DNA of 64,000 nt from Candidatus Micrarchaeota archaeon (GTDB lineage Archaea > Micrarchaeota > Micrarchaeia > Anstonellales > Bilamarchaeaceae): the NCBI GenBank assembly GCA_040754495.1, contig JBFMCO010000022.1:18233-82232 (forward strand). Direction: 5' to 3'. The notes below the pieces were generated by a model. It had not been told where the DNA came from and made no database searches. It saw only the letters and a program-made list of their open reading frames with translations. How positions within the stretch are numbered: position 1 is the stretch's first letter; each line of letters opens with the position of its first letter. The position numbers were made by a program, and so were the translations under genes. Shown one piece after another: positions 1-64,000 of this stretch.

Positions 1-315
1 AAAGCGTGTATACGGGGAATTTTCAATACGGATGGAAGCATATACAGAAGATACTCCAAAAAATATTCGAATCACTCCGCCTGCTACAGGAACTACGCAG
101 TGATTCAATTCAAGATGGAGAGCAGGAGTATCATTCGCTGGATAAAAACCAGTTTAGAGACGCATGGGATCCGGGTAAATAGAATAATAAAAACCTCGAA
201 TTGCAGGGTAATAAGGATAACCAACCAGGATGGGGTCCGCCGATTTTACAAAGATATAGGGTTTACACACCCCTACCATGAGAGGAGATACCGCAAGATA
301 ACCGGAGTTGGCTGA
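1..315 (+). CDS. LAGLIDADG homing endonuclease, C-terminal fragment (5' end outside window)
   Basis: Frame 1 is open from base 1 and reads KACIRGIFNTDGSIYRRYSKKY... IRGIFNTDGSI is a LAGLIDADG-type second motif. Stop at 313-315. ORF-track entry 100..315 is the tail of this frame. Confidence 0.55.
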   Translation, partial: KACIRGIFNTDGSIYRRYSKKYSNHSACYRNYAVIQFKMESRSIIRWIKTSLETHGIRVNRIIKTSNCRVIRITNQDGVRRFYKDIGFTHPYHERRYRKITGVG

Positions 316-347
316 AGAGCGGACGGCTGTGATTAGACTTTAAAAGG

Positions 348-356
348 GGATGGGCC
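348..356 (+). promoter_or_regulatory. candidate archaeal TATA box upstream of tRNA-Lys
   Basis: CTTTAAAAG centred about 23 nt upstream of tRNA position 1 (375). Spacing is roughly as expected for archaeal promoters. Confidence 0.35.
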
Positions 357-374
357 AAAGATTTATCCGTTTAT

Positions 375-540
375 GGGCCCATAGCTCAGCTTGGTAGGGG
401 GGCCGCTCTTATTATAAGAGAGGCCTCGCCGTAAGCGACGGACTCTTATCTTTTGGAAAGGCACTTACAGCCCGTTTTGGGCCGCCTTTTCCCAAAAGGC
501 GGAAATCCGTGTGTCGAGGGTTCAAATCCCTCTGGGCCCG
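375..540 (+). tRNA. tRNA-Lys(CUU) with two introns (about 398-433 in the D-arm, 449-504 at canonical 37/38)
   Basis: Acceptor GGGCCCA/TGGGCCC. D-arm GCTC-AGCTTGGTA-G[intron]AGC. Anticodon stem ACGGA/TCCGT with loop CUCUUA[intron]A. T-arm GAGGG-TTCAAAT-CCCTC, discriminator G, no encoded CCA. Splice boundaries are ambiguous by 1-2 nt. Confidence 0.75.
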
Positions 541-541
541 T

Positions 542-564
542 CCCCTTTTTTAGTAAAAAAGGGG
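542..564. terminator. perfect 10-bp inverted repeat with T/A runs directly after tRNA-Lys
   Basis: CCCCTTTTTT-AGT-AAAAAAGGGG. T-run on + strand, A-run mirrored. Plausible transcription stop for the tRNA. Confidence 0.45.
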
Positions 565-654
565 CCAAAAAACTAATTGTTTGTCAACCCCCCGTGGTTA
601 CCATTTATCCAAAAAATCCAGCGGATTAAAAACGCGATTAGCGATAAAATATTC

Positions 655-1545
655 ATGTCACAGCCCCTGCAGAAGCCCGCGCAAGAGCACCAGCGCCTCC
701 AGACCACTCCCCGCATCCGCAGGCCTCCTTTCGTGATGTGCAGGGACATCGAGCAGGTGAGGGAGGTGCTGAGGATTTACGGCGCGATGGAGATGCACCT
801 GATGATGTCCGGAATCCTGGAGAACAGGAAGGAGATCGGGAGCCTCATGTATGCTTATGACGAGACTTCGAGGCAGGCGCTCGCGCGCGCCCCGCCGATG
901 GTGGTGAGGGTCCCGCAGGGCCTTCTGGACCAGCTTGCGATAGCCGGGGGCGCGAGCGGTGCCTACGTCCCGGGGACCAATATCGTCCTCGTGTCATCGT
1001 CGCCGGCCCGTTTCCCGGACGGGACGCCGCAGAGGGTGGAGGACATAATAACCCACGAGACTCTCCACTATCTCGACTATCTCCTTCATGCCAATCGCAT
1101 GGCCTTCAGGAGCCGGGGGCGGCTTGTGAATCCGGAGCCGCCGAGATTCTTCGACGAGGGAGCGACCAACTATGCTGCCCTCCAGGTCGTCAGCGGGATG
1201 CATCTGCCCGGAAACCGGGAAGCACCTGCCAACTACGCATATCCGACGGCAGTGATGGTGGCAATCGAGATGCTCGCAGGCATCGAAAGGCTGGCTCCGG
1301 CCATGCAGAGCGGCAACTGGGAGCATGTGCAGCAGGCAATCGACCAGAAGCTCGGCCAGGGCAGCTTCGAGCGGATACTGGATTGCGGCAACGGCGCGGA
1401 AGCCATCGGGCTCATACTGGAACTGGATAACGGCCAGCCCCCCTTTATAGACAGGCAGCTTCTCGAGCGGCATCCGGTCATGAGGAGGGCGAGGCGCGGA
1501 ATCGAGGCCATGAGGCCGCCGTCCATGGCGGGCCAGGAGATATGA
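655..1545 (+). CDS. hypothetical HExxH (zincin-like) protein, first gene of the giant-gene operon
   Basis: ORF 577..1545; the first ATG is at 655 (TTG at 577 is an alternative start). Motif IITHETLHYLDYLLH contains HETLH. Same strand as the two following genes and 71 nt upstream of the next. Confidence 0.6.
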   Translation: MSQPLQKPAQEHQRLQTTPRIRRPPFVMCRDIEQVREVLRIYGAMEMHLMMSGILENRKEIGSLMYAYDETSRQALARAPPMVVRVPQGLLDQLAIAGGASGAYVPGTNIVLVSSSPARFPDGTPQRVEDIITHETLHYLDYLLHANRMAFRSRGRLVNPEPPRFFDEGATNYAALQVVSGMHLPGNREAPANYAYPTAVMVAIEMLAGIERLAPAMQSGNWEHVQQAIDQKLGQGSFERILDCGNGAEAIGLILELDNGQPPFIDRQLLERHPVMRRARRGIEAMRPPSMAGQEI

Positions 1546-1616
1546 ATCGACCGGCGGTTCGCTAGCCATAAAAAGCGTCTCCTGCATATCCATTCGCCGC
1601 TCCGGGTGCGAACTAC

Positions 1617-1946
1617 ATGGCGAAGGAAAAAATCGACTGGTCACAGCCCCCCAACCCGTCACTGCCGTTTATCAGCCCGGAGAACATAGGCGAGGTCGAG
1701 AAGGAGGCGCTGGCGATGGCCAACAAGGCTATTTCTCTCCTTGAGCAGGCGATAGCAGCCTGGGACAACGCTAAGGACAAGCCGCCTGAGCTGAAAGGGA
1801 CGATTCAGAGGTACAGGCGGTTCCACGAGGCGCTGAGCGACTGGGAGAAAAGGATGCTGCAGTCCCTGGGGAAGGCGGATTTCAATGCCCGGGTGAGGAT
1901 GCTCGAGGAGTTCGTGAGGATAAGCAGGGCATACGAGGGTAACTGA
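1617..1946 (+). CDS. small helical hypothetical protein (109 aa), translationally coupled to the giant ORF
   Basis: ORF track. Its TGA stop (1944-1946) shares one base with the ATG (1946-1948) of the giant ORF (TGATG). Confidence 0.55.
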   Translation: MAKEKIDWSQPPNPSLPFISPENIGEVEKEALAMANKAISLLEQAIAAWDNAKDKPPELKGTIQRYRRFHEALSDWEKRMLQSLGKADFNARVRMLEEFVRISRAYEGN

Positions 1947-4900
1947 TGGGCCAGAAACCTGCGGAGAGGCAGCCCGAGGTGCGGGACGAAGGAGTCAGGG
2001 TCGCCCAGCCGCAGGTCCCGATGGTTCCGAGGGAACAGCCGCGCGGCGGCGCGAATGAAGCAGCCGCAAATGCCGCGACCGGCCTCGGCGTTATGGGCAA
2101 GTTCGCCGCGGTTCTCGATTTCATAATAGCAGACCCCAGCAGGGCCGAGGGGAGGCTCGCTGAATTCAGCCGGCGCCTGGAGCCGTACCGGGCGGATTAT
2201 CCCGAGGAGACGCGCATCGCCCTCGGCCTTTTCGGCGCCGCGTCACGAATGTACAGGGAAGCGCAGGACGCGCGGGCCCATGGAGACACGCAGCGCGCGC
2301 AGGAGCTGGAGGATTCCGCGAGGGCCCATTTCAGGGAGGGCATGGCGAAGGCCGGCTCCGTTCCCGGCATGGCGCAGGACATACACAGCCTGGCGGGTGC
2401 GGGAGCGTCGCCGGAATGGATTGAATCGCGCAAGGCGGCTTTCAACGACGTGGGGCTCGGGACGTGGAACAGGGCTATCGCCATCGACCAGGCGGTGGAG
2501 TGGCGGGTGAAGAACGACGCGATAATAGATGCCGGAGGCCCGGCTGCGCGGGAAGCAGAGGCCAGGATGCGCGATGAGGCAGTGAGGCTGGCCGAGGGCT
2601 CGAGGCAGGGCCAGGCCTTCAGCGAGCAGGATTATCAGGACACGATGAGGCGCTTTTCGGAGGCTTCCGCGCCTGTCACCGCCCTCGCAGCGCACATCCA
2701 CGGGGCGGCCGCGCTGTTCCACCAGGCCGCGATGAGGCAGGGCGTAAGCGAGCAGTACACGAAGGCGATGGAGGACCTGAAGAAGGAATTCGACAAGCTG
2801 CTCAAGAAGCTCGAGGAAGGGACCGCGACGAAGGAGGACGTGGAGAAGGCGAAGGAGCTGGCCGATGCAGTGAAGGCCGCTGAAACCGACCTAGAAGGGC
2901 TCTCGGGCGATGATGCAGTTACAGTCAGCGGAATCCATGCCCGCGGGCTCAGCGCCCTCAGGCAGGGGAAGGGAGAGATGGCGAGGGTGCAGCGCCAGCT
3001 CGCAAGGGAATACGCTAAAACGAAGGACCCCGGGATGAGGAAGAAGCTCGAGAGATGGAGCGCTGACCTCGCCAAGGGAAAGGCGCCGGAGGCCGAGTTG
3101 GAGAGGTGGCTGGAAGCGCAGAGGCCGGCGGAGTTCCGTGCGCTGACGACCGAAAACATAAAACGCGAAACCGCAGAAAGGGCGGGCCTGCTGCGGGAGA
3201 AGGGGTACGAGCGCAGCCATCCGCGCGAAACGAAAAGGATAGCTGAGCTGGACCGGGAAGCGGCCAAGGCGCTCGAAGAAGCGAAGGCATTGAGAAAAAG
3301 AGGCGACCTGGACGGCGCGGGGAAGCTCGAGGCGAAAGCGTTCAGGCTGCTTCGGGAGGCGAGGGCGAAAGTCCTCTGGCTCGAGCGGCTCGACAGGTTC
3401 CAGGCAAGGCTGGCCGGCATTAAGGAGCCTCCGGAAATGAAGAAGGCCGCGGAGGAGGTTTCGAAAGCGCTGGGCGGTGCATTCAATTTCATAGGGACGC
3501 AGGACGGGTGGCGGGCGAGGCTGGCATTCATCGCAGCGGACGTGTTCATCCGCTATGGCAAGGTTCTCCAGAGCAAGCCCGCGGCGCCGCTCCTCAAGGG
3601 CATCCTCAGCATCGTGGGCATCCTCTCGGACCCGAGGAAGAAGGTGGACGAGAAGAGGGCGCAGGAGGAGGTCGGAAGGCTGGAGCCGAAGGCGCTCTCT
3701 GCAGAGCTTGGCGGCCTCAAGGGCAAGGTCGATGACAAGGCGCATTCCAAGCTGACGGACGCGGTGAAGGCGGCATCAGGCTTCATAGGCACGAACCAGC
3801 AGTGGAGGGCAGCGTATCTCCTCAGGGGCGTGAAATTCTTCCTTGACAACCGGGAGAAGATTGGCACGCGGGGGAAGCTCTTCGAGGGCATCATGGGATT
3901 CCTCGGCAGGCTCGCCGACCCGAAGGGGGAGATAGGGGAAGAGGAGGCGAAGAGGGAGTTCGCGCGCATCACCGGGATACCTGCGGAAGCGCCGGCGCAG
4001 GCAGGCGGAAGACGGGAGGCGGCACTTACGGTAGCCGGCCTCAAGCAGGCCGGGGAAGGGTTCGAGAAGCGCCTCCGCGCCATACCAGGCCACGAGGAGC
4101 AGGTGCGCTCCATAACCGAAACAGTGAAGCTCGCCGGGGAGGAGTTCAGGGCTGGCAATGTGAAGAAGGCGCAGGAGCTCCTCGCGCTCGCGGAGAAGAA
4201 GGCCGCCGCCCTGGAAGGCGTAGTGGAGAGGGAAAAGAGGATAGACGCCTCAGGCGCGCCCGAGGAGGCGAGGGAGAAGCTGAAGAAGGCCGGCCTCGCG
4301 GCATTCAACGACTTGGGAAAGCAGAGCGGGGGAAGATTCGACACGGTAGTGAAGGCCACGGACCTGTTCCTGGGGGGGATGGAGCGGAAACTCTGGCTCC
4401 AGCCCGGCGGGGAGACGGCGGCCCTGAAGCTGCTCGATTTCATCGGCAGGCTGGGCGAAGGCGCGCTGCAGGGGCTGGAATTCGACTCCCAGGCCGCCGA
4501 ATCCGAGCTGTCTGATATATCGGCGCAGGCCGGGGAACTGTGGAAGGCGATGCTCGGCGCGTCCATCACCGAATGGCTCAGGCTGATAGAGGGATGGCGC
4601 ACGATGGGCGGGCTCGGCACGGCGAACGCGAAATTCCTGGACGACCTGGCAGAAAGCTACAGGGCGCTGCAGAAGCGGCTCGAGGAGGGCGCGAAGGCTG
4701 AGGACATCGAGCAGGAGGCATCGGCCCTCGAGGCGAGGGCGGAGCACGCGAAAAAAATCGGGGAGGAGCTCGAGGAAAGGGAGCGGGCGGTTGCGGTCTT
4801 CAGGGGGGACGTCGAGGACTTCAAGGCTGATACCGCTGCGTTCCGGGCATCCGAGCGGTTCAAAAAATACGCGGCCGATGCCGAGCCGTACGTGAAAAAG

Positions 4901-7900
4901 GCCGAGGAGTGGGAGGAGAAAGCGGCGACGTTCATGGCGGAAGCCGAGAAGCTGGAGGGCGACGCCAAGGCCGAGATGATAAAGAGGGCCGCTGATGCAG
5001 TGAAGCGCTCTGAGGAGCTGCTCGGCCACGCAGGGAAGATAATCGGGCTGCGGGAGGCCGGAGCGTCCGATGAGGTCGTTTCCGCGTACAGGAAGGCGGC
5101 GAATTCGTACATCGCAGTCTTCGAGCCGGCGCCGCCGGGGCTTGCAGGCGAGGCGCAGATATTTCCGGACGACGTTCTCGCCTACGCGGCAATCGTGTTC
5201 TCTGCAGCCGACAGCTACCTGTTCTTCAGGAAGCACGGGAGGGCCGAGGCGGAGAAGCGCGCCGAGAGGCTGGTTCTGGGCACGACCTTCGCCTCCCGCA
5301 TCGCGGATGCAGAAGCCGAGCTCAGGGGGCTGGACGGCGAGATGGAGTATGCCGAGGCTATTGACAGCGACACTGCGGCAAGGAAGCAGAAGCTCATGGA
5401 TTCCGCGACCGAACTCCGTGGCGACAAGAGGAAAGTCCCCAAGCCCCGCGAAGGCAGCGCGGAGTGGTACGGGCAGATGGCCCTCGATGCCTTGGAGCGG
5501 GGGGACTTCGCGGTTGCCGACCTGGCGGTGTATCGCGGCATGTTCGAGAAAGTGGCGCCTGGGGGCGGCAGGAACTACGTCCCGGAAGACATTGAGCGGG
5601 ACATAAGCGCGGTGCTCAGGGGAGAGAAGGTGCCGGCCGCCGGGGAACTGGACAGATACCTGACGCTCATAGATTCTGCTTCGCTGACCGCGCAAGCTGA
5701 CCTGCTGAAAAGGGACAACCCGGTTTCCGGCTCCGCGGAGGAGAGGGAGAGGAAGCAGAGGGTGCACAAGCTCGCTGAAGAAATAAAGAGGAGGGCGGAC
5801 GCGCACGATTTCGCGGGAGCGGAAAGGCTCCTTGAGATGGCGACGGTCTATACCGGCCTCGCAAGGGACAAGAAGTGGAAGGCGTTTGCCGGCGCGGACA
5901 GGATGGAGGCGGCCCTCGATGCCGAGCTTGCGGGCGGCGACCATTCCGGAGAGTTCCAGGCAGCGGTCGTGTACCAGAAGGCGAGCGAGGAGACGGCCTC
6001 GTTCCGCGCCTCGCTCGCGGATTGGGGAGCAGGGCTTGCAGAAAACAAAAAGCTCGTGGAGAGGGGCCTCCTGCGCGTGGAGCAGCTTGTCTCCGAAGGA
6101 AAGACCGAGGAGGCGGGCGCGCTCTTTGGTCAGCTCATGCTCTATGCCGGCGCGGTGAGGACCTTTGCCGCCCCGAAGAAAAGGGATGTGATACCCGGAT
6201 TCGACCCGGCATATGACAGCTCGAAGCTCGGAGGAATGGGCCTCGCGCTCGACGCGCTGATAAAGGGAGAGGCGGAGGTCGGCGGGAAGAAGCCGGAGGA
6301 GGTGTTCTCGCAGAGCTTCTTGGAGACGCAGAGGGAGTATCTCAACAAGAGGGCGGACGCGTATCTCAGGCTTTCAGAGAAAATGCCTGTCGGCGCGGAA
6401 ACGGTCGGGCAGGGGCTTGCCGAGGTACGGAGAAGGGCTGCGGAAGGGGACTTCGAGGGGGCACTGCGCCTGCTTGAGATGGCCGGCAACTACTACGGCG
6501 AGGCAGCCCCCGGCAAGCAGGCCGGGTGGAGATACAGGGATGCGACAAGGAAAGGGCCGGGCTACGAGAGGGGCAGGCAGGACATGCTGAACGCCATAAG
6601 CATGGAGATTGCGGCCAAGGACCCGGCGGACCATGACGAAGCTCTGGAGACGTTCAACAGCGGCAGTCAGAGAATATCTGTTGCAAAGGCCGCCATCGAG
6701 CGCTACGAAATCGTGGAGCGTAATATCTACAACGCCCTTCCGACAGCGGTGATAGACGAATGGGACCACCACGGCACGATTGCGCTGCGGGGGGAACCTA
6801 CACCCGAAAACGAGGAAGGGCCGGTGCTGGGCCGCGTAAGCATGGAAAAGATACGCAGGTACGAGAGCGAGCACCCCGATGATACGGCTCTCGGGGGAGG
6901 TCTGAGTCTCAAGACACTCCTTACGAAAATGAAAAAAGCGGCCGAAGAAGGGGACGACGAGGCATTCAGGAAATACGAGAAGGCGTTCTTCTCAAGGCTA
7001 TACCTGGTCGCTGGACGCATCTTGAGGCGGGAGCAGCTCGAGGAGAACAGGCAGGAGGTAAAAAAGTACATAGAGGTCCTCGAAGGCTTCACGGCGGCCA
7101 TTACAATCGACCAGCTTGTGCCTTACGGATGGCTGGAAGGGGACGATGAAAGGCTGAAGAAGGTCACGGCTCTTGAAAAACAGCTTAAAAATAACGAGAT
7201 AAGCAAGGCGGAGTTCGAGAGCAAGCTGAACGTGATTCTTTCCGAGCGCCTGCAGATGATAGAGCAGAACAAGTTCACGGACAAGGTCCCGGGGCCCATG
7301 AGGGAAACGGTCCGGCAGCTGGCGCCGAGGGCGAAGGCGTTGCTAGAGAGAGCCCGGGGCCTTTATGGCAAGCTCGAAAAGATGGACAACAACAGCAGTG
7401 AATTCCCGCTCGAGGAATACAAGCAGGTCGTAAAGGACTTGAGCGCGCTGACGGAGGAGTACCAGACACAGAGGAAGATTTCGGTCGCCTATTCACATAT
7501 CGACCAGCAGCTCCAGATGAATAAGAGCTACCATGAGGCCATCGCCGGAGAGGGCGCGTTAGCCTCGGATTACCCAGACGCTTATGGGAGGGCGGTCAAG
7601 TTCCTCGGCTTCTCGAACGGACATTTCAAAAAAGCCCAGGAGCTTCTCCTTAAAGGAGAGTTCAAACAGGCAGGCGCGGAGTTCGAGCGCGGTATAAACC
7701 GCCGCGAGTGGGCGCTGATGGAGGCCGACCCGAACGTGCTCTTCGGCCAGGCGAATACCTACCTTGGAAACCTCCCGATAAGCATGCTGACAGGAGTGCC
7801 CATCATCCCGGAATCCACGACAGCGATGGACGAGGTCAGCATGATCAAGCACAGGCCGGGCTGGGGCGTGCTGAAATTAGCCGCAAGGGGGAGGGGGGAG

Positions 7901-10900
7901 GACCCGTACAAGTATACGTACGGGTGGGCCAAGCAGCAGATGGAGAACGACCAGGACGTCAACCTTGGCAATCCGGCGAGGCCGGACTATGTGAAAGACC
8001 CCCAGCAGAGCTGGGCTTACTATAATTACAGCCCCATCACCGAGTACGGCGCCGACTTCATGGGCTACGAGGAGCTTGGAGGGCGGCTATGGAACTCGGT
8101 CCTTGAGGGAGATGGCAGGAAAGTCCAAAGATACCAGAAGCAGATGCTGGTGATGGAAGCCTCGGTTTTCTATATCCCGGTAGATACCTTCATAGACGGG
8201 ATAAACTCCAAGATTACATACAAGGACTGGCAAAAGAGGATACACTTCCAAGCCATGTATAACGGCGACCTCGCGTATGATGAGCTGTTTGGCGACTGGG
8301 GGCTCATGGACGCGAGGACCGGGGCCAAAATCGCAGAAGGCGTCGGGATGTTTGCGCTCTCCATCGCCACGATGGGCCTCGGGAGCGTTGGTTTCGTCGT
8401 GGGCGGGGGGAAGATGCTATGGGATGCCATAGACGGGATACAGAAGGACCTCGCCAAGTACGGCGAGGTAACCACCATGTCCTGGGTCAACCTCGGCCTC
8501 ACGGTCGTGGGACTCGGAGCGAGCGCAGCAGCAGGCAGGCTGGTGAAGGCGTCCCAGACGGCGATTGAAGCCGCAAAGCTTGGCGATGCTGCTAAATTCA
8601 CCACGCAGGTGGCGCGCGCCGGGAGGTTCGCGACCGCGGCGAGGGTCGTCGCCTACACCGATATAACCGTCAACGTAATCGGCATGGTGCCGCAGTTCTA
8701 TTACGGAATCAAGCTCATGGCGGAAGGGAAATACGCCGAAGGCACGCAACAGCTCGCTTTCGGCGCATTCTCGGCCTTCATGGCGTACCATGGCGGTGTG
8801 CAGCAGCTACGCGGCATGAGGGGCCTGAAGACGGAAATCGCGAAGATGGGGGCGCTGAGAGAGGCGCATGCCAAGGCCCCAGAGGTCTTTGCAAGCCTCT
8901 CTACTCCGGAGGGGATGTTCTCGTTCCTGCAGCGCGTCCGGGCGAGGGACCCGGTCTCGCTCGTCATCTATGACAACCTGCCGAAGCCCCAGCGCATACT
9001 TTTCGACGGGATGCTCGCTGACCGGAACGTCGTTTCCGCGCTCAAGAAAAACGATATCGGCTTGGCTAGGGGCGCCTTCGACAGCGGGCTCGAAACATTT
9101 AAGCAGCTATCCGACCTTGGCGGAACAAGGGCGCTCACGGACGCGGCGCATCTTGGCACGCAGGCCGGCCTCGAGCCGTTCATGAGAGACCTCCTGATAC
9201 CTGAAAGCGCGACCGGCCCGCAGCGCACGCGGAGGGACGCGGCGTATGCGAGGCTGGGGGAGATGAAGAAGCGGCCCGAGACCGCAGAGGCCGCGGCCAC
9301 CATAGAGACGCTGCTCAAGGACAAGGACGTGCAGAAAGGGAACGAAACAGGGGTTCTGAAGATAGGGTGGGCTGCCGACGAGATACGGAGCCAGCAGATG
9401 CAGACGATTAACAGATATACCGATTCAGTCGTGAGCGGCGAGCAGGCCCGCCTCGGATTATATTCGAGCGAAGGCGAAGCCGCGCGCGCGAACGCGAAAA
9501 GGATAGGGGATTCCTACCTTGCATATGCCAGGGCGAGGAGCGAGGGGAAGCCGTTCGACTGGGATTATCACGCAAAACGGATGGGCATGGGGCCGGAGGA
9601 TGCCAAAAAGCTGTTTGCGAAGCTGGATGCCGTGCCGGACGCGAGGACGGTAGCGGGAGTGATATCCAGGGAGGGCGTCCGCCAGGCAGTCCGGAATAGG
9701 GTGGCCCTTGACGGGCGCGCGATACTCGGGGACACGCCGCTTACCGAGCTCGCCGGCGAAGGGGCGCTGTTCTCAAGGTGGGGCGAACTCACCCCTGAAG
9801 ACCTTTTCGGCATGGCGCTAAACAGGAGGGAGAGGGCTGCAGAGGAACTCGAAGGGGCGGGCAGGGAAACGGATGGGAGGCTGGCCGCGGCAAAGAGGGA
9901 ACGGGCGACCGCCCTCTCGCGCGAGGCCGATGCCCTAGATGCAGAGGTAAAAAGGCGGCAGGCGCCCGAGGAGGTATTGACGCCCGATTCACTCCGCAGC
10001 GGCGCAAAGGAGAAGTTCGGGCGGGCCCAGCGCCTGCGCAGCGAGGGAAGGGACGAGGAGGCATTCGCGCTTGAGAGCGAAGCGAGGCGGAGCATAGCGC
10101 TCGCGGCAGACCTGGAGAAGTTCGGCGAATACGGCATCGTCCGTGCGACCCCGGACGGGCAGTTCATACACAGGGATTTCCCTGACAGGAGATTCACAAG
10201 GGCGGAGCTGGATGACGCTGCCATACTCGTGAGGGCCATCAGGAAGAGGGGCGTCCCGACCGACAAGCGCCTTCTGGCCATATACGACGCGCTGCCGAAA
10301 GAGGTCAAGAAGGATTACCGGGGCGGCGAGGACGCCCTGATGAAGTCCGTGCTCGATGTAATCTATTCACGGAGGGGGCAGGCGGCCGAGGCGGCGGCTC
10401 CGGTGCTCCGCTCCGAGGAGCTGCCGGTCCCCTCAGACCCGGCCCTTGCCGCAGTGGCCGGCATGACGGTGCCCGGGACGAACCTCAGGTGGGGAGTGAT
10501 ACCTCCGGACCAGGTGCTTCAGTGGCAGGCGAAGGTCTATGAGGCTTACAAGGCCGCGTACGGGAAAATCGGCCTCATCTACGACAGCCCGGAGGCGATG
10601 TTCGCGAAGAACCCAGAAGTCCTGGTCGCGACGGACGGCGAGGGGAGGATTGTCGCATTCACGATTCTGAAAAAGACCGCTTTCGGGACGAAGCTGTCCC
10701 TTGTCGGGGCGGTGCCTGACATCCCCGAGGGAAGGGCTGCCGCAAGGGCAATGATACAGGGCTTTCCAGCTCTCGAGGGTGCCTATATCACGGCACCGGG
10801 TGCTCCTGCGCATCTTGCAATCAAGGCCGGAGTGCCGGTCGTCCCTTACGATTCGGCAAGAATCATCCAGGGCGAGGTTCCGGCCGAGGCCGGAAGCCCG

Positions 10901-13900
10901 GGCGCGTACCAGAACGGGGAGGGGAAGTGGGTCCGCCAGGAGGCGCAGCGCGGGGACGGTCCTGAAGGCATGGCTGCCATTAGCAGGATGCCAGGGTTCG
11001 CGGACTCGGAGCTCGTGAAGCACGCCATAGCGCAGGACGGGGTGAAGCCCGGCGCGAAGCCCGAGGAGCTCACCTGGAACGACTTGGTTGAGCAGGCGGT
11101 GAAGATGGGCGAGCTTCCGGACAGGCCGGAAGTCAGGCAGAACGCGTTCGCGGTGCCTATGGTGATAAACGGGAAGCCCGAAATCGTGGTCAAGGTCATG
11201 TTCGGCAAGCCGCCGGCAGACGCGCTCGAGGTGCGCTCGGTCCTGCAATCAAGGGGAATTGGCGGGCAGGTAGCCGCGGATGCAATAAACCTTTACAAGA
11301 TTTTCAATGGCGAGCAGGTGCCGCTCGAAGTCGCATCAAGATACATGGACGTCACGCTGCATGACCAGTACACGCGCATAAAGCAGGAGAAGATTGCCTC
11401 TGGGATGCCAGAGACGAAAGCCGATGCCGAGGCCCTCGTGGAGGTAGCCAAAAGCATGGCGCCCCGCGCCGGAGAGGGCGGGTTGGAAGCGGGCGGCCCG
11501 ATATCTCAGGAGGGGGTGGAGCTCCTCAGGATGGCCGAGGGGAAGCTCGACCTCGTGGAGGGGCTGACCGGGGCGGATGTCGCGAAGGCGACACTGGACT
11601 GGAGCCAGCCCAGGCTGGAGATGCTCAGGATTCTTACTGTTGAGGGAAGCCCGTACCGGGAGCGGTTCCTCGCAGCGGACCCGGCCGAGCGCGCGGTCAT
11701 CGCGGACGCGATTGCAAGGGGCGCGACACCGGAGCGCGCGTTCCTCAAGGCGGCCGAGGGCATGGTGCCTGCGGATGGCCGAAAACTGCTTGAGGTGGGA
11801 GAGCGGCTGAAGGGGCTTCCCGAAGCAGAGAGGAATCTCAGGTTAAGAGACCTTGAATCGCTGAATCCGGCCCTCGGAAGGATGCTTAAGAGGCTGGCGG
11901 ACCCTGCGACTCCGGAAACTGTGAAACAGGAGATTGCGGCCGAATGGGATTCGGCTGTTGCGGGCGCAGAGAGGCATAAGCGGGTCAATGAGGCGAGAGC
12001 GGCGCGGGACGCTGCGCAGCTTGCTGAGCAGGAGCTCGCCCTGCTGAAAGGGACGCCGGACGAGCAGGCCGCAGGACGCGTGCCGGCATGGATAGAGTCG
12101 GCCGCGAAGGCAAGGGGAAAGGACCCCGCGGCGCTCCATGAGGCGCTCGTGAAGGCATACGGAGAAGGCGGAACCGAAGGCAGGCTCAGGGTGCTTAACG
12201 AGCTGGGCGCGCTCGGCGGGATGCCTGAGGGGGTGCGCTCCACCTTCGTGCAGAACAGCCCGGAGTTCTTCGAGCTCATAGTGCGGGGCGGCCTTGAAGG
12301 CCGCGTGGCGGCGATGCCTGGATTCGAGGGCGGGATCATAGTCAATGCGGAGAAGCTCGAGGGGCTTCGCGGGGCGTACAAAATCGACGTGGAGATGCCG
12401 GACGGGTCAAAGCGCTCGCTGTTCGTGAAGGCCGAAGACCTGGTGCCGGCGCAGCTTGGAAGCGAGCTTGCCGGGGGGCATGGGCTTCTTCCGCCCGTGA
12501 TACACGCGGCCGACGGACAGGGCATGCCCTTCACCTATGATACGGGGATAAGATACACGGACCCCGTCTCAGGGCAGGAGACGGCGCACATGCAGGAGTT
12601 CGGCATAATGGAGGACGTCCATGATTATGCGACAGCCAGGCACAGCGACGTCATCATGCTTCCGGACGGCAGGAGCGCGCAGGTTACCGTGGAGAGCGTG
12701 GCGGTCGTCTCCAGGGAGGTGTTCGCGGACCCGGCGAGGATGCAGGCGATACTAGCGGACGAGCATCATCCCGCGCACAAGGTTGTCAAGGCGTTCTGGG
12801 AGCTTGCAAAAACAGAGGAGGGAAGGCAAAGGATTTTCCAGGCATGGCGGGCCTATCACGAGCTCTCGAGGAGGGCCATGCTCCTCGACCGGTTCGACAG
12901 GAACACGGTGGCAGTGCTCGTCACCACCCCGGAGGGAGAAAGCGTCCTCACGTTCCAGCCCATCGACATGGACTATGTGGCGGGAAAGATAGGCTCGGAC
13001 GGCGACCTTCGGTTCTTCAATGACGACTTCGCGTCAGCGAGCGTGGATTTTGCTACGAAGATTGCGGGGGCTGCGGGGGTTCCCGCAGAGACCGTCCTGG
13101 GAGAGATGGCGAAGGCGTACGGCTCTGACAGTGTGTTCCCGCGCGAAGCCGCGGACGAGAGGGCGGCCGCAGCGGCCTCGGTGCGCGCCACGCTGAACAA
13201 ATACGACGGCAAGCCTTTCGGGGCCGGCTACGACGTCGAGGACTACGGCAAGACGATTGGAAAGGATTACGTCGAATACGGCGGCAGGGACAGGATAGTC
13301 GGCCGGAGGGACGGCCGCGCGATTCTGCACGCCGGCGACATCACCCCGCTCGGCGAGCGGATAGGCGGGGCCGAGGCTGAGGCCGATTTCAGCAGGTTCA
13401 ATCGGGAGAAGTTCGAGAGGATGGCAAAGCCGCTCGAAGAAGCGGCTCCGCCTCCGGCAGTGGAAGCGCAGCCGCCCGCCGGAGAGAAGACTCCGCCCGG
13501 AAAGCGCGGTGCCGGCAACGTAACGCCGCCGGCAAGGCCGGGTGCGATGCGGGGCGCGCCTGCAGGCGGGCCGAGAACCGTGCCGGGCAAACGGGGGGCC
13601 GGAGGCGGGGAGCCGGTTGCAGCGCCGGGCGGAAGGAGGAAGGTGGCAATCGGAGGCGGGGAGGTGGAGCTCGAGCCTGCGCCGGAAAGGGCTCCGGAGC
13701 TCGCCGCGATGAAGATAAGCGAGGACGAGCTTTCGCAGCTCGGCGTCTCATACCAGGGCCTTTATCAGGACGGCGCAGGGAGGAGGCTGAACGTATTCGA
13801 AACGGAGGCCGGGGGGGAGAGGAGGCTTGTCGCCATCCCGGCAGACCTCAGCGGGAAGGCGATGCTCGATGCAATCGGGGCCGAGGTGCGCGCCCTGGGA

Positions 13901-16900
13901 AGGCCGACGGAACTGCCGCCGGAGCTGCGCGGCATGCCGCCGGACGTTTCGTCCCAGGTCGGGATGGACGGGGCGCCAAAGGCAAGGCTGCTCTCGTCCG
14001 AGCCCCTGGGGCGCGGCTCGAGCGCGGACGTGTATCTTGCGGAAATGGTGATTGACGGAAGGCCGACCCGCGTCGCGGTGAAGATATACAAGAACCCGGA
14101 GGGAAACGGGACGTGGCAGGAGCGGGCAGAATATTTCGCGGACGAGGTGAGGAAAGCGAAGATCCTGGGCGATGCAGGCCTCGGCCCGAAGGTGTTCGGG
14201 ATTGCCGATGCGGGCGGGAACATGGCTTTCGCGATGGAGGTCATCGAAGGCAAGCCGATGTACATAGACGAGATGGCGCCCGGGCTCCGCGCGAAATACA
14301 TCAATGAGGACACGTTCGCGCAGGTCCGGAAAATGTATGACGAGCTGATAGCCCACGGATACGAAATCGGCGATTTCGATTTCATGATATTGACCGAAGG
14401 GCCGAATGCCGGCAGGGTTGTGTTCCTGGACGCCGGGGCGCTGCGGGAGGTGCCGCGCGGCGCCCAGGGCGAGCCACGGCCAAGGTACGGCGACGGCGCG
14501 AAGAGGGCGGAGGGCGGGAGGCTTCAGGCTGAGGCCATGACCGCCATGGAATATTTCACGAAGATGGACCGCGACGAGCTTGCCGCGGTAGCCGAGGTCT
14601 CGAAGGGCCTGCTCGGACAGGGCCATGTGGATTCGGACACCATGCGCCTGCTTGCGGTAAGATGGGGGAGCCGCGAGGGAAGGGCCAGGGCGATAGGAGA
14701 GTATATCACCAGTATCGCAGGGGCCGATGAGCAGAAGGCAAAGGCCACGTTCGACGCGCTGAAACGCATCGAGGCGGAAACCGGCATACGGCTGCTGCCG
14801 GATGGCGCGAGGTTCGAGGACCTTGCAGCCAGGGCGGGGGAGGGCGAGATATCGGAGGCGGAAATCATCGCGCCGATGTCAGGGGACGATTACCATGCCG
14901 CGCTCGCAGGGATGCGCACGCAGGCAGCACGCGAAAGCGTAGCGCTCCACTTCAGCGGAAGGGGCGAAATCCCGGACGCGGCCACCTTCGAAAATGCTGC
15001 CATACTGGCCGATGAGGCGGCAGGCGCGAAGGTGCCGGAGCAGGGCCAGGCCGAGCTGTCCGTATATTATGATGGGAACGGCAGGATAATCGGCATAGCG
15101 GATAACGAGCGGCTCTTCTACGGCGACCCCAAGGCGATAAATGACAAGACGCCGGAGGCGAAGGTCAGGGTGGACCTGGAGAGCGGCAGGATAGTCTCCA
15201 TGGACGAGCGCGGCATGAAGAACCCGCTCCTTGCGGACCTGGTAGGGCTGAGGATACTTCCGGGCAAGGGAGCGGAGGGCGCAGGGCCCGGCGGAAGGGG
15301 CCCGCCACCGTTGCCCCCGATGAAAGTGCTTGACGAAGGCAGCATAGTTTCGGCTTATGCAAGCGGGACAGGGCAGGCGCAGAGGACGAGGGCCGCCCGG
15401 TCGTTCGTGATGCTCGATGGCGAGGGGCAGGGGAGGGTGATATCGGAGCTGCGCTCCCAGGGCCGCCATGAAGAGGCCAGGCATCTTACCGAGCTGCAGG
15501 CGATAGGTGGGGAAGCCGGCGCAGGCATCGAAAGGGTTTACGGAATCCCGAGGGACGAGATTATCACGATATACGCGCGGGAGCCGACAGCCCAGGGCGC
15601 GAGGAAGGCGCTCGCGGAGAGGCTCGGCATCGTCATCCTGCCTTTCGAATGGGAGCATTATCCTGCGGACAGGAGGCAGTGGGTGTCCGTCCCGTACCGG
15701 GATTTCAGGTCTTTCGAGGACGACCACTTCCTCTTCGGGCTCATTACCTCAGGGAACATGATTGACACGGTCTCGCAGATGTATCCGGGAGGGAGGATAG
15801 CCTCCATAGAATACCATAACGGGGCGATAGGCGCTTACGAGGTCGCCATCAGGACGCAAAACGGGGAGACGCGCACCGTTTTCGTGAAGAGGCAGGATTT
15901 GCGCCCGGATGCGGCCGGCTCGGACTACTCGGTCCGCTCAGGCGTCCCGGCTCCTGAGGTCATCACCAGCGCCGGAGGCAGGGAGCTTACTTACGTCGGC
16001 CCGGACGGGGAGGTCTCGCGCTACGGCATTATAACCAACATGAGGGATTTCGGGGGGATGATGAGGTTCGGGGGAGTCGAGGCGCAGGTCAGGGCTACGG
16101 ACGAGACCGCGCTGTGGGACCTCGACAGGAGCCCCCTTGCCGGCTCGCTCATGTCTCAGGACCCGCAGGTGAGGGCGAAATTCTGGGAGGAGCTCGGCTA
16201 CATGCTGGCAGGCTCTTACGCGACCGGGATATGGGACAGGCATGCGGGAAACGCGCGCGCGATGGTCCTCGAGGTGCAGAACGCGGACGCGCACACGAAC
16301 CCCGCGGACCAATCATCACCGACAGTGGGCGAGGCGCTGTCGCAGAAGGGCTACTGGGTGTGGCAGCAGGACGGAAAGACGTACATGTTCATGATAGGCG
16401 GCATAGACACCGACACCGCGGCCAACTACCTTGCCGGCGAGGCGCACGGCAGCTTCGACATGACCGGCATGAACATAAGGTACGGCTATGTCGACCTCCA
16501 CAGCCTCTTTAACAGGCTAGCGACGATAAGAGGCACGAGCGTGGATGCGCTCGTCATGGAAGCCTTCGGCGATGTCAGCGGCGGTCAGGTGCCCGGCCCG
16601 GTCGCGATGGGCATGAAGAGGTGGTGGCGCGACTTCGGGAGCGACCCGCACTATGCCGATGAGATGGCCGGCCGGTTCTCCAGCCACGAAGGCGAGAGCA
16701 TAGGCTTCGGATACCCCAGGACCGAGCAGGAGCTGGACGTGATAAGGCAGGGGGGCGTGCTCCATCAGGAGAATCCGCAGAACGGCGACCCTTACACCAT
16801 CATCGCCTTCGCTGACGGCAGGTCTCGGATGAGGCCGGAATACGAGATAGTGCACCGTGAGGACATCGAAGCCCTCGACCCGCGCATAGCCGCGATGTTC

Positions 16901-19900
16901 CCTCCAGGGAGGGACATGTACGCCGTGGAGATAACCGGCGAGGTGCGGAAGGCCGTTCCGGACATAGACAAGAGGACGAACCGCATCCGGACCTCGGACG
17001 GCAGGATGGTCGCGATAATAGACTCGGCCGACCCGCTCGCGAAAACGCTGCTCGACGGGGGAATTCCTATGGTGAAGGCGAGGCGCGACATGCCCCGGCA
17101 GGGAGAAGTTGCCGTGGATGATGCGACCGGCATAATACGGGCCGCTCCAGGGTTCGGAAAGCTGACCGGAATCCAGGCCTACCAGGCCGGCCCGGTTCCG
17201 GTTTTCCGGGCGATGATGGGGGCAGGGGAGGGGTTCATGCTCGGGCAGTTCGCGCACATCGGCCATTATATATTGGCCAAGGAAACGAGCGTGAGGGAAG
17301 CCGCGCAGGTTCCTGCCGGAGTGGTGGCCGGGGAGATAGAAGCGCCGGGAATAGAGCGCATGCCCGCCCCGGCGCAGGTGGAAGGGGTAAGGGGCGGGAT
17401 GAGGGACCTGGTAGGGGCAGTCAGGTCCGGAGACGAGGGCAGGATAAGGGCCGCGGAAGCCGAGTACGATAAGAGGCTCGGAGTGCTGGCCAGGCTAAGG
17501 CCAGATACGGAACTGAGGGTCGTGGAAAACGAGACGCTGTTCGCGGACCTGGCTCCAGGGGGGCAGGCACAAGCGAAGGTGCTCGCGGCAGACTATCTCA
17601 GGAACAGGTCCGCAGGAAAGAAGCTTGACGGCGACCTGCTCGTCATCGACTACCTCGTATCGCATGGAATGAACGCGGTGGATGCGGCTGCGGCAGTCGT
17701 GAATCTGGGGGGCGCCGGGAAGGCGCCTGCCCCTGTGACGCTTCCGCCGTACGTTGCCGAGCACTTCGGGACCAGGCAGCCTGACCCGGTCACGGCTGAA
17801 AACGCGCTGATTCTTGCCGGGGACAGGAATACGCTCGGAAGATTGGGCATACCGGACGGCCTTGGCAGGGTCCTGAAAAGCGAGGGCATGGCTGTCGTGT
17901 CCGAAGGAAAGAGGATGACCGAGGTGAGAGGCTATTACGATCTGGAGAGCGGCAGGATAATATACCTCGGCAGGACGGACGCGCCAAGGGAGGTCACGGC
18001 GGGAGGAGTGGAGTTCGTCCTCCGTTTCGACCATGAGAGCGGGAGGGTATCCATTCCGGAAAGCGAGGACGTGCCGCTTCCGGATTCGATTGCCAGGCTG
18101 AACGGAATGCGCATTGCGCCCCCGCCCCAGGCAGTGCCGTTTGGCGTTTTCGGCATTTTCATGCCACTGTTCAAGTATTTCAGGAAGCCCCCGGCAGCCG
18201 CCCCGCAACCTGAGGCCGTGCCCATCAAGGTCCCGAGGTCCAGGAACGACATCCAGGGAAGGGCCGAGGGCATAAGGGGGCTGCCCCCGGACCAGCAGGC
18301 GCAGGAGCTTGCGGGGCTGCACGATGCCGTGGCCGCCGAGCATGGCGACGTTTATGCGAGGAATTACCGCGACATGATGGAGGAGCTGGTGAAGCATCCG
18401 GAGCATTCGGGCAGGATTCTCGACGAGTGGGAGGCGGTGAGGGCCGAGGAGAAGCATTACGAGGCGCTCGAGAGGGCGAGGAGGTATGCCTTCTCGGCCG
18501 CAGAGGGGTTCGGGATTGTCAGGGGGCAGGACAGGAAGCTCATATCAGGCGGAGAGTACGCGGCGGACATGGCACGCTCGAGGGGCGAGAAGCCCAAGGC
18601 ATTCCGGAAACGGCTCCTCGAAGCGTATGATGCCGGGTTCAGGAGAGGAGGCGTGCTCGATGCGAGGCTCGGCGTGGCAAATTCGCTGGGTGTGCTCGAC
18701 AATATAGTGGTAGAGTCGCGGCCGGGCGTCTTGGACGAAAAGAGGACGATGCAGGCGAGGAAGGAATTCATCAGGAAGAACCCGGAGTTCTTCGACCTAA
18801 TCATGAGGGGCGGACTCGAGGAGGTCATCTCCGCGAACCTCGGGGCCGGCGACGTGAGAATCGCAGGAGTCTCGCACGCGGGCGGCATGGCGCGGGGCGC
18901 GTACGGCGTGGAGGTCCTCCTTCCGGACGGCAGGAGGAAGCGCGTGTTCGTGAAGCTGGAGGACCTCGGGCCTGCCGCGTTCGGGGCTGATTTGGCCAGA
19001 GTCGAGGGCATGATTGCGCCGAAAGTCTTCACTGCGGATTCGCAGGGAAGGCCGCTCTCGTATGACGTGAGCTACAAGGACCCCATCGGAAAGAGGATGG
19101 TGAGCGGCCAGAGGCGCTTTGGCATCATGCTGGATGTCCGCGACACGGTAGGGCAGAAGGCCAGGGTGAGGACCGCGGACGGGAGGTTCAGGGAGATAAC
19201 GGTCACGAGCGTGGCGCTCGTTGGCGACGACATCTTCAATGCCAGGTCGCTTGACGGGATACCCCAGCCCTCCAGGGCCGCCGCGGAGGACTTCTGGACC
19301 GCAATGGGAAGCGAGGGCGGGCGCGAGGAGATGTTCAGGACGTGGTACGCGTACCAGGAGATGTCAAGGCGGGCCACCCTCAGCGACAGGCACACCGGGA
19401 ATTCGATGTACGTCATCGGCGTGACGTCGGATGGCGAGACCGTGAGGACGTTCCAGCCCATAGACCCGGACGATATCGGAGCCAAGGTCGAGGCCAGGCC
19501 GGAGGGCATGAACTTCAGCGAGTTCAACGATTTTTCCGCGCTCTACACGTCGAATTTCGTGAACGGCCTGTACCTCGCGTCGGATAACGCCGCGAGCCTC
19601 GGCCTGCTCAAATCCCCGATCAACCGCGCGCAAGCGAGCAGGGCAGCATCGAGCGACGCCGCGATGTCAGGGTGGAGGCTTCCGGAAGACCCCGGGTGGG
19701 TGAGGTCCGCGGCTGAGTTCATAATCATGGATTACGATGGCAAGCCGTTCGGCCTCGGAACGGACATGACGATAGGCGGGCACGGCTCGTACATAAAATA
19801 CCATGCCGGCAGGAGGAGGGCGGCAGGCTACGACGGCCGCGTCCGGATGTACTCGGACGAGATGCTGGCGGTTTATCGGGGAGCGCAGGACCCTGCCAAC

Positions 19901-22471
19901 GCGGCGGATGTCGCGCGCAGGGTGGATGAGCGGATGGGCTGGGAGAACGCCGGCCACATGAGGGCGCTTGAGCGGAGGTATCCGGACCTCGGCACCCTGC
20001 CTCCGCACATGCAGGAGTACAGGGAGCCCCTCGAGCGTGCGCGCAGGCGCATAGCGGGCGGCGAGAAGCCCGATGACGTTTACCTTGACGAGTCGAAGAG
20101 GATGCTGAGGGCTAATCCCCGGGAGAGGGCGAAGGCCGAGGACATAATCACGAGGCACGGGAGGGGCGTGGCAGACGCCGAGGTGTCCGCGGTCCTGGAG
20201 TTCCAGAAGAGAAACGGCATCGCGTCTTTCGAAGATGCGGCGTATGCATTCGTGAGACAGCAGGCCGCGCCGAAACCTCCAGCGGAACCGCTGCAGCCAT
20301 CCGAAGCCATTTACCGGAAGCATGAAGCGAATATTTTCGGCCCTGCCCGGGGGCAGCTTGGCAGCGAGCTCCTTGCCAGCCTGAGGGGCGCTGAGGAGAG
20401 GATAGCCGGCATGGTGCCTGAGGGGCCGGAGAGGGAGCGCGCGCTCAAAAGATGGGGCGAGTTTGCAGACCGGGCGCTCTCGCGCATCGCCGATCTCCCG
20501 GCACCCGAGCGCGCGGACGCGCTGGCGCGCTTCATGATAGCGGGCGACTATCTCCTCACAAGGGCGGCTGAGAACCCGGCGCGCACGAAGGCATGGCTCG
20601 ATTTCATCGCCGACAACCCGAACGCCGTCGAATACGCCATGCTCGCCAAACGAGGTCTCGACATAAGGGCGCAGGACATAGTCGTGGCCGAAATCCGCCC
20701 CAGCATCCATGACATGTCTGACAGGAAAGCGCTGAAGAAGGCCCTCGGGAAGAGGGTATCGTTCATGGAGGACGTGATACGCGAGATACCGGAAAGGTGG
20801 TTCATGGAGGCGGGGGTGAGGCGCGATTATATGATGGACCTTGCAGGTTCCGACCCGCTCAGGGCGGCGGCCGAGCTCGACCGCGTCACGATGCCGCACG
20901 GAATCAGTGTTGTGAGGAAGGCAACGGGCGTGTACCTCGCAGAGGTCTCGCACACGTTCTCGCTGCATGGCCAGCCGGACATCCGGGGCCTCGTAATAAC
21001 CGGCGCTTACGGGACGGGCGACATGTTCGACGGCATGACCGCGTATTTCAATCCCCTCAGCGGCAGGATTTTCATGCGCGGGACTGCCCATTTCGCGGAG
21101 GCCGGCATACCGGAATCCGCGCTTCCGGGCATGAAGATGACGTACGTGCATGAGATGCAGCACCTGCTCGACAACGCCGGCGGGTATGTCGCGGCACTCT
21201 CGGCCAGGTCTGCAGGGCGCGGAATGGCCTTCATGCCGGAATACCGCGCCAGGCTCGAGACCACGGCGGTCGCGAGAGAGGTCCTGGAGATGGTTCCCCG
21301 GCTGGGGGGCCGCGGGACCGAGGATGCCATCAACGCAGCCATCAGGAAGGACCCGGAGGAATACAAGCAGGCTTACAGGAAGGCGCTGGACGCCATGCGC
21401 ACAGGCGAGGACGGAAGGCCCGACCCGGACTGGGCGGGCAGGCCGCCCGAGGTTCTGCAGAACCGGCTGAGGAAGCTTATAGACGACGAATACCGGAGCC
21501 TTATGCCGCTGAGCTATACCGAGCTCTACGGGCCGACAACCGCAGGGATCGTCCGCGGGGAGATCACGGTCAGGAAGCCGGCCGCCCCCGAGGCCGTTCC
21601 CTTCAAGCCCGCCGTAGCCGCGGACTCGGCTCCGGGACGCGGGGAGCCGGACCTGCTGCGCTCTGCCAAGTATGAAAATGGAATCCTGACGATAGAGGCG
21701 GATTACCTGGGAGGCGAGCTTGCACATGCGGTGAAGCCGCAATTCGCCGAATCCGCGGTGAATGGCGAGTTCATCCCTTCCGGCGACAGGACAAAGCCGA
21801 GCGGCCTGTGGCTCTCGTGGGGCTCCGGCTGGGATTACTTCACAGGGAGCAACCCCGGCCTGATGTTCAAAGGCACCGTGAAGTTCAGGGCCGAGATGAG
21901 GTCCGGATTGAAGCTCTTCCTGCTTGACGGGCGCGAATCTTTCGATAGCATGATGGCCGAATTCCGGCGGGAAGTTAAGGTCGCCGAGACAACGGGGAGC
22001 GGGTATCCGGATGGCACCTGGCCTGATAACAACTGGGTGTACTACGAGAAGAGCCCATGGCAGTGGCTTAGGGAAAGGGGCTATGACGGCGTGGCCGTGA
22101 CGGAGGAGGGATATCTGGATACCAATTTCCAGTTCGGCTGGGACGCGGCCTCCATAGTCATTTTCGAGCCTGCGGGCAATGTGCGCCTGCCTGGAGGCGA
22201 AGCCAGGCTGGAGGAGTACAGGAAGGGTGCCCAGGGCAGCGCGGACGCCATGCTGCCCCTTATTGAAGAGGCAGGCCTGCCGTTATTCGGCCCGAATAAG
22301 GCGTATGACCTCATAGAGGCGTACGCCGGCGGCAGGGCTGAGCGCAGCCCGGGAAAGCGCATCGATGCCGAGGATGAGGCTTTCCTTAAAAAGCTCCTGG
22401 ACGAGAAACCGGGCCTTGAAGAGGCTGCGAAAAGGATTATCGAATACGTTAGAAAGAGGGAAGGGGGATAG
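1946..22471 (+). CDS. giant multidomain protein, 6,841 aa (repetitive helical region, hydrophobic cluster, 3 atypical kinase-like modules, 1 ePK/RIO-like module, HExxH site, unassigned C-terminal domain)
   Basis: Single uninterrupted ORF in the track. Competing ORFs inside it are antisense or off-frame, low-complexity Arg/Pro/Ser/Ala-rich shadows. Several catalytic-type motifs are conserved (see sub-features). Confidence 0.85.
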   Translation: MGQKPAERQPEVRDEGVRVAQPQVPMVPREQPRGGANEAAANAATGLGVMGKFAAVLDFIIADPSRAEGRLAEFSRRLEPYRADYPEETRIALGLFGAASRMYREAQDARAHGDTQRAQELEDSARAHFREGMAKAGSVPGMAQDIHSLAGAGASPEWIESRKAAFNDVGLGTWNRAIAIDQAVEWRVKNDAIIDAGGPAAREAEARMRDEAVRLAEGSRQGQAFSEQDYQDTMRRFSEASAPVTALAAHIHGAAALFHQAAMRQGVSEQYTKAMEDLKKEFDKLLKKLEEGTATKEDVEKAKELADAVKAAETDLEGLSGDDAVTVSGIHARGLSALRQGKGEMARVQRQLAREYAKTKDPGMRKKLERWSADLAKGKAPEAELERWLEAQRPAEFRALTTENIKRETAERAGLLREKGYERSHPRETKRIAELDREAAKALEEAKALRKRGDLDGAGKLEAKAFRLLREARAKVLWLERLDRFQARLAGIKEPPEMKKAAEEVSKALGGAFNFIGTQDGWRARLAFIAADVFIRYGKVLQSKPAAPLLKGILSIVGILSDPRKKVDEKRAQEEVGRLEPKALSAELGGLKGKVDDKAHSKLTDAVKAASGFIGTNQQWRAAYLLRGVKFFLDNREKIGTRGKLFEGIMGFLGRLADPKGEIGEEEAKREFARITGIPAEAPAQAGGRREAALTVAGLKQAGEGFEKRLRAIPGHEEQVRSITETVKLAGEEFRAGNVKKAQELLALAEKKAAALEGVVEREKRIDASGAPEEAREKLKKAGLAAFNDLGKQSGGRFDTVVKATDLFLGGMERKLWLQPGGETAALKLLDFIGRLGEGALQGLEFDSQAAESELSDISAQAGELWKAMLGASITEWLRLIEGWRTMGGLGTANAKFLDDLAESYRALQKRLEEGAKAEDIEQEASALEARAEHAKKIGEELEERERAVAVFRGDVEDFKADTAAFRASERFKKYAADAEPYVKKAEEWEEKAATFMAEAEKLEGDAKAEMIKRAADAVKRSEELLGHAGKIIGLREAGASDEVVSAYRKAANSYIAVFEPAPPGLAGEAQIFPDDVLAYAAIVFSAADSYLFFRKHGRAEAEKRAERLVLGTTFASRIADAEAELRGLDGEMEYAEAIDSDTAARKQKLMDSATELRGDKRKVPKPREGSAEWYGQMALDALERGDFAVADLAVYRGMFEKVAPGGGRNYVPEDIERDISAVLRGEKVPAAGELDRYLTLIDSASLTAQADLLKRDNPVSGSAEERERKQRVHKLAEEIKRRADAHDFAGAERLLEMATVYTGLARDKKWKAFAGADRMEAALDAELAGGDHSGEFQAAVVYQKASEETASFRASLADWGAGLAENKKLVERGLLRVEQLVSEGKTEEAGALFGQLMLYAGAVRTFAAPKKRDVIPGFDPAYDSSKLGGMGLALDALIKGEAEVGGKKPEEVFSQSFLETQREYLNKRADAYLRLSEKMPVGAETVGQGLAEVRRRAAEGDFEGALRLLEMAGNYYGEAAPGKQAGWRYRDATRKGPGYERGRQDMLNAISMEIAAKDPADHDEALETFNSGSQRISVAKAAIERYEIVERNIYNALPTAVIDEWDHHGTIALRGEPTPENEEGPVLGRVSMEKIRRYESEHPDDTALGGGLSLKTLLTKMKKAAEEGDDEAFRKYEKAFFSRLYLVAGRILRREQLEENRQEVKKYIEVLEGFTAAITIDQLVPYGWLEGDDERLKKVTALEKQLKNNEISKAEFESKLNVILSERLQMIEQNKFTDKVPGPMRETVRQLAPRAKALLERARGLYGKLEKMDNNSSEFPLEEYKQVVKDLSALTEEYQTQRKISVAYSHIDQQLQMNKSYHEAIAGEGALASDYPDAYGRAVKFLGFSNGHFKKAQELLLKGEFKQAGAEFERGINRREWALMEADPNVLFGQANTYLGNLPISMLTGVPIIPESTTAMDEVSMIKHRPGWGVLKLAARGRGEDPYKYTYGWAKQQMENDQDVNLGNPARPDYVKDPQQSWAYYNYSPITEYGADFMGYEELGGRLWNSVLEGDGRKVQRYQKQMLVMEASVFYIPVDTFIDGINSKITYKDWQKRIHFQAMYNGDLAYDELFGDWGLMDARTGAKIAEGVGMFALSIATMGLGSVGFVVGGGKMLWDAIDGIQKDLAKYGEVTTMSWVNLGLTVVGLGASAAAGRLVKASQTAIEAAKLGDAAKFTTQVARAGRFATAARVVAYTDITVNVIGMVPQFYYGIKLMAEGKYAEGTQQLAFGAFSAFMAYHGGVQQLRGMRGLKTEIAKMGALREAHAKAPEVFASLSTPEGMFSFLQRVRARDPVSLVIYDNLPKPQRILFDGMLADRNVVSALKKNDIGLARGAFDSGLETFKQLSDLGGTRALTDAAHLGTQAGLEPFMRDLLIPESATGPQRTRRDAAYARLGEMKKRPETAEAAATIETLLKDKDVQKGNETGVLKIGWAADEIRSQQMQTINRYTDSVVSGEQARLGLYSSEGEAARANAKRIGDSYLAYARARSEGKPFDWDYHAKRMGMGPEDAKKLFAKLDAVPDARTVAGVISREGVRQAVRNRVALDGRAILGDTPLTELAGEGALFSRWGELTPEDLFGMALNRRERAAEELEGAGRETDGRLAAAKRERATALSREADALDAEVKRRQAPEEVLTPDSLRSGAKEKFGRAQRLRSEGRDEEAFALESEARRSIALAADLEKFGEYGIVRATPDGQFIHRDFPDRRFTRAELDDAAILVRAIRKRGVPTDKRLLAIYDALPKEVKKDYRGGEDALMKSVLDVIYSRRGQAAEAAAPVLRSEELPVPSDPALAAVAGMTVPGTNLRWGVIPPDQVLQWQAKVYEAYKAAYGKIGLIYDSPEAMFAKNPEVLVATDGEGRIVAFTILKKTAFGTKLSLVGAVPDIPEGRAAARAMIQGFPALEGAYITAPGAPAHLAIKAGVPVVPYDSARIIQGEVPAEAGSPGAYQNGEGKWVRQEAQRGDGPEGMAAISRMPGFADSELVKHAIAQDGVKPGAKPEELTWNDLVEQAVKMGELPDRPEVRQNAFAVPMVINGKPEIVVKVMFGKPPADALEVRSVLQSRGIGGQVAADAINLYKIFNGEQVPLEVASRYMDVTLHDQYTRIKQEKIASGMPETKADAEALVEVAKSMAPRAGEGGLEAGGPISQEGVELLRMAEGKLDLVEGLTGADVAKATLDWSQPRLEMLRILTVEGSPYRERFLAADPAERAVIADAIARGATPERAFLKAAEGMVPADGRKLLEVGERLKGLPEAERNLRLRDLESLNPALGRMLKRLADPATPETVKQEIAAEWDSAVAGAERHKRVNEARAARDAAQLAEQELALLKGTPDEQAAGRVPAWIESAAKARGKDPAALHEALVKAYGEGGTEGRLRVLNELGALGGMPEGVRSTFVQNSPEFFELIVRGGLEGRVAAMPGFEGGIIVNAEKLEGLRGAYKIDVEMPDGSKRSLFVKAEDLVPAQLGSELAGGHGLLPPVIHAADGQGMPFTYDTGIRYTDPVSGQETAHMQEFGIMEDVHDYATARHSDVIMLPDGRSAQVTVESVAVVSREVFADPARMQAILADEHHPAHKVVKAFWELAKTEEGRQRIFQAWRAYHELSRRAMLLDRFDRNTVAVLVTTPEGESVLTFQPIDMDYVAGKIGSDGDLRFFNDDFASASVDFATKIAGAAGVPAETVLGEMAKAYGSDSVFPREAADERAAAAASVRATLNKYDGKPFGAGYDVEDYGKTIGKDYVEYGGRDRIVGRRDGRAILHAGDITPLGERIGGAEAEADFSRFNREKFERMAKPLEEAAPPPAVEAQPPAGEKTPPGKRGAGNVTPPARPGAMRGAPAGGPRTVPGKRGAGGGEPVAAPGGRRKVAIGGGEVELEPAPERAPELAAMKISEDELSQLGVSYQGLYQDGAGRRLNVFETEAGGERRLVAIPADLSGKAMLDAIGAEVRALGRPTELPPELRGMPPDVSSQVGMDGAPKARLLSSEPLGRGSSADVYLAEMVIDGRPTRVAVKIYKNPEGNGTWQERAEYFADEVRKAKILGDAGLGPKVFGIADAGGNMAFAMEVIEGKPMYIDEMAPGLRAKYINEDTFAQVRKMYDELIAHGYEIGDFDFMILTEGPNAGRVVFLDAGALREVPRGAQGEPRPRYGDGAKRAEGGRLQAEAMTAMEYFTKMDRDELAAVAEVSKGLLGQGHVDSDTMRLLAVRWGSREGRARAIGEYITSIAGADEQKAKATFDALKRIEAETGIRLLPDGARFEDLAARAGEGEISEAEIIAPMSGDDYHAALAGMRTQAARESVALHFSGRGEIPDAATFENAAILADEAAGAKVPEQGQAELSVYYDGNGRIIGIADNERLFYGDPKAINDKTPEAKVRVDLESGRIVSMDERGMKNPLLADLVGLRILPGKGAEGAGPGGRGPPPLPPMKVLDEGSIVSAYASGTGQAQRTRAARSFVMLDGEGQGRVISELRSQGRHEEARHLTELQAIGGEAGAGIERVYGIPRDEIITIYAREPTAQGARKALAERLGIVILPFEWEHYPADRRQWVSVPYRDFRSFEDDHFLFGLITSGNMIDTVSQMYPGGRIASIEYHNGAIGAYEVAIRTQNGETRTVFVKRQDLRPDAAGSDYSVRSGVPAPEVITSAGGRELTYVGPDGEVSRYGIITNMRDFGGMMRFGGVEAQVRATDETALWDLDRSPLAGSLMSQDPQVRAKFWEELGYMLAGSYATGIWDRHAGNARAMVLEVQNADAHTNPADQSSPTVGEALSQKGYWVWQQDGKTYMFMIGGIDTDTAANYLAGEAHGSFDMTGMNIRYGYVDLHSLFNRLATIRGTSVDALVMEAFGDVSGGQVPGPVAMGMKRWWRDFGSDPHYADEMAGRFSSHEGESIGFGYPRTEQELDVIRQGGVLHQENPQNGDPYTIIAFADGRSRMRPEYEIVHREDIEALDPRIAAMFPPGRDMYAVEITGEVRKAVPDIDKRTNRIRTSDGRMVAIIDSADPLAKTLLDGGIPMVKARRDMPRQGEVAVDDATGIIRAAPGFGKLTGIQAYQAGPVPVFRAMMGAGEGFMLGQFAHIGHYILAKETSVREAAQVPAGVVAGEIEAPGIERMPAPAQVEGVRGGMRDLVGAVRSGDEGRIRAAEAEYDKRLGVLARLRPDTELRVVENETLFADLAPGGQAQAKVLAADYLRNRSAGKKLDGDLLVIDYLVSHGMNAVDAAAAVVNLGGAGKAPAPVTLPPYVAEHFGTRQPDPVTAENALILAGDRNTLGRLGIPDGLGRVLKSEGMAVVSEGKRMTEVRGYYDLESGRIIYLGRTDAPREVTAGGVEFVLRFDHESGRVSIPESEDVPLPDSIARLNGMRIAPPPQAVPFGVFGIFMPLFKYFRKPPAAAPQPEAVPIKVPRSRNDIQGRAEGIRGLPPDQQAQELAGLHDAVAAEHGDVYARNYRDMMEELVKHPEHSGRILDEWEAVRAEEKHYEALERARRYAFSAAEGFGIVRGQDRKLISGGEYAADMARSRGEKPKAFRKRLLEAYDAGFRRGGVLDARLGVANSLGVLDNIVVESRPGVLDEKRTMQARKEFIRKNPEFFDLIMRGGLEEVISANLGAGDVRIAGVSHAGGMARGAYGVEVLLPDGRRKRVFVKLEDLGPAAFGADLARVEGMIAPKVFTADSQGRPLSYDVSYKDPIGKRMVSGQRRFGIMLDVRDTVGQKARVRTADGRFREITVTSVALVGDDIFNARSLDGIPQPSRAAAEDFWTAMGSEGGREEMFRTWYAYQEMSRRATLSDRHTGNSMYVIGVTSDGETVRTFQPIDPDDIGAKVEARPEGMNFSEFNDFSALYTSNFVNGLYLASDNAASLGLLKSPINRAQASRAASSDAAMSGWRLPEDPGWVRSAAEFIIMDYDGKPFGLGTDMTIGGHGSYIKYHAGRRRAAGYDGRVRMYSDEMLAVYRGAQDPANAADVARRVDERMGWENAGHMRALERRYPDLGTLPPHMQEYREPLERARRRIAGGEKPDDVYLDESKRMLRANPRERAKAEDIITRHGRGVADAEVSAVLEFQKRNGIASFEDAAYAFVRQQAAPKPPAEPLQPSEAIYRKHEANIFGPARGQLGSELLASLRGAEERIAGMVPEGPERERALKRWGEFADRALSRIADLPAPERADALARFMIAGDYLLTRAAENPARTKAWLDFIADNPNAVEYAMLAKRGLDIRAQDIVVAEIRPSIHDMSDRKALKKALGKRVSFMEDVIREIPERWFMEAGVRRDYMMDLAGSDPLRAAAELDRVTMPHGISVVRKATGVYLAEVSHTFSLHGQPDIRGLVITGAYGTGDMFDGMTAYFNPLSGRIFMRGTAHFAEAGIPESALPGMKMTYVHEMQHLLDNAGGYVAALSARSAGRGMAFMPEYRARLETTAVAREVLEMVPRLGGRGTEDAINAAIRKDPEEYKQAYRKALDAMRTGEDGRPDPDWAGRPPEVLQNRLRKLIDDEYRSLMPLSYTELYGPTTAGIVRGEITVRKPAAPEAVPFKPAVAADSAPGRGEPDLLRSAKYENGILTIEADYLGGELAHAVKPQFAESAVNGEFIPSGDRTKPSGLWLSWGSGWDYFTGSNPGLMFKGTVKFRAEMRSGLKLFLLDGRESFDSMMAEFRREVKVAETTGSGYPDGTWPDNNWVYYEKSPWQWLRERGYDGVAVTEEGYLDTNFQFGWDAASIVIFEPAGNVRLPGGEARLEEYRKGAQGSADAMLPLIEEAGLPLFGPNKAYDLIEAYAGGRAERSPGKRIDAEDEAFLKKLLDEKPGLEEAAKRIIEYVRKREGG
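8330..8800 (+). other. hydrophobic/Gly-rich cluster (probable membrane-spanning segments) inside giant ORF
   Basis: Translations such as GVGMFALSIATMGLGSVGFVVGGG, WVNLGLTVVGLGASAAAG and LAFGAFSAFMAYHGG. This is the only strongly hydrophobic stretch I saw in the 6,841 aa. Confidence 0.45.
12245..13370 (+). other. atypical kinase-like module A of giant ORF (catalytic-loop His replaced)
   Basis: FVQNSPEFFELIVRGG... SLFVKAEDLVPAQLG (Lys codon 12428-12430) ... LLDRFDRNTV (12887-12904) ... FQPIDMDYV (12962-12973) ... KYDGKPFGAGYD. Collinear with modules B and C. Confidence 0.55.
13970..14470 (+). other. ePK/RIO/Bud32-like small kinase-like module of giant ORF
   Basis: Gly-rich loop LGRGSSADVY (from 14006), VAVKIYK (Lys codon 14081-14083), AHGYEIGDFDFMIL (Asp 14372-14374), VVFLDAGAL (Asp 14429-14431). 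No Asn follows the putative catalytic Asp. Confidence 0.5.
15790..16720 (+). other. atypical kinase-like module B of giant ORF
   Basis: GAYEVAIRTQNGETRTVFVKRQDLRPDAAG (Lys 15887-15889), GIWDRHAGNARAM (16235-16252), MIGGIDTDTA (16400-16414). Confidence 0.55.
18767..19880 (+). other. atypical kinase-like module C of giant ORF
   Basis: FIRKNPEFFDLIMRGG... GAYGVEVLLPDGRRKRVFVKLEDLGPAAFG (Lys 18953-18955), LSDRHTGNSMYV (19385-19402), FQPIDPDDIG (19457-19471), DYDGKPFGLGTD. Confidence 0.55.
21149..21163 (+). other. HExxH motif (HEMQH) in the C-terminal region of giant ORF
   Basis: MKMTYVHEMQHLLDNAG. cat gag atg cag cac lies in the giant-ORF frame. Confidence 0.5.
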
Positions 22472-22489
22472 CTGCCGCTGGAAGGGGAC

Positions 22490-23026
22490 TCAGGGCACGG
22501 CCTGCCCGTTTATCACGAAGCTGAATTTCTGCCTCTCCTTCTCAAGCGCCTTCACGGTTTCCAGAGAGTCCTTCAGCATGCGCAGGAAAGGCTCCCAGGA
22601 GCCGCTGCCGGAATGGATGCTGCGGATGGCCTCGGAAACGACGACCTTCCTTTTCTTGTCCACGAAAGTGCAGTAGATGCTGCTTCCCCGGCGCCTGACA
22701 TCGATGCCGTATTCCGCGAAATCCTCCTCCGGCGGAAGTGTGGCGCCGAGCGCGAGCGCGGATGCGACGGATTCTATCCCCTTCCTCGGCTCGGACGAAT
22801 AGGACTGGACGCCGACGCCGTCCTTGAGATAAAGGCTGTCCGGAATCCTGAGGAGCGGCTCCAGCTCCCGGGGCATCCCGCCGGCGATTTCCGCGAGGGT
22901 GTCCATGAGGCGCTCTTTAGTTGCGCGGTCCCGCAGGAGCGGATCTGCCAGCATCTTCTGGAACCTTTTTTCGCCTATGTCCGTTACGGTTGCTCCGGCC
23001 GTTTTCTTTTTTCTCTTTCCTGCCAT
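22490..23026 (-). CDS. small hypothetical protein, paralog family member 1 (array convergent on giant gene)
   Basis: ORF 22490..23032 (GTG); ATG at 23026 preceded by GGTG. The core IPDSLYL...YGIDVRRRGSSIYCTFVDKKRKVVV...GSWEPFL aligns with the 24133..24663 product. Its stop lies 18 nt from the giant ORF stop. Confidence 0.65.
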   Translation of the reverse strand: MAGKRKKKTAGATVTDIGEKRFQKMLADPLLRDRATKERLMDTLAEIAGGMPRELEPLLRIPDSLYLKDGVGVQSYSSEPRKGIESVASALALGATLPPEEDFAEYGIDVRRRGSSIYCTFVDKKRKVVVSEAIRSIHSGSGSWEPFLRMLKDSLETVKALEKERQKFSFVINGQAVP

Positions 23027-23028
23027 CG

Positions 23029-23577
23029 TCACACCAGGTACATGTCGCCGCAGTCGCTGACCGCTACTCTCCCCGGCTTCGCCTTCGCGGCTGCCTCGGC
23101 GGCCCTTATCGCGCCAGCGACTTCCGCCCAGTCCTTTTTTTGCGGCTTGTCCATATAGCGCATGAGCGGCTCCCTCACCATTATCCTCCGGCCCATGTCC
23201 GCGAGCACGAGATAGACTGTGCTTGTCGTCTCATAGACGGCGATGCCGTATCCCATGTCGGGCTTCCGGTCCATATGGCCGGATGAAAGGAAACGCGCCA
23301 GGACAGCGTTTATCCCGAACCCGGCGTCATCCGAAAGCGTGATTGCATTACCGGCCTCGCGCCGGTAAAGGCGCGCGGGGAGCGCAAGCGCCGCCTTGAC
23401 ATCCTCGCTCCAGTTCTGCGCGTATCCTGCAAGGCCCGAAGCGGCGTCCTCCCGCGACACGGAGGCAGGTGGCGCAGCTTCTGCAAGATGGCCTTCAGTG
23501 GCGCCGGCCTTCGCGATGAACGGCTTTTCCGGCGGAGGCAGGGGCACTGGACCGCGGGCATCCCTTTTCTTTGGCAT
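23029..23577 (-). CDS. small hypothetical protein, paralog family member 2
   Basis: ORF track. LPARLYRRE...GYGIAVYETTSTVYLVLADMGRRIMV is collinear with members 1 and 4. The stop is 2 nt before the next start. Confidence 0.6.
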   Translation of the reverse strand: MPKKRDARGPVPLPPPEKPFIAKAGATEGHLAEAAPPASVSREDAASGLAGYAQNWSEDVKAALALPARLYRREAGNAITLSDDAGFGINAVLARFLSSGHMDRKPDMGYGIAVYETTSTVYLVLADMGRRIMVREPLMRYMDKPQKKDWAEVAGAIRAAEAAAKAKPGRVAVSDCGDMYLV

Positions 23578-23609
23578 GAGTAAAACTTGCGATGAACCGT
23601 TTAAAATGG

Positions 23610-24107
23610 CTAGGTCGCCTCGATGAGCCGCCAGTAGGTGTTGTTGTCGAGGATGTTCCTCGCCTTCGCGAGGTCGGCCGGGGGAATCTGCGCCCCCGTA
23701 TCCAGCGCCTTCTTCACCGAGCGCAGGAATGCGAGGTCGGCCCGGGCGGCGGTTATGCAGCCCTGGACGATGCGTTCTATCTTGCCCTTGGCTTCCTCCC
23801 GCGACGCCTCCCCGCTTTCCAAGGATACCTCGATTTTTGACGGGTCTGCCAGGCTCCTGAAAACCACGCCGGAGCCGCCAAGCTCGTCTTTCTTCCCTCC
23901 GGCCATGCCCCGGACGAAGCTCTCGACGCCCCTCCGGAGGACGCCTGCCCCGTTCTCCAGGTCCCGCTCGAGGTATTCGATTTTGCCATCAATCCCGCGG
24001 GCAAGGCCGGCCATCTCCAGGCCCTCGCCTTTTTCCGGGGCGGCGCCTCTTGACGGGAATTTTCCTGAATCGCGCTTTTTCGGGAAGGGAATCACCTTTC
24101 TCTCCAT
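23610..24107 (-). CDS. small hypothetical protein inside the paralog array (no clear similarity to the others)
   Basis: ORF track. Basic N-terminus FPKKRDSGKFPSRG resembles the N-tails of its neighbours. Short spacers of 25 and 32 nt to flanking genes. Confidence 0.5.
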   Translation of the reverse strand: MERKVIPFPKKRDSGKFPSRGAAPEKGEGLEMAGLARGIDGKIEYLERDLENGAGVLRRGVESFVRGMAGGKKDELGGSGVVFRSLADPSKIEVSLESGEASREEAKGKIERIVQGCITAARADLAFLRSVKKALDTGAQIPPADLAKARNILDNNTYWRLIEAT

Positions 24108-24132
24108 GGGGGGTTATTGGCGAATCGGGATT

Positions 24133-24663
24133 TTAAATTGAGCTAACCGAGCCTTCTTTCACAATCACGAACTCGAAGCGCCTGCCGCTGCGCCTGTAGG
24201 ACTCGGCGAGCCTGAGCGCCTGGGAGAGGCTGTCCAGGAATCCGGTCCAGGAACCGGTGCTGACGTACATGTTCTTTATGTCGTCGAACACGACTACGCC
24301 CCGCTTCCGGTCCACCAGCGTGCAGAAGGTGTTGTCGCCCCGCGAGCTGATGTGTATGCCATAATCCGGAAGGCCGGGCGGGAACCCTGAGCCCAGCATG
24401 AGCGCCCCTGCGGCTTTCGCCGCGCCTTTCTCGGCATCAGATGAGAAGGACGATTCGCCGGTGCGGTAAAGCCTGGCAGGGATTCCAAGAAGGTGGGCCT
24501 GCTCGTCGCTCATCGGGACGATTCTCCGCAGCTGTCCGATGCACTCTTCCCGCGTTACTGAATTGGCGTCGGTCATATTGCGCCTCCTCCTCCACTCCGC
24601 AAGGTCCGTCATCCCCGACTCGCGCTCCGGCGCGCCGGAGGAGCGGCCCTTCCCGCCAAGCAT
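24133..24663 (-). CDS. small hypothetical protein, paralog family member 4
   Basis: IPARLYRTGE...DYGIHISSRGDNTFCTLVDRKRGVVV...GSWTGFLDSL...FEFVI is clearly homologous to the 22490..23026 product. Confidence 0.65.
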   Translation of the reverse strand: MLGGKGRSSGAPERESGMTDLAEWRRRRNMTDANSVTREECIGQLRRIVPMSDEQAHLLGIPARLYRTGESSFSSDAEKGAAKAAGALMLGSGFPPGLPDYGIHISSRGDNTFCTLVDRKRGVVVFDDIKNMYVSTGSWTGFLDSLSQALRLAESYRRSGRRFEFVIVKEGSVSSI

Positions 24664-24703
24664 GCCATCTAACTCTTGCGAAGATATTTTAATGGGGCAC
24701 GGA

Positions 24704-25228
24704 CTAGCGGCCCGTCCTGATTCTGTCCGCGAAGCGCTCCATGGAGCAGGATGGGTTCCCGGGGTCGCGGACCGCCATCTCCAGCTCCTTGAGCCGCAAT
24801 CCGTCGGGATGGGCGCGGTCTATGAAGCGCGCGATAATTTTTCCGCCCTCTTCATGGAGCGAGAGATACCAGTATTTCACCCACTGCGAGATGTCGCCGA
24901 GAGTCTCGCCTTCCATGCGCGGCCTCTGCCTCGACGACTTGGTGTCGCAGAGCTCGAGGCCGCCCTCGAAGCGGGAGAGCCGGACCTTCGGCGGGAACGC
25001 GAGCGCCACGTAGATGTCGAAGCCCGGCTCTGCGCCGAGCGTCCTGCAAAGCTCGGCGATGGCTTGCCGGGCCTCCACGGTCTTCCGCATGGGTATCGGC
25101 CAGCCGGGGCTCGCCTTCCCGGCACGGTCGCCTTCCGGTTTCATGGCATCCAGCTCCCGCCTGGGGGGCCGGCCTGGCTTTTCCGGCGTGTCCGTTTCGC
25201 GGGGCGGGCCGGTGATCCTTTTGACCAT
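24704..25228 (-). CDS. small hypothetical protein, first gene of the convergent array (distant or unrelated to the paralogs)
   Basis: ORF track, ATG at 25228. Pro/Arg/Glu-rich N-tail like its neighbours. 40-nt spacer to the next gene. Confidence 0.5.
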   Translation of the reverse strand: MVKRITGPPRETDTPEKPGRPPRRELDAMKPEGDRAGKASPGWPIPMRKTVEARQAIAELCRTLGAEPGFDIYVALAFPPKVRLSRFEGGLELCDTKSSRQRPRMEGETLGDISQWVKYWYLSLHEEGGKIIARFIDRAHPDGLRLKELEMAVRDPGNPSCSMERFADRIRTGR

Positions 25229-25283
25229 AGGATATTACTTATGGTTATCAACATTTTTAAACAGAATTAATGACATATTGTGC
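25229..25283. promoter_or_regulatory. AT-rich divergent intergenic region (candidate bidirectional promoter)
   Basis: 55 bp between divergent starts 25228 (-) and 25284 (+). Contains ATTTTTAAAC and TTAATGA, in contrast to the GC-rich surroundings. Confidence 0.35.
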
Positions 25284-26207
25284 ATGATGCTCGCAGGACC
25301 CAGGGCCAGGCTTGCGCAGAGGGCTGCAAGGTTCTCTTCGTACGCGGTGCTTGCCGGCAGCCTGATGGGCGGATGCCATGACAAAGGCGGTGCCGCCCCT
25401 GCCGAAGACGGGGGCGCCGAACTTCCGTTCTACCGGCTTCCGAGGGAGAGGGACGCGTCAGCGCCGGATTCCGCAGGGGCAATGCCGCCGGCGGCTGCTC
25501 CGCCTGGCACGCAGAGCGCCATACGAGGCCCCCCGCCGCAACGCTCAAGCCTCGGCTGCCAGGACGGGATGGCGAATGCGGGCAGGTACTGCATAGACGC
25601 TTACGAAGTCCACCTCGTGGACGGAACGGGCTCGCCCCGTCCCTATTACACGCGCCCGCCGGAGGACATGCGGGGGCTTAGGGCGGCGACTGCTCCGGGC
25701 GTGTTCCCGCAGGGCTACCTGAACCAGCTCCAGGCGCGCACGGCGTGCCGGAATGCGGGCAAGAGGCTCTGCACGCTCGAGGAGTGGCAGGGCGCGTGCA
25801 GGGGAAGCGGAGGCATGAGGTATCCATATGGCATGTCGTTCGAGGAAGGGAGATGCAATACGCTGAAGTCGCCGCACATACTCGACAAAATCTTCCCGGA
25901 CATACCGCACCTCCGGCGCATGGGCAGGGAGTTCAACGACCCGAGGCTCCTGCAGGAGCCGGGCTACCTGGCGAGGGGCGGCGAATACAGCGGCTGCGCC
26001 ACGGAGAGCGGGATTCACGACATGGCCGGAAACCTCTCGGAATGGGTGGATGATTCCGTGGAGCGGGACGGCATGCTGTATGGGACTTTCGCGGGCGGAC
26101 CTTTCAGCGGGCCGGTGAAAGGCGGGTGCGGGCACTGGACGAGCGTGCATGCGGCGAAATACTCGGATTACTCGATAGGGACAAGGTGCTGCGCGGACGG
26201 GCGGTAG
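25284..26207 (+). CDS. FGE-sulfatase/SUMF1-type (C-lectin fold) domain protein with lipoprotein-like N-terminus
   Basis: In-frame ATG at 25284 (MMLAGPRARL...LAGSLMGGC). Motifs CRNAGKRLCTLEEWQGAC and GIHDMAGNLSEWVDD are typical of the FGE-sulfatase domain. The upstream part of ORF 25014..26207 overlaps the - strand gene. Confidence 0.65.
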   Translation: MMLAGPRARLAQRAARFSSYAVLAGSLMGGCHDKGGAAPAEDGGAELPFYRLPRERDASAPDSAGAMPPAAAPPGTQSAIRGPPPQRSSLGCQDGMANAGRYCIDAYEVHLVDGTGSPRPYYTRPPEDMRGLRAATAPGVFPQGYLNQLQARTACRNAGKRLCTLEEWQGACRGSGGMRYPYGMSFEEGRCNTLKSPHILDKIFPDIPHLRRMGREFNDPRLLQEPGYLARGGEYSGCATESGIHDMAGNLSEWVDDSVERDGMLYGTFAGGPFSGPVKGGCGHWTSVHAAKYSDYSIGTRCCADGR

Positions 26208-26222
26208 CGGTTTCCTGCCTTA

Positions 26223-26837
26223 TTATTTCGGGACGAACGAGACGCGCCTCCCTTCGACCGCATAAGCGCCTTTCGAGAAAGAGTCCACGACTTTCGCATA
26301 CGCCTTGTGCTCGTGCGCGAGTATTTTCGCGGCGACCTCCTCCGCGCTAATGCAATCCGCGATATCCACGGCCTCCTGGTAGATTATGGGGCCGGCGTCC
26401 AGGCTCTCGTCCACGAAATGGATGGTGAGCCCTGACACCTTCGCGCCGTAGTCGAAAGCCTGCTTCTGCGCGTCCGAGCCCGGGAAGGACGGGAGGAGGG
26501 CCGGGTGGATGTTGATTATCCTGTTCCGGTACGCATCGAGAAGCGCCTTTCCCTTGAGGAGCAGCATGTAGCCGGCCAGCACGACGAGCTCCGCCCCGTA
26601 TCGTTCAAGCAGCTCGAGGATGCGCATATCGAGCTCGCCGCGGCTCCCGAACGACTTCCGCTCCACCAGCTCGACAGGGATGCCGTTCTCCTTTGCGATT
26701 GAGACGGCCGGCGCATCAGGGTTGTTGGTGATGAGCACCTTCACTTCTGCGTCGCAGCGGCCGGCACGGATTTCCCCGAGAATCGCGCTGAAGTTGCTTC
26801 CCCTCCCGGAGGCCAGGACCGCCACCTTGACTGCCAT
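26223..26837 (-). CDS. purN: phosphoribosylglycinamide formyltransferase
   Basis: MAVKVAVLASGRGSNF...VLAGYM...IINIHPALLPSFPG...GLTIHFVDESLDAGPII. Full-length PurN-like pattern. Confidence 0.85.
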   Translation of the reverse strand: MAVKVAVLASGRGSNFSAILGEIRAGRCDAEVKVLITNNPDAPAVSIAKENGIPVELVERKSFGSRGELDMRILELLERYGAELVVLAGYMLLLKGKALLDAYRNRIINIHPALLPSFPGSDAQKQAFDYGAKVSGLTIHFVDESLDAGPIIYQEAVDIADCISAEEVAAKILAHEHKAYAKVVDSFSKGAYAVEGRRVSFVPK

Positions 26838-26887
26838 GCATATATGCGGGGAGAAAATGTTTTAATTATCTTGTGCGAAAGGAGCGC

Positions 26888-27175
26888 ATGGGGGAAAATT
26901 ATTCCGGCAGGTTCGCGATACCGGATGTGCCGGGGACGGAGCCTATTGAGAGCATCGTGGCCAGGCTTCGGCGCGACATCGCCTCCGATTGCTCGGGCCT
27001 CCTGCGGAGGGCGAAAACCGCCAGGGTGTCCCAGGCCGGCTCTTACCGGGCCCGCGTCTGGGAGAGCAGGATTTGCAGGATAATCGAGGCGAACGCGACG
27101 ACTTTCAGCATACTGGAGCTGAGGCGGCTCAAGCGCGAATGCACCGTGCTTTCGCAGGAGCTGCGGGGATTCTGA
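26888..27175 (+). CDS. small hypothetical protein (weak call)
   Basis: ORF 26873..27175; ATG at 26888 follows AAAGGAG. It fills an otherwise empty 370-nt gap between two - strand genes. No recognisable motif. Confidence 0.3.
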   Translation: MGENYSGRFAIPDVPGTEPIESIVARLRRDIASDCSGLLRRAKTARVSQAGSYRARVWESRICRIIEANATTFSILELRRLKRECTVLSQELRGF

Positions 27176-27208
27176 GCCTTGCCCTTTGCGCAAGCCGCGT
27201 GGCCAGGC

Positions 27209-28393
27209 CTACTCTTCGGTTATCCTCAGATTAGGATTGCACATCGCCCGCTCGATGAATTGCATGTGCTCCATGCTTATCGGGGCGATGCCCGCCGCTT
27301 CCCGTATTTTCTGCCCGTCGAGCATCTCCTCGTGGCTGCGGCCGCCAAGGCTCGTGAAGATTGCGCCCGCGAGGATGTCGGCCCACTTTCGCAGGAAATC
27401 CTCCCCCACCGCGAATGCCCCGGCGCCGAGCTGGCGCATGGAGCTGTCGAAAGACGGCAGTACCACCGTAACGTCAACTCCGTGCAGCATCATAGAGCGG
27501 AACGCTTCCGCCGGGTCGGAATAAAGCGCCTGGAGCATGTATGCCGCAATCTCCATCACGTCGCGCGGGAGCGGAACGTTGCCGTTGGCCTCGCGCTCGA
27601 GCATATGGGCCACCTCGTGCGCGAATGCCGAGCCTATCTGCGCGTTCAGTGAGCGCATCAGGAACTCGCGGGGGCTGCCGCTTTCCGCGGCGATCGACGC
27701 GAGCCTGGATATCATCAGCCGCAGGCACGACACATCCAGCGCGAAAAGGACGCTTGCCTCCTCCGTCAGCCCTTCCGCGGCGAACGCCCTTGCGAGGGCC
27801 TCTCCGGCCGCCCCGGCCCCGGTCCTTGCAAGGGATATCCTCATGCCTTCCGGGCGGCAGTCCAGCTCTTCCGGGCCGGCCAGCCAGAAATCAAGCAGCT
27901 GCGCGAGCCTGGCGGCGTTCTGCGTGGCGTTGAGCTCGAACCACAGGAGGCCCTCCATGCCCATGTTGAACCTGGCCCGGCCCACCCTCATCCCGTCCGA
28001 CTCGTCAAGGAACACGTGAACGGGCCGGCCGAAGGCCTCGAAACTGTGCAGCATGAGGCCCACGCTCTCCGGCCGGCCGAAGCGGGAGTGGAGCCCCCGG
28101 GAGAGGAACACCTCCCTTATCCCGGAGAGCACCTGGTGCCTCACGATTTCAGGGCTGTCGCCGCCGAGGGGGCGGAGGGCCTCCGAGATATCGCAGCGAA
28201 GGTTGTGATCCGTCATGCGCAGCTCCCGGATGAAGCGGCGCGAGGACGGGCCCGGGTTTCCGAACGCCTTTGCCAGCTTCAGGCCCTCCAGCACCGGCTC
28301 GTCAACTAGTCCTTTGAGCCGTCCGAACTTGAATGTCTTGCGCCGGAGCATGGGCGCGCAATATGACTTTATCTGCTCCTTGCCTACTGCCAC
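27209..28393 (-). CDS. hypothetical protein with HExxH motif
   Basis: ORF track, 394 aa. IGSAFAHEVAHMLEREANG contains HEVAH. No other family features recognised. Confidence 0.55.
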   Translation of the reverse strand: MAVGKEQIKSYCAPMLRRKTFKFGRLKGLVDEPVLEGLKLAKAFGNPGPSSRRFIRELRMTDHNLRCDISEALRPLGGDSPEIVRHQVLSGIREVFLSRGLHSRFGRPESVGLMLHSFEAFGRPVHVFLDESDGMRVGRARFNMGMEGLLWFELNATQNAARLAQLLDFWLAGPEELDCRPEGMRISLARTGAGAAGEALARAFAAEGLTEEASVLFALDVSCLRLMISRLASIAAESGSPREFLMRSLNAQIGSAFAHEVAHMLEREANGNVPLPRDVMEIAAYMLQALYSDPAEAFRSMMLHGVDVTVVLPSFDSSMRQLGAGAFAVGEDFLRKWADILAGAIFTSLGGRSHEEMLDGQKIREAAGIAPISMEHMQFIERAMCNPNLRITEE

Positions 28394-28504
28394 GTCATGA
28401 TTATCCTAGGGAACGTTTTAAAAAGTGGTCTAACGTTAAATATGATGGGCAATGCTTCAAAATGATTTAATTCCTTGCCAATCCAGTACATCACGGCGGT
28501 AGTC

Positions 28505-29209
28505 ATGCTGAGCATCGTGATACCAACATACAACGAGGAGGAGCACATCGGGGGGCTCCTCGAATCACTTAAGCCTCAGCTCGCGGAAGGCGACGAGATA
28601 ATAGTAGTGGACAGCCGCAGCCATGACCGCACAGCGGAGATAGCGCGGAGGCATGGCGCGAGGGTGATAGAGGAGCCCAAGAGAGGGAACGGCCTTGCGA
28701 GGACGGCCGGCGCGAGAGCCGCCCGGAACGGCATAGTGGTATTCGTTGACGCAGACTGCGTCCCCTCGGGCGGCTTCCTGGCGCGGATAAGGAGGCATTT
28801 TGCCTCGCAGGAGACCGTTGCCGTGGGCGGCCTCGACTTATATCACTCCGAATCCGGCCTGAACAGGCTCGTATATGACACGTTTTCCAGGAGCGTGTTC
28901 TTTTCCGCCATGCTGACGCACGCGCTGACAGGCAGGTATTGGCTCGCCTCGAACAACTCCGCCTACAGGAAGGACGTGTTCCTTTCCGCAGGCGGCTACC
29001 GCTCCGTGATATGCGAGGACACGGACCTCACGCGGAGGCTCCCTCCATCTAAGCACGTGGTGTATGACGCTCATCTCGTGCTCTCGCTCTCGGACCGCAG
29101 GTTCAAAAAAGACGGATTCCTGAGCACCATCTCGCTCTGGGGCAGGAGCAACATAGCCGCATGGACCGGCAGGGGCGCCGACAGCTCCGCCTACAAGACG
29201 TCCTATTAG
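28505..29209 (+). CDS. family 2 glycosyltransferase
   Basis: ATG at 28505. LSIVIPTYNEEEHI...IIVVDSRSHDRT...VVFVDADC (DxD) is a GT-A/GT2 pattern. Confidence 0.75.
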   Translation: MLSIVIPTYNEEEHIGGLLESLKPQLAEGDEIIVVDSRSHDRTAEIARRHGARVIEEPKRGNGLARTAGARAARNGIVVFVDADCVPSGGFLARIRRHFASQETVAVGGLDLYHSESGLNRLVYDTFSRSVFFSAMLTHALTGRYWLASNNSAYRKDVFLSAGGYRSVICEDTDLTRRLPPSKHVVYDAHLVLSLSDRRFKKDGFLSTISLWGRSNIAAWTGRGADSSAYKTSY

Positions 29210-30660
29210 GCGCGCTTCCATCTGACGCCGCCGGCCGCGGCCTTGTCCTCGAGCATGATGCCTGCTTCCTTCAGCCTCGCCCGGATGGCATCCGACTTCC
29301 CGTAGTCCTTTTTGGCTCTCGCCTCGTCGCGCATGCGGATTAGCGCCTCGAGCGCCGCCTCCGCGCTTCCGGCCGCCGGCGCCCCGAATTCAAGCAGGAG
29401 CGCGGAGAGCGCCGCGGCCAAATCATCGAGGCCAGCCTTCTTCTCCTCGAGGCCGAGCACCCACAGCATGCCTGAAAGCGAATCCGAGACCTTCCGGAGC
29501 TGCTCGTGGTCTACGCGGCCGCTCATGTGGGCATTCGCGATGCGGAGCAGGTTGAAGAGGGAGGCGATCGCCTCGGGCGTCCGGAGGTCGTCTTCCATGC
29601 AGGCGTGGAAGTCCGCAATCAGCGCGTCGCTCTTTTTCCTGAATTCCTCGTCCCTGTGCCCGTCGCCCTTCGTGGTGTCTATCTCGCGGATGAGGCCCAG
29701 CGAGTTGAATATCCTCTCCACGCTCTCCTCCATCGAGTCGAGAACGTCCTCGTCGTAGTCAAGCGGGCTGCGGTAGTGGGCCTGGAGGTAGAAGAGGCGG
29801 AGGGCGTTCGGGCTGCTCCGCGATAGGGCCTGCGCAAGCGTCACGAAGTTCCCGAGGGACTTGCTCATCTTCTCCCCTTCCACGGTCAGGAAGCCGAAGT
29901 GCATCCAGTGCCTGCAGAACTGCTCCCCGCTCGCAGCCTCGCTTTGCGCGATTTCGTTCTCATGGTGCGGGAATATCAGGTCCCGCCCCCCGCCGTGGAC
30001 GTCGAGCGTGCCGCCCGCGTACTTTCCCGCCATCGCAGAGCATTCTATGTGCCAGCCGGGCCTCCCCCTGCCCCAGGGGCTGTCGAACTCGATGATTTCG
30101 CCGCTCGTCTTTTTCCACAGCGCGAAATCGGCCGGGTCCTTCTTCGTTTCCTCGACCTCGAAGCGCGAGCCGGCCCGTATCTCCTCCAGGTTCTGCCCCG
30201 AGAGCGAGCCGTAACGGGGGAATGAGGAGATGTCGAAATAGACGCCGCTTTTCGTCTCGTACGCCTTCCCGCGCGCAATCAGCTTCTGCACGAGCGCGAT
30301 GATGTCCGGGATGTGCCCTGTGACCTTCGGATAGACGTCGGCCGGGAGGATGGAGAGCTTGCCAAAAAGCTCGAGCGCCTCGTCGTGGTTGGCTTTCGTC
30401 AGCGCGGCCGGGTCTGCCCCGGTCTCCTTGCAGCGCCTGATTATCTTGTCGTCAACGTCGGTTATGTTCTGGATATGGTAGATGATATGCCCACTGCGGA
30501 GGAGGTAGCGCTTCAGCACGTCGAATGAGACGTACGCCCGGGCGTGGCCTATGTGCGCGCTGTCGTAGGGGGTGAGGCCGCAGACGTACATCACGACCTT
30601 CCTGCCGCGCGGCGGGGAGAAGTCTTCCGCCCGCTTTGTGAGCGAATTGAAAAGGCGCAT
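29206..30660 (-). CDS. cysS: cysteine--tRNA ligase
   Basis: From MRLFNSLTK... MYVCGLTPYDSAHIGHAR (HIGH), KMSKSLGNF (KMSKS), WHIECS. The ORF-track N-terminal extension to 30936 overlaps the divergent gene and is not credible. Confidence 0.85.
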   Translation of the reverse strand: MRLFNSLTKRAEDFSPPRGRKVVMYVCGLTPYDSAHIGHARAYVSFDVLKRYLLRSGHIIYHIQNITDVDDKIIRRCKETGADPAALTKANHDEALELFGKLSILPADVYPKVTGHIPDIIALVQKLIARGKAYETKSGVYFDISSFPRYGSLSGQNLEEIRAGSRFEVEETKKDPADFALWKKTSGEIIEFDSPWGRGRPGWHIECSAMAGKYAGGTLDVHGGGRDLIFPHHENEIAQSEAASGEQFCRHWMHFGFLTVEGEKMSKSLGNFVTLAQALSRSSPNALRLFYLQAHYRSPLDYDEDVLDSMEESVERIFNSLGLIREIDTTKGDGHRDEEFRKKSDALIADFHACMEDDLRTPEAIASLFNLLRIANAHMSGRVDHEQLRKVSDSLSGMLWVLGLEEKKAGLDDLAAALSALLLEFGAPAAGSAEAALEALIRMRDEARAKKDYGKSDAIRARLKEAGIMLEDKAAAGGVRWKRA

Positions 30661-30762
30661 CGGAGATTTGTGCGCTCGAAAAATATTTATAAAGATACCA
30701 TACGAGTATAAGCCCAAACCGCTCCGGAATCCGGAGGGGAGTCTAGCAGGGAGGTATTGATT

Positions 30763-31134
30763 ATGGCAGAAGAGAAAAAAGAGGTCAAAGCGCCTGCGAT
30801 GGCGTCGACCACCGTCTCTGGGCTGAGCAATGAGAGCAAGTTGTGGGCGGCGTTGTGCTACGTCTTCCCCATCCTCATGTTCATCCTGGTCTACGTGATG
30901 GAGGACAAGAAGAAGGACAAGTTCATCTTCTTCCATGCATGGCAGAGCCTCCTGGCAGGCCTTGCGGGCTGGGCAATCTCCATGGTGATTGCGGTCGTCA
31001 CGTTCGGCATCGGCTCGCTGTGCTTCCCGGTTTACTGGCTGGTGCTGCTCTACTTCGCGTACAAGGCATACCAGGGCGAGAAGTTCCTGCTGCCGACGAT
31101 TGGCCCGATGGCCGAGCAGTACGCCAGCAAGTGA
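30763..31134 (+). CDS. small membrane protein, DUF4870-like
   Basis: ATG at 30763 after GGGAGGT. LWAALCYVFPILMFILVYV...FFHAWQSLLAG. Three hydrophobic segments. Confidence 0.55.
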   Translation: MAEEKKEVKAPAMASTTVSGLSNESKLWAALCYVFPILMFILVYVMEDKKKDKFIFFHAWQSLLAGLAGWAISMVIAVVTFGIGSLCFPVYWLVLLYFAYKAYQGEKFLLPTIGPMAEQYASK

Positions 31135-31235
31135 GTTTTTTTCATTTTTCTTTCTTATTTTCCCTCTTTATCCGGGAATTCGGACACCAATAGCGGATTT
31201 TTAAAACTTATCCCCGATTTATCCGCGGTGATAAT

Positions 31236-31685
31236 TTGGGTATTGATATTGGCAAATCGCTGAAAGTGGCGACAATTCCGATCGTGATTCTTATCGCCAT
31301 CGGGGTGTTTTCGAGCATCGTCGGGGCCATCCCGGTCCTGAACATACTCTTGTGCCTCGTGGGCATACCCCTCGCGCTTGTGAGCTGGGTGGTTACCGCC
31401 TGGTCCGGGTACAAGGCGGTCAAGGAAGCGCAGATGGACCTCGTAGGCGGCGCGGTCACCGGCGGCCTCACGGCCCTCATAGCGGGCATAGTGAACGGCA
31501 TCGTCAGCTTCGTGCTCAGCCTCCTCGGCATGGGCGTCGGGGTTGCTACCGGCGGTGACGTTGGCGGCGCTGCGGTTGGCGCGGGCTTCGGCCTGGTCTT
31601 CATCGTGATAGGCATCGTGGTCGGCACGATATTCGGCCTGGTGCTCGGTGCGATAGGCGCTTTCGTAGCAGGGATGAAGAAGTAG
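31236..31685 (+). CDS. Gly-rich multi-pass membrane protein, hypothetical
   Basis: ORF track (TTG start). Almost entirely hydrophobic/Gly-rich (GVATGGDVGGAAVGAGFGLVFIVIGIVVG). The antisense 172-aa ORF is a shadow. Confidence 0.5.
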   Translation: MGIDIGKSLKVATIPIVILIAIGVFSSIVGAIPVLNILLCLVGIPLALVSWVVTAWSGYKAVKEAQMDLVGGAVTGGLTALIAGIVNGIVSFVLSLLGMGVGVATGGDVGGAAVGAGFGLVFIVIGIVVGTIFGLVLGAIGAFVAGMKK

Positions 31686-31777
31686 GTTTCTTTTTCCCTT
31701 ATTTTTCCCTTTTCTCTATTCTTCAAGACCCTAGACCGGAAACTGGAAACCGCAAGTCATACCTGAGGCCCGGGAGT

Positions 31778-34700
31778 TCACAGGAAATCGGACAGCCCCA
31801 TCTGCTTGACCTTGTCGTCCTCGAATATGCTCTTTATCTCCCGCTCGACAAGCACCAGCCTCTGCTTCAGGTAGGAGGGAAGGTCGTAGCGGTCGCATAT
31901 GTCGCGGGATATCTCCAGGTATTTCTCGATTCCGCCCTTGTTGATTGTGAGGAGGAGGTTGCCCCCGCAGCGCGCGCACTTGCCCGCCAAGGGCACCCTG
32001 CGGAAGATGGTGTTGCACGAGACGCAGCGGAAGGTCTGCCTTGAGAAGGAGCGCAGGTTGCCGTAGAGGTCCGGGATGAAATGGCTCAGTATCAGGCGCT
32101 CGGCTGCATCGCGCCTATCAACCGGGCGGAGGCGGCCCTGGAGCCTGAACTGTATGTCTATCTTGTCCGGTATGGACTGCAGCTCCACGTAAGCCGTCCG
32201 TATGTTCCCGACATCAAGCGTGCCGCCCGGATGCGTGATGGGAAGCTCGTACTGCTCGTCGGTCCCCAGGACGTCCTTCACGGTCTTGAGCTTCACCTCG
32301 CCCGGCGGCGCGAAGCGCTCCGCGGCCTCGTAGAACTCGAGGGGGTAGCGCGAGACGATTTCGATGCAGTGCGCCTCGTCGTCCACCTCCTTGGGGTTTA
32401 TCTCTATGGAGAGCACGAGGGGCGCGTCCATGGTGCCCCCGCGCTTCTCGTCGAGGAACCTGCGGGAGAAGTTGATGAGGGCGTCCATCAGGAGCATCAC
32501 GCAGTCCTCGTCGCCGTCGCACCGAATCGTAAAGACCTGGTTGTTCAGAAGAACATTCTTTTCTTCCAGGGATTGGCCTTCCACATCGAGGCAGTATGCC
32601 GGAACTCCGTCTGTGAATTTCTCAATCGACCTGACCTTATCGAAAATATAGTCGCTTTGAGGCACGACCGTGAACAGCTTATTCTGGTATTTGATAAATC
32701 GCGCATCGCTCGACAGACCGTTTCTTCTCAGTTCGGACATTCGTTCTGCCTTATGCTTCACAGAGGGCGCGCAGATATTTGCAAAGGCATATAGGTCGGT
32801 GCCATAAAGACTAATGAATCTCTGCGAAAGCAAACGCGGGGTTTTTCCGAGCTCTTTATACCTTTCAAGGACCTTTTTGCCAGGCAAACGCGGTTTGGTT
32901 TTGCCATACCTGCAGAAGATTCCAAATCGCAAAAGCAGCGTGCCGAAATCCTCCAAAAGATTTTGTGAAACGGAGTAGAAGTGCATTCTCGGGGGGGTGG
33001 CGATTACACTTCCATCTCCGTCAAAATAAGCAGAAATAAAGGATTTGACAAGACGGTCAGGCAGTGAAAAGACGAGATTTGGAACCCGTTTCGTGTAGGC
33101 ATTTGAGCCGGTCTTCAAGACTTTATCAAACAGAAGGTGGATTATCCGGCTGCACATTGTTATCTGAGTGCCGTTCTCGCCAAGATAAGGGTTCGTCATA
33201 AAAACGCTTTTGATGGCGGCAATAAGCCGGTTCTGCATTATTTTATTGCAAACCCTGAAGCTGACCTGATAACACGAAGGGCTTCTCCGTGCATACCCCT
33301 CTGAGACGAAGTAGCCGAGAATGAGCATCAGGTCCTCATCTATTGGAATTCTTACCGGCAGCCCCAGGTTATCTCTCTTCATGGCAATTTTTGCATCCAT
33401 GGGCAAATCCTCAAAATTGCACACCCCCTCTTCCACAAGGATTTCGAAATGGGAGAGTGGAACGCGTCCATACCACCTGCTCGGAGTCCGTCTCTCGATT
33501 TTGTTGAGCGGCAGGATTCTGAGCAGCAAATCGCGATGATTATAGAATATTTTCTTGAAAAAATCCTTCGAGCGAAGTATTATCGCTTCTTTTTCTTCCT
33601 TTTTTAGTGGAGATAGGGCCTTTGCAAGATTGAGCACGCGGGAGTCGTCTATCGTGTGCGGATTGAATTTTATGCAAACTGGCAGATCGGAGCCTTCAGT
33701 CATATCTTTTGCCTGAACTGCGCTAAGCGCCCCTTTGTTGAGGCAAAGAATATTATGGTCGGGAGTCACGGTAATCTCCCGGTGGGTGGTTGTCGTAAGC
33801 TTAATCCATTTATCGGGAGCCTTTGCTCTGATGAAGCATTTGATTTTTTTACGGATTGTTTTGTGGGATTGGAGGTCTATTCCGAATGAGTAAAGAGTTC
33901 CGGGAACTTCCACTTTTTCTGTATAAGCATCAAGCCGCTTGACCCTGTCGGGGTATTTGGCAAACATTTCTTCGGTAACATCGCCCAGTGCCCTTTTGAT
34001 ATATTTTTTCTCGTGCTCATCAAATATGATAATCTCGGTTGCCGGATGGAAGCAGTTCCTTCTCTTCGCCGTGTGGAAATACGGGTGGCCGTAGCCGACG
34101 TTGGCCTTGTTGAAGCCCACGATGCGGCACAGGACGCCGGCGCTCGTGTGCGGCGAGAGCCCGACTGCCAGGTGGCCTATCAGGTCGTCCTTCGACTTCA
34201 CGTTGTAGAAGGGCTTCATGCCGTAGAGGTTGATTAGCATGTCGTCGATGAAATCCGCCACACGCATGAAGTACGCGGCGCCGTTCTCGGAGAGGACGAT
34301 GTCCTGGTGCCGCAGCGCCAGCGTCTGGGAGCCGCTCTCGAGGGGCTTGCCAAGATAATCCACGGCATAACCGAGCGCCCTGGCCCTATCGAGGCTTATG
34401 CCCACCTCGTCCGGCGTGAAATGCGTGAGCGGGATGTCTGTCGCGTCGAAGCGGGAGGTGCCGTCCCTGAAAACGTAGACGTCGTGCTTTGCGCGGAGGA
34501 AGCCCTTCTCCAGCCGCTCCGGGATGCGGATGGTGTTCGAGAGGCCCTTCACCCCCTTCACGTCTTCCGGGGAGCTCCCCACCCGGTCCTTCACGCGCTC
34601 GAAGAGCTCCATTATGTCTACGGGCCTGCGGTCGTAGGAGAGCGTCTTCATCTCGCAGTGGATTTCGTACTCGCAGATGCGGCCGCACTTCTGGCATATC

Positions 34701-36658
34701 CGCTCCTCGGCGGCCCTGCCGCCGCAGACGTCGCAGCGCCGGTAATAGCCGAGGCGGCGGCATTTTTCGCATCGCAGCCTGGCGAGCTCCAGGTTGATCG
34801 TCTTCTCGCCCTCGGCACCCCTGAGGGCACGGTGGACCTTGCTCAGGCTCCGGTTCTTGAACGAGCCGGTCGGGAAGAGGACGTGCGGCGAGCCGTCCAT
34901 CTTCCTTTCCTTTGCCTTCTCCGGCCTGCCCATGCGCGCTCCTATATAAGTAGGAGCCTTGGCCTTGATGCGTATCTGGGAGGCCGCGTTCACGATTTCG
35001 AGCGCGCCCTTTGCGGCATCGTATGCCGCTTCGAAGCGGGAGAGGTCTATGCGGCCATCCGAAAGCGCCCCCAGCGAAGAGAGGAGCGCGTACGCGTCGT
35101 CGCCGTCAAGGATGACATTCCCGTCGTGCACCCTGTGCTCCGCGAGGAGCTCCTCCAGGGCCCTTTTCGCAGGCGATGGCGGAAGGACGAGCGAGCGGAG
35201 CCTGCCATCGTGCATCTCCAGCTTCCCGCCCTTGAGCCAGTCCGCCAGGGATTTGAGCTGGTCCGGCGACAGGTCGTGCCAGTGGAATGTGTAGCGCGGA
35301 TGTAGAGGCACGCCATGCGTCCGCGAGAATGCAAAAAGCCCCGGCGCGTCCATGGCGGCAGGAGGCTGGACTCCCTTGGATTCGAGCTCGCGCTCCCACC
35401 ACTCTTCGCAGTAGCCGGATGGCATGAGGGGGTGGTTGGACTTGTGGAAATCGCCGTACGTGCAGAGCAGGTCGCCCAGGAAAAGGATTTCTTCCACCTC
35501 GTCCTTGATGCCGTACGACTCCTCCAGCGTCCGCACCTTCATCACGCGCCCGCTTTTGAGCTTCACGACCGGCGGCTCGAGCCCCTCGTGCGCCGCGACC
35601 ACGCAGCCCTTCCCGGGGCGCTCTATCTTCATGTGAGTCCCGTAGGCCAGGAAGTTGTCGAGCAGTATCATCGTGGCAGGATGGACGTCCTTGCCCATGA
35701 GGCAGGTGGTCTTGCTCCTGCCGTAGCGCAACCGGAACCCGCCCTTGGCCGAAGGGTGGCTGAAGACCGGCCTCCCCGCTACAAGCCCTTCCATGTAGGT
35801 CCAGTCCGGCTTCACCTCGACCTTGTCCGCCTTTTTCTTTATCTTGATGATTTTCTCGAGCCAGTCCCAGCCCAGCTTGAGCTTCTTGGCGTATTTGAGG
35901 AGCTTGGCGGCCTTCGCTGCCACGCCCTCGCACATGACGAGGGGCACGCCGCCGCGCACGCGGTCCGTCTCCACTCCCGGCACCCCGCGGTAGGTCGAGA
36001 CCTCGATTTCCTCGGTCGGGTCGCCGTCTATGCAGACCGGGCAGTTGGATGCTATCACGCGCACGTCGTCCTCCGGCGGCATGTACTGGAGGTGGGTTAC
36101 GCGCGTCTCGTATGTCGTTACCTCCTCGTAGTATCTTGCAATCTGGGAGTCCGTGGCGCGGTAGTCCCCCACGCTGCATACGCGGCGCGCGATGTCGGCA
36201 AGCACCAGGCTGAGGGCGGCCGCAGTGCCTCCTGCGCTCCGGATGGGGCCCGCATAATAGACCGCCACGTAGTCGCTCCCGTCCGGGTTGCGCTTTATCC
36301 TCACTTTCGCTATGCCCTCGGTCGGGGCGACCAGGACGCCCTCGGTGAGTATGCCGAGGCCCGTCCTCACCGCCTGTTCGATGAGAAGCTCCTTGGACGC
36401 CTTCATCAGCTCGCCGCCGGCGATTTTGCGTGCGATTTCGAACGCGATGTCCTCGCGGCCCATGCCACCTTTTTCCATGTCCCGGATGAGATCTGCCACT
36501 CCGGGGGGGCCGACGATACCCTCCACGCGGGCGGCGATGTCCTTGGCTATCTTGACTTCTATGTCGTCGCTCGGGTCATAGCCGAGCCTCCTTGCCTCTG
36601 AGGCGACGGCGTATGCCTTCTGCAGCCCCTCGCGGAGCGTCTCCACATACTCTCCCAT
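31778..36658 (-). CDS. polC: DNA polymerase II (PolD) large subunit DP2, interrupted by one intein
   Basis: 1,626 aa. Zn-finger run CEKCRRLGYYRRCDVCGG...CQKCG. Catalytic region GHPYFHTAKRRN|C...|CDGDEDCVMLLMDALINFSRRFLDEKRGGTMDAPLVL, which is contiguous in intein-free DP2. Confidence 0.9.
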   Translation of the reverse strand: MGEYVETLREGLQKAYAVASEARRLGYDPSDDIEVKIAKDIAARVEGIVGPPGVADLIRDMEKGGMGREDIAFEIARKIAGGELMKASKELLIEQAVRTGLGILTEGVLVAPTEGIAKVRIKRNPDGSDYVAVYYAGPIRSAGGTAAALSLVLADIARRVCSVGDYRATDSQIARYYEEVTTYETRVTHLQYMPPEDDVRVIASNCPVCIDGDPTEEIEVSTYRGVPGVETDRVRGGVPLVMCEGVAAKAAKLLKYAKKLKLGWDWLEKIIKIKKKADKVEVKPDWTYMEGLVAGRPVFSHPSAKGGFRLRYGRSKTTCLMGKDVHPATMILLDNFLAYGTHMKIERPGKGCVVAAHEGLEPPVVKLKSGRVMKVRTLEESYGIKDEVEEILFLGDLLCTYGDFHKSNHPLMPSGYCEEWWERELESKGVQPPAAMDAPGLFAFSRTHGVPLHPRYTFHWHDLSPDQLKSLADWLKGGKLEMHDGRLRSLVLPPSPAKRALEELLAEHRVHDGNVILDGDDAYALLSSLGALSDGRIDLSRFEAAYDAAKGALEIVNAASQIRIKAKAPTYIGARMGRPEKAKERKMDGSPHVLFPTGSFKNRSLSKVHRALRGAEGEKTINLELARLRCEKCRRLGYYRRCDVCGGRAAEERICQKCGRICEYEIHCEMKTLSYDRRPVDIMELFERVKDRVGSSPEDVKGVKGLSNTIRIPERLEKGFLRAKHDVYVFRDGTSRFDATDIPLTHFTPDEVGISLDRARALGYAVDYLGKPLESGSQTLALRHQDIVLSENGAAYFMRVADFIDDMLINLYGMKPFYNVKSKDDLIGHLAVGLSPHTSAGVLCRIVGFNKANVGYGHPYFHTAKRRNCFHPATEIIIFDEHEKKYIKRALGDVTEEMFAKYPDRVKRLDAYTEKVEVPGTLYSFGIDLQSHKTIRKKIKCFIRAKAPDKWIKLTTTTHREITVTPDHNILCLNKGALSAVQAKDMTEGSDLPVCIKFNPHTIDDSRVLNLAKALSPLKKEEKEAIILRSKDFFKKIFYNHRDLLLRILPLNKIERRTPSRWYGRVPLSHFEILVEEGVCNFEDLPMDAKIAMKRDNLGLPVRIPIDEDLMLILGYFVSEGYARRSPSCYQVSFRVCNKIMQNRLIAAIKSVFMTNPYLGENGTQITMCSRIIHLLFDKVLKTGSNAYTKRVPNLVFSLPDRLVKSFISAYFDGDGSVIATPPRMHFYSVSQNLLEDFGTLLLRFGIFCRYGKTKPRLPGKKVLERYKELGKTPRLLSQRFISLYGTDLYAFANICAPSVKHKAERMSELRRNGLSSDARFIKYQNKLFTVVPQSDYIFDKVRSIEKFTDGVPAYCLDVEGQSLEEKNVLLNNQVFTIRCDGDEDCVMLLMDALINFSRRFLDEKRGGTMDAPLVLSIEINPKEVDDEAHCIEIVSRYPLEFYEAAERFAPPGEVKLKTVKDVLGTDEQYELPITHPGGTLDVGNIRTAYVELQSIPDKIDIQFRLQGRLRPVDRRDAAERLILSHFIPDLYGNLRSFSRQTFRCVSCNTIFRRVPLAGKCARCGGNLLLTINKGGIEKYLEISRDICDRYDLPSYLKQRLVLVEREIKSIFEDDKVKQMGLSDFL
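32522..34054 (-). mobile_element. intein (511 aa) with LAGLIDADG homing-endonuclease domain in PolD DP2
   Basis: Starts CFHPATEIIIFD after KRRN. Block B ITVTPDHNIL. LAGLIDADG motifs LILGYFVSEGYA and FISAYFDGDGSV. Block F-like AYCLDVEG. Ends ...NVLLNNQVFTIR directly before CDGDED. Confidence 0.8.
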
Positions 36659-36745
36659 CAGTCCGCCCTGGAAAATTCGAATACCAATTTAAACATGAGC
36701 AAATTAAATAACTCTGCTCTTCCGGCAGAGGCCGGAGGCTCTTTC

Positions 36746-36960
36746 GCCGAGGTAGCTCAGTCGGCTAGAGTGCTCGACTCATAGGTAAAGTCCGATGAGT
36801 GATGAGGTCTGAGACCGATGATATTAGCGCACTCAACTGAGACATCGAGAGGTCGGGGATTCGAAACGGTCTCCTGCAGCCCGCATCCGGCATCCAGAAC
36901 CCGAAACGGCTGGTTGCTGGCGACTGGTTGCTGGAAACCGCGAACCTTCCCCCCTCGGCA
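36746..36960 (+). tRNA. tRNA(CAU), elongator Met or Ile2 type, with two introns (36784-36843 at 37/38; about 36867-36947 in the T-loop)
   Basis: Acceptor GCCGAGG/CCTCGGC + A. D-arm GCTC-AGTCGGCTA-GAGT. Anticodon stem CTCGA/TCGAG, loop CUCAUA[intron]A. T-arm GGGGA-TTCGAAA[intron]TCCCC. Followed by a T-run. Confidence 0.7.
36793..36840 (+). ncRNA. candidate box C/D guide RNA embedded in tRNA(CAU) intron 1
   Basis: GTGATGA (36799-36805, box C consensus), CTGA (36809-36812), CGATGAT (36816-36822), CTGA (36837-36840) in C-D'-C'-D order. A 12-14 nt spacer lies before box D. Confidence 0.45.
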
Positions 36961-37105
36961 TTTTTCCACTGGTTTACAGTTTCCGGTCCCGGGTTTTCAC
37001 TTGGGAAAAATGCCGGCCCTTGGAGCCGCAGCTCCAAGCGGACGGCAAGCAAAACATATATACGCTTTTTCTCCGATTGACATCCCGCGACCAAAAGGTG
37101 AGACT

Positions 37106-37345
37106 ATGGAACTTCGGAAATGCGAAAGCTGCGGCATGGCTATGGTAAGGCTCTCTGACTTCGGCGGCATGAAGAACGACAACAGGTACTGCAAGCACTG
37201 CGCTTACGACAACGGCGACCTGCGCCCCAGGCACGAGGTGCGCGAGGGGATGATACTCTACTACATGAAGACCAAGGGGAAGGACCGCAGGAGCGCGGAG
37301 GAGTACGTTGACGAAGTGATGGCCGGCCAGCCCGCCTGGCAGTAG
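37106..37345 (+). CDS. small zinc-ribbon protein (79 aa)
   Basis: ATG at 37106 after AAAGGTGAG. MELRKCESCGMAM...RYCKHCAY has two CxxC pairs. The upstream part of ORF 36818..37345 overlaps the tRNA and is rejected. Confidence 0.55.
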   Translation: MELRKCESCGMAMVRLSDFGGMKNDNRYCKHCAYDNGDLRPRHEVREGMILYYMKTKGKDRRSAEEYVDEVMAGQPAWQ

Positions 37346-37434
37346 TGGCAGAGAGAAAAGTTTTCTGTCGCAAGGATTCCGGCGTGAAAACAACCATTTA
37401 TAATTTGTTGATGCGTTTAGCGTAAGGGATTCCC

Positions 37435-37608
37435 ATGACAGACGAAATCAAATTCCCGGCTCCTGAGGGCGGATTGGCCGTGCCGGCCGAGGTGCTTTCG
37501 GAAGCCCAGAAAATAAAGAAAGGCATCTGCCCTTCGTGCGACGGCAGCCTCGTCTTCCAGGAAGGCTGCAAGGTCTGCTATTCCTGCGGCTGGGGCGGCT
37601 GCGAGTAA
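37435..37608 (+). CDS. 57-aa Cys-rich zinc-ribbon protein (not in ORF track, below its size cutoff)
   Basis: Read directly: MTDEIKFPAPEGGLAVPAEVLSEAQKIKKGICPSCDGSLVFQEGCKVCYSCGWGGCE*. The pattern CPxC...EGCxxCxxCGWxxC resembles the C-terminal Zn finger of some ribonucleotide reductases. Confidence 0.5.
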   Translation: MTDEIKFPAPEGGLAVPAEVLSEAQKIKKGICPSCDGSLVFQEGCKVCYSCGWGGCE

Positions 37609-37672
37609 TTCTTGAAAAATCCCTTCGGGATTTTTATTGTTTTCCCTGCTATCCAGTTCCGATGGTGATTGC

Positions 37673-37966
37673 ATGGGGCTCAAGGAACTGAAGCCGGACA
37701 TAGTGAAGGCGTATTTCGATTTCAGCAAGCTCGTCGACAAGACTGACAAGCTCAGCCAGAAGGAGAAGGAGCTGATAGCGGTCGGCGTCTCGCATGCACT
37801 GCTTTGCAGCTTCTGCATAGAGGACCATGTGCAGAAGGCCAGGGTAGCTGGCGCGACTGAAGAGGAGATTGCCGAGGCGATACTGGTAGCCGCGAAGGTA
37901 AGGGCAGGCTCCGCGCTTACATACGCCCAGAAATATGCCTTCAGGAACGAGCCGCCCAAAGGCTAA
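37673..37966 (+). CDS. carboxymuconolactone decarboxylase/AhpD-like family protein
   Basis: From MGLKELKPDI... LSQKEKELIAVGVSHALLCSFCIEDHV has the CxxC..H pattern typical of the CMD/AhpD family. Confidence 0.6.
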   Translation: MGLKELKPDIVKAYFDFSKLVDKTDKLSQKEKELIAVGVSHALLCSFCIEDHVQKARVAGATEEEIAEAILVAAKVRAGSALTYAQKYAFRNEPPKG

Positions 37967-37971
37967 TTAAT
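37964..37971 (+). promoter_or_regulatory. candidate TATA box upstream of tRNA-Ala
   Basis: TAATTAAT ends 26 nt before tRNA position 1 (37997). Confidence 0.35.
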
Positions 37972-37996
37972 CCCTTTTACCAAGTATTTTTTCATT

Positions 37997-38165
37997 GGGC
38001 TCGTAGCTCAGCATCTTGAGGGAAAAGCGCCTAACAATGGGTTTTGGCCCAGCTTTTCCCAAAAGCTGGAAGCAGAGCACTCGCCTTGCAGTTTCCTCGA
38101 AACCGGAAACGGGAAACAGGAGACCGGAACGCGAGGGGCCGGGGGTGCGAGTCCCCCCGAGTCCA
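37997..38165 (+). tRNA. tRNA-Ala(UGC) with two introns (about 38012-38065 in the D-loop; 38091-38129 at 37/38)
   Basis: Acceptor GGGCTCG/CGAGTCC with G3:U70. D-arm GCTC-AG[intron]CTGGAAGCA-GAGC. Anticodon stem CTCGC/GCGAG, loop CUUGCA[intron]C. T-arm GGGGG-TGCGAGT-CCCCC. Discriminator A, then a T-run. Confidence 0.7.
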
Positions 38166-38235
38166 TTTTCTCATTTTGAACCATATGGAAACACTTAAAA
38201 AGCGTAATATACACAATACCCCTAGAGTGGTACTT

Positions 38236-38937
38236 ATGAAGCTTGTTCACGAGCAGGACCGCAAGAAGGACGAGGACAAGGGCATCCCGAAGGGGAAGGC
38301 GCCGCTTCTCGAGGAGATAGGCGGCACCGGGGGATTTTCCAGGAAGGGCTTTGTTCTGGCGGCAGCCGCTGCAGCCATTATCGCGGGCAAGTCCGGCTGC
38401 ACTTACGAAATCGGCGGCGTGCCCGTCCCTGAAGAGGAGGACGGGGGCAACGATGCCGGAGGGGCGGATGCCGATGTAGACGGAGGCGAGGTCACCGACG
38501 GCGGGCATGACGAGGACGCGGGCATGGACGGCGGTCCGGACGCGGATGTCGACGGCGGAGAGACGGATGGCGGCGTCACGGACGGCGGAGAGACCGACGG
38601 TGGCGTAGAAGACGGCGGGACCGATGGCGGCGCTGATGCCGGCGGCCCGCTCTGCGCGGGAGTATACAACGAAGTTGTCGTCAACGGACCTTTCGACAGG
38701 AACGTTGATACGGAAGTCGGCGGGTACTACTTCAGATACCTGTCCTACACGACGACCACGGTCACGATGGACATCCGCTGCGGCTCGGACAGCTCGTTGG
38801 TCGAGGCCGCCCATGTGTTCACTGTCGGCGTGGAGGGCACGATAAACGTCCCTGCCGACAGCAAGAGGATACGCGTCACCGTGAACAGCAAGAACACGTT
38901 CACCGCGAACTGCGATGTAACGGTGGAGAACCTGTAG
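38236..38937 (+). CDS. secreted/Cys-anchored protein, family member 1 (D/G/T-rich linker + conserved C-terminal domain)
   Basis: ATG at 38236. FVLAAAAAAIIAGKSGC, then an acidic DGG-rich linker. C-terminal GPLCAGVYNEVVVNGPFDRNVDTEVGGYYFRYLSYTTTTVTMDIRCG...VPADSKRIRVTVNSKNTFTANCDVTVENL. Confidence 0.7.
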   Translation: MKLVHEQDRKKDEDKGIPKGKAPLLEEIGGTGGFSRKGFVLAAAAAAIIAGKSGCTYEIGGVPVPEEEDGGNDAGGADADVDGGEVTDGGHDEDAGMDGGPDADVDGGETDGGVTDGGETDGGVEDGGTDGGADAGGPLCAGVYNEVVVNGPFDRNVDTEVGGYYFRYLSYTTTTVTMDIRCGSDSSLVEAAHVFTVGVEGTINVPADSKRIRVTVNSKNTFTANCDVTVENL

Positions 38938-38946
38938 GGTGATTTA

Positions 38947-39540
38947 TTGAGATTGCAGCCCCGGAATGAGGAACACAAGGAAGAAAAGAAGGAAGGATTC
39001 GCGAGAGAGCCCCTTCTCGAGAGGGCAGGGAAGAAGGCGGGAATAGCCCTCCTCGCAGCCGGACTTGCCGCAGGCTGCACGTATCAGAGCAGCAGCCTCC
39101 CCAGTGGTGATGGCGGAACTGACGCCCACCAGGATGCCGGCATGGACGGCGGCGCCGATGCAGGACCGGACCTCGATGCGGGACCGGATTCCGGTCTTCC
39201 GGATGCGGGAACGGATGCAGGTTTCGATGCCGGCACGGACGGCGGAGGGCCGCTGTGCGTAGGCGTCTTCAACGAGGCAGTGGTCAATGGGGCCTTCGAC
39301 AAGAACGTGCCGAGGGCCGTGGGCGGATACAGCTTCAATTACACGGCTTACACCACGAGCACAATCACCATGGACATCCGCTGCGGCTCGGACAGCTCGG
39401 GCGTAGCGCTCGGCCAGGTCTTCACTGTCGGAGTCGAGGCCGTAATAGACGTCCCTGCCGACAGCAAGAGGATACGCGTCACCGTGAACAGCAAGAACAC
39501 GTTCACCGCGAACTGCGATGTGACCGTGGAAAACCTCTAG
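38947..39540 (+). CDS. secreted/Cys-anchored protein, family member 2
   Basis: TTG start (uncertain). IALLAAGLAAGC, acidic linker. The same C-terminal domain ends in the identical VPADSKRIRVTVNSKNTFTANCDVTVENL. Confidence 0.65.
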   Translation: MRLQPRNEEHKEEKKEGFAREPLLERAGKKAGIALLAAGLAAGCTYQSSSLPSGDGGTDAHQDAGMDGGADAGPDLDAGPDSGLPDAGTDAGFDAGTDGGGPLCVGVFNEAVVNGAFDKNVPRAVGGYSFNYTAYTTSTITMDIRCGSDSSGVALGQVFTVGVEAVIDVPADSKRIRVTVNSKNTFTANCDVTVENL

Positions 39541-39650
39541 CCTACCCTTATCCCTTTATTCTTATCGCTCCATGCTTCTTATGCGGTCATGATGAGAAGA
39601 GGTATTCCTGAATGATGATGGGACGTCAGAGCTGAACCGCACAGATTTCC

Positions 39651-40175
39651 ATGGAGAAGAAGGCAGAGGGGATTGTAGAGATCGTTTCGGCAGCAGCCAT
39701 CGCCGGAGCTGTCCTTTATTTCTCGAGCGACATATCGGCCCTCGGCTCCTATGGGTATGCCGGGGCATTCCTCATAGCGATGCTCAGTTCGGCCACGATA
39801 ATATTCCCTGCGCCAGGCTGGGCTGCGGTGGTGGCCCTCAGCGGCACCCTGGACCCCCTTCTTCTTGGCATAGTGGTGGGGGCGGGCTCCGCCATCGGCG
39901 AGATTACGGGCTACCTTGCCGGCGACGGCGTGCGGGACATCATGAACAGCCGGCTGAAGGAGGCCAGGAAGTTCGAGGATTTCGTGAAAAAATACGGAAT
40001 CATGGCGATAGCCGTGCTAGCGTTCATACCCAACCCCCTATTCGACATAGCCGGGATTATAGCAGGCGGGCTGAGGATACCGTGGTGGAAGTACCTACTC
40101 TCATGCGCTGCAGGCCGGATAATCAGGTATGTGCTCCTTGCTTACATCGGGGCGTTCACGATAGGCCTGCTCTAG
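39651..40175 (+). CDS. DedA/YqaA-type (VTT domain) membrane protein
   Basis: YAGAFLIAMLSSATIIFPAPGWAAVV...GAGSAIGEITGYLAG...FIPNPLFDIAGIIAG matches the VTT/YqaA pattern. Confidence 0.6.
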   Translation: MEKKAEGIVEIVSAAAIAGAVLYFSSDISALGSYGYAGAFLIAMLSSATIIFPAPGWAAVVALSGTLDPLLLGIVVGAGSAIGEITGYLAGDGVRDIMNSRLKEARKFEDFVKKYGIMAIAVLAFIPNPLFDIAGIIAGGLRIPWWKYLLSCAAGRIIRYVLLAYIGAFTIGLL

Positions 40176-40295
40176 CCTGATGGGAACGTATATAAAGAGG
40201 GAAAAACATAATTATCTGCTTAAAAAAGGGACAAAGTTCGCAAGAAATCTGTTTCTGCGGCCCTTTTTGATACAAAATTACAGGGAGGTGGGGAG

Positions 40296-40751
40296 ATGAA
40301 GATGGGGGCAATAGACCTGGATATCCTGCGGGAGCTGCGCGAGAACTCAGACAGGCCGGTGCGGGAGCTTGCCAAGAAGATGGGATTGCACCCGAACACC
40401 CTGCTGCAGCACATAAGGAAGATGGAGAGCAGCGGCATCATCGTGAAGTATACGGCAGAGATAGACTACACCAAGCTCGGCTACGACCTGCAGGCTCTTG
40501 TGATGATAAAGGTCGGCAAGGAGGTCCGGAGCGACTGGAAGGTTCTCGATGAGCTGCGCGCGTTCAAGGACGTCTCGGCGCTCTATGCGATAACCGGGGG
40601 CTACGACCTTTGCGCCATCGTGAAGACGAAGAACAGGGAAACGCTCGCAAACCTGCTCTCCGAGATAAACAAGAGGCCGTACGTGGTCGAGACGAACACG
40701 ACGCTCATGCTCCACGCTTTCAAGCACGCGTACGAGTTCAACCCGCTCTGA
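40296..40751 (+). CDS. Lrp/AsnC family transcriptional regulator
   Basis: DLDILRELRENSDRPVRELAKKMGLHPNTLLQHIRKMESSGIIVKYTAEIDYTKLGY: HTH plus RAM-domain pattern. 151 aa. Confidence 0.8.
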   Translation: MKMGAIDLDILRELRENSDRPVRELAKKMGLHPNTLLQHIRKMESSGIIVKYTAEIDYTKLGYDLQALVMIKVGKEVRSDWKVLDELRAFKDVSALYAITGGYDLCAIVKTKNRETLANLLSEINKRPYVVETNTTLMLHAFKHAYEFNPL

Positions 40752-40754
40752 GGC

Positions 40755-41690
40755 TCAGTCCTTGTGGAATACCATGCCATACATGTCATGGTATTCGTCT
40801 ATCCTCTTCCGCATCAGCGTGGCAGGCACATAGTGGAATCCGGTGAGCTGGAAGATGGAGCTGATTTCAGGAATCTGGAGGACGGTGACGGCGATGCGTA
40901 TAAGCCTGGCCAGCTTCTGGACTTCATTGTCATCCGGATGGAGGTCCGTCCTGACGACAAGGGGCGACTCCTCGATGGAAATGAGCCTGCCTCCAGGGGG
41001 GAGCGTGTTGAAAAGCATGCTGGCGACGTTGCATTTCTCATCCGAGCCCCTGATCCAGTGCATGACGTAAGACAGGATGGCGGTCCTTACTTCCCCGCCG
41101 TCCTCCACCTCGCGGAGGTCCTTTGCGTCCCTGCACTCGAAGCGGACACGCAAGAGCTCCAGCTCCCGCACCATCAGCTGCATTTTCCGCCCGTCGTCGG
41201 AGTCAACGATGTGGAGCGATGCGGGGTGGATGCCCGGGGATACGAAAGGCATGGACTCGATGAGCCTCTGCATCGCATTCCTCACGTTGGCCCGTGCCAG
41301 GCCGAGCATCACTTCCGACATGTCCAGCAGTATGAACTTGAGGGGGAGCTTCGGCACCTGGAGCAGGCTGTCCTGTGTGGAGAGGACTTCTGCGGACATG
41401 CTCACCATGAGGTTAGCGGAAAGGACGCCGGTGCCGCATCCCAGTTCCGCAATCGGGCCGGCCGAATGCCCTTCGGCGACATAGTTCCTGAGAATCTCGA
41501 GCGCAATCGGGTGGTGGCTTTCGCGCATCCATTCATCGTAGCGCGGCGCGAACCTTTCCGTAGCCCGGAGCACGGTTGCCAGGGTCGGCGGTTTCATGAG
41601 ACGGGCGTCCGGCGAGCGGCTTATGATAAGCGGCATCGGCCTTCCTGAAGCCATAGAATTGCCGCCTGCGTCCCCTCCCATTATACCCAC
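40755..41690 (-). CDS. class I SAM-dependent methyltransferase (start uncertain)
   Basis: Motif I IAELGCGTGVLSANL. The later LPPGGRLISIE is typical of post-II/III motifs. Several in-frame Met codons near the N-terminus. Confidence 0.6.
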   Translation of the reverse strand: MGIMGGDAGGNSMASGRPMPLIISRSPDARLMKPPTLATVLRATERFAPRYDEWMRESHHPIALEILRNYVAEGHSAGPIAELGCGTGVLSANLMVSMSAEVLSTQDSLLQVPKLPLKFILLDMSEVMLGLARANVRNAMQRLIESMPFVSPGIHPASLHIVDSDDGRKMQLMVRELELLRVRFECRDAKDLREVEDGGEVRTAILSYVMHWIRGSDEKCNVASMLFNTLPPGGRLISIEESPLVVRTDLHPDDNEVQKLARLIRIAVTVLQIPEISSIFQLTGFHYVPATLMRKRIDEYHDMYGMVFHKD

Positions 41691-41730
41691 AGGGATATAT
41701 GTTCTACCATTTATTTAAAAAGGCTTCCGC

Positions 41731-42678
41731 TCAGGAGGGTTTCTTGAAGCAGAGGCAGCGCATCTCGCCCCAGTAATCCGGAGGCAGGCCCGGGCCGCGG
41801 AGCACCTCGGCCAGGCGGACCACTTCCACCCGCGTCTCGGCCGCGGCCTGCATGTCGGTCTCGGCCACCCGGGCTATCCACTTGTCCCTCACCCAGCCGG
41901 AAACATCCTCGCTCATGTCGAGCGGGCGGCTTATGAATGCCAGGAGCTTGGCGCCTTCGGAGCCGACGACGCCGTAGGGAAGGGGCAGCCATGGGTAGAC
42001 GTCCATAATTATGAACCGCCCGCCGTCCCTCAGGAGGTCGAACGCATTCGTCATCACGGCCCCCCTGCTCGCCAGCGTCTGGAAAGAGCCCCACCAGAGG
42101 ACTATGTCGAACATGGCCGGCTTCACCACCGGGCTTTCCCGGACGAGGCCCTCCATGGAGAGGTCGATTGACGCCATCGTGACGGCCTTCCCGTCCGGCC
42201 TGATGAACTCCGCCAGGTTCGACCTCGCTATTAGGTTCAGCTCGGGCGACACCTCGTTGGCGAATACGCGCAGGCCCGAGTTAGCGGTGTGGAGGAGATA
42301 GCGCGACACCATCCCGGTGCCGCAGGTGGCATCAAGGATGAGTTTCGCGTGGTTGATGTCAGGCACGAGGGACCGGAGCTTCATCCAGTTGACCGCGATA
42401 GCGGTATACTGGCCCGTCAAATCCATGAAGACGTCGAGGGAGCTCCCGCCGCCCTCGTGCGGGCGGGCCAGATACCCGCCCGTGGTAACCCGGACGGCCC
42501 CGAAGCCTCTTTCGCGCAGGACTTCATCTTCGTGCTGGCTTCCGTTTCCGAAAAGCGCGGGTGATTCTTCCACAAGCGGGGCAGCGCCGCCGCCTGCGCG
42601 GCGCAGGCCGGAGATGGGGACGCTCCGCTCGCCCTGGACTACGAACACGCGCTGGGGCTTCCTGAAACGTTCCGGCAT
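41731..42678 (-). CDS. class I SAM-dependent methyltransferase
   Basis: ATG at 42678 (ORF track GTG at 42687). Motif I ILDATCGTGMVSRYL, then LRDGGRFIIMDV. Confidence 0.6.
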   Translation of the reverse strand: MPERFRKPQRVFVVQGERSVPISGLRRAGGGAAPLVEESPALFGNGSQHEDEVLRERGFGAVRVTTGGYLARPHEGGGSSLDVFMDLTGQYTAIAVNWMKLRSLVPDINHAKLILDATCGTGMVSRYLLHTANSGLRVFANEVSPELNLIARSNLAEFIRPDGKAVTMASIDLSMEGLVRESPVVKPAMFDIVLWWGSFQTLASRGAVMTNAFDLLRDGGRFIIMDVYPWLPLPYGVVGSEGAKLLAFISRPLDMSEDVSGWVRDKWIARVAETDMQAAAETRVEVVRLAEVLRGPGLPPDYWGEMRCLCFKKPS

Positions 42679-42816
42679 ATCACCCACTCGGGACTTTATT
42701 AGACTGGAAAGGTATTTAAGTTATTATATATGTCGCGTCTTGGATAATAACGCGTTGCACCCGGAAAACAGAACTCGGGCCCGGGGCACTGAACCGGAAA
42801 CCGGCTGCCGGGGGCT

Positions 42817-42853
42817 GGATGCAGGAAAAAAATAGCGGGGGGTAGATTTGAAC
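42817..42853. repeat. 37-bp direct repeat, copy A (partial copy of initiator-tRNA 3' end plus its downstream flank)
   Basis: GGATGCAGGAAAAAAATAGCGGGGGGTAGATTTGAAC is identical to 42960-42996. No complete tRNA can be folded around copy A. Confidence 0.8.
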
Positions 42854-42959
42854 CCCCAGCCTTTTTATAATCGGAATCCTGGCCCCGGAGAAAAAGGCTA
42901 GGGTTAACCCAAAAACCAGTTTCTCGGAACCCTGAACCCGAAACGGGAAACCGGAAACA

Positions 42960-42996
42960 GGATGCAGGAAAAAAATAGCGGGGGGTAGATTTGAAC
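42960..42996. repeat. 37-bp direct repeat, copy B (overlaps the intact initiator tRNA 3' end)
   Basis: Identical to 42817-42853. Covers tRNA positions from the T-loop to the discriminator (42976-42996) plus 16 nt downstream of the tRNA. Confidence 0.8.
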
Positions 42997-43080
42997 TACC
43001 GGTCCCTGGGTTATGAGCCCAGTGGGAACTCCAAGCTTCCCATAGGGCAAATTCTAGATGTTAGAATTTGTTACCCCGCT
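42976..43080 (-). tRNA. initiator-type tRNA-Met(CAU) with one intron (about 43042-43071) between position 9 and the D-stem
   Basis: Minus strand: AGCGGGG-TA-[ACAAATTCTAACATCTAGAATTTGCCCTAT]-GGGA-AGCTTGGAGT-TCCC-A-CTGGG-CTCATAA-CCCAG-GGACC-GGTAG-TTCAAAT-CTACC-CCCCGCT-A. A1:U72 and three G:C pairs next to the anticodon loop are archaeal initiator hallmarks. Confidence 0.75.
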
Positions 43081-43221
43081 TTGCTTGGAGCACTTTAACC
43101 CAGATTGTCCTAACAGAAGTCAGAACGAGAATAATTAGCGGGCTAATGCTTTATAATGGTGATTGAAATTCAGGCGCTAGATGAAGTAAAAGAGAAAGAA
43201 GGAGAAAAGGGAGGAAGAAAC

Positions 43222-43791
43222 TCACTTCCTCTTTTTCGCCGGCGCGACGGGCCGCGGCGGAGGCTCCTCCTCTTCCACCGGCTCCTCTTCGGACATCCCG
43301 GCCTCTTCCTCCGCAGGCTCTTCCTCCTGCGGCTCCTCTTCCTCAGGCTCGGGCCTCCTCGCTGCGGGCCTCGGGGACGGGGCTGCCATCCTCTGCGGCG
43401 GCGGGGCCTTCTCGGTCTCCATCTTCTTCACGATTTTGTGGACCATCTCGCGCTCCATCTGCTCGCTCTTGCGCGAGTCGTCCTCGAGCTTGCCCTTGTG
43501 GTAGTAGAAGCCGGCCATGAACATGAGGCCCGAGATTACCAGCGGGACCAGCAGGGAACCGAGGTAGAGCGACGGCAGTATGACTGTCGCGAACTCGTTC
43601 TTCAGCTTCGCGAACTCGGATGGAGGAGTGACGCCGCACTGCTGCAGCTTGGTGAAATCGTTCGTGGTGACGAAATCGACTACTGCTCCGATTATTCCGC
43701 TTGCATACGATATTATCACATAGGCCGCGCCCACGATGACCAGGAGGCCCAGCACTACAAACAGATAGCTTACAACCTTGAATTTACTCAT
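43222..43791 (-). CDS. membrane protein with acidic/Pro-rich C-terminal tail, hypothetical
   Basis: ORF track. Hydrophobic segments (VSYLFVVLGLLVIVGAAYVI, LLVPLVISGLMFMAGFYY), then EEEEPQEEEPAEEE and a basic end. Confidence 0.55.
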   Translation of the reverse strand: MSKFKVVSYLFVVLGLLVIVGAAYVIISYASGIIGAVVDFVTTNDFTKLQQCGVTPPSEFAKLKNEFATVILPSLYLGSLLVPLVISGLMFMAGFYYHKGKLEDDSRKSEQMEREMVHKIVKKMETEKAPPPQRMAAPSPRPAARRPEPEEEEPQEEEPAEEEAGMSEEEPVEEEEPPPRPVAPAKKRK

Positions 43792-43812
43792 ATTTACACC
43801 CCCTCGATTATA

Positions 43813-44586
43813 TTAGGATAAAGTAAAATAAATCCTCCTGTTGTCCTTCCCCTTGTTGTCGAGACGGAGTATGGCTATCCTGCCTACCTCCGCAAGGCTC
43901 CGCACGTGAGTCCCGCCGTCCGCCTGGACGTCTATGCCGGGAATCTCGACGATGCGAAGCTCGCTTATGGATGGCGGCAAAGCGCCTGCAAGCTTCACGA
44001 CGCCAGGTATCTTCATCGCTTCCGCGCGCGGAAGAGTATAGACCTTGAGCGCTGCGCCGCTTGAGAGCGCGTCGTTCGCCTTCCGGACGATTTCCTCGAA
44101 TTGCGGGCGGTCGAACGAAGCGAGGCTGAAGTCGAAGCGCGCCTTGTCCTCCTCGAGCTGATTTCCCGTAATCAGCACGCCGAGCTCCTTGTACATGGCA
44201 GCTCCGAGCACGTGCGCTGCCGTGTGCATGCGCATGAGCTTGTAGCGCCGCTCCCAGTCTATCACGCAGCGGACATGGTCGCCGGCCCCGAGTTTCCAGT
44301 TCCCGGTTTCGTCTTTGGGTTCAGCGTCCAGAAGGTGGACGATTTGGCCGTCTTTCTTGAATACGTCCACGACACTGAACACGGAACCGGGAGCGGGCGG
44401 CCCTGCGCCGGAGACCGGCTGCCCGCTGCCGGAAACCAGCGCGATGCTGCCCCGGTCGGCAGGCTGGCCGCCGCCCCTCGGATAGAACACGGTCCTGTCG
44501 AGGACGACCTCCTTGCCGCTCACCGACAGGACCTGCGCGGCGCACTCGCGCATGTAGCTGTCATCGAGATAAAGGGCCTGGCTCAT
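43813..44586 (-). CDS. alaX: alanyl-tRNA editing protein AlaX-like
   Basis: LYLDDSYMRECAAQV...VVLDRTVFYPRGGGQPADRG, MRMHTAAHVL (HxxxH), ADGGTHV. Length matches AlaX-M type. Confidence 0.75.
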   Translation of the reverse strand: MSQALYLDDSYMRECAAQVLSVSGKEVVLDRTVFYPRGGGQPADRGSIALVSGSGQPVSGAGPPAPGSVFSVVDVFKKDGQIVHLLDAEPKDETGNWKLGAGDHVRCVIDWERRYKLMRMHTAAHVLGAAMYKELGVLITGNQLEEDKARFDFSLASFDRPQFEEIVRKANDALSSGAALKVYTLPRAEAMKIPGVVKLAGALPPSISELRIVEIPGIDVQADGGTHVRSLAEVGRIAILRLDNKGKDNRRIYFTLS

Positions 44587-44640
44587 AAAGCTTTTAAATG
44601 CAGGAAAACATTAATAGGTTGGGATTAGGAGCTGATTGTC

Positions 44641-45150
44641 ATGGCAGGAAGGGACACGAGGCCGAAAGAGGAGATTCTGGAGACGCACGCCCAGACGGGC
44701 GAGGCGCAGAGGCAGCAGCAGGAGGCTGCGCAGAGGCAGGTCGGGGGGATAGACCTCTCGAGGCTGGTCGCCGCAAAGCAGCAGGTCCGCGGAGCTGTGA
44801 CCGAGCAGTCTGCGCACGCGTACCAGGTTGCCTCCACGACAAGAAGGGTGTTCATGGAGGAGGTCGAGCGCAGCAGGGACATCACCCTGAGGGGCAACGT
44901 CCGCGATTCCGAGATGATGAGGATAGCCGCCAACCCGGAAGCCTTCGAGAACTGCAAGGTCCAATACGGATACAACCAGAGGCAGAGGATATACAGCGTC
45001 GCAACCGAGTTCGACGGCAGGCCGAGAATCCTCACGGTGCGCGTCGGGGAGAACTTCATGGAGATGTCGCTCGCAGACAGGCAGGGCACCGTCCTCGAGA
45101 CCATGAGGCAGGAAGACGGAAGGGGCATAACATACAGCAGGGCAGGCTGA
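44641..45150 (+). CDS. hypothetical protein (169 aa)
   Basis: ORF track. ATG start, stop 2 nt before the rpiA start. Q/E/R-rich N-terminus. No motif recognised. Confidence 0.45.
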   Translation: MAGRDTRPKEEILETHAQTGEAQRQQQEAAQRQVGGIDLSRLVAAKQQVRGAVTEQSAHAYQVASTTRRVFMEEVERSRDITLRGNVRDSEMMRIAANPEAFENCKVQYGYNQRQRIYSVATEFDGRPRILTVRVGENFMEMSLADRQGTVLETMRQEDGRGITYSRAG

Positions 45151-45152
45151 TT

Positions 45153-45806
45153 ATGAGCCAGGCGAAAATTAACGCCGCAAGAGCAGCGCTCGGATACGTG
45201 AAGGACGGCATGTGCATAGGCCTTGGCAGCGGCACGACAGTCCGGGAGTTCATAAGGCTGCTCGGGGAAAAGGTCCGCGGCGGCCTGAAGGTGAGCTGCG
45301 TGACGACATCGTTCGATTCGCGCATGCTGGCAATCGAGTGCGGCATATTCGTGACCGAGACGGACGCCATCGACGAGATAGACCTCACGGTGGACGGGGC
45401 CGACAAGGTCACGAAGACCGCCCTCCTCAAGGGAGGCGGGGGGGCGCTGACAAGGGAGAAGATAATCGGCTACAACGCGAAAAGATTCATAATCATTGCA
45501 GACGAGGGCAAGGTCCAGGAGGGGACGCTGGAAGGCGAGGTAAATCTCGAGGTGCTCCCTTTCGCGGCCCCGCTTGTCATGCGAGCGCTCAAGAGATACA
45601 ACCCCAGGATACGGATGGCGAAAGCCAAGCTGGGGCCGGTGATAAGCGACAACGGGAGCTTCATAATAGACTGCGAGATGAAGCTCGACGACCCGAGGAA
45701 GACGGAGCAGTGGCTAAAGAGCATCCCGGGCATAGTCGAGAACGGAATCTTCACGAGATTCGACGTCATAATAGTCGGCAGCGAGAAGGGCCACAGGGTC
45801 CTCTGA
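45153..45806 (+). CDS. rpiA: ribose-5-phosphate isomerase A
   Basis: MSQAKINAARAALGYVKDGMCIGLGSGTTV...DLTVDGADKV...LLKGGGGALTREKI. This is the C-terminal part of ORF 44598..45806, whose upstream part is a frame artefact. Confidence 0.85.
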   Translation: MSQAKINAARAALGYVKDGMCIGLGSGTTVREFIRLLGEKVRGGLKVSCVTTSFDSRMLAIECGIFVTETDAIDEIDLTVDGADKVTKTALLKGGGGALTREKIIGYNAKRFIIIADEGKVQEGTLEGEVNLEVLPFAAPLVMRALKRYNPRIRMAKAKLGPVISDNGSFIIDCEMKLDDPRKTEQWLKSIPGIVENGIFTRFDVIIVGSEKGHRVL

Positions 45807-45844
45807 TTAACGGCTTATAAAAATCCAGAAGAATGGCTTTCCGC

Positions 45845-45943
45845 TGTTGGCACGGGGGAACCGTCCGCAGACGGTGGGTCCTGTGCCCAAAGGGCGTCCT
45901 GGGGTCAAGAATCAGACTAGCCCGGCATGGCGCCTAAGGTTTT
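45845..45943 (+). ncRNA. candidate small structured RNA of unknown class (weak)
   Basis: TTATAAAAA (45815-45823) lies about 25 nt upstream. Nested helices GGCACGGG...CCTGTGCC enclosing CCGTC-CGCA-GACGG, then GGCG...CGCC enclosing CTGGG...CCCGG. Ends at a TTTT run. No ORF. Confidence 0.25.
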
Positions 45944-46045
45944 CTACAGAGCCGATTTTACGCTATTCGTTTTGGGATTTCGGAATTTATGACAAAGAAA
46001 TATACTTTTAAACACATCTGCACAGAAGAGAGGTAGGTGTTTTTC

Positions 46046-46747
46046 ATGACTATTGAGAGGATGAAATCCCAGAGGGGGGCTAACGAGGCGAGGAATGCGA
46101 GGGTCGCGAAGGTTGCGGCAACGGTTCTGCTCATAGAGGGGCTTGCGTCCATATGCGCTGCCCAGGGCTGCAGCGACCCGTTCACGTCTTCGGGAATAAA
46201 GACCGAAACCGATTCCGGCACAGGCGGGCATGGAGGCACTTCCGGCTCCGGGGGCAGCAGCGGCATGGCCGGCTCGGGCGGGCTCGCGGGAACAGGAGGC
46301 GAGGCCCAGGGCGGCAGCGGCGGCGTTGGCGGAACCGGCGGAGCCGCAGGCATGGGGGGAAGCGGCGGCTTTGCCGGAGCGGGAGGCCAGGGGGGCGTAG
46401 CAGGGCAGGGAGGAGCGGGCGGCATGGCTGGCGCAGGAGGCGCCGGCGGAGCGGGCCCTCTGTGTGCCGGGGTTTATAACGAGTTCGTGGACCACGGGAC
46501 GTTCCCGAAGAACACGCCAACCGAAGCCGGAGGCTACTACCTCAACTACCTGTCCTACACTGCCACCACGATAACCATGAATATCCTGTGCGCCTCGGAC
46601 AATTCAGCCGTCGCGAGCGGCGAGGTTTTCACGGAGAACGTCGAGAAGACCGTCAACGTCCCGGCCGATGGCAAGAAAATCAGGGTGACGCTGCATAACA
46701 TGAACACTTTCCAGGCCGTTTGCAGCGTGACCGTAGAGCCCCTCTGA
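46046..46747 (+). CDS. secreted/Cys-anchored protein, family member 3 (Gly-rich linker)
   Basis: ATG at 46046 after GAGAGGTAGGTG. LLIEGLASICAAQGC, a long GGxGG linker, and C-terminal GPLCAGVYNEFVDHGTFPKNTPTEAGGYYLNYLSYTATTITMNILC...VPADGKKIRVTLHNMNTFQAVCSVTVEPL. Confidence 0.7.
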   Translation: MTIERMKSQRGANEARNARVAKVAATVLLIEGLASICAAQGCSDPFTSSGIKTETDSGTGGHGGTSGSGGSSGMAGSGGLAGTGGEAQGGSGGVGGTGGAAGMGGSGGFAGAGGQGGVAGQGGAGGMAGAGGAGGAGPLCAGVYNEFVDHGTFPKNTPTEAGGYYLNYLSYTATTITMNILCASDNSAVASGEVFTENVEKTVNVPADGKKIRVTLHNMNTFQAVCSVTVEPL

Positions 46748-46866
46748 AAGCCGCTCCGGCGGCTTTCCTTTTTCAGCTTTTTTTCATCCGTTGTTTTGGC
46801 TAATGTTTAAAAATGCTAGCCATTAAATCACAAACAGACAAAAATCTTAACAAAAGGTGGGAGAGG

Positions 46867-47850
46867 ATGGGCAGACTACACAGCAAGCAGGAAGCGGACG
46901 CAGCGCCGCACGGGGGAAGGACTGTTTCTGAGAAAAGAAGGGCTCTTTCGAAATGGCTGATAGGGGCCTCGGTGGCCGCTTCCGCCGCTCTTGCAGCCGC
47001 ATCGTGCAGCGAGAGGAACGAGAATCTGTACATCCCGATTCCGCCGAGCGGAAACACGACGGATGGCGGAACCACGAACGATGGCGGGCCGGAAACAGAC
47101 GGGGGGCAGACGAGCGACGGCGGCACTACCGACGGCGGATGCGTTTCGCCTGCGCCGGTCTGCAACTCGCAGTACGTCTACGGCCTGCTCAATGTAGGCG
47201 AGATGCTGCTGATAGGGGATTACCGGGTGAGGCTGGCCGACACGAACGAAGCCGGCGGGGAGCAGAGGGCAGTTGTCGAGGTCCTCGACTCCTGCAACAG
47301 CGTGATAACCAGCCAGCCGGTCAACGAGAACGACACGGTCGTCTTCCAGGTCATGGGGACAGATATCGAAATCGAGGTCGCGGTTACGCATGTAACCGTT
47401 TCGGCGCCGAAATCCGCACGCATCACTGCCGAGATGACCTGCACTGACGGCGGGGTCACGGATGGAGGAGTGACGGACGGAGGCAATACCGACGGCGGCC
47501 CGGCTGACGCAGGCCCTGACGTTGATGGCGGCGCGGCCGATGGCGGAAGCGACGGCGGCCCATCCTGCACCGGCGTGTACAACGAGTCTGTCGATAACGG
47601 AGAGTTCGACAGGAACGTGGACGTCGAGGTCGGCGGCTACCATTTCAGGTACCTTTCCTACACGACCACCAGCGTCACCATTGACATCAGGTGCGGCGCG
47701 AGCAGCGCGGACGTGGCCCTCGGCGAGACGTGCGGGACCGGCGTCGAGAGGGTGATAGACGTCCCCGCAGACGGCAAGAGGATACGCGTCACCCTTGAGA
47801 ACAAGAACACGTTCCGCGCCATAATGGACGTAACGGTCGAGGACCTCTGA
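46867..47850 (+). CDS. secreted/Cys-anchored protein, family member 4 (extra middle domain)
   Basis: ATG at 46867 after GGTGGGAGAGG (alternative ATG 46813). ASVAASAALAAASC. Middle domain GDYRVRLADTNEAGGEQRAVVEVLDSCN...FQVMGTDIEIEV. The shared C-terminal domain ends VTVEDL. Confidence 0.7.
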   Translation: MGRLHSKQEADAAPHGGRTVSEKRRALSKWLIGASVAASAALAAASCSERNENLYIPIPPSGNTTDGGTTNDGGPETDGGQTSDGGTTDGGCVSPAPVCNSQYVYGLLNVGEMLLIGDYRVRLADTNEAGGEQRAVVEVLDSCNSVITSQPVNENDTVVFQVMGTDIEIEVAVTHVTVSAPKSARITAEMTCTDGGVTDGGVTDGGNTDGGPADAGPDVDGGAADGGSDGGPSCTGVYNESVDNGEFDRNVDVEVGGYHFRYLSYTTTSVTIDIRCGASSADVALGETCGTGVERVIDVPADGKRIRVTLENKNTFRAIMDVTVEDL

Positions 47851-47855
47851 GGGGG

Positions 47856-49133
47856 ATGCACATGGACAATCTCAAATTGCGCAGGGGAAGCGTCGATGAG
47901 AAAGAGGGGAGGGAGGACGCGAAGCCGAAGGAGAAATGGGGCAAGTGGCTTCTTGGAAGCGGAGCGGTCACATCCGTGGCTGCGGCTGCAATCATCGCAA
48001 TCTCGTGCGGCGACTCAAACACGGACCATTACATACCGATCCCGCCTAACGGCAATGTCGACGGCGGGACTACGGAGGACGGAGGCCCGGTCACGGACGG
48101 CGGGGACGAGGACGGCGGGGTTACCGATGGAGGGGATGGGGGGACCTGCACGCCGCCAACGCCATCTTGCGCCACCCAGACGGTCAACGTTCTCATGAAC
48201 GTAGGCGAGCAGCTTGTCGTCGGCGATTACAGGATAAGGCTGGCAGACACGAACGAAGCCGACGGGGAGCAGAGGGCCGTTATCGAGGTCCTGGATTCCT
48301 GCAACCAGCTCATCCGCTCCGAGCCTATTAACGAGGACGGCAGCAAGGTCTTCCAGGTGATGGGCACCGATATAGAGATAGAAGTCAGCGTCACGAACGT
48401 AACGATAACCGGCGCGAAGTCTGCCAGGGTAAGCGCGGAGATGAGATGCACAACCGGCACCGACGGAGGCCCGGTCACGGATGGCGGCCCGGAGACGGAT
48501 GGAGGGCCGACCGAGACTGACGGAGGGCCTGCCGATGCAGGCCCGGACGTCGATGGCGGAGAGACCGATGGCGGGCCTGTTACGGACGGCGGGACCGAAG
48601 AGGACGGTGGCGCCACGGATGGAGGCCCCACTGACGGCGGGCCGGACGTGGACGGCGGGCCTGTCGAGGAGGACGGCGGAGTTAGCGACGGCGGCCCCAC
48701 GGATGCCGGCCCTGACGTCGATGGCGGCGCGGCCGAAGACGGCGGCGTAACCGATGCCGGGCCCGATGTGGACGGCGGGGCTGACGCCGACGCTGGCGTG
48801 ACCGACGGAGGCGCGGATGCCGACGGCGGCACTGTAATCGTCTGCAGCGGCCTGTACAACGAGCACGTTGACAACGGCGAGTTCCCGAGGAACGAGGACG
48901 TGGAGCTGGGCGGATACTACTTCAGGTATGTCTCCTACACGCCAAACACGGCCACGGTCGAAATATACTGCTCGGCCGACAGCTCTCTTGTCAGCGGCGG
49001 GATGACGCTCACGCAGGGGCACGAGGAGACCCTCGAGCTTCCTACAGACGGGAAGCGCATCCGGTTCTTCCTCGAGAACAAGAATACGTTCAGGGCCATA
49101 ATCGACGTAAACGTCGAGGACCTCCCACCCTGA
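47856..49133 (+). CDS. secreted/Cys-anchored protein, family member 5 (extra middle domain, longest D/G/T/P array)
   Basis: SVAAAAIIAISC. Middle domain GDYRIRLADTNEADGEQRAVIEVLDSCN...FQVMGTDIEIEV. About 125 aa of xDGGP-type repeats. C-terminal domain ...ELGGYYFRYVSYTPNTATVEIYC...GKRIRFFLENKNTFRAIIDVNVEDL. Confidence 0.7.
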   Translation: MHMDNLKLRRGSVDEKEGREDAKPKEKWGKWLLGSGAVTSVAAAAIIAISCGDSNTDHYIPIPPNGNVDGGTTEDGGPVTDGGDEDGGVTDGGDGGTCTPPTPSCATQTVNVLMNVGEQLVVGDYRIRLADTNEADGEQRAVIEVLDSCNQLIRSEPINEDGSKVFQVMGTDIEIEVSVTNVTITGAKSARVSAEMRCTTGTDGGPVTDGGPETDGGPTETDGGPADAGPDVDGGETDGGPVTDGGTEEDGGATDGGPTDGGPDVDGGPVEEDGGVSDGGPTDAGPDVDGGAAEDGGVTDAGPDVDGGADADAGVTDGGADADGGTVIVCSGLYNEHVDNGEFPRNEDVELGGYYFRYVSYTPNTATVEIYCSADSSLVSGGMTLTQGHEETLELPTDGKRIRFFLENKNTFRAIIDVNVEDLPP

Positions 49134-49177
49134 TTCTTTTCCTTCAATTTTATAAACTGCCGCAGCGATAGCAGCGC

Positions 49178-49702
49178 ATGCGCATCCCTGAGAGGATAAG
49201 GAGCGAGCTCAAGAAGCCGCTCGGTGCGCTGCACAGGGACTTTCGGGAAATCAGGCGGCTCAGCCGGACCCACAGGGTAATTTCCGTCGGGGACGTCTGC
49301 ACCCTCGGCCTGCTGGCCATGGGCATAAAGCCGCATCTGGCTGTCTTCGACCATCTTTTCATGAGGCACCGCCTCGACCCCGGCATGGTGAGGATTCTGG
49401 AGCTCCATTTCAGGAAGCCAAGGAGATACCGGAACCCGCCCGGAACAATCTCCCGGAAGATACTTGATGATGCGGCAGGGCTCTTGTCGCATGGCGGGGC
49501 CGTGCTCATAGACGGGGAGGAGGACCTCACGGCGCTGGCGTTCATACTTGCCGCTCAGGAAGGGGACGTAGTCATATACGGACAGCCGGGGCAGGGGATG
49601 GTGGTCGTCAAGCCTGATGAGAAGATAAAGAAGAAGGTCAGGGGGTGGCTTTCAGCCGCCGCCGCCCTTGGTCATGAAGTAGAAGGCCATGTAGGCGAAT
49701 AG
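49178..49702 (+). CDS. DUF359 family protein (GTP-dependent dephospho-CoA kinase type)
   Basis: VISVGDVCTLGLL...AVFDHLFMR...YRNPPGTIS...VLIDGEEDLTALAFILAAQEGDVVIYGQPGQGMVVV. TTTTATAAA lies 26 nt upstream of the ATG, suggesting a leaderless transcript. Confidence 0.65.
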   Translation: MRIPERIRSELKKPLGALHRDFREIRRLSRTHRVISVGDVCTLGLLAMGIKPHLAVFDHLFMRHRLDPGMVRILELHFRKPRRYRNPPGTISRKILDDAAGLLSHGGAVLIDGEEDLTALAFILAAQEGDVVIYGQPGQGMVVVKPDEKIKKKVRGWLSAAAALGHEVEGHVGE

Positions 49703-49846
49703 CGTAAGCACGACGGCGATTATTATCTGTGTCTGCTGGTCGAGCATCACCGCCGGCTCAAGAAGGGAGGTGCCTAGGAACGTCACTCCTGCCCCTATGC
49801 CCAGGGAGATGACCAGGAGGATGATGTTCTTAAGCGTGCTTCCCAT
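49652..49846 (-). CDS. small two-helix membrane protein (64 aa)
   Basis: ORF track: ILLVISLGIGAGVTFLG and IIIAVVLTLFAYMAFYF. Overlaps the 3' end of the convergent gene. Confidence 0.4.
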   Translation of the reverse strand: MGSTLKNIILLVISLGIGAGVTFLGTSLLEPAVMLDQQTQIIIAVVLTLFAYMAFYFMTKGGGG

Positions 49847-49858
49847 CGTCGCACCGCA

Positions 49859-50110
49859 TTACTGGGACTGAACTGACGGGCCTTTCGTGACTACTATCAC
49901 GTCCTCGACTGATTTGACGTTCTTGTAGAGTATGCTCTTTTCGCGGAGCGCCTTCTTCGCGTCGTCCTTGCCCGCAGGGAGCGGCTCGATGAGAATCCTA
50001 GATACCTCGCCGCCCTCCAGGTCGACTATGAAGTCCTGGGCGTTGCCGATGAACTTCCCGGAGTCCGTGAAGATGTCCATGCCGTAGAGTCTGGATAGCT
50101 TCGTGCTCAT
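49859..50110 (-). CDS. PRC-barrel domain protein
   Basis: LYGMDIFTDSGKFIGNAQDFIVDLEGGEVSRILIE is a PRC-barrel pattern. 83 aa. Confidence 0.6.
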   Translation of the reverse strand: MSTKLSRLYGMDIFTDSGKFIGNAQDFIVDLEGGEVSRILIEPLPAGKDDAKKALREKSILYKNVKSVEDVIVVTKGPSVQSQ

Positions 50111-50176
50111 TCTAGATCACCTTGCGTTCCTAATCGCTGAACAAATTAAAAAACCTTCCCTCATACCAATACGACG

Positions 50177-50794
50177 ATGGAACGGGAAATGCTCGCATAT
50201 GCAGGGTACGTCGTTTTCTTCGCCCTTCTTGTCGGCTCAGTGTTCGCAGTGCCTTGGCTCGCTTTCACAAGCGACATGGACGCGGCTTATAAGGCATTCT
50301 CATTTACCTGCCACCAGAAGCTTTCGCGCTCGCTCTGCCTCTTTGGCGGCGGAAGCGGTTACTGGATAGCCGACTGCACCCCGCAGGAAGGCGCTTTCAT
50401 CCCGGGCGCGAGCGACAGGACGGCCGTGAAGGTCGTTGCGGACTCGGTCACCGGATACAAGATGCCGGTCTGCTCGCGCGATGTTGGGCTCTATGCCGTG
50501 ATGCTCCTTGGCGGCCTCGTTTACCCCTTCGTCCGGAGGCTTGATGACGGGGCCATGTACCCGGCGGTTTTCCTTGTGCTCGCAATCGTGCCGCTGGGAA
50601 TCGACGGCAGCCTGCAGCTCGTGTCTGAGCTCGGGCTCCTGCCTTTCATATACGAGAGCACCAACATTATACGGCTCGCTACCGGCGCGATAGCCGGATT
50701 CGCAGCCGCATTCTACGCGATACCGGTGCTGGCCAATCTCGTAAGCCCTGCCGAGGCGGGGCCGGCGGCTCCGGCGAAGCGGAAAAATCAGTAG
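50177..50794 (+). CDS. DUF2085-type membrane protein
   Basis: FSFTCHQKLSRSLCLFG...MPVCSRDVGLYAVMLLGG. Multi-pass. Confidence 0.6.
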   Translation: MEREMLAYAGYVVFFALLVGSVFAVPWLAFTSDMDAAYKAFSFTCHQKLSRSLCLFGGGSGYWIADCTPQEGAFIPGASDRTAVKVVADSVTGYKMPVCSRDVGLYAVMLLGGLVYPFVRRLDDGAMYPAVFLVLAIVPLGIDGSLQLVSELGLLPFIYESTNIIRLATGAIAGFAAAFYAIPVLANLVSPAEAGPAAPAKRKNQ

Positions 50795-52029
50795 TCGGCA
50801 AGGCTCTTCTGGCTCCTGTCCACCGCCTTCCTCGCCGCCTGCAAATCGTCGAGGACCAGCTGGCCGAAGACGCCGTCGTAGCCGGGCACCCACTTCACCT
50901 TTCCGGTGTTCACCCGCACGAGGGCGTCGGCTATGTCCTTCCCGGTCGCGAGCCGGAGCTGCTCCTCCGGCGCCTCATAGACTGCGAACTCGTTGCCGAA
51001 ATAGCGGATGAGCTTGGAATATTCCTCCGCGACCAGGGCTGAGGTCTCCGGCTTCTTCATCGCCTTCGAAATGACCGTGGTCAGGGGGACGATGTACTGG
51101 AACGGCACGGCATCAGCCGGCCTGAAGCCGGCCTTGCGGTCTGCAAGGTCGCTCACCCGATGGAGCACGCCTATCGTGAGCTTCTTCCTGCACACCGGGC
51201 AGATGTTCCCCTTCGCCTTGGATTCCGCTGGCGAGAGGAGCACCTTGCAGTCCCTGTGGCCGTCGAAATGGTACTTGCCCTCCTCGGGATAGAACTCGTA
51301 CGTCTTGAGGAGCCCCTTCCTGCTCTTGATTGCGTCAGTGACGGATTTGTATGTGGGTTCGCCGAGCTCGAAGACGTTGGCCTCGCGGCCGAGCTTCTCC
51401 GGGCTGTGCGCGTCGCTGTTCGAGAGGAGCGTGAAGCGGTCGAGCCCGCTCACGGTCCAGTTCATGGCAGGGTCGCTTGAGAGGCCGGTCTCGAGCGCGT
51501 AAATCCTGCGCGCCTTCTCCTCGAACGCCTCCTCGACCGAATCCACCCCGCCCCGCGAGCCGAATACCGAGAACCAGGGCGTCCAGGCATGGGCGGGGAT
51601 TATCATGATGTCTTCCGAGATGGAGAACAGCTCGTCGGCAAGGGCCGCGCTCGACATCATGAGCGTCGGCCGCCCGTCCTCTTTCAGGTTGCCATGATGC
51701 GAGAGCCGCTCGTTTACCTGCGCGACGATATCAAGGGAAGGTGCAAGGAGCACATGGTGCATGCGGCGGTTCTTCCCGCGGTAGTCGTAGGTCACGCTCA
51801 CTTCCGTGGAGAGTATGAAGCGGATGCCGCCAAAAGAGAACAGCCCGCTCCCGTCCTCCTGCAAATCGCGCCTGAGCTCGGAGAAATACCCCGGGTGGGT
51901 GAAATCCCCTGTGCCCATCAGGCTTATGCCCTTCACCTTCGCGCCTTCGGTGAGGCCGGATATGTCGCAGCGCGGGCTGGTGGCGCGTGCGTATTTGCTG
52001 TGCACGTGGAAGTCAGCGATTATCCGCAT
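50788..52029 (-). CDS. PHP-domain nuclease, endonuclease Q (EndoQ/TIGR00375)-like
   Basis: MRIIADFHVHSKYARATS...GISLMGTGDFTHP at the N-terminus, a later Zn-ribbon CPVCRKKLTIGVLHRV, and about 413 aa, as in archaeal EndoQ. Confidence 0.6.
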   Translation of the reverse strand: MRIIADFHVHSKYARATSPRCDISGLTEGAKVKGISLMGTGDFTHPGYFSELRRDLQEDGSGLFSFGGIRFILSTEVSVTYDYRGKNRRMHHVLLAPSLDIVAQVNERLSHHGNLKEDGRPTLMMSSAALADELFSISEDIMIIPAHAWTPWFSVFGSRGGVDSVEEAFEEKARRIYALETGLSSDPAMNWTVSGLDRFTLLSNSDAHSPEKLGREANVFELGEPTYKSVTDAIKSRKGLLKTYEFYPEEGKYHFDGHRDCKVLLSPAESKAKGNICPVCRKKLTIGVLHRVSDLADRKAGFRPADAVPFQYIVPLTTVISKAMKKPETSALVAEEYSKLIRYFGNEFAVYEAPEEQLRLATGKDIADALVRVNTGKVKWVPGYDGVFGQLVLDDLQAARKAVDRSQKSLADY

Positions 52030-52080
52030 CGGCTGGAAAAGGCGGCCAAACTATTTAAAGAGCCCCTGCGATATGCGCTC

Positions 52081-52845
52081 ATGGGAGGAAAGAGGAAGGC
52101 GGAGCCCGTGCCATCGCGCAGCCCGTCAACGGCAATGCGTCCCTTCGAAAACGCTTTCGAAAGGGCATTCGGGATGAAGACCGGAGACATCGGAAAGAGC
52201 TGGGAGGGGGCCAAGTCACTCTTCAACCATGGAAAGGCCGAACCCGCCATGAAGGAGCTCCTCGAGCGCGCGGACGAGCGGCTCGGATACGCCCTCATCG
52301 GAGCCGGATGCCTGCTCCTTTTCGTCCTCACCTTCGCCGCCTCGGCCGAATACGTGCATGTGGTCAATTTCGAGTCCAGGACGGTAGGCGACATAGTCGG
52401 GGAGCAGCTTCCGACGCTGGACCCGCCCATACTCATTCCCATAGCGGCTTATTCGTTCATCCTCCACGCCGTCCTGACCTTTGCCCTCAATCTGGCGCAG
52501 GAGTTCGCGGCGTTCCACATCGCGAGGCTGACCGGGGGGACCGGGACTTTCAGGCAGCAGCTTTATCTTTCCTCGGTGGTGTGGCTGGCCGTGTCGATGT
52601 CCTGGTCCGTGACGCTCCTCGGGCCGCTATACTGCCTTGCGTTCGTGGCGATAGCGTCCCTCATCCTCGTCACCTTCCTCTACCTCATGGTCTACATGAA
52701 CGGGAGGGCGTATGCGATAGCGCACAACATCTCCCTCCTTCACGGAGCGACGATAGCATTCGTGCTCGTAGTCCCGAAGATAGCCATCTGGATGCTCGCC
52801 TCCTCGGCGCTCGCCACCCTGATGGGCCTCCCGATAGGTGCCTGA
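52081..52845 (+). CDS. multi-pass membrane protein, hypothetical
   Basis: In-frame ATG at 52081. The ORF-track upstream part is antisense to the EndoQ-like gene. At least five hydrophobic segments. Confidence 0.5.
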   Translation: MGGKRKAEPVPSRSPSTAMRPFENAFERAFGMKTGDIGKSWEGAKSLFNHGKAEPAMKELLERADERLGYALIGAGCLLLFVLTFAASAEYVHVVNFESRTVGDIVGEQLPTLDPPILIPIAAYSFILHAVLTFALNLAQEFAAFHIARLTGGTGTFRQQLYLSSVVWLAVSMSWSVTLLGPLYCLAFVAIASLILVTFLYLMVYMNGRAYAIAHNISLLHGATIAFVLVVPKIAIWMLASSALATLMGLPIGA

Positions 52846-52846
52846 C

Positions 52847-53803
52847 ATGCCGTTCGACCCGAAAAAATTCATAGCCCAGGCGGAGAAGGAAATCGCGAAG
52901 ACCCTTGGCAGGGAAACCGCCGTCACCGCAGTCTCTGGCGGAGTGGATTCGTTCGTTGCCGCGACGCTCGCGGCAAGGGCATCCCCCGGCCAGGTCCACA
53001 TCGTCTATGTGGACAACGGCCTGATGCGGAAGAATGAAACCGAGAAGGTCAGGTCCGCGGCCCGCGCGCTCGGCGTCGAGCTGCACGTCCTTGACGGCAG
53101 GGCGAGGTTCCTCGGGGCGCTTGCAGGAGTAGCCGAGCCCGAGGCCAAGCGGAAAATCATAGGAGAGGTCTTCGTGAGGATGTTCGAGGAGGAGGCGAAA
53201 AAGCTCAACGCCGCCTTCCTCATCCAGGGCACCATCGCACCCGACTGGATAGAAAGCGGAGGCATGGGCCGCGACACGATAAAGAGCCACCACAACGTGG
53301 GCGGGCTGCCCGAGAAAATGCACCTCAAGCTGTGCGAGCCTCTGCGCGAGCTGTACAAGCACGAGGTCCGGATGGTCGGGAAGGAGCTCGGGCTCCCGGA
53401 GAGCATATACCAGAGGCAGCCGTTCCCGGGCCCGGGCCTCGGCGTCCGCATAGTGGGGGAGGTCACCGCGGAGAAGGTGCTGATTGTGCAGGATGCGTGC
53501 GACATCGCCGAGACCGAGATAGACGCCGCGGTCGCGGCCGGGAAGATGGAGAGGCCGTGGCAGTATTTCGCTGCTCTCCTGCCCTCGAAGACCGTAGGCG
53601 TGCGCGGGGACGAAAGGGCGTACCAGTATACGGTCGTCGTCCGCGCGGTCCGCTCTCTTGACGGCATGACCGCGAATTTTTCCCACATCCCGCCCGAGGT
53701 TCTCGAGAGGATTTCCACGCGGATAACGAACGAAATCAGGACGGTGGGGCGCGTGGTCTACGACATCACGAACAAGCCGCCCGGGACGATAGAGATGGAG
53801 TGA
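52847..53803 (+). CDS. guaA: GMP synthase (glutamine-hydrolysing) subunit B, ATP-pyrophosphatase
   Basis: AVTAVSGGVDSFVAA (PP-loop), KSHHNVGGLPE, QRQPFPGPGLGVRI, ends TIEME. The ATG at 52847 directly follows the upstream stop. Confidence 0.85.
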   Translation: MPFDPKKFIAQAEKEIAKTLGRETAVTAVSGGVDSFVAATLAARASPGQVHIVYVDNGLMRKNETEKVRSAARALGVELHVLDGRARFLGALAGVAEPEAKRKIIGEVFVRMFEEEAKKLNAAFLIQGTIAPDWIESGGMGRDTIKSHHNVGGLPEKMHLKLCEPLRELYKHEVRMVGKELGLPESIYQRQPFPGPGLGVRIVGEVTAEKVLIVQDACDIAETEIDAAVAAGKMERPWQYFAALLPSKTVGVRGDERAYQYTVVVRAVRSLDGMTANFSHIPPEVLERISTRITNEIRTVGRVVYDITNKPPGTIEME

Positions 53804-53812
53804 CGGAGTGGC

Positions 53813-54793
53813 CTAGACGAGGGACGGCTCGATGGATACCGGCCACTTCGTCCCCTGCGGCCCGGCGACCAGCCCGCTTTTTATCAGCTTGGCCCTGCCG
53901 CATGCCTGGTGCAATGCCGAATGGATGTCGTCCTTGAAGAACCAGGACTCGAAAAAATTGTTGCCCTGCGGATAGAACGAGGCAAGCTCTGCAAGGGTCC
54001 CGAGCACCCCGTTCGAGATGTCATGCAGGCAAAAGCCATGGTAATCCTCGAAATATGCGAAATAGGAAGGATTCGCCCTCGAATAGTGCCGCAGCATGGC
54101 AGCATACATCAGGGAAAGGAGCGCAAGCGACTCCTCGGGGTTTGCGGAAAGCTCGTTCGCAAATGCGAACGCCCTCCGAAGCCTTATTCCGAGCACCTCG
54201 AAAAAAACGACGTTCCCCCCGCATGCATGATAATTGGCTTCAGGATGCGGGATTATGATGCCGGACAGCTCCATGTCTCTCATCGCCTCATCAAGGTCCG
54301 GGCAGGAAGCGCGCTCGGACGAGTCGAACTTCGCCTGGATGGCATCGCGCTCGCCGCGTCCATCGGCCTCGTAATACCGCCGCATGAAATCGGCACGGCG
54401 CGCGATGACGCCCGTCCCGTCCTCCACGTAGCCGGAGTACATGGCCGAGACCGCCCGGCCGCCGAGGGCGGATATACGGAGCTCGCGCGCATCGATGAAA
54501 TTTTGGGGGAACATGCTCCTGGCAAAACGCAGGGCGAGGAAGCGCATGACGTGGTTGGCCGGCTCCCGCGGCGAAACCTGGTACGGGGAGACGTATTTTC
54601 CATCGGCGTGGTACAGCTGGAAACTCATACCCCGGGCGCCGTCCATATCCTGCAGCCGCTCGACCATGCCGGAATATCTCCCGGAAAGCATGCGGCTGAC
54701 GCTGGCCTCGTCGGTCCGGCAAAACGGCTCGCGCTCTCCCCGGACAGGCTGCGCGCAGCGTATCCGCGGGCGGGCCCGGCTGGTCCCATCCAT
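53813..54793 (-). CDS. hypothetical protein (326 aa)
   Basis: ORF track, ATG start. No motif recognised. The antisense 304-aa ORF is judged a shadow. Confidence 0.45.
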   Translation of the reverse strand: MDGTSRARPRIRCAQPVRGEREPFCRTDEASVSRMLSGRYSGMVERLQDMDGARGMSFQLYHADGKYVSPYQVSPREPANHVMRFLALRFARSMFPQNFIDARELRISALGGRAVSAMYSGYVEDGTGVIARRADFMRRYYEADGRGERDAIQAKFDSSERASCPDLDEAMRDMELSGIIIPHPEANYHACGGNVVFFEVLGIRLRRAFAFANELSANPEESLALLSLMYAAMLRHYSRANPSYFAYFEDYHGFCLHDISNGVLGTLAELASFYPQGNNFFESWFFKDDIHSALHQACGRAKLIKSGLVAGPQGTKWPVSIEPSLV

Positions 54794-54819
54794 GTTATAC
54801 TAAGTAGTTTGACGTGTTT

Positions 54820-55407
54820 TTAAATGGGCTGCCATGCGCGTTCGGCGGCGGACAGCCGGTGCCGGCCGCCCGGCACGATGCTCCTCCTGAAGGCCATGCG
54901 CAGGGACTGCTCGCCATCGTCGTTGTGGGCCAGCCTCAGGCCGGCCGCTTCCAGCGTTGGGCGTATGCACCCGGCAAATGCCTTCATTGCATCCCTGTCG
55001 CGGAAGTTCTCGACGCTCCGTATCGCAGCCCCGCCCCGCGTGAGCACCATGCAGCCGCCCCCGGATTTCCCCAGCCACAGCTCGGCCGCGGTTATTTGCC
55101 CGTAGGTAAGCCTCTTCGGGCCCATGCCGAGCGTCGGCTGGATGAGCAGCCCCTCCTCGAACACCCTGAGCGGCACCTTGAAGAGGAGGCCGTTCGACTT
55201 CAGGTACATGCCGAAGAATCCCATGAACGCGAGCCCGCTCAGGGCGAATACGAATGCCGTAGGGGCCGCGCCGGAAAGGGGCTCGTGAGGGGAGGCGAGG
55301 ATGTATATGGGGATGACCAGCAGCGGCATGAAGGAGAGTGCAAGCACCACGAGCCCGGCTGAGCTGTGGTCTTGCGAATAGTCCCTTGCGTCAGCGACCA
55401 TCTTCAT
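54820..55407 (-). CDS. membrane protein, hypothetical
   Basis: ATG at 55407 (TTG 55413 in track). Two N-terminal hydrophobic helices, then a soluble domain. Confidence 0.45.
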   Translation of the reverse strand: MKMVADARDYSQDHSSAGLVVLALSFMPLLVIPIYILASPHEPLSGAAPTAFVFALSGLAFMGFFGMYLKSNGLLFKVPLRVFEEGLLIQPTLGMGPKRLTYGQITAAELWLGKSGGGCMVLTRGGAAIRSVENFRDRDAMKAFAGCIRPTLEAAGLRLAHNDDGEQSLRMAFRRSIVPGGRHRLSAAERAWQPI

Positions 55408-55424
55408 GGGCAAACCATCCGGGG

Positions 55425-55703
55425 TCAGATGCTCTCGAGCAGCCTGAGGAACCTGGAATGCAGCGGCGTCGAGCCATCCAGCCGCAGCTCCGAAACGTTC
55501 CTGGCGACACGCATGTCTAGGTCGGCCCGCGCCATCGCTTGCGCGCCGCCCGTCCTCGCGCCCTCTGCCGGGGTGCGCACGTGCCTCGCGGCCCTCCCGA
55601 GGGAGTCGAGCGCGCCATGGAGCTCCCGCTCCTCCCTCCTTATTGAAGGCAGCTGCCGCTCGGCCTGCTTCGGGGCAACTCTTTCGCGGAACGTCTCCAC
55701 CAT
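55425..55703 (-). CDS. small hypothetical protein (92 aa)
   Basis: ORF track, ATG start with GTTAAAAAG just upstream. Charged helical composition. Confidence 0.35.
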   Translation of the reverse strand: MVETFRERVAPKQAERQLPSIRREERELHGALDSLGRAARHVRTPAEGARTGGAQAMARADLDMRVARNVSELRLDGSTPLHSRFLRLLESI

Positions 55704-55822
55704 GTTCCCACTTTTTAACGTTTATTGCGATAAATTAGTGCATGAAAGAGTTTTAATGCCTATCGAGCGCCTATTGGGGTGCGTATCATAGGTTTAATTG
55801 TCTTCACGCATATGAATAGTGC

Positions 55823-56245
55823 GTGAGAAAAAGTCTTGTCCGGAGCGATGAGGAATTCGGCCAGGGTATGCGGCTCCTCGAGCGCGACCTGGGCAACGTC
55901 TTCAGGAATGCCCAGAACGCCCCTCCCGAGCAGCGGGCGTGGGCGCGGGACGTGCTGGAGGAGGCGGCGAGAATCGCAAGGAGCGGCGGCGACAGGCGGA
56001 GCCTTGAGCGCATGCTCCGCTCTCCGCCAAGCGGCGTATCGGCACAGCTCGTTTCCGCCCTCGCGACTGCGGCGAATTCTGCGCTCTCGCTTCCGGATAC
56101 GCAGCAGCAGAGGGCGGCCGTTGGCAGCGAGCTTGAAAATGCCGCGTCCCAGCTTTACAGCGGCCACCTTCCGGGGCAGGGGCCTCCGGCCGGCATGCTC
56201 GAGCATTACCGGCGCGTGATGAAAAGCACGCCGCGGAAGCAGTGA
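55823..56245 (+). CDS. hypothetical protein (140 aa; start uncertain)
   Basis: ORF track (GTG start; ATG at 55868). Precedes the TPR gene on the same strand. Confidence 0.35.
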   Translation: MRKSLVRSDEEFGQGMRLLERDLGNVFRNAQNAPPEQRAWARDVLEEAARIARSGGDRRSLERMLRSPPSGVSAQLVSALATAANSALSLPDTQQQRAAVGSELENAASQLYSGHLPGQGPPAGMLEHYRRVMKSTPRKQ

Positions 56246-56275
56246 TTAAGTTACTTTCGGCGCCTTGTTCTCTCC

Positions 56276-56782
56276 ATGGAAGGGATAGAGGAGGCGAAGG
56301 GGCTCGTCGTCCAGCAGCGCTACCGGGAGGCGGCCGACGCCCTCGACCGCATGCTCGCAACCGATAGCGGCCGGGACGACCTGTGGTACCTGCGGGGCAT
56401 CGTCTCGCTGAAGATGAAGAACTACGACGCGGCCCTGGAGTGCTTCGAGCGCGCCCTCCTGCTCGGCCGCCGCTCGCGCTATTATCAGATAAAGGGTATG
56501 GCCCATTTCGAGCTCTTCGAGATGGACCAGGCCGTGGAGGCCTTCGGCGAGGCCCTCGCCATAGAGCCCAAGGACGCCACCACCAATTTCTTCCTGGCCA
56601 TCTGCTACATGTTCATGGACGACCCGCGCTCGGATGCGCACATACGCCGCGCGCGAGAGCTTGATGGCCGCAAGACAAGGCAGCTCCTGCTGAACTTCTA
56701 CACGCTCTTCATGAAGGACGACCCACGCATCAACGATGCGCAGAAGAAGAGGATTGAAGAGCGCATGAATGGGCTGAAGTGA
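56276..56782 (+). CDS. TPR-repeat protein
   Basis: Repeats such as WYLRGIVSLKMKNYDAALECFERALLL and YQIKGMAHFELFEMDQAVEAFGEALAIEP. Confidence 0.65.
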   Translation: MEGIEEAKGLVVQQRYREAADALDRMLATDSGRDDLWYLRGIVSLKMKNYDAALECFERALLLGRRSRYYQIKGMAHFELFEMDQAVEAFGEALAIEPKDATTNFFLAICYMFMDDPRSDAHIRRARELDGRKTRQLLLNFYTLFMKDDPRINDAQKKRIEERMNGLK

Positions 56783-56850
56783 AACGTGATTAGGCTTTTC
56801 CCTAATGAAATCCCCGCTTTTTAAGTGAAGAAAACGCAGTATAATCGGTC

Positions 56851-58029
56851 ATGAAGAACAGCATATTGTTGCTCGGACTAATGATTTGGGGAGTTCTTTC
56901 CTTTGCGTATGGGGGTGCGGCTTATTCGACGAACGCCTACTATGCCGTGATGTTCGATGACCGGGGCCTCGCTAGCACCGCGCTGCGGCTCGATTACGTG
57001 AACAACGGGCAGGGTGCGATTGACCACATCAGCCTGGACATACCCGGGAACGACGTGCGCATCGTCAGCGCTTATGTGAAAGAGGAGTGCCTGCCGGAAA
57101 ACAGCTCGCCCCGGGATTACGGCTATTACTACTACGATGACTGTCCTTACCCGGGTTACAGTTTCGTGCCGGCGAAACTGACGGCATTGGGCGGCGGCAG
57201 CTACAGCATCGCATTGAACAAGACAGTCCAGAAGGGCGGCGGCACCAGCATTCTGGTTTTCTACCGCGCTTTCGGATATGTGGACGATACCCTGACCGGG
57301 AAGAGGTTCGATTTCGAGACACCCGGGTACGATTTCGATGTGGAGAGCACGCGGGTGGCCATCGACGTGGATGAGGACCTGCACCTCAAAGAAGGCGGCA
57401 GCGAGGGCAATTATAACCAGATGCGGAGTGCCGTGCTTGCGGGGGGCGCGGCACCGGGCTCAAGCAACCTGCAGTCAGCTCTCTCCAGCTCGTACAGCTA
57501 TGTCAGCTATGCACACGGATATGTGAGGCAGAAGAGCGCCCTGCTTGCAGGCGAGTCGTTCACGATGAGCGGCAATTACGGGAAGGAATGGCTACAGCTT
57601 TATCTGCCCGAGATGGCTGCCATGTTGCTGGTCCTGGCAGGGGTCGGTTGGTTCGTGCGGAAGAAGGCAAACGAGGCGGAGCGTCAGGTGCAAAAGGGCA
57701 ACGGCGAGAGGAAGGGCGACCTGGCCGATGTCGCCGTGTTTTCATTCATCTCCGCGGTGGGATTTGCGCTGCTCATATCGCTCGCGGTGCTCGTGATTTT
57801 GTGGAGCAGGACGAAGGCGGAGGACCCCGGCGTGCTGGCGCTTGCCGGATTCCTTGCATGGCTGTCGGTCACGGCATACCTCTACATCCAGAAGAGCAAG
57901 GAAGGGAACGGCCTTGCAGCGGCGATGATGTTCGTCGGCTTCAGCGTTATAATCACTCCCTTCATGCTCCTGATGGCGCTGTGGATATGGTCGCTGGTGG
58001 CGTATCATCCGCCCTATTACTACTATTGA
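56851..58029 (+). CDS. secreted/membrane-anchored hypothetical protein (392 aa)
   Basis: N-terminal signal-like MKNSILLLGLMIWGVLSFAYG. Four C-terminal hydrophobic helices. Confidence 0.5.
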   Translation: MKNSILLLGLMIWGVLSFAYGGAAYSTNAYYAVMFDDRGLASTALRLDYVNNGQGAIDHISLDIPGNDVRIVSAYVKEECLPENSSPRDYGYYYYDDCPYPGYSFVPAKLTALGGGSYSIALNKTVQKGGGTSILVFYRAFGYVDDTLTGKRFDFETPGYDFDVESTRVAIDVDEDLHLKEGGSEGNYNQMRSAVLAGGAAPGSSNLQSALSSSYSYVSYAHGYVRQKSALLAGESFTMSGNYGKEWLQLYLPEMAAMLLVLAGVGWFVRKKANEAERQVQKGNGERKGDLADVAVFSFISAVGFALLISLAVLVILWSRTKAEDPGVLALAGFLAWLSVTAYLYIQKSKEGNGLAAAMMFVGFSVIITPFMLLMALWIWSLVAYHPPYYYY

Positions 58030-58052
58030 GGATGGGTGCGGGTGCCATCTTT

Positions 58053-58625
58053 TTATCCTTTTTTCCCGCTCATGCGCTGGAACACGAGCACCGCAACGAG
58101 CGCCAGCGTGAGCAGCAGGAAGAACATCGCCAGGACGCCTACGAAGCTCTGCGAACCTGATTGAAGGGAGCCGAGTGCCGAGGACAGGCATGCGCCCTCT
58201 CCGCAGCCTGTTGGGATTGTGGCATTCTGGGACGGGGGGGCAGTCACCGCCGGCGAACCGGTAAGCGCGCTGATTATTATGGGCATTGCGGCATAAAGGA
58301 AGAGTAGCCCGACGCTGATGATTGCGGAGCCGCTGGCAAGGAGCATGACGACGCTCATGCGCCTTCCTTCCACTATCCCCCTCCCGGTGCGGGTGAGGCG
58401 GTAGTATTTCCATTTTTTTTCGGCATACTCCGGAACCAGCTCGATAAGACCCGCCTTCTGGAGCTGCCCCACGTGCTCCAGGACCGTCGGCGCGGAGATG
58501 CCGAGTTCGGCGGCAAGCTCGCTCTGGGTCTTCTGCCTCTCGCGCAGCGCCTTGAGCATTTTCGTGCGGGTCTCGGCCCCCATGGCGCGGAGCATCTGGC
58601 GGCTCACGACAACGTCCTCGTCCAC
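58053..58625 (-). CDS. ArsR-type winged-helix regulator fused to C-terminal transmembrane segments
   Basis: TRTKMLKALRERQKTQSELAAELGISAPTVLEHVGQLQKAGLIELV, followed by two hydrophobic helices. Confidence 0.6.
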   Translation of the reverse strand: MDEDVVVSRQMLRAMGAETRTKMLKALRERQKTQSELAAELGISAPTVLEHVGQLQKAGLIELVPEYAEKKWKYYRLTRTGRGIVEGRRMSVVMLLASGSAIISVGLLFLYAAMPIIISALTGSPAVTAPPSQNATIPTGCGEGACLSSALGSLQSGSQSFVGVLAMFFLLLTLALVAVLVFQRMSGKKG

Positions 58626-58714
58626 GGAAAGGGTACGCAGGGCGCATTTAATTGTTTTACGAAATGATTAGGCGACGCCGGCAAGCGCAGGGAGCGCATA
58701 CGCTCCATGGGGAG

Positions 58715-59044
58715 CTAGCCGAAAAGCAGCACGCCCGCCACGATGGACGCGTTCACGAGGGTGAAGAGCGCGTATATCGCTATGATATGCCTCTCATTAT
58801 GCACTATGCCATAGAGCATCCAGAAGACCGCCCCGACCGTGTATGCAAACCACGACAGGGCGGAAACGCCGGAGGCGTCCTTCTCCAGCCAAATCTTGGC
58901 CGCCTGGGGAACTGTCATCAGCACGGTGAAAAGGGCCACCGCGAAGACAAGATTGTCGAACGCGGCTTTCCACTTCTCCGTCACGGGCCTCCGCACGGCC
59001 CTGGCCGCTGGGGCCGATGACGACAACTTTCCGGGTTTTACCAT
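58715..59044 (-). CDS. SemiSWEET/PQ-loop family transporter
   Basis: Three helices with TVPQAAKIWLEKDASGVS (PQ motif). 109 aa. Confidence 0.6.
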   Translation of the reverse strand: MVKPGKLSSSAPAARAVRRPVTEKWKAAFDNLVFAVALFTVLMTVPQAAKIWLEKDASGVSALSWFAYTVGAVFWMLYGIVHNERHIIAIYALFTLVNASIVAGVLLFG

Positions 59045-59096
59045 GCAATGCAGATGCCCGGGCGGGTTAATATTTCTTCGCTAAGTTGCCTATTGC

Positions 59097-59558
59097 ATGA
59101 GGACGCCCGTCCTTGCGCTTATCGCGCTCCTTGCCGTCGGTTGCATCGAGCCGCAGGTCAGCCAGGAGCTGCCTCCTGACCTGTATATAGCCTATTCGTA
59201 CGGAGCGTGCCACGCCGAGTGGGGCCGCACGGTGATAGAGATAGACGCCGAGGGCCGCGGCACCTACGAGAGCGGCATAGGGAACGGGGATGCCGGAGAT
59301 GGGCCGGGCGTCGTGAGCGAAACGAGGCTGTTCAGGCTGGACCGGACCGAGCTTCTCTCGCTCCTCAACGGGATAGAGAGGTCCGGATTCTTCTACCTCG
59401 AGGACAGGTACGCGAACCCGCTCATCGTGGACGGCGACTGCAACTATATCTCCGTGACGCGAAACGGAACGGAGAAGATGGTTTCCATCTCGAACACGAA
59501 GCCGCCGGAAGCGTATTCGAAGGCGGCCGCGCTGATATCCGAAGCCGCTTCGGGCTAA
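59097..59558 (+). CDS. lipoprotein-like hypothetical protein
   Basis: MRTPVLALIALLAVGC signal/lipobox-like N-terminus. 153 aa. Confidence 0.5.
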   Translation: MRTPVLALIALLAVGCIEPQVSQELPPDLYIAYSYGACHAEWGRTVIEIDAEGRGTYESGIGNGDAGDGPGVVSETRLFRLDRTELLSLLNGIERSGFFYLEDRYANPLIVDGDCNYISVTRNGTEKMVSISNTKPPEAYSKAAALISEAASG

Positions 59559-59962
59559 TGGCCTGCGGCGTAGCCGGGCCATAATCCATCGCAGTCCTCC
59601 GAGCTCTCCCCGGTCTTGCTCGAAGTCAGCACCGCGCACTGGTCGCCCTCTTCCACGCGGTAGATATCCAGGGCGAAGCCCTCGCCGCCGGCCGATGCCG
59701 TGCCTGATGAGCGGCACGCCTGCCTGCCCCGCCAGCTCTCGATGCCCTGGACCGTGAAATTCAGCTTCGTGCCGAAGACATCCATGTATCCCTTGTCCCC
59801 GGCATGGCAGCGGGCCGCGTCGAATGAGACGTTTTCCAGCTCCACGCGCACGCTGCTCCCGATGCTCCGGTAGGTCAGATAGCTGAAAAAGCCGGCCGCG
59901 GCAAGGCACGAGAGCAGGAGGAAGGAGAATACTATGAGCGCCTCCCTCGGCCCTATGCTCAT
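59555..59962 (-). CDS. N-terminally anchored hypothetical protein
   Basis: The ATG at 59962 overlaps the upstream stop (ATGA). MSIGPREALIVFSFLLLSCLAAAGFF. Confidence 0.45.
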   Translation of the reverse strand: MSIGPREALIVFSFLLLSCLAAAGFFSYLTYRSIGSSVRVELENVSFDAARCHAGDKGYMDVFGTKLNFTVQGIESWRGRQACRSSGTASAGGEGFALDIYRVEEGDQCAVLTSSKTGESSEDCDGLWPGYAAGH

Positions 59963-60858
59963 GACGCTTCCTCCAGCTTCTTGCGCATCTGGTTCAGCCA
60001 CACGCGCTCCTTGACAGCCCTGGGAACTACGGACTGCGCCAGCTTGTCCAGGTTGCCGAGGCGCTCCCGCGACGTCCAGACCTTCTTTTTCTTGAGCGAG
60101 CGCAGGTAATCCGGGTTGGCGAGCAGTATCTGCCGCACCATCCGCTCGTAATGCTGGCGCTTCCGCGTGACCTCCTGGAATTTCCGGAGGGCTGTCGTTT
60201 CTGCGACCGTCCCCTTGCCGCGCATGCGCATAAGCTGCCCCTGCGCCTGCATCTCTGCGTACCTGAGATTGTTTATCAGCGTCATGAACTTGGCAATCGG
60301 TATCTGGATGAGCGAATCGGAAAGAAGGAGGAGCCAGCCTTCCTTGAGGAGCATCTTGTCTGCCTTCTCTATAGCCGCCATCGCATCCTGCTTGTCCATC
60401 TCGCCGCTAACATAGCCCCGCAGCTGGGGGTACGTGGCCGCGAGGGCCTTGGAATCTACCGTGCCCACCCAGCCCTTGAGGAAGCCCTTCGCGTCCTTGA
60501 GCTGGGCGCGCCATGAGCGGAGCGTCGCAAGCTTCGCCGCGGCCTCCTTGGCCGGCACGCTCTTGAAATCCAGGAGCCACGCCTTCTTCTGGAGGACCTT
60601 GCCGATGTACTCGTCATCCATGAACGCCTGGAGCAGTTCGGGGTAGTATTTGTGGAGGGCGCGGAATTCCTCCAGGCAATAAAGCAGCTCGTCGTATATC
60701 TCCGAGGTCTTCTTCGCTATCTCCAGCCTTGTTTCGGCCATCTCCTTCTTGATGTCGCGGTCGTAGATGCGCCGGTACTGCTCGTCAAGCCTCTTTAGCT
60801 TCTCCTTCTTCTCGCGCAGATATGCGGCGGCTTCCTCGAGGTATTCGACGAGAAGCAT
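59959..60858 (-). CDS. helical hypothetical protein (299 aa)
   Basis: The ATG at 60858 shares a base with the upstream stop (TGATG). K/E/L-rich helical composition. Confidence 0.45.
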   Translation of the reverse strand: MLLVEYLEEAAAYLREKKEKLKRLDEQYRRIYDRDIKKEMAETRLEIAKKTSEIYDELLYCLEEFRALHKYYPELLQAFMDDEYIGKVLQKKAWLLDFKSVPAKEAAAKLATLRSWRAQLKDAKGFLKGWVGTVDSKALAATYPQLRGYVSGEMDKQDAMAAIEKADKMLLKEGWLLLLSDSLIQIPIAKFMTLINNLRYAEMQAQGQLMRMRGKGTVAETTALRKFQEVTRKRQHYERMVRQILLANPDYLRSLKKKKVWTSRERLGNLDKLAQSVVPRAVKERVWLNQMRKKLEEAS

Positions 60859-61694
60859 CAGCGGCCACCCCTCTGCCTCCCATACTCGTGCATCATCGTG
60901 AGGGCATCGATGTCCAGCTTCGGCGTCTCGCATATCACCGTGCCGGAGTAGCCGTTCTCGGCAAGGACCTTCATGAAGGGACGGAACGGCGGCGTGTTGT
61001 TCGAGCCCAGGGGCAGGTGGTTGCGCTCGCCCTTCTCGTTGTAGTTTATCTCCGAGAAATGGCAGTGGAAGCGCTTCACGTAGTCCCCGAGCTCGCGCTC
61101 GAGCTTCCTGAATATGGCCCGGTACTCTTCCTCGCCTTTTATGGGGAAGTCGCCGCGGGCGTGCAGGTGCGCGAAATCGAGCGCAGGCTCTACCATGTCA
61201 ATCTCCTGGGAGAGCCGGATGTTCTCGTCCAGGCCGCCGAATGCGCTTTTTTTGCCGACGGTCTCTGCCCCGAGGCGGATTCTGATGTTGTGGGTTTTGA
61301 GTTCCGAGACGATTTCGAGGAGGGCGGATTTTGCCGCGCCGAAGGCCTCGGCAGGCGTGAGCTTCTGGTAGAAGCCTGGATGGAAGACCGTGATGCCGCC
61401 CCCTGCGAGCGCTGTGATGCGGGCGGACGCGATTATGTGGCGGCGGGTGTTCGCCATCTTCACCTTGTCGTCCGTGCACAGATTCACGTAATAGGGCGCA
61501 TGCGAAGAGAGGGAGATGTCAAGCTCGCCTGCGGCCTTGCGGACCTCGCCGGCGGAGGCCTCGCCCATGCGGACGCCCTGGACGAACTCCATCTCCATCG
61601 CGGTGAGGCCGAGCTCCCGGCAGCATCTCACGCCCTCCAGGGTGCTTTTTGCCTCGCACTGGATGGGGATGCCCGCGGGGCCGAATCTTATCAT
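60858..61694 (-). CDS. xylose isomerase-like TIM-barrel protein, endonuclease IV (Nfo) family-like
   Basis: MIRFGPAGIP...LGLTAMEMEFVQGV...LSSHAPYYVNLC...VFHPGFY...LDFAHLHARG. Confidence 0.55.
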   Translation of the reverse strand: MIRFGPAGIPIQCEAKSTLEGVRCCRELGLTAMEMEFVQGVRMGEASAGEVRKAAGELDISLSSHAPYYVNLCTDDKVKMANTRRHIIASARITALAGGGITVFHPGFYQKLTPAEAFGAAKSALLEIVSELKTHNIRIRLGAETVGKKSAFGGLDENIRLSQEIDMVEPALDFAHLHARGDFPIKGEEEYRAIFRKLERELGDYVKRFHCHFSEINYNEKGERNHLPLGSNNTPPFRPFMKVLAENGYSGTVICETPKLDIDALTMMHEYGRQRGGR

Positions 61695-61749
61695 GAAAAT
61701 TAGTAAGGAGGTAAAAAAATAAAACTGCTCCTGCCCGGATGGGGCGGGA

Positions 61750-63243
61750 TTAGTGGCTGTAGTTCAGCCTGAGCAGGACGAGCGGCGCAGCCTCGAAGGG
61801 ATTGAACTGCATGTCGGCAAGGCCCGCCGCCTGTATGGAGAGCCTGTCGAGCAGCTCGAGGTCTATCGCGCCGCCAAGGAGCGCGCTGCCTGCGTGCATC
61901 CCGGAGCCCGAGGCGTTCATCGCGCCGCCCGCAAGGACAGACGGTATGAACGGCCCGGCCCTGAAGAGCGGCACGCCTACGAGGCCCCTGAAGTGGAGCT
62001 CGTCGTCCGACAGCCTTACCGCGCCCACAGTCCCGGGCGTGTCTGCGCCGACCAGCGCATGCATCCAGAGCATGTTCACCTCTGCCCAGGGATTGTAGCC
62101 GTCCACCCAGCCCCACGGAATCTCGCCGCGGAGGCGGACGCCAAGGGGATTGAACGGGTTGTTGCTGCCGAAGACGCCGAGGGAGAAGTACCTGCCGTAG
62201 CGGTAGCCGCCTTCCCCGCCAAGCTCGTAGCCGTGCGACAGCTCGTTTAGCGTCTGGCCGTCAAGGTGCGAAAGTATCGACGTCGAAATGCCGCGGTAGC
62301 CGCCGAAGACGAGGGCGTAAACCGAATGCTCGCCGAAGCGCAGCTCGCCGCCGGCACCGATTGCGCCGGTATAGCTCCGCAGGCCGCTTGTGGCCTGGCT
62401 GGTCTGGAGCGTGAGCGCGTAAGACGAGAAGCGCCCGTTTACGAGGATGGAGAGATGGTCGCCTACCGGGACGTACCCGGTCGCGCCGGCAAGGTACGCG
62501 TCGCCCGAATTGCCCATAGAGCCGAAGCGGGAGAGCTGGAGGCGCTCGCCGTTGAAATCGAACACTGGCCTCCTGACGCGCACAGGCTGCACCGGCGGTT
62601 GCTCGGGCCGGACGACCGGGGCAACAGGCTGCACCGGCTGTACCGGCCGGACGGGCGCCGGAGGCGCTTCAACCCTCACGAGCTCCAAGAAACCGTTCGG
62701 AGCCGTGACCGAGAACGTGTGGCGGCCTGCAGGGACGCTGAGCGTAATCTCTATGGGCGTGCCTATCGCGAGCGTGGTCTGGTCTATCTCGCGGTGCGTG
62801 AATCCGGAGATGCGCGTGGTGCCTGGAGCCGTGGACGGCGTCTGCTCGCCACCGGCAGGGCCGAGCGAATATTCAATCGGCCTGGACACCTCGGTGGTGC
62901 CCTCCGGGAAGCGGTCCCTGCGCACGGCTGGGTAGAACCGGACGGTGAATCTGGCGGGACCTTCGATCGTGAGCGTTGGGACATTGACGTCGCCTGCTTT
63001 GAGATAGACGTCGCGCGTCGCGCTCCCGTCGGTTATGCTCGTCCTCTCGCCGCTGACCGAATGCACCGGCTGCGCGGCCTGCGTCGTGGCATGCACCTCG
63101 GGCTCCTGTGCCCGGGCGACGTTGTCAAGAAGCGGCGCCCCCAAAAGAATGGCGCCTGCGAGGGCGTATTTGGATGCCGCCCGTCCTATTGAGCCCCTCT
63201 GGCGGCTCAAAGACTCCGCACTTTCTCTGTTGGAAAATTTCAT
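61750..63243 (-). CDS. secreted hypothetical protein with P/V/Q-rich spacer and beta-rich C-terminal half
   Basis: Signal-like YALAGAILLGAPLLDNVARAQE. PVRPVQPVQPVAPVVRPEQPPVQPVRVRRPV (about 62568-62661). The Gly/aromatic-rich alternating C-terminal half ends LVLLRLNYSH. Confidence 0.55.
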   Translation of the reverse strand: MKFSNRESAESLSRQRGSIGRAASKYALAGAILLGAPLLDNVARAQEPEVHATTQAAQPVHSVSGERTSITDGSATRDVYLKAGDVNVPTLTIEGPARFTVRFYPAVRRDRFPEGTTEVSRPIEYSLGPAGGEQTPSTAPGTTRISGFTHREIDQTTLAIGTPIEITLSVPAGRHTFSVTAPNGFLELVRVEAPPAPVRPVQPVQPVAPVVRPEQPPVQPVRVRRPVFDFNGERLQLSRFGSMGNSGDAYLAGATGYVPVGDHLSILVNGRFSSYALTLQTSQATSGLRSYTGAIGAGGELRFGEHSVYALVFGGYRGISTSILSHLDGQTLNELSHGYELGGEGGYRYGRYFSLGVFGSNNPFNPLGVRLRGEIPWGWVDGYNPWAEVNMLWMHALVGADTPGTVGAVRLSDDELHFRGLVGVPLFRAGPFIPSVLAGGAMNASGSGMHAGSALLGGAIDLELLDRLSIQAAGLADMQFNPFEAAPLVLLRLNYSH

Positions 63244-63343
63244 GGACTTACATTAACTAAAACACTTTAAAAACGTGTCGCTTGATGAGGTTGTCTGTTG
63301 CTGGGTAGGCCCATTTAAAATACTTTCGAACATAAAGTATAAC

Positions 63344-64000
63344 ATGCAAAAATCCGAGGACGGCAGCGACGGCTCCGGACGTCGCAAGAAGGACGCCCTC
63401 AGCGGCAAGTCGAGGATGGCCATCCCGCTCCGCAGCATGATGGCGAGCGAGGAGCCGGCGGTCGAGGGACTCGCCGCACAGCCCGACGCGATGCTGCAGG
63501 GCGCGCGCATCGACAAGACGCCGCAGGACTTCTACCTCGTCGAGGGCATACTCGGCGAAGGCGGCATGGGCAGGGTATACCGGGGCAGGATGATAAAGAC
63601 CACCAAGCCGAAGAAGGGGAAAGAGGGAGAGGAGAAAGGGGCCAAGACCGTGATCAACAGGGAAGTCGCCATCAAGGTCATAAACTTCGATTCCGCGTTC
63701 GCGAACGCGGACCCTGCAAACATCGAGCAGACAAAGAAGATGATGTACGACCGCTTCCTGAGCGAGGTCGAGCTGGTCGCAAAGCTCAAGCACCCGAACA
63801 TCGTGGATATTCTTGATTTCGGGGAGCTGGACGACGGGAAGCCTTTCTGCGTGATGGAGCTCCTGAAGGGGCAGGACCTCGACCAGGTGATTGAGGCCGC
63901 AGGCATGCTTCCCTGGGATTTCACGAAGACGGTGGCGGTGCAGGTCTGCAAGGCCCTCGAGGCGGCGCATGGCTACGAGGAGGACGGCGAGAAGAAGCCC
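63344..64000 (+). CDS. Hanks-type Ser/Thr protein kinase, N-terminal part (3' end outside window)
   Basis: Read directly; it is not in the ORF track because the frame stays open to the window edge. LGEGGMGRVYRG (Gly loop), EVAIKVI (Lys), KLKHPNIVDILDFG, CVMELLKGQDL. Confidence 0.7.
   Translation, partial: MQKSEDGSDGSGRRKKDALSGKSRMAIPLRSMMASEEPAVEGLAAQPDAMLQGARIDKTPQDFYLVEGILGEGGMGRVYRGRMIKTTKPKKGKEGEEKGAKTVINREVAIKVINFDSAFANADPANIEQTKKMMYDRFLSEVELVAKLKHPNIVDILDFGELDDGKPFCVMELLKGQDLDQVIEAAGMLPWDFTKTVAVQVCKALEAAHGYEEDGEKKP

Follow-up and report, generated by a model that had tools for sequence, protein, structure and literature searches.

Gene order in related archaea indicates that a gene for a giant protein of 6841 amino acids (aa) and the small gene directly upstream of it, ORF2, form a conserved, tightly coupled unit, and that the HExxH-encoding gene ORF1, which precedes both of them in the DNA analyzed here, lies outside this unit. 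The window, which is the whole stretch of 64,000 nucleotides (nt) that was analyzed, carries a second HExxH motif within the giant protein, and each of the two motifs was found to sit in a conserved module with zincin-like features, designated type B in ORF1 and type A in the giant. The best reading of these observations, to which we assign a probability of roughly 55%, is that the giant is a multi-module protein of the effector type, that ORF2 is its small coupled partner, and that the type A and type B modules alike are optional cargo, a function that we infer from sequence comparisons.

The three ORFs are located on the + strand at 655..1545 (ORF1, 296 aa), 1617..1946 (ORF2, a small cysteine-free protein of 109 aa) and 1946..22471 (the giant ORF), as had been reported in an earlier reading of the DNA made without database searches (the sequence-only reading). 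The gap of 71 nt between ORF1 and ORF2 (1546-1616) given in that reading was recovered, as was the TGATG at 1944-1948, in which the ORF2 stop codon TGA (1944-1946) and the ATG of the giant gene (1946-1948) share one base. Both HExxH motifs were also found where they had been placed, HETLH of ORF1 at nt 1054-1068 and HEMQH of the giant at nt 21149-21163. The longest reading of ORF1 extends from a TTG codon at 577 to 1545; its true start is very probably the ATG at 655, because the gene call of a relative is equally long and because insertions and deletions relative to that sequence lie upstream of 655.

The upstream edge of the ORF1 unit is marked by a tRNA-Leu(UAA) gene (374..543, + strand), which was identified by ARAGORN with introns allowed, contains an 83-nt intron at the canonical position 37/38, and is followed by a hairpin and a T-run. 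A default ARAGORN run wrongly called a tRNA-Gly at 461-540, and Rfam missed the tRNA-Leu(UAA). The G+C content of the window is about 62%, and the neighboring genes are archaeal housekeeping genes, such as those encoding the large subunit DP2 of DNA polymerase II with an intein and a LAGLIDADG domain, CysRS, a PurN-type formyltransferase, a GT2 glycosyltransferase, RpiA and the C-domain of GMP synthase; many other ORFs in the window had no Pfam match. The intein-bearing PolD DP2 gene, the CysRS gene and the intron-bearing tRNA indicate that the locus is on an archaeal chromosome. Every named relative of the giant or of ORF2 is labeled 'Candidatus Micrarchaeota archaeon', and by these names the locus itself probably belongs to Micrarchaeota (DPANN). 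Downstream of the giant gene and convergent with it are five tandem small paralogous genes (22490..25228, - strand; 165-182 aa), which gave no Pfam, PADLOC or meaningful PHROGs match. Homologs of these five genes flank giant genes in relatives and are therefore part of a conserved neighborhood, and a second giant gene is close by in some relatives.

The ORF2 family comprises eight database homologs (37-94% identity) and two more that were recognized in the fetched loci. ORF2 is located directly upstream of a large gene of the giant family on the same strand in the window and in L001, L004, L005-L007, L010 and L012, which together represent five lineages. The genes downstream of ORF2 encode proteins of at least 6403 aa in L004, 7238 aa in L005-L007, 3637 aa in L010 (P0046) and 4855 aa in L012 (P0040), and in L008 the gene downstream of ORF2 runs off the contig end. 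In the window, L001, L004 and L005, ORF2 and the giant gene either overlap or are separated by 4-5 nt. ORF2 gave no PHROGs or PADLOC signal, its Pfam, NCBIfam and PDB-sequence searches were essentially empty, and a scan of metagenome contigs with the ORF2 alignment found no relatives. The idea that ORF2 also exists as an internal segment of giants was rejected after the ORF2 profile produced no match at 1e-4 in the architecture scan of the giants. A single BLASTP match of ORF2 to aa 3212-3306 of the giant (E = 0.05) was observed and was not reproduced.

The relationship of ORF1 to this pair was examined in the spacer that separates it from ORF2 (1546..1616, + strand). No oligo-T terminator was found in the 71 nt of the spacer, so there may be read-through from ORF1. 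The spacer is 221 nt long in L001, where the extra 150 nt directly follow the ORF1 stop codon, and the ORF2-proximal part of about 65 nt is conserved between L001 and the window. This conserved part may act as a separate promoter of ORF2 and the giant gene and contains the A/T-rich promoter-like box CCATAAAAAGC (1566-1576). In other relatives, divergently oriented genes precede ORF2, which must therefore have its own promoter there, and A/T-rich TATA-like boxes are located 11-38 nt before its ATG. Because of the conserved, box-bearing stretch of about 65 nt and the layout in these relatives, a promoter of their own very probably serves ORF2 and the giant gene in the window as well, the box being the predicted element. 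The co-transcription and coupling that the sequence-only reading had proposed for all three genes were upheld at the junction between ORF2 and the giant gene, which is kept in five lineages, but not for ORF1, whose spacer is variable and is followed by a separate promoter-like box.

That reading had further treated the three genes as one unit with ORF1 as a dedicated partner, a view that did not survive the comparison of relatives, since ORF2 and the giant gene occur together in five lineages and ORF1 is present only in that of the window and L001. No ORF1 homolog was detected by tblastn, on either strand of the fetched loci, near the pair of ORF2 and giant gene in other lineages, and no HExxH was present in any called gene upstream of ORF2 in these other loci, which covered up to 10 kb upstream in L004, L005-L007 and L010 and shorter flanks in L008 and L012. 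Homologs of the giant gene thus exist without an upstream HExxH partner, and two giants of the family lack HExxH altogether, as described below. Apart from an internal match in the proteins P0014 and P0063, ORF1 was found only in the window and in its relative L001, the two being 93-94% identical.

ORF1 itself is a real gene under purifying selection, as judged from its comparison with this relative. Its single close homolog among 5.8 billion proteins is 95% identical and is located on the 4-kb contig L001, which keeps the order tRNA-ORF1-ORF2-giant at 93-94% nucleotide identity to the window. The dN/dS ratio of ORF1 versus L001 was 0.36 (16 synonymous and 19 non-synonymous changes; binomial p = 0.0036), and a shifted-frame control gave a ratio of 2.0. 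The HETLH of ORF1 (aa 134-138) is contained in THETLHYLDYLLH (aa 133-145) and is accompanied by the motifs VPGTNIVLV and DEGAT, the latter including E168 (nt 1156-1158).

The same motifs were found within giant proteins. When all fetched loci were searched with ORF1 by tblastn, L011 gave a match within its giant gene (E = 4e-13; 29% identity over 258 aa), and in phmmer searches aa 69-262 of ORF1 aligned with aa 1220-1415 of P0014 and with aa 4700-4895 of P0063, a protein of 7173 aa (E = 2e-15). VPGTN(I/L)VLV, THETLHY and DEG(A/I)T are identical in ORF1 and in the segment of P0014 and P0063, and this segment is in-frame inside the giant protein, with modules of the type termed KIN below on either side. 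ORF1 is, by this homology, a detached module of the giant family, encoded by a separate gene here and by an internal segment of giants elsewhere, and the fusion ties it to the family as one more module. It therefore presents a clean fusion/fission ('Rosetta stone') case, being a gene of its own in one genome and internal to a giant in another. The HExxH motif and a Glu at +30 from its second His are kept in ORF1, P0001 and the segment of P0014 and P0063 at 32% identity, and it is this conservation of motifs, across only three distinct sequences, that makes the type B module appear zincin-like. The AlphaFold model of ORF1, built on an alignment of depth 2, had a pLDDT of 38.6 and was unusable, so that the zincin nature of ORF1 is argued from the motifs, and ORF1 had no match in Pfam, NCBIfam, PDB, PADLOC or PHROGs.

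These results bear on the role that had been suggested for ORF1, namely that of a dedicated, co-transcribed zincin that processes or matures the giant in trans. Such a role would fit the location of ORF1, in the same orientation as ORF2 and 71 nt away with no obvious oligo-T terminator between the two, as well as its conservation as a gene under purifying selection, and a functional link to the family is implied by the homolog that is fused into another giant; this link does not in itself demonstrate a role as a maturation protease. However, ORF1 is missing from all other loci examined in which ORF2 precedes a giant gene (L004, L005-L007, L010, L008 and L012), only the one near-identical homolog was found among the 5.8 billion proteins, the spacer differs in length between the two genomes that have it, and the conserved promoter-like element adjoins ORF2. 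The fused type B module, moreover, sits among modules of the cargo type, which would be unexpected for a maturase acting in trans. Processing in trans by ORF1 is therefore regarded as highly improbable. Since both HExxH motifs sit in shuffled modules, one of them internal to the giant and the other detached, ORF1 does not resemble a dedicated maturation protease.

The HExxH motif of the giant, HEMQH (aa 6402-6406), is its sole HExxH and belongs to the type A module (aa 6139-6541; 20360..21568, + strand). Ten further copies of this module, each of about 400 aa, were collected from eight proteins, two of which (P0011 and P0012) contribute two copies each and four of which (P0035, P0050, P0054 and P0055) are not giants. 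The copies are 23-48% identical to that of the window and share the signature Y-x-HE-x-QH ... E-T-T-A-x-A-R-E. In the alignment of the 11 copies, H6402, E6403, H6406, G6413, E6438, T6440, A6443 and Y6516 are invariant; E6438 (nt 21257-21259), at +32 from the second His, is a candidate third zinc ligand. AlphaFold2 prediction on this alignment produced a model with a mean pLDDT of 86.8 and a pTM of 0.85, in which a helical N-terminal part is followed by a five-stranded sheet, the HExxH helix (residues 263-281) and the Glu-bearing helix (residues 297-338). Foldseek searches with this model returned nothing significant, the fold match being moderate. The copy in the window had no Pfam, NCBIfam or PDB match, and single members of the type A set had only sub-threshold matches to DUF6782 and M78. 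The model and the invariant residues suggest that type A is a new, divergent zincin-like module that is probably a member of this fold class. Zinc binding and catalysis are predicted for both HExxH modules from their conserved motifs.

The type A module was present in 9 of 29 large family proteins, a rough figure that reflects a biased sample and contig-truncated members. It is absent, together with any other HExxH, from g3, which is full-length (L003), and from g2, whose C-terminal part is complete (L002). Outside giants, the module is free-standing in P0054, among integrase and Fic genes and with no giant gene nearby, and in P0055 it is fused to FHA domains. By its distribution, therefore, the type A module is optional in the family. 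The conservation of HExxH on which the sequence-only reading had depended was accordingly borne out in part, in that both motifs lie in conserved zincin-like contexts, but it does not extend to g2 and g3. A phage or defense-system origin of these genes was considered and rejected, as ORF1, ORF2 and the type A module gave no PHROGs or PADLOC signal and a scan of viral contigs with the type A module found no relatives.

By analogy with the cysteine protease domain of MARTX and large clostridial toxins, the type A module could be an autoprocessing protease that acts in cis and frees neighboring modules after delivery. Multi-effector toxins (MARTX, TcdA/B) use built-in proteases, the type A module is embedded among enzyme-like modules with its active-site-like residues invariant, and P0011 and P0012 have other segments between their two copies, all of which would fit such a function. 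This proposal must be weighed against the distribution of the module, which is absent from most giants of the family, g3 in its full length and g2 in its complete C-terminal part among them, so that these giants would have no means of processing under a model of cleavage in cis, and which also occurs without a giant (P0054) and in fusion to FHA domains (P0055). Autoprocessing in cis is thus considered rather unlikely. The absence of the modules from many giants of the family weakens the proposals of processing in cis and in trans alike.

It was also considered whether either HExxH motif needs a catalytic explanation, since such motifs might also arise by chance or for structural reasons in helical proteins that are not metallopeptidases. 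Composition-preserving shuffles gave 0.098 expected HExxH motifs in the giant and 0.014 in ORF1, corresponding to a chance of about 9% for one motif in the giant, so that each motif taken alone is only mildly unusual. Profile and structure searches, which the sequence-only reading had proposed as checks, yielded no curated peptidase-family match for ORF1 or for the HExxH region of the giant; there was no significant match to a peptidase family in Pfam, NCBIfam or PDB sequences, and the Foldseek result was not significant, which is what non-catalytic motifs would produce. In contrast, H, E and H of the motif and the Glu 32 residues further on never vary among 11 type A copies whose overall identity is only 23-48%, and the same pattern, with the Glu at +30, is kept in type B at 32% identity. 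The weight lies with this conservation among homologs, which chance does not explain for either motif. The view that both motifs are non-catalytic is accordingly given little credence.

The sequence-only reading had noted that the contexts of the two motifs do not look like duplicates, which was confirmed. BLASTP found no match between the two modules, and hhalign of type A against type B aligned only the strand and the HExxH helix, at a probability near 3%. ORF1 was likewise rejected as a divergent copy of the HExxH module of the giant, the E-values being about 0.03-0.06 in hmmsearch (a one-sequence search) and the hhalign probability about 3%. Type A and type B are, apparently, two new and mutually unrelated families of HExxH modules.

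The giant protein contains no cysteine (0 of 6841 residues), compared with 1.67% in the annotated genes of the window (P about 1e-50), and cysteine is depleted throughout the family (0-0.3%). Over its first 320 codons, the giant gene has a dN/dS ratio of 0.28 versus L001. Exhaustive HMMER searches with aa 5491-6690 of the giant identified 51 relatives, many of them 3000-7300 aa long; the query spans KIN and type A modules, which biases the sample, and many of the relatives are contig-truncated fragments. An architecture map of 29 large family proteins indicated that the number, order and identity of the modules differ between giants. No Pfam or NCBIfam domain was found in the giant, and searches of its segments against PDB sequences, PADLOC and PHROGs were essentially empty except for PD-T4-6. 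No publication describing this giant family was found in the literature searched.

The giant is composed of a helical-repeat N-terminal region of about 2000 aa, a central hydrophobic cluster and a C-terminal array of modules of about 4500 aa. The N-terminus is charged, with no classical signal peptide detected by eye. Within the N-terminal region, internal repeats were found at aa ~71-809 (2156..4372, + strand), with 'F(I/Y)GT..(E/D)WR' as the repeated unit; the region is rich in Ala, Glu, Lys and Arg and is common to P0010, P0011, P0020 and P0023, and no relatives turned up when metagenome contigs were scanned with the alignment of the giant N-terminus. Hydropathy scans located the central Gly-rich hydrophobic cluster at aa ~2120-2330 (8303..8935, + strand), which is a candidate region for membrane insertion, and many family members have paired hydrophobic segments about 50 aa apart in the middle of the protein. 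The C-terminal domain (aa 6591-6841; 21716..22468, + strand) is also present within P0046 and P0061 and had no family match, and its N-terminal part also exists as free-standing proteins of 134-190 aa.

The array includes three copies of the KIN module, which are 34-37% identical to each other as determined by self-BLAST and alignments. Copy 1 (aa 3429-3714; 12230..13087, + strand) has the motifs G..GAY, VFVKxEDL, DRFDRN and IDMD. Copy 2 is a variant with DRHAGN and IDTD (aa 4596-4705) and is followed by a C-terminal extension, the whole block (aa 4596-5143; 15731..17374, + strand) being the best conserved one relative to L002 (50% identity). Copy 3 (aa 5594-5888; 18725..19609, + strand) has DRHTGN and IDPD. 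In 36 copies from the family, the motifs G..GAY, VFVKxEDL, DRxxxN and IDxD are invariant or nearly so; D, R, N and 'D.D' are invariant, and the Lys of VFVK is found in many copies but not in all. These motifs resemble those of PI3K/PI4K-type kinases, which have a catalytic Lys (VxK), the catalytic loop DRHxxN and a metal-binding Asp of the DFG type, and their order follows what we take to be the order of the kinase subdomains. Profile searches found no match of KIN to PF00454 or to Pfam or PDB kinases, and the logic of the motifs suggests that KIN is possibly an atypical kinase. A further module, at aa 3986-4270 (13901..14755, + strand), resembles protein kinases with an N-lobe of the RIO/ePK type (GRGSSADVY...VAVKIYK); it matches PADLOC models of the PD-T4-6 kinase (best E = 3.3e-5), has very weak PDB matches to StkP and Rio1, and is also found in P0010, P0014 and P0063.

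Under the preferred reading, the archaeon depends on a host, and the giant would carry an array of effectors or mediate cell-cell interaction. Its hydrophobic cluster would insert into a membrane, and its enzyme modules, including both that resemble zinc proteases, would act on targets in or on a partner cell. ORF2 would be a dedicated chaperone or adaptor that is made stoichiometrically with the giant, and the two HExxH modules would be optional cargo rather than a maturation machine for the giant. No known secretion system was identified among the neighbors in the window.

The attachment of DPANN archaea to their hosts, and their exploitation or control of them, are largely unexplained, and giant proteins are among the few candidate tools. 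Giant proteins in DPANN have so far been described mainly for nanohaloarchaea, and the locus described here defines a different giant family, which can be recognized by its conserved small partner gene, its avoidance of cysteine, its hydrophobic cluster, and its shuffled enzyme-like modules without Pfam matches. We tentatively put forward the bolder possibility that members of this family are undescribed giant, cysteine-free multi-enzyme effectors by which Micrarchaeota (DPANN) manipulate or feed on their hosts, with a hydrophobic hairpin that inserts, swappable kinase-like and two zincin-like cargo modules that are either fused or free (as in ORF1), and ORF2 as the chaperone; this is a speculation that we would sooner doubt than accept.

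Among known systems, the type A module is closest to zinc metallopeptidases of the gluzincin type (MA clan), such as dipeptidyl-peptidase III (M49, PDB 5zum), and the nearest Pfam models are DUF6782 'putative metallopeptidase' and Peptidase_M78, which were weak matches of single members. As in gluzincins, the HExxH helix of the type A model comes after a beta-sheet and an invariant Glu is located on the next helix. Unlike gluzincins, type A has a helical N-terminal part of its own of about 190 residues, occurs mainly as a cassette in giants, and has no significant sequence match to any peptidase family, and the model of ORF1 yielded no usable fold for type B. The KIN modules resemble PI3K/PI4K-type kinases in that the G-rich motif, VFVK-x-EDL, DRxxxN and IDxD appear in subdomain order, a likeness that Pfam and PDB profile searches did not bear out.

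SPEARE-type giants of Nanohaloarchaeota also belong to DPANN symbionts; they are 5,000-9,400 aa long, variable between strains and proposed to function in host interaction (PMC10266531). They carry a Sec signal peptide, domains of the Ig-like/fibronectin-like type and an ATPase resembling VirB4/TraG, and a gene for a second VirB4-family ATPase is adjacent (PMC10266531). The Sec signal, the Ig-like/fibronectin-like domains and the VirB4/TraG ATPase were not detected in the giant of the window, nor was a VirB4-family ATPase gene detected next to it, and the two kinds of giant show no sequence relationship.

The giant is not a member of the MARTX, large clostridial or polymorphic toxins, because the defining toxin domains and secretion genes are absent. 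Unlike these bacterial toxins, it is archaeal, and no RTX glycine-rich repeats, CPD or T1SS were recognized in Pfam and NCBIfam searches or among the neighbors in the window. It differs from polymorphic toxins in that no RHS or filamentous repeats, known trafficking domain or T6SS genes were recognized, and there is no immunity gene immediately downstream on the same strand, the five convergent small paralogs being located there instead. Like all three groups of toxins, however, the giant is one huge polypeptide with an array of enzyme-like modules that varies between relatives, a hydrophobic region precedes the array, cysteine is scarce, and modules are also found free-standing. This likeness is architectural, and toxicity and translocation would be suggested by analogy with the bacterial toxins. 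If the effector reading is true, the giant family would play the part in archaea that MARTX or large clostridial toxins play in bacteria.

The giant gene (window 1946-22471, +) encodes no cysteine among its 6841 residues, whereas cysteine accounts for 1.67% of residues in the neighbouring genes, and this depletion is common to the whole giant family, in which cysteine content is 0-0.3%. The coding strand of the giant gene is strongly purine-rich, with a GC skew of about +0.09 to +0.20 and an AT skew of about +0.12 to +0.28. In relatives, a second giant gene precedes the ORF2-giant pair by a few kb (positions 1-6145 of loci L005 and L006, and 46-5013 of locus L004), and therefore these neighbourhoods carry two giant genes each, whereas only one is seen in the window. 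The second giant of L005/L006 is 7252-7261 aa long and displayed a weak Metallophos match.

Five tandem small genes of 165-182 aa (window 22490-25228, -) run convergently toward the giant gene; three of them are clearly paralogous to each other, and the other two match nothing but neighbour genes of the relatives. Homologs of the five small genes adjoin giant genes in L004, L005, L010 and L011, the last being the locus whose giant matches ORF1 internally. Neither family annotation nor transmembrane segments were found for these five genes.

A tRNA-Leu(UAA) gene, interrupted at position 37/38 by an 83-nt intron, was identified by tRNA search at window 374-543 (+); it was missed by the Rfam tRNA model, and part of it (window 461-540) was mis-called as tRNA-Gly(CCC) by ARAGORN at default settings. 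The sequence 5' of this gene (window 1-369) is unrelated to that of the 93%-identical relative contig L001 (1-1392), which indicates that the tRNA-Leu(UAA) gene marks a variable junction. A cut-off ORF at the left edge of the window (1-315, +) resembles, by eye, a fragment of a LAGLIDADG-type homing endonuclease; the 71-aa ORF at window 100-315 had no match in Pfam, and L001 has a different gene, of 340 aa, at this position. Part of the Rfam tRNA model (positions 10-63) also matched, with 30 bits, at window 42984-43041 (-), where ARAGORN called no tRNA; this may be a further intron-containing or split tRNA.

The gene for the PolD large subunit (DP2; window 31778-36658, -) contains an intein with a LAGLIDADG domain. 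Inside this gene, around 32-34 kb, G+C falls to about 51%.

Outside the giants, the type A zincin-like module was found in a free-standing protein of 724 aa (P0054, L009 10001-12175), whose region also encodes a tyrosine integrase, a Fic protein and HTH_10 regulators, suggesting that the module is also carried on mobile elements of other archaea. In P0055, a 746-aa protein from a JGI metagenome, the module is fused with two FHA domains, which bind phosphopeptides; this fusion is of note because the giants pair the same module with kinase-like modules.

Follow-up and report, generated by a model that had tools for sequence, protein, structure and literature searches.

The giant gene and its setting

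The window, that is, the whole stretch of 64,000 nucleotides of Candidatus Micrarchaeota DNA analysed here, contains a giant open reading frame (ORF) with small genes at both ends. These genes are arranged as follows.

1617..1946, + strand: U109, a small helical ORF of 109 aa, the TGA stop of which overlaps the ATG of the giant gene (TGATG)
1946..22471, + strand: giant ORF of 6,841 codons
22490..23032, − strand: S1, partner gene of subtype X, 180 aa
23029..23577, − strand: S2, partner gene of subtype Y, 182 aa
24133..24663, − strand: S3, partner gene of subtype X, 176 aa

A reading of the DNA made from the sequence only had described the long frame as uninterrupted and every competing ORF inside it as a shadow, and both statements hold. 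The giant ORF starts with ATG and has no internal stops. Its codon-position GC (0.65/0.46/0.79) is even across ten 2-kb slices, and the neighbouring genes have the same codon-position GC and the same GC content. The overlapping ORFs, the largest of which does not exceed 691 aa, have a shifted GC-by-position and are rich in R/L/P or S/A/P; therefore, they are regarded as shadows. The conserved domains of the giant stay in frame in its homologues. We conclude that the giant ORF is a true gene on the chromosome of a DPANN archaeon of the Micrarchaeota type. The single ORF could in principle be an artefact of a chimeric assembly, or of gene fusion or decay, since giant genes often break assemblies and a closely related MAG contig (L004) terminates directly beside the gene. 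However, the frame runs for 20.5 kb without a stop and with uniform codon statistics, and independent MAGs carry homologues of 5,000–7,300 aa with the conserved domains all in one frame. Moreover, the gene contains no internal DNA repeat that exceeds 45 nt at 80% identity; therefore, repeat-driven mis-assembly is unlikely, and we consider an artefact exceedingly improbable.

Neither half of the giant protein gave a significant match in Pfam, NCBIfam, PHROG or PADLOC, and no description of the family was found in the literature. A word-indexed homology search returned no match for aa 5450–6841 and one for the profile of the kinase modules described below; searches of this type are nearly blind to the giant family. 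No match came from a first scan of metagenomes that used patterns of the B modules. An exhaustive profile search of 1.84 billion representatives detected 83 relatives at E≤1e-3 (47 at E≤1e-30), mostly 3,000–7,300 aa in length. When 20 clusters were looked up, all 14 that carried an organism name were from Ca. Micrarchaeota/Micrarchaeia MAGs and were annotated as 'hypothetical protein'. Each MAG has two or three family copies, some of them in tandem. The sequence-only reading had recognised no described family, and the curated libraries and PDB sequences agree with it. However, the giant is no orphan but one member of a recurrent family, which has no name in databases and was previously undescribed. 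The window protein contains no Cys among its 6,841 residues. The Cys content of the family is 0.10%, compared with 1.36% for the remaining ORFs of the window, which corresponds to a ~13-fold depletion.

U109 has a homologue (E 1e-18) directly upstream of a second giant gene (P0012, locus L001), and it has no match in Pfam, PHROG or PADLOC. Looking up the exact sequences of U109 and CysRS returned no record.

Domain organization of the giant protein

The family members share a common plan, in which a repeated helical part of ~2,000 residues without a signal peptide is followed by a mid-chain hydrophobic cluster and then by shuffled enzyme-like domains. The window protein contains the following features.

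2213..3733, + strand: conserved N-terminal helical domain (aa 90–596), found in 26 family proteins with an iterated HMM
5543..7099, + strand: conserved block 'mid1' (aa 1200–1718), common to P0032, P0048, P0050 and P0062
8339..8797, + strand: hydrophobic cluster of four Gly/Ala-rich helices, located by hydropathy
10373..11215, + strand: conserved domain around a 'GNAT-like' stretch (aa 2810–3090), 57–60% identical to segments of P0004 and P0017
11297..12124, + strand: 'preA' helical domain ahead of A-type modules (aa 3118–3393), in 24 family proteins
12104..13525, + strand: kinase module A, A-type (aa 3387–3860), with K3495, D3648-R-F-D-R-N3653 and D3674-x-D3676
13433..13645, + strand: P/G/R-rich linker, read in the translation
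13880..14803, + strand: RIO/APH-like kinase-like domain (aa 3979–4286), in 12 family proteins
14939..15262, + strand: spacer copy 1 (aa 4332–4439)
15548..17005, + strand: kinase module B, B-type (aa 4535–5020), with K4648, D4764-R-H-A-G-N4769 and D4821-x-D4823
17003..17566, + strand: 'postB' domain after B-type modules (aa 5020–5207), in 29 family proteins and often C-terminal
17753..18121, + strand: spacer copy 2 (aa 5270–5392)
18572..20023, + strand: kinase module C, A-type (aa 5543–6026), with K5670, D5814-R-H-T-G-N5819 and D5840-x-D5842
20360..21622, + strand: zincin-like domain (aa 6139–6559), with H6402-E-M-Q-H6406, E6438 and E6445, in nine family proteins
21623..22468, + strand: W/G/Y-rich C-terminal domain (aa 6560–6841)

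The domain order varies between homologues; therefore, the giant is a true mosaic protein. The earlier description of a mosaic multi-enzyme giant is supported by this shuffling and by the conservation of catalytic residues. The enzyme-like array in the window consists of three PI3K/PI4K-like domains (two A-type and one B-type), one RIO/APH-like domain and one zincin-like domain, and all five retain residues of catalytic type, as judged from the alignments.

The copies of the repeat-like N-terminal helical domain run on to approximately aa 896, and the domain matches repeatedly along the N-termini of the window protein, P0001, P0002 and P0006. Internal repeats had been noted in this helical region, and they were recovered, for example, as the pair aa 485–590 and 584–688. 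Hydropathy detected no signal-like segment at the N-terminus, in line with the earlier statement that a signal peptide is absent. A hydrophobic segment close to the N-terminus occurs in just one of the 36 family members that reach 4,000 aa, namely the window protein, where it is weak (aa 44). The single hydrophobic cluster that had been placed at nt 8330–8800 is formed by helices at aa 2132–2152, 2178–2200, 2228–2248 and 2270–2284. P0032, P0048, P0050 and P0062 align with all four segments, and a hydrophobic segment at approximately aa 1,600–2,700 occurs in 20 of the same 36 members. With four helices, the two large flanks would not be separated by the membrane, and both would by default lie in the cytoplasm of the symbiont itself. 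The stretch further downstream that had been read as weakly GNAT-like lies in a strongly conserved domain, but this domain shows no detectable relationship to GNAT proteins. Four of its members gave no match in Pfam (E≤1), and the best acyltransferase match in the PDB had an E value of 1.6; therefore, the GNAT reading was discarded.

Kinase modules A, B and C are paralogous. A and C share 39% identity (E 1e-47), and B is more distant; module B shares 50–57% identity with its B-type counterparts in P0001 and P0002. The predicted structure of the modules is bilobal, with a β-sheet in the N-lobe and a helical C-lobe, as in the PKL fold. The nearest structural neighbours of the modeled modules are members of the PI3K/PI4K/PIKK group, to which the identity is just 9–15%. 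The β3 Lys, the catalytic-loop Asp and Asn, and the metal-binding Asp are all present in the three window modules. Across 56 homologous modules, the Lys is retained in 50, the D-R pair in 56 and 55, the Asn in 56, and the two Asp of D-x-D in 56 and 53, respectively. The proposal of three kinase-like modules is thus borne out by the predicted structure and the retained residues, and the models indicate that the modules are protein-kinase-like and closest to PI3K/PI4K/PIKK. The P/G/R-rich linker read earlier at nt ~13440–13640 was located, and the duplicated spacer domain proposed ahead of modules B and C was recovered as the two copies listed above, which share 31% identity (E 2.7e-4).

In sequence searches, PF00454 was not matched by either half of the giant, even at E≤1, and nothing significant was found in the PDB with the single sequence or with profiles of 3 and 18 modules. 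The PROSITE-type patterns for PI3K/PI4K/PIKK are K-x(1,3)-[DEA]-[DE]-[LIVMC]-R-Q-[DE] and D-R-H-x-x-N with upstream context. These patterns are not fully matched, and their cores, VK-x-[EQ]-D-L and D-R-[HF]-x-x-N, occur once per module. The resemblance to PI3K/PI4K/PIKK lies in the catalytic loop D-R-H-x-x-N of modules B and C, in the β3 Lys followed by x-[EQ]-D-L, which recalls K-x-x-DDLRQD, and in the metal-binding Asp within I-D-x-D. However, the His of DRH is present in only 17 of the 56 family modules and is a Phe in module A. A further difference is that the window modules sit in an archaeal protein, whereas PI3K was classed as eukaryote-specific (PMC1821047).

An ePK/RIO-like module had been proposed, and its relationship to known kinases is borderline. 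The profile of the RIO/APH-like domain matched Rio1 at E 0.046, in a stretch confined to the G-loop and Lys region, and Pfam searches with seven members gave APH at E 7.5e-4 and RIO1 at E 0.23, in one member each. G4024, K4046, E4067, D4143-F and D4162 are invariant in the alignment, and the catalytic-loop Asn is missing (D-F-[QD]-F). The HExxH site seen in the translation is HEMQH, the H, E and H of which are invariant across nine homologous domains together with the two downstream Glu residues; P0052 contains this zincin-like domain twice. The sole hint in the PDB was anthrax lethal factor (E 0.23), and no peptidase match was obtained in Pfam. TALE-repeat matches of the profile of this domain were an artefact, in which ~12 weak repeat matches, each with an E value of ~100, were summed. 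Two other HExxH-containing ORFs, one of 322 aa upstream of the giant and one of 394 aa, were considered as paralogues of the domain and rejected as not paralogous. The W/G/Y-rich C-terminal domain has no homologue among 89 family proteins, in a word-indexed search, in the PDB or in Pfam.

Partner genes match the kinase modules in subtype and number

Convergent S genes encoding proteins of ~180 aa are located on the opposite strand downstream of the giant gene in all seven loci with a visible 3' end. Modules and S genes are distributed as follows.

Window locus: two A and one B modules; two X and one Y genes
L001: one A and one B modules; one X and one Y genes
L002: one A and two B modules; one X and two Y genes
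L003: one A and one B modules; one X and one Y genes
L005: one A and one B modules; one X and one Y genes
L006: one A module; one X gene
L008: one A module; one X gene

Each A-type module is thus matched by one X gene and each B-type module by one Y gene. The A:X and B:Y counts agree in 7/7 loci, although some of them may be incomplete, as the giants of L005 and L006 are cut N-terminally and those of L002 and L008 are cut downstream. When the S sets were shuffled among the loci, they matched in 12 of the 5,040 orders (p ~0.002); the loci are mutually related, and therefore only approximately three of the copy-number changes are independent. The subtypes co-vary as in polymorphic toxin/immunity pairs. 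The order of the genes is not part of this correspondence; a colinear arrangement of S genes and kinase modules was rejected, since the orders vary among loci.

The S proteins are not depleted in Cys (4 Cys in 538 residues), and the S family has an invariant Ser. S3 shares 95% identity with P0090 of GCA_964540525.1. No known homologue of the S family and no known immunity fold was found. An ORF of 165 aa between S2 and S3 was considered as an extra partner and rejected, as among the other loci it has a homologue only in the near-identical L004. The joint description of a real gene, an unnamed family, a three-part plan, the domain array, and the matching of A with X and B with Y can be held with high confidence.

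Possible function of the giant proteins and their partners

In MARTX and the large clostridial toxins, a hydrophobic region for translocation occurs together with an array of effectors and a processing protease. The giant protein is similar to them in its very large chain, long repeats, central hydrophobic region, variable enzymatic array and protease-like domain. However, no homology with them was detected. These toxins are bacterial, target eukaryotic cells, have known secretion routes and use Cys-protease autoprocessing, whereas the protease-like domain of the giant is a zincin and its delivery is only proposed. The polymorphic toxin-immunity systems, which Zhang et al. are said to have described in 2012, also have variable C-terminal enzymatic domains on a conserved scaffold and a small cognate protein encoded downstream, and their subtypes co-vary. 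They differ from the giant in having one 'warhead' at the tip, instead of several per chain, and the S partner family has only two subtypes. The immunity genes of pore-forming colicins, a subject reportedly treated by Cascales et al. in 2007, are convergently oriented, as are the S genes. The PADLOC defence models were compared with three proteins, the giant, U109 and the 322-aa upstream ORF, and matched none of them.

Our best reading, which we hold tentatively and at somewhat less than even confidence, is that the giant is a membrane-inserting multi-effector with cognate inhibitor-like partners. It would act as a multi-warhead effector deployed at the symbiont-host interface and would be anchored or inserted in a membrane through its helical N-terminal part and hydrophobic cluster. 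The kinase domains would act on lipids or proteins where ATP exists, in the host cytoplasm or a cytoplasmic bridge, and the zincin-like domain may process the giant polypeptide. In the producer, each S protein would pair one-to-one with its cognate kinase domain, as an immunity or chaperone-like partner that holds the domain in an inactive or folded state before it is deployed. The Cys-free giant and its Cys-poor family have an export-like composition, which favours this reading. However, the giant has no signal peptide, its four hydrophobic helices would leave both flanks on one side, these helices are only moderately hydrophobic, no secretion gene was found among 30 neighbouring ORFs scanned against Pfam, and no known delivery domain was found in the giant (Pfam, NCBIfam and PADLOC). 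The matched copy numbers are equally compatible with inhibitors and with substrates, activators or regulatory subunits.

PI3K and PIKK kinases have obligate partner subunits. The number match between modules and partners suits such subunits equally, and the giant may instead be a cytoplasmic megascaffold or signalling machine that the symbiont tethers to its own membrane. The four helices would be its anchor, with both flanks inside, the kinases would phosphorylate endogenous targets, and the S proteins would be dedicated substrates, activators or regulatory subunits. The absence of a signal peptide, the even number of hydrophobic helices kept in relatives, the ATP requirement of kinases and the setting among housekeeping genes are consistent with such a scaffold, and the invariant Ser of the S family could serve as an acceptor site. 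We nevertheless regard it as possible but doubtful, as a cytoplasmic location does not account for the ~13-fold Cys depletion, seen in the family and not in the S proteins. Furthermore, the extreme shuffling of domains and the presence of two or three divergent paralogues in genomes below 1.2 Mb are more reminiscent of genes for conflict or interaction than of housekeeping signalling, and S genes on the opposite strand would not encode co-translated subunits.

Cys depletion and large size are also typical of surface proteins, and giant surface proteins (SPEARE) are known in other DPANN groups (PMC10266531). The giant could accordingly be a cell-surface fibre or adhesin for host attachment, with a helical stalk and with enzyme domains outside the cell like the CotH/Fam20 secreted kinases. 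This is improbable, because hydropathy shows no signal peptide and Pfam no adhesion domain (Ig-like, fibronectin, LamG or other), four kinase-fold domains with intact ATP-site residues would have no ATP outside the cell, and cytoplasmic-looking partner proteins fit poorly. The SPEARE proteins of Nanohaloarchaeota, two cultured-strain members of which have 8,880–9,409 aa (Hamm et al. 2019; PMC10266531), carry an N-terminal Sec signal, Ig-like/fibronectin arrays and a VirB4/TraG-like ATPase (PMC10266531). They resemble the giant as huge proteins of DPANN symbionts with tiny genomes and a proposed role in host interaction. However, hydropathy and Pfam show none of these three features in the window protein, which carries kinase-fold and zincin-like domains in their place and has no detected sequence relationship with them. 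It is very unlikely that the giant is a polyvalent protein encoded by an integrated virus, a plasmid or another mobile element. The huge mosaic of unrelated enzymatic domains with a zincin-like peptidase does recall the polyvalent proteins of phages and conjugative elements, which reportedly include zincin-like peptidases (Iyer, Burroughs and Aravind are said to have treated them in 2017). A putative tRNA-Gly lies 1.4 kb upstream, and weak PHROG tape-measure matches were obtained (E 0.002). However, the tape-measure and tail-fibre matches in PHROG reflect low-complexity helical sequence, the tRNA sequence has no repeat bounding an island, and the giant has no Pfam polyvalent-protein domain. 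It is chromosomal, with GC and codon-position GC equal to those of the flanking genes, a 95%-identical relative has the same flanking genes, no relative occurs in 2.9 million viral contigs, and no integrase, capsid or conjugation gene was found nearby. The earlier comparison with effector arrays of symbionts and mobile elements agrees with a DPANN symbiont lineage as the source, and nothing found here puts the giant on a mobile element or virus.

The multi-effector reading can be extended to an unrecognised archaeal effector system, in which Cys-free membrane-inserting giants would deliver PI3K/PI4K-like kinases and a zincin to host archaea, with each kinase restrained by its own small protein. 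We consider this extended version speculative and rather unlikely. If true, no earlier counterpart of multi-effector toxins with immunity-type partners would be known from archaea. Archaea would then also harbour a deep-branching prokaryotic lineage of the PI3K/PI4K/PIKK fold, a point relevant to the origin of these 'eukaryotic' kinases.

Micrarchaeota genomes are 0.33–1.2 Mb in size (PMC12892359). Two or three family genes of 15–22 kb per genome amount to several per cent of the coding capacity; therefore, the proteins must be central to a host-dependent life. The family is a defined and recurrent candidate machinery for how DPANN archaea engage their hosts. Its testable parts in the window are three kinase domains, one zincin-like domain and three predicted cognate partners. 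The equality between kinase subtype count and partner subtype count is a simple genomic rule that can be checked in each new genome.

The giant gene and its family

The giant ORF at 1946–22471 (+) is a real gene. It is a single ORF that starts with ATG and runs uninterrupted through 6,841 codons, and its GC content at codon positions 1/2/3 (0.65/0.46/0.79) is steady across ten 2-kb slices and equals that of the neighbouring genes. The overlapping ORFs are at most 691 aa long; their GC-by-position patterns are shifted and their products are rich in R/L/P or S/A/P. Therefore, they are shadows of a GC-rich gene. The sequence-only reading had described both the uninterrupted frame and the shadows in this way. 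The other parts that it named were located as well: the hydrophobic cluster (nt 8339–8797), the P/G/R linker, three paralogous kinase-like modules (A, B and C), the duplicated spacer, the HExxH site and the W/G/Y-rich C-terminus.

The giant had been assigned to no described family, and searches of Pfam, NCBIfam, PHROGs, PADLOC and PDB sequences gave nothing significant; no description of the family was found in the literature. Using an alignment of the three internal modules as the query, an exhaustive search of 1.84 billion representative proteins retrieved 83 proteins at E ≤ 1e-3 and 47 at E ≤ 1e-30, mostly 3,000–7,300 aa long. Twenty members were looked up, and the 14 with organism names are all "hypothetical protein" entries from Candidatus Micrarchaeota/Micrarchaeia MAGs. 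GTDB species genomes contain three relatives, in two MAGs labelled Micrarchaeota/Micrarchaeia and one labelled only "archaeon". The family is recurrent and so far confined to Micrarchaeota-labelled or unclassified-archaeon MAGs. The suggested survey of archaeal MAGs yielded homologues, and the giant is no orphan; in GCA_964540525.1, a 9.5-kb contig carries the same neighbours at ~95% protein identity, and its end adjoins the giant gene.

Single MAGs hold two or three copies.

Family members in single MAGs
STL-MIC1: U0R44_03465, U0R44_03430, U0R44_04435
AB1529: two, both on one 47-kb contig
AB1324: two

In STL-MIC1, members P0001 and P0012 (5,879 aa) lie in tandem at locus L001, the second 3.4 kb downstream of the first, and the third member is P0018 (5,154 aa). 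Since published Micrarchaeota genomes measure only 0.33–1.2 Mb (PMC12892359), the family genes make up several per cent of the genome.

Domain composition and kinase modules

Domains were delimited by iterated HMMs within the family.

Domains of the giant protein and their occurrence in the family
aa 90–596, more copies beyond: N-terminal helical repeat domain, 26 proteins
aa 1200–1718: "mid1" block, 5 proteins
aa 1950–2320: hydrophobic block, 5 strong and 3 marginal matches
aa 2810–3090: "GNAT-like" domain, 6 proteins, 57–60% identity
aa 3118–3393: helical "preA" domain, 24 proteins
aa 3979–4286: RIO/APH-like domain, 12 proteins
aa 5020–5207: "postB" domain, 29 proteins
aa 6139–6559 (nt 20360–21622): HExxH domain, 9 proteins

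These HMMs found no relatives among the family set for aa 2320–2810, the spacers or the C-terminal 280 residues. Domain order varies among homologues (in P0001, for example, the RIO/APH-like domain comes after the HExxH domain); therefore, the family proteins are true mosaics, and the early description of a mosaic multi-enzyme protein was apt. Some relatives also have a metallophosphatase domain and possibly a PIN domain. In the giant, enzyme-like domains are strung together in shuffled order, and their catalytic-type residues are conserved.

The repeated module has a predicted PI3K/PI4K-like kinase fold. The AlphaFold2 model of module C, built with an 18-sequence alignment, has a pLDDT of 90.1 and a pTM of 0.89. 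Its best Foldseek matches in the PDB are ATM, VPS34, PI3Kgamma and DNA-PKcs, and giant-virus PI3Ks rank on top among viral models. Catalytic-type residues are kept over the 56 family modules, as befits the kinase-like character first proposed: the beta3 Lys occurs in 50, the D, R and N of D-R-x-x-x-N in 56, 55 and 56, and the two Asps of I-D-x-D in 56 and 53. The catalytic loop reads DRH..N in modules B and C, as in PI3K/PI4K, and DRF..N in module A. Membership of the PI3K/PI4K branch is not demonstrable; the giant's modules matched neither the PF00454 family profile nor the full PROSITE-type PI3K/PI4K signatures. PI3K was classed as eukaryote-specific in a microbial kinome survey (PMC1821047), and the predicted structure would extend the PI3K/PI4K-like fold into archaea.

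All nine copies of the HExxH domain keep the motif and two glutamates (E6438 and E6445 in the giant), arranged in gluzincin-like fashion, which strengthens the original assignment of the site. The sole outside hint is anthrax lethal factor (E 0.23). A relation to TALE repeat proteins was rejected: the summed matches reach E 7e-11, the value per repeat is ~100, and all come from one ~44-residue helical hairpin (positions 142–185 of the HExxH alignment profile), so they were judged an artefact of summation over repeats. The proposed ePK/RIO-like module stands in part. Its G, K, E, D-F and D are invariant, but the catalytic-loop Asn is absent and outside matches are borderline (Rio1, E 0.046; APH, E 7.5e-4 in one member). 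The GNAT-like stretch falls inside a conserved domain, but no GNAT relationship was detectable for aa 2810–3090.

The giant has no Cys among 6,841 residues, and the family has 295 among 289,160 (0.10%). At the 1.36% Cys of the window's other ORFs, a Cys-free giant has a chance of 2e-41. Of the 36 members that reach 4,000 aa or more, 20 have a hydrophobic cluster in the region of about residues 1,600–2,700; in the window protein, this single cluster, already noticed in the first reading, consists of four Gly/Ala-rich helices alignable with four relatives. Apart from a weak segment at aa 44 in the window protein, the long members are free of N-terminal hydrophobic segments, in line with the lack of a signal peptide reported earlier.

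Partner genes and possible role

Directly 3' of the giant gene, on the opposite strand, genes for ~180-aa proteins (S genes) were found in all seven loci with a visible 3' end, some of which are truncated. Neither Pfam nor the PDB has a match for the S family, whose proteins are not Cys-poor (4 Cys in 538 residues). When scored all against all, the S proteins fall cleanly into two subtypes, X and Y, and the kinase modules likewise into A and B.

Kinase modules and S genes per locus
Window: 2A + 1B; 2X + 1Y
L002: 1A + 2B; 1X + 2Y
L001: 1A + 1B; 1X + 1Y
L003: 1A + 1B; 1X + 1Y
L005: 1A + 1B; 1X + 1Y
L006: 1A; 1X
L008: 1A; 1X

The partner genes are subtype-matched to the kinase modules, with equal A:X and B:Y counts in 7/7 loci. 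Only 12 of 5,040 reassignments of S sets to loci preserve the match. The loci represent a smaller number of independent events, in which A and X were gained together, B and Y were gained together, or both B and Y were lost. This match is a falsifiable genomic rule. The 165-aa ORF between S2 and S3 (23610–24107, −) is not an S-family member; it has no homologue in other giant-gene loci, and its counterpart on the closely related contig L004 is called as 134 aa.

We infer that the giant may be a multi-effector used at the symbiont–host interface, a view close to the earlier comparison with symbiont effector arrays. The conserved helical N-terminal part and the hydrophobic cluster would serve to anchor or insert the protein, the kinases would be active on lipids or proteins where ATP is present, and the zincin-like domain might process the chain. 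The S proteins may be cognate one-to-one binders in the producer, with an inhibitor, immunity or chaperone-like role. Such a protein would account for the Cys depletion, shuffling, multiple divergent paralogues and co-varying partners. MARTX and large clostridial toxins offer parallels to the giant, and polymorphic toxin–immunity pairs to the giant with its partners. Pore-forming colicins have convergent immunity genes, which the S genes resemble.

Against this reading, the giant has no signal peptide, no secretion genes were detected among the scanned neighbours, and the even number of hydrophobic helices places both flanks in the symbiont cytoplasm by default. The last point favours the main rival, a membrane-tethered cytoplasmic signalling scaffold with the S proteins as substrates or regulatory subunits. 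A surface adhesin is less likely, as is a mobile-element origin, for which neither viral relatives nor a tRNA-bounded island were found. An assembly artefact is also less likely; the longest DNA repeat inside the gene is 45 nt at 80% identity, which makes repeat-driven mis-assembly improbable.

The giant proteins known from DPANN archaea, the SPEAREs of Nanohaloarchaeota, combine a Sec signal with Ig-like arrays and a VirB4-like ATPase (PMC10266531). In general kind, the window protein is a giant, multidomain symbiont protein of the interaction or effector type; it lacks all three SPEARE features and is thereby set apart. Its kinase family, zincin-like domain and partner-protein family are new. 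As a multi-effector, the giant would be a concrete, testable candidate for DPANN–host manipulation.

Genomic neighbourhood

The giant is flanked by archaeal housekeeping genes; the Pfam scan of 30 neighbouring ORFs left about half of them unmatched.

Flanking genes
31778–36658 (−): DNA polymerase D large subunit (DP2) with intein (Pfam Intein_splicing and LAGLIDADG_3)
44598–45806 (+): ribose-5-phosphate isomerase A
Others: CysRS, formyltransferase, GMP synthase subunit B, AlaX-like protein, family-2 glycosyltransferase, ArsR-type regulator

The DP2 intein contains a LAGLIDADG homing-endonuclease domain, and the isomerase has a ~190-aa N-terminal extension with a weak match to the DeoR C-terminal sensor domain. 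Just upstream of the giant, a helical 109-aa ORF ends in a TGA that overlaps the giant's ATG; its homologue (L001 17688–18050, +) lies directly 5' of the P0012 gene (L001 18051–21467, +). Two more HExxH ORFs, at 577–1545 (+; HETLH) and 27209–28393 (−; HEVAH), have no Pfam match, and the giant's HExxH-domain HMM did not retrieve them; the second of the two (394 aa) is conserved in L004.

ARAGORN called an 80-nt tRNA-Gly(CCC) at 461–540 (+), which Rfam did not report at the gathering threshold; Rfam reported a partial tRNA at 42984–43041 (−; model positions 10–63, 30 bits), which ARAGORN missed. Both may be tRNAs of the intron-containing, split or degenerate kinds that occur in DPANN archaea. 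The window GC content (~62%) exceeds the 26–60% tabulated for Micrarchaeota lineages (PMC12892359). A partial classical Ser/Thr protein kinase (63275–64000, +; Pfam Pkinase, E 3e-12), unrelated to the giant's modules, runs past the window end, and a tandem pair of class I SAM-methyltransferase-like genes (311 and 318 aa) lies at 40755–42687 (−).

What the first reader, a model, noticed from the sequence alone, without database searches (positions are those of the whole stretch)
12245..19880. Three collinear copies of an atypical kinase-like module, one with a substituted catalytic-loop histidine
Three segments of the giant ORF align with each other and share an ordered motif set. A: SLFVKAEDLVPAQLG / LLDRFDRN / PIDMD. 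B: TVFVKRQDLRPDAAG / IWDRHAGN / GIDTD. C: RVFVKLEDLGPAAFG / LSDRHTGN / PIDPD. The Lys-to-Asp spacings are 153, 116 and 144 aa. Copies A and C also share xNPEFFxLIxRGGLE upstream and YDGKPFGxG downstream. The pattern is a Lys in a beta strand followed by DL, then a DxHxxN loop, then a metal-binding Asp. Protein-kinase-like enzymes show the same logic: PI3K/PI4K have IFKxGDDLRQD, GDRHxxN and IDFG, and APH/ChoK/ABC1 have DxHxGN. Copy A has Phe where B and C have His (DRFDRN), suggesting a degenerate or regulatory copy. I am not aware of a tandem triplication of such modules in one archaeal polypeptide.
Basis: partly seen in the sequence, partly recalled or inferred. Interest (0 to 1): 0.8.

Follow-up and report, generated by a model that had tools for sequence, protein, structure and literature searches.

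The report
Three kinase-like modules in giant protein
A 6,841-residue archaeal protein, probably from a tiny host-dependent Micrarchaeota (DPANN) archaeon, carries three domains that fold like PI3K/actin-fragmin-type kinases; they belong to a family absent from the Pfam and NCBIfam domain libraries that was found only in giant proteins of that lineage, and each module type seems to have its own small partner gene next door.

The parts
1946..22471 (+). Giant ORF, 6,841 aa, no cysteine; carries all the modules
   Evidence: ORF list and translation. GC3 0.79, coding-like. Homologous giant ORFs occur in 20 Micrarchaeota/unclassified-archaeon MAG loci. Zero Cys.
12188..13300 (+). Module A (aa 3415-3785), A/C-type kinase-like domain. 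Gly loop EGLRGAY aa 3472-3478, Lys3495 (nt 12428-12430), DRFDRN aa 3648-3653 (nt 12887-12904), IDMD aa 3673-3676 (nt 12962-12973)
   Evidence: HMM envelope. Motifs. 37% identical to C, E 9e-54.
15653..16825 (+). Module B (aa 4570-4960), B-type kinase-like domain. Gly loop NGAIGAY aa 4625-4631, Lys4648 (nt 15887-15889), DRHAGN aa 4764-4769 (nt 16235-16252), IDTD aa 4820-4823 (nt 16403-16414)
18680..19825 (+). Module C (aa 5579-5960), A/C-type kinase-like domain. Gly loop GGMARGAY aa 5646-5653, Lys5670 (nt 18953-18955), DRHTGN aa 5814-5819 (nt 19385-19402), IDPD aa 5839-5842 (nt 19460-19471)
13913..14725 (+). Possible fourth, small RIO/Bud32-like kinase-like domain (aa 3990-4260): GRGSSADVY...VAVK...GDFDF...FLDAG. 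The catalytic-loop Asn is absent.
   Evidence: Conserved in 8 other giant homologs, with invariant Lys, Asp-Phe and Asp. Only a borderline profile hit to Rio1 (E 0.04). Not modelled.
14939..15256 (+). Repeat X copy 1 (aa 4332-4437), about 130 aa upstream of module B
   Evidence: Self-BLAST against aa 5270-5392, E 1.5e-4 to 6e-4, 31% identity.
17753..18121 (+). Repeat X copy 2 (aa 5270-5392), about 190 aa upstream of module C
8324..8875 (+). Hydrophobic, Gly-rich cluster (aa 2127-2310): one strong and two to three weaker candidate membrane helices. It is the only such region in the protein.
   Evidence: Kyte-Doolittle scan.
20438..21616 (+). Conserved C-terminal block (aa 6165-6557) holding the only HExxH in the protein (HEMQH aa 6402-6406, nt 21149-21163)
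   Evidence: 48% identical to P0006 aa 5257-5644. HExxH found by regex. No Pfam hit.
1617..1946 (+). 109-aa leader ORF whose stop overlaps the giant gene's start codon
   Evidence: Homologs lie immediately upstream of the giant gene start in L004, L009 and L012, and also in L017.
22490..23032 (-). Small partner gene, S1 type (180 aa), convergent with the giant gene
   Evidence: Family found directly downstream of the giant gene in most loci.
23029..23577 (-). Small partner gene, S2 type (182 aa)
   Evidence: S2-type genes occur only in loci that have a B-type module.
24133..24663 (-). Small partner gene, S1 type (176 aa)

Best explanation
The three segments are catalytic domains with the protein-kinase-like (PKL) fold. 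They belong to a lineage-specific family with no model in Pfam or NCBIfam, structurally nearest the PI3K/PI4K/PIKK and actin-fragmin-kinase branch.

Shown:
- Each module has the standard kinase layout: a glycine-rich loop (GxxGAY), a beta3 Lys, a catalytic loop D-R-x-x-x-N after helix E, and a metal-binding Asp (I-D-x-D) after a beta strand.
- These residues are the invariant core of the family.
- There are two paralogous subtypes. A/C-type has near-invariant Arg after the catalytic Asp and a free 'His' position. B-type has invariant His and variable Arg.

Inferred:
- Each module binds Mg-ATP between its two lobes and transfers the gamma-phosphate to a hydroxyl group. The Asp acts as base or orienter, and the Asn plus the IDxD Asp hold the metals.
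- The Phe of copy A does not inactivate it, because selection keeps every other catalytic residue in all Phe-bearing copies.

More speculative:
- The giant protein is anchored in the membrane by the hydrophobic cluster at aa 2127-2310. It serves the Micrarchaeota-host interaction as a multi-enzyme platform or effector.
- Each kinase module is controlled by, or acts on, a cognate small protein encoded convergently downstream: S1 with A/C-type, S2 with B-type.
- The substrate (protein, lipid or the small partner) is unknown.
For: Homology among the modules: BLASTP A vs C E 9e-54, B vs A/C E about 1e-9 to 1e-10; hhalign 99.7%, E 2e-26.

Fold: AF2 models of B (pLDDT 82, pTM 0.81) and C (pLDDT 89, pTM 0.87).
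- All 60 listed hits in each search are PKL-fold or PKL-related proteins.
- Foldseek hits are also all kinases.

Residue placement in the models: Lys ends beta3, DxxxxN lies in the loop between helix E and the next strand, and IDxD follows a strand.

Conservation:
- A/C-type (53 copies): D 53/53, N 53/53, D 53/53, second D 50/53, R 51/53, K 45/51, Gly-loop G 51/51.
- B-type (16 copies): K, D, H, N, D, D all 16/16.
- All 15 Phe variants keep the full set.

Branch affiliation: Arg directly after the catalytic Asp is described as shared only by PI3K and AFK among PKL structures (Scheeff & Bourne 2005, PMC1261164). It is present here.

Family context:
- The modules are the most conserved part of the giant proteins.
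- The number of modules equals the number of small paralogs in 11 of 15 loci (Spearman 0.65, p 0.009).
- S2-type small genes occur in 9-10 of 12 loci with a B-type module and in 0 of 7 without (Fisher p 0.003 to 0.0007).
Against: - No sequence or profile method links the modules to any kinase family. Pfam was run at E<=1 on overlapping pieces of the whole protein and at E<=10 on 46 individual modules. NCBIfam, PADLOC and PDB phmmer/hmmsearch were also run.
- The His that is invariant in PI3K/PI4K/PIKK is not conserved in the A/C subtype.
- The DFG glycine is absent.
- Six A/C-type copies in other proteins lack the Lys, so some family members may be pseudokinases.
- Residue-level superposition and nucleotide docking could not be done, because no coordinates were available to scripts.
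- Nothing here shows ATP binding, catalysis, localisation or substrate.
- The co-occurrence statistics ignore shared ancestry and truncated loci. Two B-containing metagenome loci (L021, L024) show no small partner.
Confidence: 0.6

Rival explanations
1. The A/C-type modules (A and C), or A alone, are pseudokinases. They would be nucleotide-binding or purely structural scaffolds that regulate or present substrates to the catalytically complete B-type module.
For: The position of the PI3K-type catalytic-loop His is unconstrained in A/C-type modules (F15, Y11, H10, R9, A5). Six A/C-type copies in other proteins have Ser, Thr or Asn instead of the beta3 Lys. The commonest architecture is one A/C-type module followed by one B-type module, as expected for a regulator-enzyme pair.
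Against: Asp, Asn and the metal-binding Asp are 53/53 and Arg is 51/53, and all Phe variants keep Lys and both glycines. Such strict retention of catalytic residues is unusual for pseudokinases. Many family members carry only A/C-type modules. From my own recollection, not checked here: type II PI4-kinases also lack this His yet are active.
Confidence: 0.2
2. The modules use the PKL fold for a different ATP-dependent chemistry than phosphorylation. Candidates are AMPylation (SelO-like), glutamylation, or adenylate-forming ligation as in IucA/IucC siderophore synthetases.
Against: The conserved set Lys / D-x-x-x-x-N / Asp, in canonical order and placement, is the phosphotransferase signature of the PKL superfamily (PMC1261164). 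The top hits are bona fide kinases. The SelO and NIS-synthetase scores are not higher than those of kinases.
Confidence: 0.12
3. The giant protein is a polymorphic multi-toxin or effector delivered into host or competitor cells. The kinase modules are toxic effector domains. The convergent small genes are cognate immunity proteins, one per module type. This extends the best explanation rather than excluding it.
For: The number and subtype of small downstream genes track the number and subtype of modules. Domains are shuffled between family members while the N-terminal 3,000 aa are barely conserved. Other putative enzyme blocks sit in the same polypeptide (HExxH; Metallophos in P0018). The lineage (DPANN) is host-dependent.
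Against: Immunity genes normally follow their toxin on the same strand, whereas these are convergent. No secretion signal, recognised toxin-delivery domain or defence-system model was found. L021 and L024 show no small partner. Nothing was found in viral contigs.
Confidence: 0.2
4. The motif pattern is a chance or compositional resemblance in a repetitive giant ORF, and the modules are not kinase-like at all.
For: No Pfam, NCBIfam or PDB sequence hit.
Against: Significant internal homology. 69 conserved copies occur in 57 proteins. Two confident AF2 models match only PKL folds.
Confidence: 0.01

Closest known systems
PI3K / PI4K / PIKK catalytic domain (Pfam PF00454 PI3_PI4_kinase)
   Same: - VFVKxxDLRPD resembles IFKxGDDLRQD.
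- D-R-H-x-x-N catalytic loop in B and C.
- Arg after the catalytic Asp, a PI3K/AFK-specific feature per PMC1261164.
- I-D before the metal-binding position.
   Different: - No HMM match even at E<=10 in the 46 individually scanned modules.
- IDxD instead of IDFG.
- His is free in the A/C subtype.
- No Pfam-detectable helical/PIK, C2, FAT or FATC accessory domains in the giant protein.
- Occurs one to three times inside 3,000-7,300 aa proteins found here only in Micrarchaeota and unclassified archaeal MAGs.
Actin-fragmin kinase of Physarum (PDB 1CJA)
CotH spore-coat kinase (PDB 5JDA)
   Different: No CotH Pfam match. Bacterial, single-domain.
RIO / Bud32 minimal kinases
   Different: Lower scores than PI3K/AFK. 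Different catalytic-loop sequence.
Multi-effector giant toxins and polymorphic toxin-immunity systems (e.g. MARTX, CDI/Rhs); analogy from general knowledge, not tested
   Same: One very long polypeptide carries several shuffled enzymatic modules. Small cognate genes lie next to it and track the module types.
   Different: No shared domains were detected. The partner genes are convergent rather than co-directional. Delivery, toxicity and immunity are all unshown.

Membership tests
Protein-kinase-like (PKL) superfamily | Two-lobed kinase fold: N-lobe beta sheet with helix C, C-lobe with helix E and catalytic loop | tested here: met
   [not shown]
Protein-kinase-like (PKL) superfamily | Core residues: beta3 Lys, catalytic Asp, Asn five residues later, metal-binding Asp, glycine-rich loop | tested here: met
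   Present in A, B and C. Conserved across 53 A/C-type and 16 B-type copies. Placement on the secondary structure is correct.
Protein-kinase-like (PKL) superfamily | ATP binding and phosphotransfer activity | not testable with these tools
   Needs biochemistry.
PI3K/PI4K family (Pfam PF00454) | Significant match to the family profile | tested here: not met
   No hit on overlapping pieces of the whole protein at E<=1, nor at E<=10 on the 46 individually scanned modules. No PI3K/PI4K chain appears in the PDB sequence or profile searches.
PI3K/PI4K family (Pfam PF00454) | DRHxxN catalytic loop with invariant His | tested here: inconclusive
   Met in B (His 16/16 in the subtype) and in C. Not met in A. 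His is only 10/53 across the A/C subtype.
PI3K/PI4K family (Pfam PF00454) | IDFG metal-binding motif | tested here: not met
   The motif here is I-D-x-D (IDMD, IDTD, IDPD). The Asp is conserved, but Phe-Gly is absent.
PI3K/AFK structural branch (Scheeff & Bourne 2005) | Arg immediately after the catalytic Asp (PKA position 167), replacing the His/Tyr164 interaction | tested here: met
   Arg is present in A, B and C; 51/53 in A/C-type and 11/16 in B-type. The feature is defined in PMC1261164. The hydrogen bond itself was not checked in the models.
PI3K/AFK structural branch (Scheeff & Bourne 2005) | Closest structural neighbours are PI3K and AFK | tested here: met
   [not shown]
Pseudokinase | Loss of one or more of Lys, catalytic Asp, or metal-binding Asn/Asp | tested here: not met
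   A, B and C keep all four. Only the His position differs in A. Six copies in other proteins do lack Lys.
Toxin-immunity (polymorphic toxin) system | Cognate small gene adjacent to each toxin domain type | tested here: inconclusive
   The number and subtype of small genes track the modules. Their orientation is convergent, and binding, toxicity and protection are untested.

The most novel reading that the evidence does not exclude
Micrarchaeota encode a lineage-specific class of giant, membrane-associated multi-kinase effectors. Their PI3K/AFK-like modules would phosphorylate host or interface components (proteins or inositol-type archaeal lipids). Each module type would be held in check by its own small cognate protein (S1 for A/C-type, S2 for B-type). 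That would make this a kinase-based toxin/effector-immunity system, built into one polypeptide, that underlies DPANN-host interaction.
Probability: 0.2. Interest if true: 0.85.

Novelty: new variant of a known kind. Interest (0 to 1): 0.65.

Why it matters
DPANN archaea depend on hosts, and how they attach to and manipulate those hosts is largely unknown. Their giant genes are prime suspects but are almost entirely unannotated. This work gives the conserved core of one such giant-protein family a concrete, testable biochemical identity: two subtypes of PI3K/AFK-like kinase domains with intact catalytic residues. It also points to candidate cognate partner proteins.

It adds an archaeal family with no model in Pfam or NCBIfam to the atypical-kinase branch that holds the eukaryotic lipid kinases and PIKKs. 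That is of interest for the evolution of that branch. The similarity is at fold level only, so no ancestry can be claimed.

Finally, it shows that the catalytic-loop His is dispensable, or replaceable, in one subtype under strong selection on everything else. That is a useful natural experiment on the PI3K-type mechanism.

Tried and rejected
**Sequence annotation of the giant protein and modules**
- Pfam (E<=1), NCBIfam and PADLOC gave nothing relevant.
- Pfam on every member of both module alignments at E<=10 gave no kinase family.
- phmmer and profile searches against all PDB sequences gave only noise.

**Homolog searches**
- The word-indexed homolog search (three runs) returned only single fragments: P0001, P0005 and P0057.
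- The exhaustive representative search was what revealed the family.
- MAFFT on the four-sequence alignment misaligned B's DRHAGN. hhalign corrected this.

**Structure libraries**
- The AFDB50 fold library was unavailable.
- Foldseek against PDB gave weak E-values and poor TM-scores, but only kinases.

**Origin of the window**
- Exact look-up of two window proteins found nothing on record.
- No housekeeping synteny with the Micrarchaeota loci.
- No identical locus in the species-representative genomes.
- The Micrarchaeota assignment is therefore inferred from the family's distribution only.

**Mobile-element or virus origin**
- No relatives in viral contigs.
- No repeat of the tRNA-Gly 3' end that would mark an integration site.

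**Other checks**
- The long antisense ORFs inside the giant gene (e.g. 19667-21742 on the minus strand, 691 aa) lack coding-like GC3/GC2 and were treated as high-GC artefacts.
- The order of small partner genes does not consistently mirror or follow the module order (my comparison of the coordinates).
- Literature searches found no description of these proteins.


Full report
**1. The observation**

The region lies inside one ORF, window 1946..22471 on the + strand, 6,841 codons.

A sliding self-BLAST shows that the resemblance is true homology. Module A (about aa 3396-3682) and module C (aa 5552-5848) align at 37% identity, E 9e-54. Module B (aa 4596-4725) aligns to both at E 3e-9 to 1e-10, through its N-terminal half only.

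A profile of 31 A/C-type modules against a profile of 15 B-type modules gives 99.7% probability, E 2e-26 over 296 columns. It puts DRxxxN on DRHxxN, IDxD on IDTD, and YDGKPFG on HEGESIG. The refinement is that A and C are one subtype and B is a second.

**2. What the modules are**

No sequence method recognises them:
- Pfam at E<=1 over overlapping pieces of the whole protein, and at E<=10 on 46 individual modules.
- NCBIfam and PADLOC.
- phmmer and profile searches of all PDB sequences.

AlphaFold2 with family alignments gave confident models: B with pLDDT 82 and pTM 0.81, C with pLDDT 89.4 and pTM 0.87.

- For C: PI3K-alpha 11.4, CotH 11.4, Vps34 11.2, PI4KIIIbeta 10.5, mTOR 10.4, SMG1 10.2.
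- Foldseek is weaker but also lists only kinases.

In both models the motif Lys ends the third strand of the N-lobe, preceded by a G-x-x-G-A-Y loop between strands 1 and 2. The D-R-x-x-x-N sits in the loop after a long helix. The I-D-x-D follows a strand. This is the canonical arrangement of beta3 Lys, catalytic loop and DFG-equivalent.

**3. Family and conservation**

An exhaustive search of 1.84 billion representative proteins with module C found 56 proteins, most of them 3,000-7,300 aa. In the species-representative genome collection all 20 loci are MAGs labelled Candidatus Micrarchaeota/Micrarchaeia/Bilamarchaeum or plain "archaeon". None is in viral contigs.

Conservation in the 53 A/C-type copies:
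- catalytic Asp 53/53
- following Arg 51/53
- Asn 53/53
- metal-binding Asp 53/53
- second Asp 50/53
- Lys 45/51
- Gly-loop glycine 51/51
- the position where C has His and A has Phe is free: F15, Y11, H10, R9, A5, N/K/W one each

All 15 Phe-bearing copies keep Lys, Asp, Arg, Asn, Asp, Asp and the glycines.

In the 16 B-type copies Lys, Asp, His, Asn, Asp and Asp are all 16/16, while the Arg is only 11/16.

So the listed residues are conserved, and the second refutation criterion is also not met. However, the reading of copy A as a degenerate copy is not supported. Phe is the commonest state of its subtype, and copy C's His is the minority state.

The two subtypes show a reciprocal pattern: Arg fixed and His free, against His fixed and Arg partly free.

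**4. Architecture**

Profile scans of all homologs show one to three modules per protein:
- A/C-type followed by B-type is the commonest pair.
- Two A/C-type modules occur in several proteins.
- Triples occur in this protein (ac-b-ac), P0002 (ac-ac-b) and P0008 (ac-b-b).

The modules are by far the most conserved part of these proteins. The N-terminal ~3,000 aa find almost no relatives.

Other features of this protein:
- no cysteine at all;
- one hydrophobic Gly-rich cluster at aa 2127-2310;
- a ~110-aa repeat upstream of both B and C;
- a conserved C-terminal block with the only HExxH;
- between A and B, a conserved small region with a Rio1-like glycine loop/VAVK, a DF and a DAG motif, which reaches only E 0.04 against Rio1.

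**5. Comparison with the known**

Scheeff and Bourne's structural survey of the PKL superfamily states that PI3K and actin-fragmin kinase alone use an Arg directly after the catalytic Asp in place of the His/Tyr164 interaction, and it groups the two (PMC1261164).

The modules have that Arg, and PI3K and AFK are their top structural neighbours. I therefore place them on that branch, with two reservations:
- Formal PF00454 membership fails: no profile hit, IDxD instead of IDFG, and His not fixed in one subtype.

It works like a PI3K/AFK-type kinase. It is not a member of the PI3K/PI4K family as currently defined. I found no paper describing these proteins.

**6. Context and an unexpected lead**

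The window is an archaeal chromosome. It carries a PolD large subunit with an intein, CysRS, a formyltransferase and a GMP synthase subunit.

A 109-aa ORF ends on the giant gene's start codon. It is conserved at that position wherever the gene start is visible.

Immediately downstream, on the opposite strand, lie paralogous ~180-aa genes with no known domain. Homologs sit directly after the giant gene's stop in nearly all loci.
- The number of kinase modules equals the number of small paralogs in 11 of 15 loci (Spearman 0.65, permutation p 0.009).
- The small proteins fall into two types. S1 is the type of the genes at 22490-23032 and 24133-24663. S2 is the type of the gene at 23029-23577.
- S2 occurs in 7 of 8 genome loci with a B-type module and in 0 of 7 without (Fisher p 0.0014).
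- With four metagenome loci added this becomes 9-10 of 12 against 0 of 7 (p 0.003 to 0.0007).
- This window has two A/C-type modules with two S1 genes, and one B-type module with one S2 gene.

These tests ignore shared ancestry and locus truncation, and two loci lack partners. This is a lead, not a result. It does suggest a cognate small protein per module type: a regulator, a substrate or an antidote.

**7. Mechanism and verdict**

Shown:
- three homologous PKL-fold domains of two subtypes;
- the full catalytic residue set under strong conservation;
- a family, found here only in Micrarchaeota and unclassified archaeal MAGs, built into giant proteins.

Inferred:
- Mg-ATP-dependent phosphotransfer by each module (probability about 0.6-0.65);
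- copy A is as competent as other members of its subtype.

Speculative:
- a membrane-anchored host-interaction effector with cognate small partners (about 0.2).

Rivals:
- pseudokinase scaffolds for the A/C type (0.2);
- non-phosphoryl chemistry on the same fold (0.12);
- chance (rejected).

Novelty: a new variant of a known kind. Interest: 0.65.

Noticed in passing
window 22490-23032 (-), 23029-23577 (-), 24133-24663 (-); homologs in L004-L020, L022, L023: An array of paralogous ~180-aa genes of unknown function lies convergent with the giant gene and is conserved directly after its stop codon in most loci. The genes fall into two types: S1, and S2 which is found only where a B-type module is present. 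Their number tends to equal the number of kinase modules.
   Followed up: partly
window 23610-24107 (-) and 24704-25228 (-): Two further small genes are interleaved with the S1/S2 array. They are not detectably related to S1/S2. Each has one homolog at the equivalent position in another locus (L013 and L011 respectively).
   Followed up: partly
window 1617-1946 (+): A 109-aa ORF whose stop overlaps the giant gene's ATG. Homologs lie immediately upstream of the giant gene start in L004, L009 and L012, and also in L017. It is probably co-transcribed. No known domain.
   Followed up: partly
window 577-1545 (+): A 322-aa ORF with an HExxH motif (HETLH), just upstream of the leader ORF. It has one homolog, in L007, on the far side of the small-gene array. 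No Pfam hit.
   Followed up: partly
window 13913-14725 (+), aa 3990-4260 of the giant protein: A possible fourth, RIO/Bud32-like minimal kinase-like domain (GRGSSADVY..VAVK..GDFDF..FLDAG). It is conserved in eight other giant homologs at varying positions. It lacks the catalytic-loop Asn. Only a borderline profile hit to Rio1 (E 0.04).
   Followed up: partly
window 1946-22471 (+): The 6,841-aa protein contains no cysteine at all. It is rich in Ala, Gly, Glu and Arg. The coding strand shows strong G-over-C and A-over-T skew along the whole gene.
   Followed up: no
window 8324-8875 (+), aa 2127-2310: The only hydrophobic region of the protein: a Gly-rich cluster of one strong and two to three weaker candidate membrane helices. 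It separates a poorly conserved, largely helical N-terminal 2,100 aa from the enzyme-bearing C-terminal 4,500 aa.
   Followed up: partly
window 20438-21616 (+), aa 6165-6557: A conserved C-terminal block (48% identical to P0006) with the single HExxH of the protein (HEMQH, aa 6402). It could be a metalloprotease-like domain. No Pfam hit.
   Followed up: no
window 14939-15256 and 17753-18121 (+): A ~110-aa internal repeat lies upstream of both module B and module C, so the duplicated units are larger than the kinase domains. No counterpart was found upstream of A.
   Followed up: no
P0018 aa 3758-3881 (homologous giant protein): A marginal Pfam Metallophos (calcineurin-like phosphoesterase) hit lies downstream of the kinase-like module in one homolog. 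A phosphatase-type domain may accompany the kinase in some family members.
   Followed up: no
window 31778-36658 (-): DNA polymerase D large subunit (DP2) interrupted by an intein with a LAGLIDADG homing-endonuclease domain.
   Followed up: no
window 461-540 (+) and 42984-43041 (-): ARAGORN calls an 80-nt tRNA-Gly(CCC) just upstream of the gene cluster that Rfam does not report at gathering score. Rfam instead reports a partial tRNA match at 42984-43041 that ARAGORN does not call. These may be intron-containing or split archaeal tRNAs.
   Followed up: no
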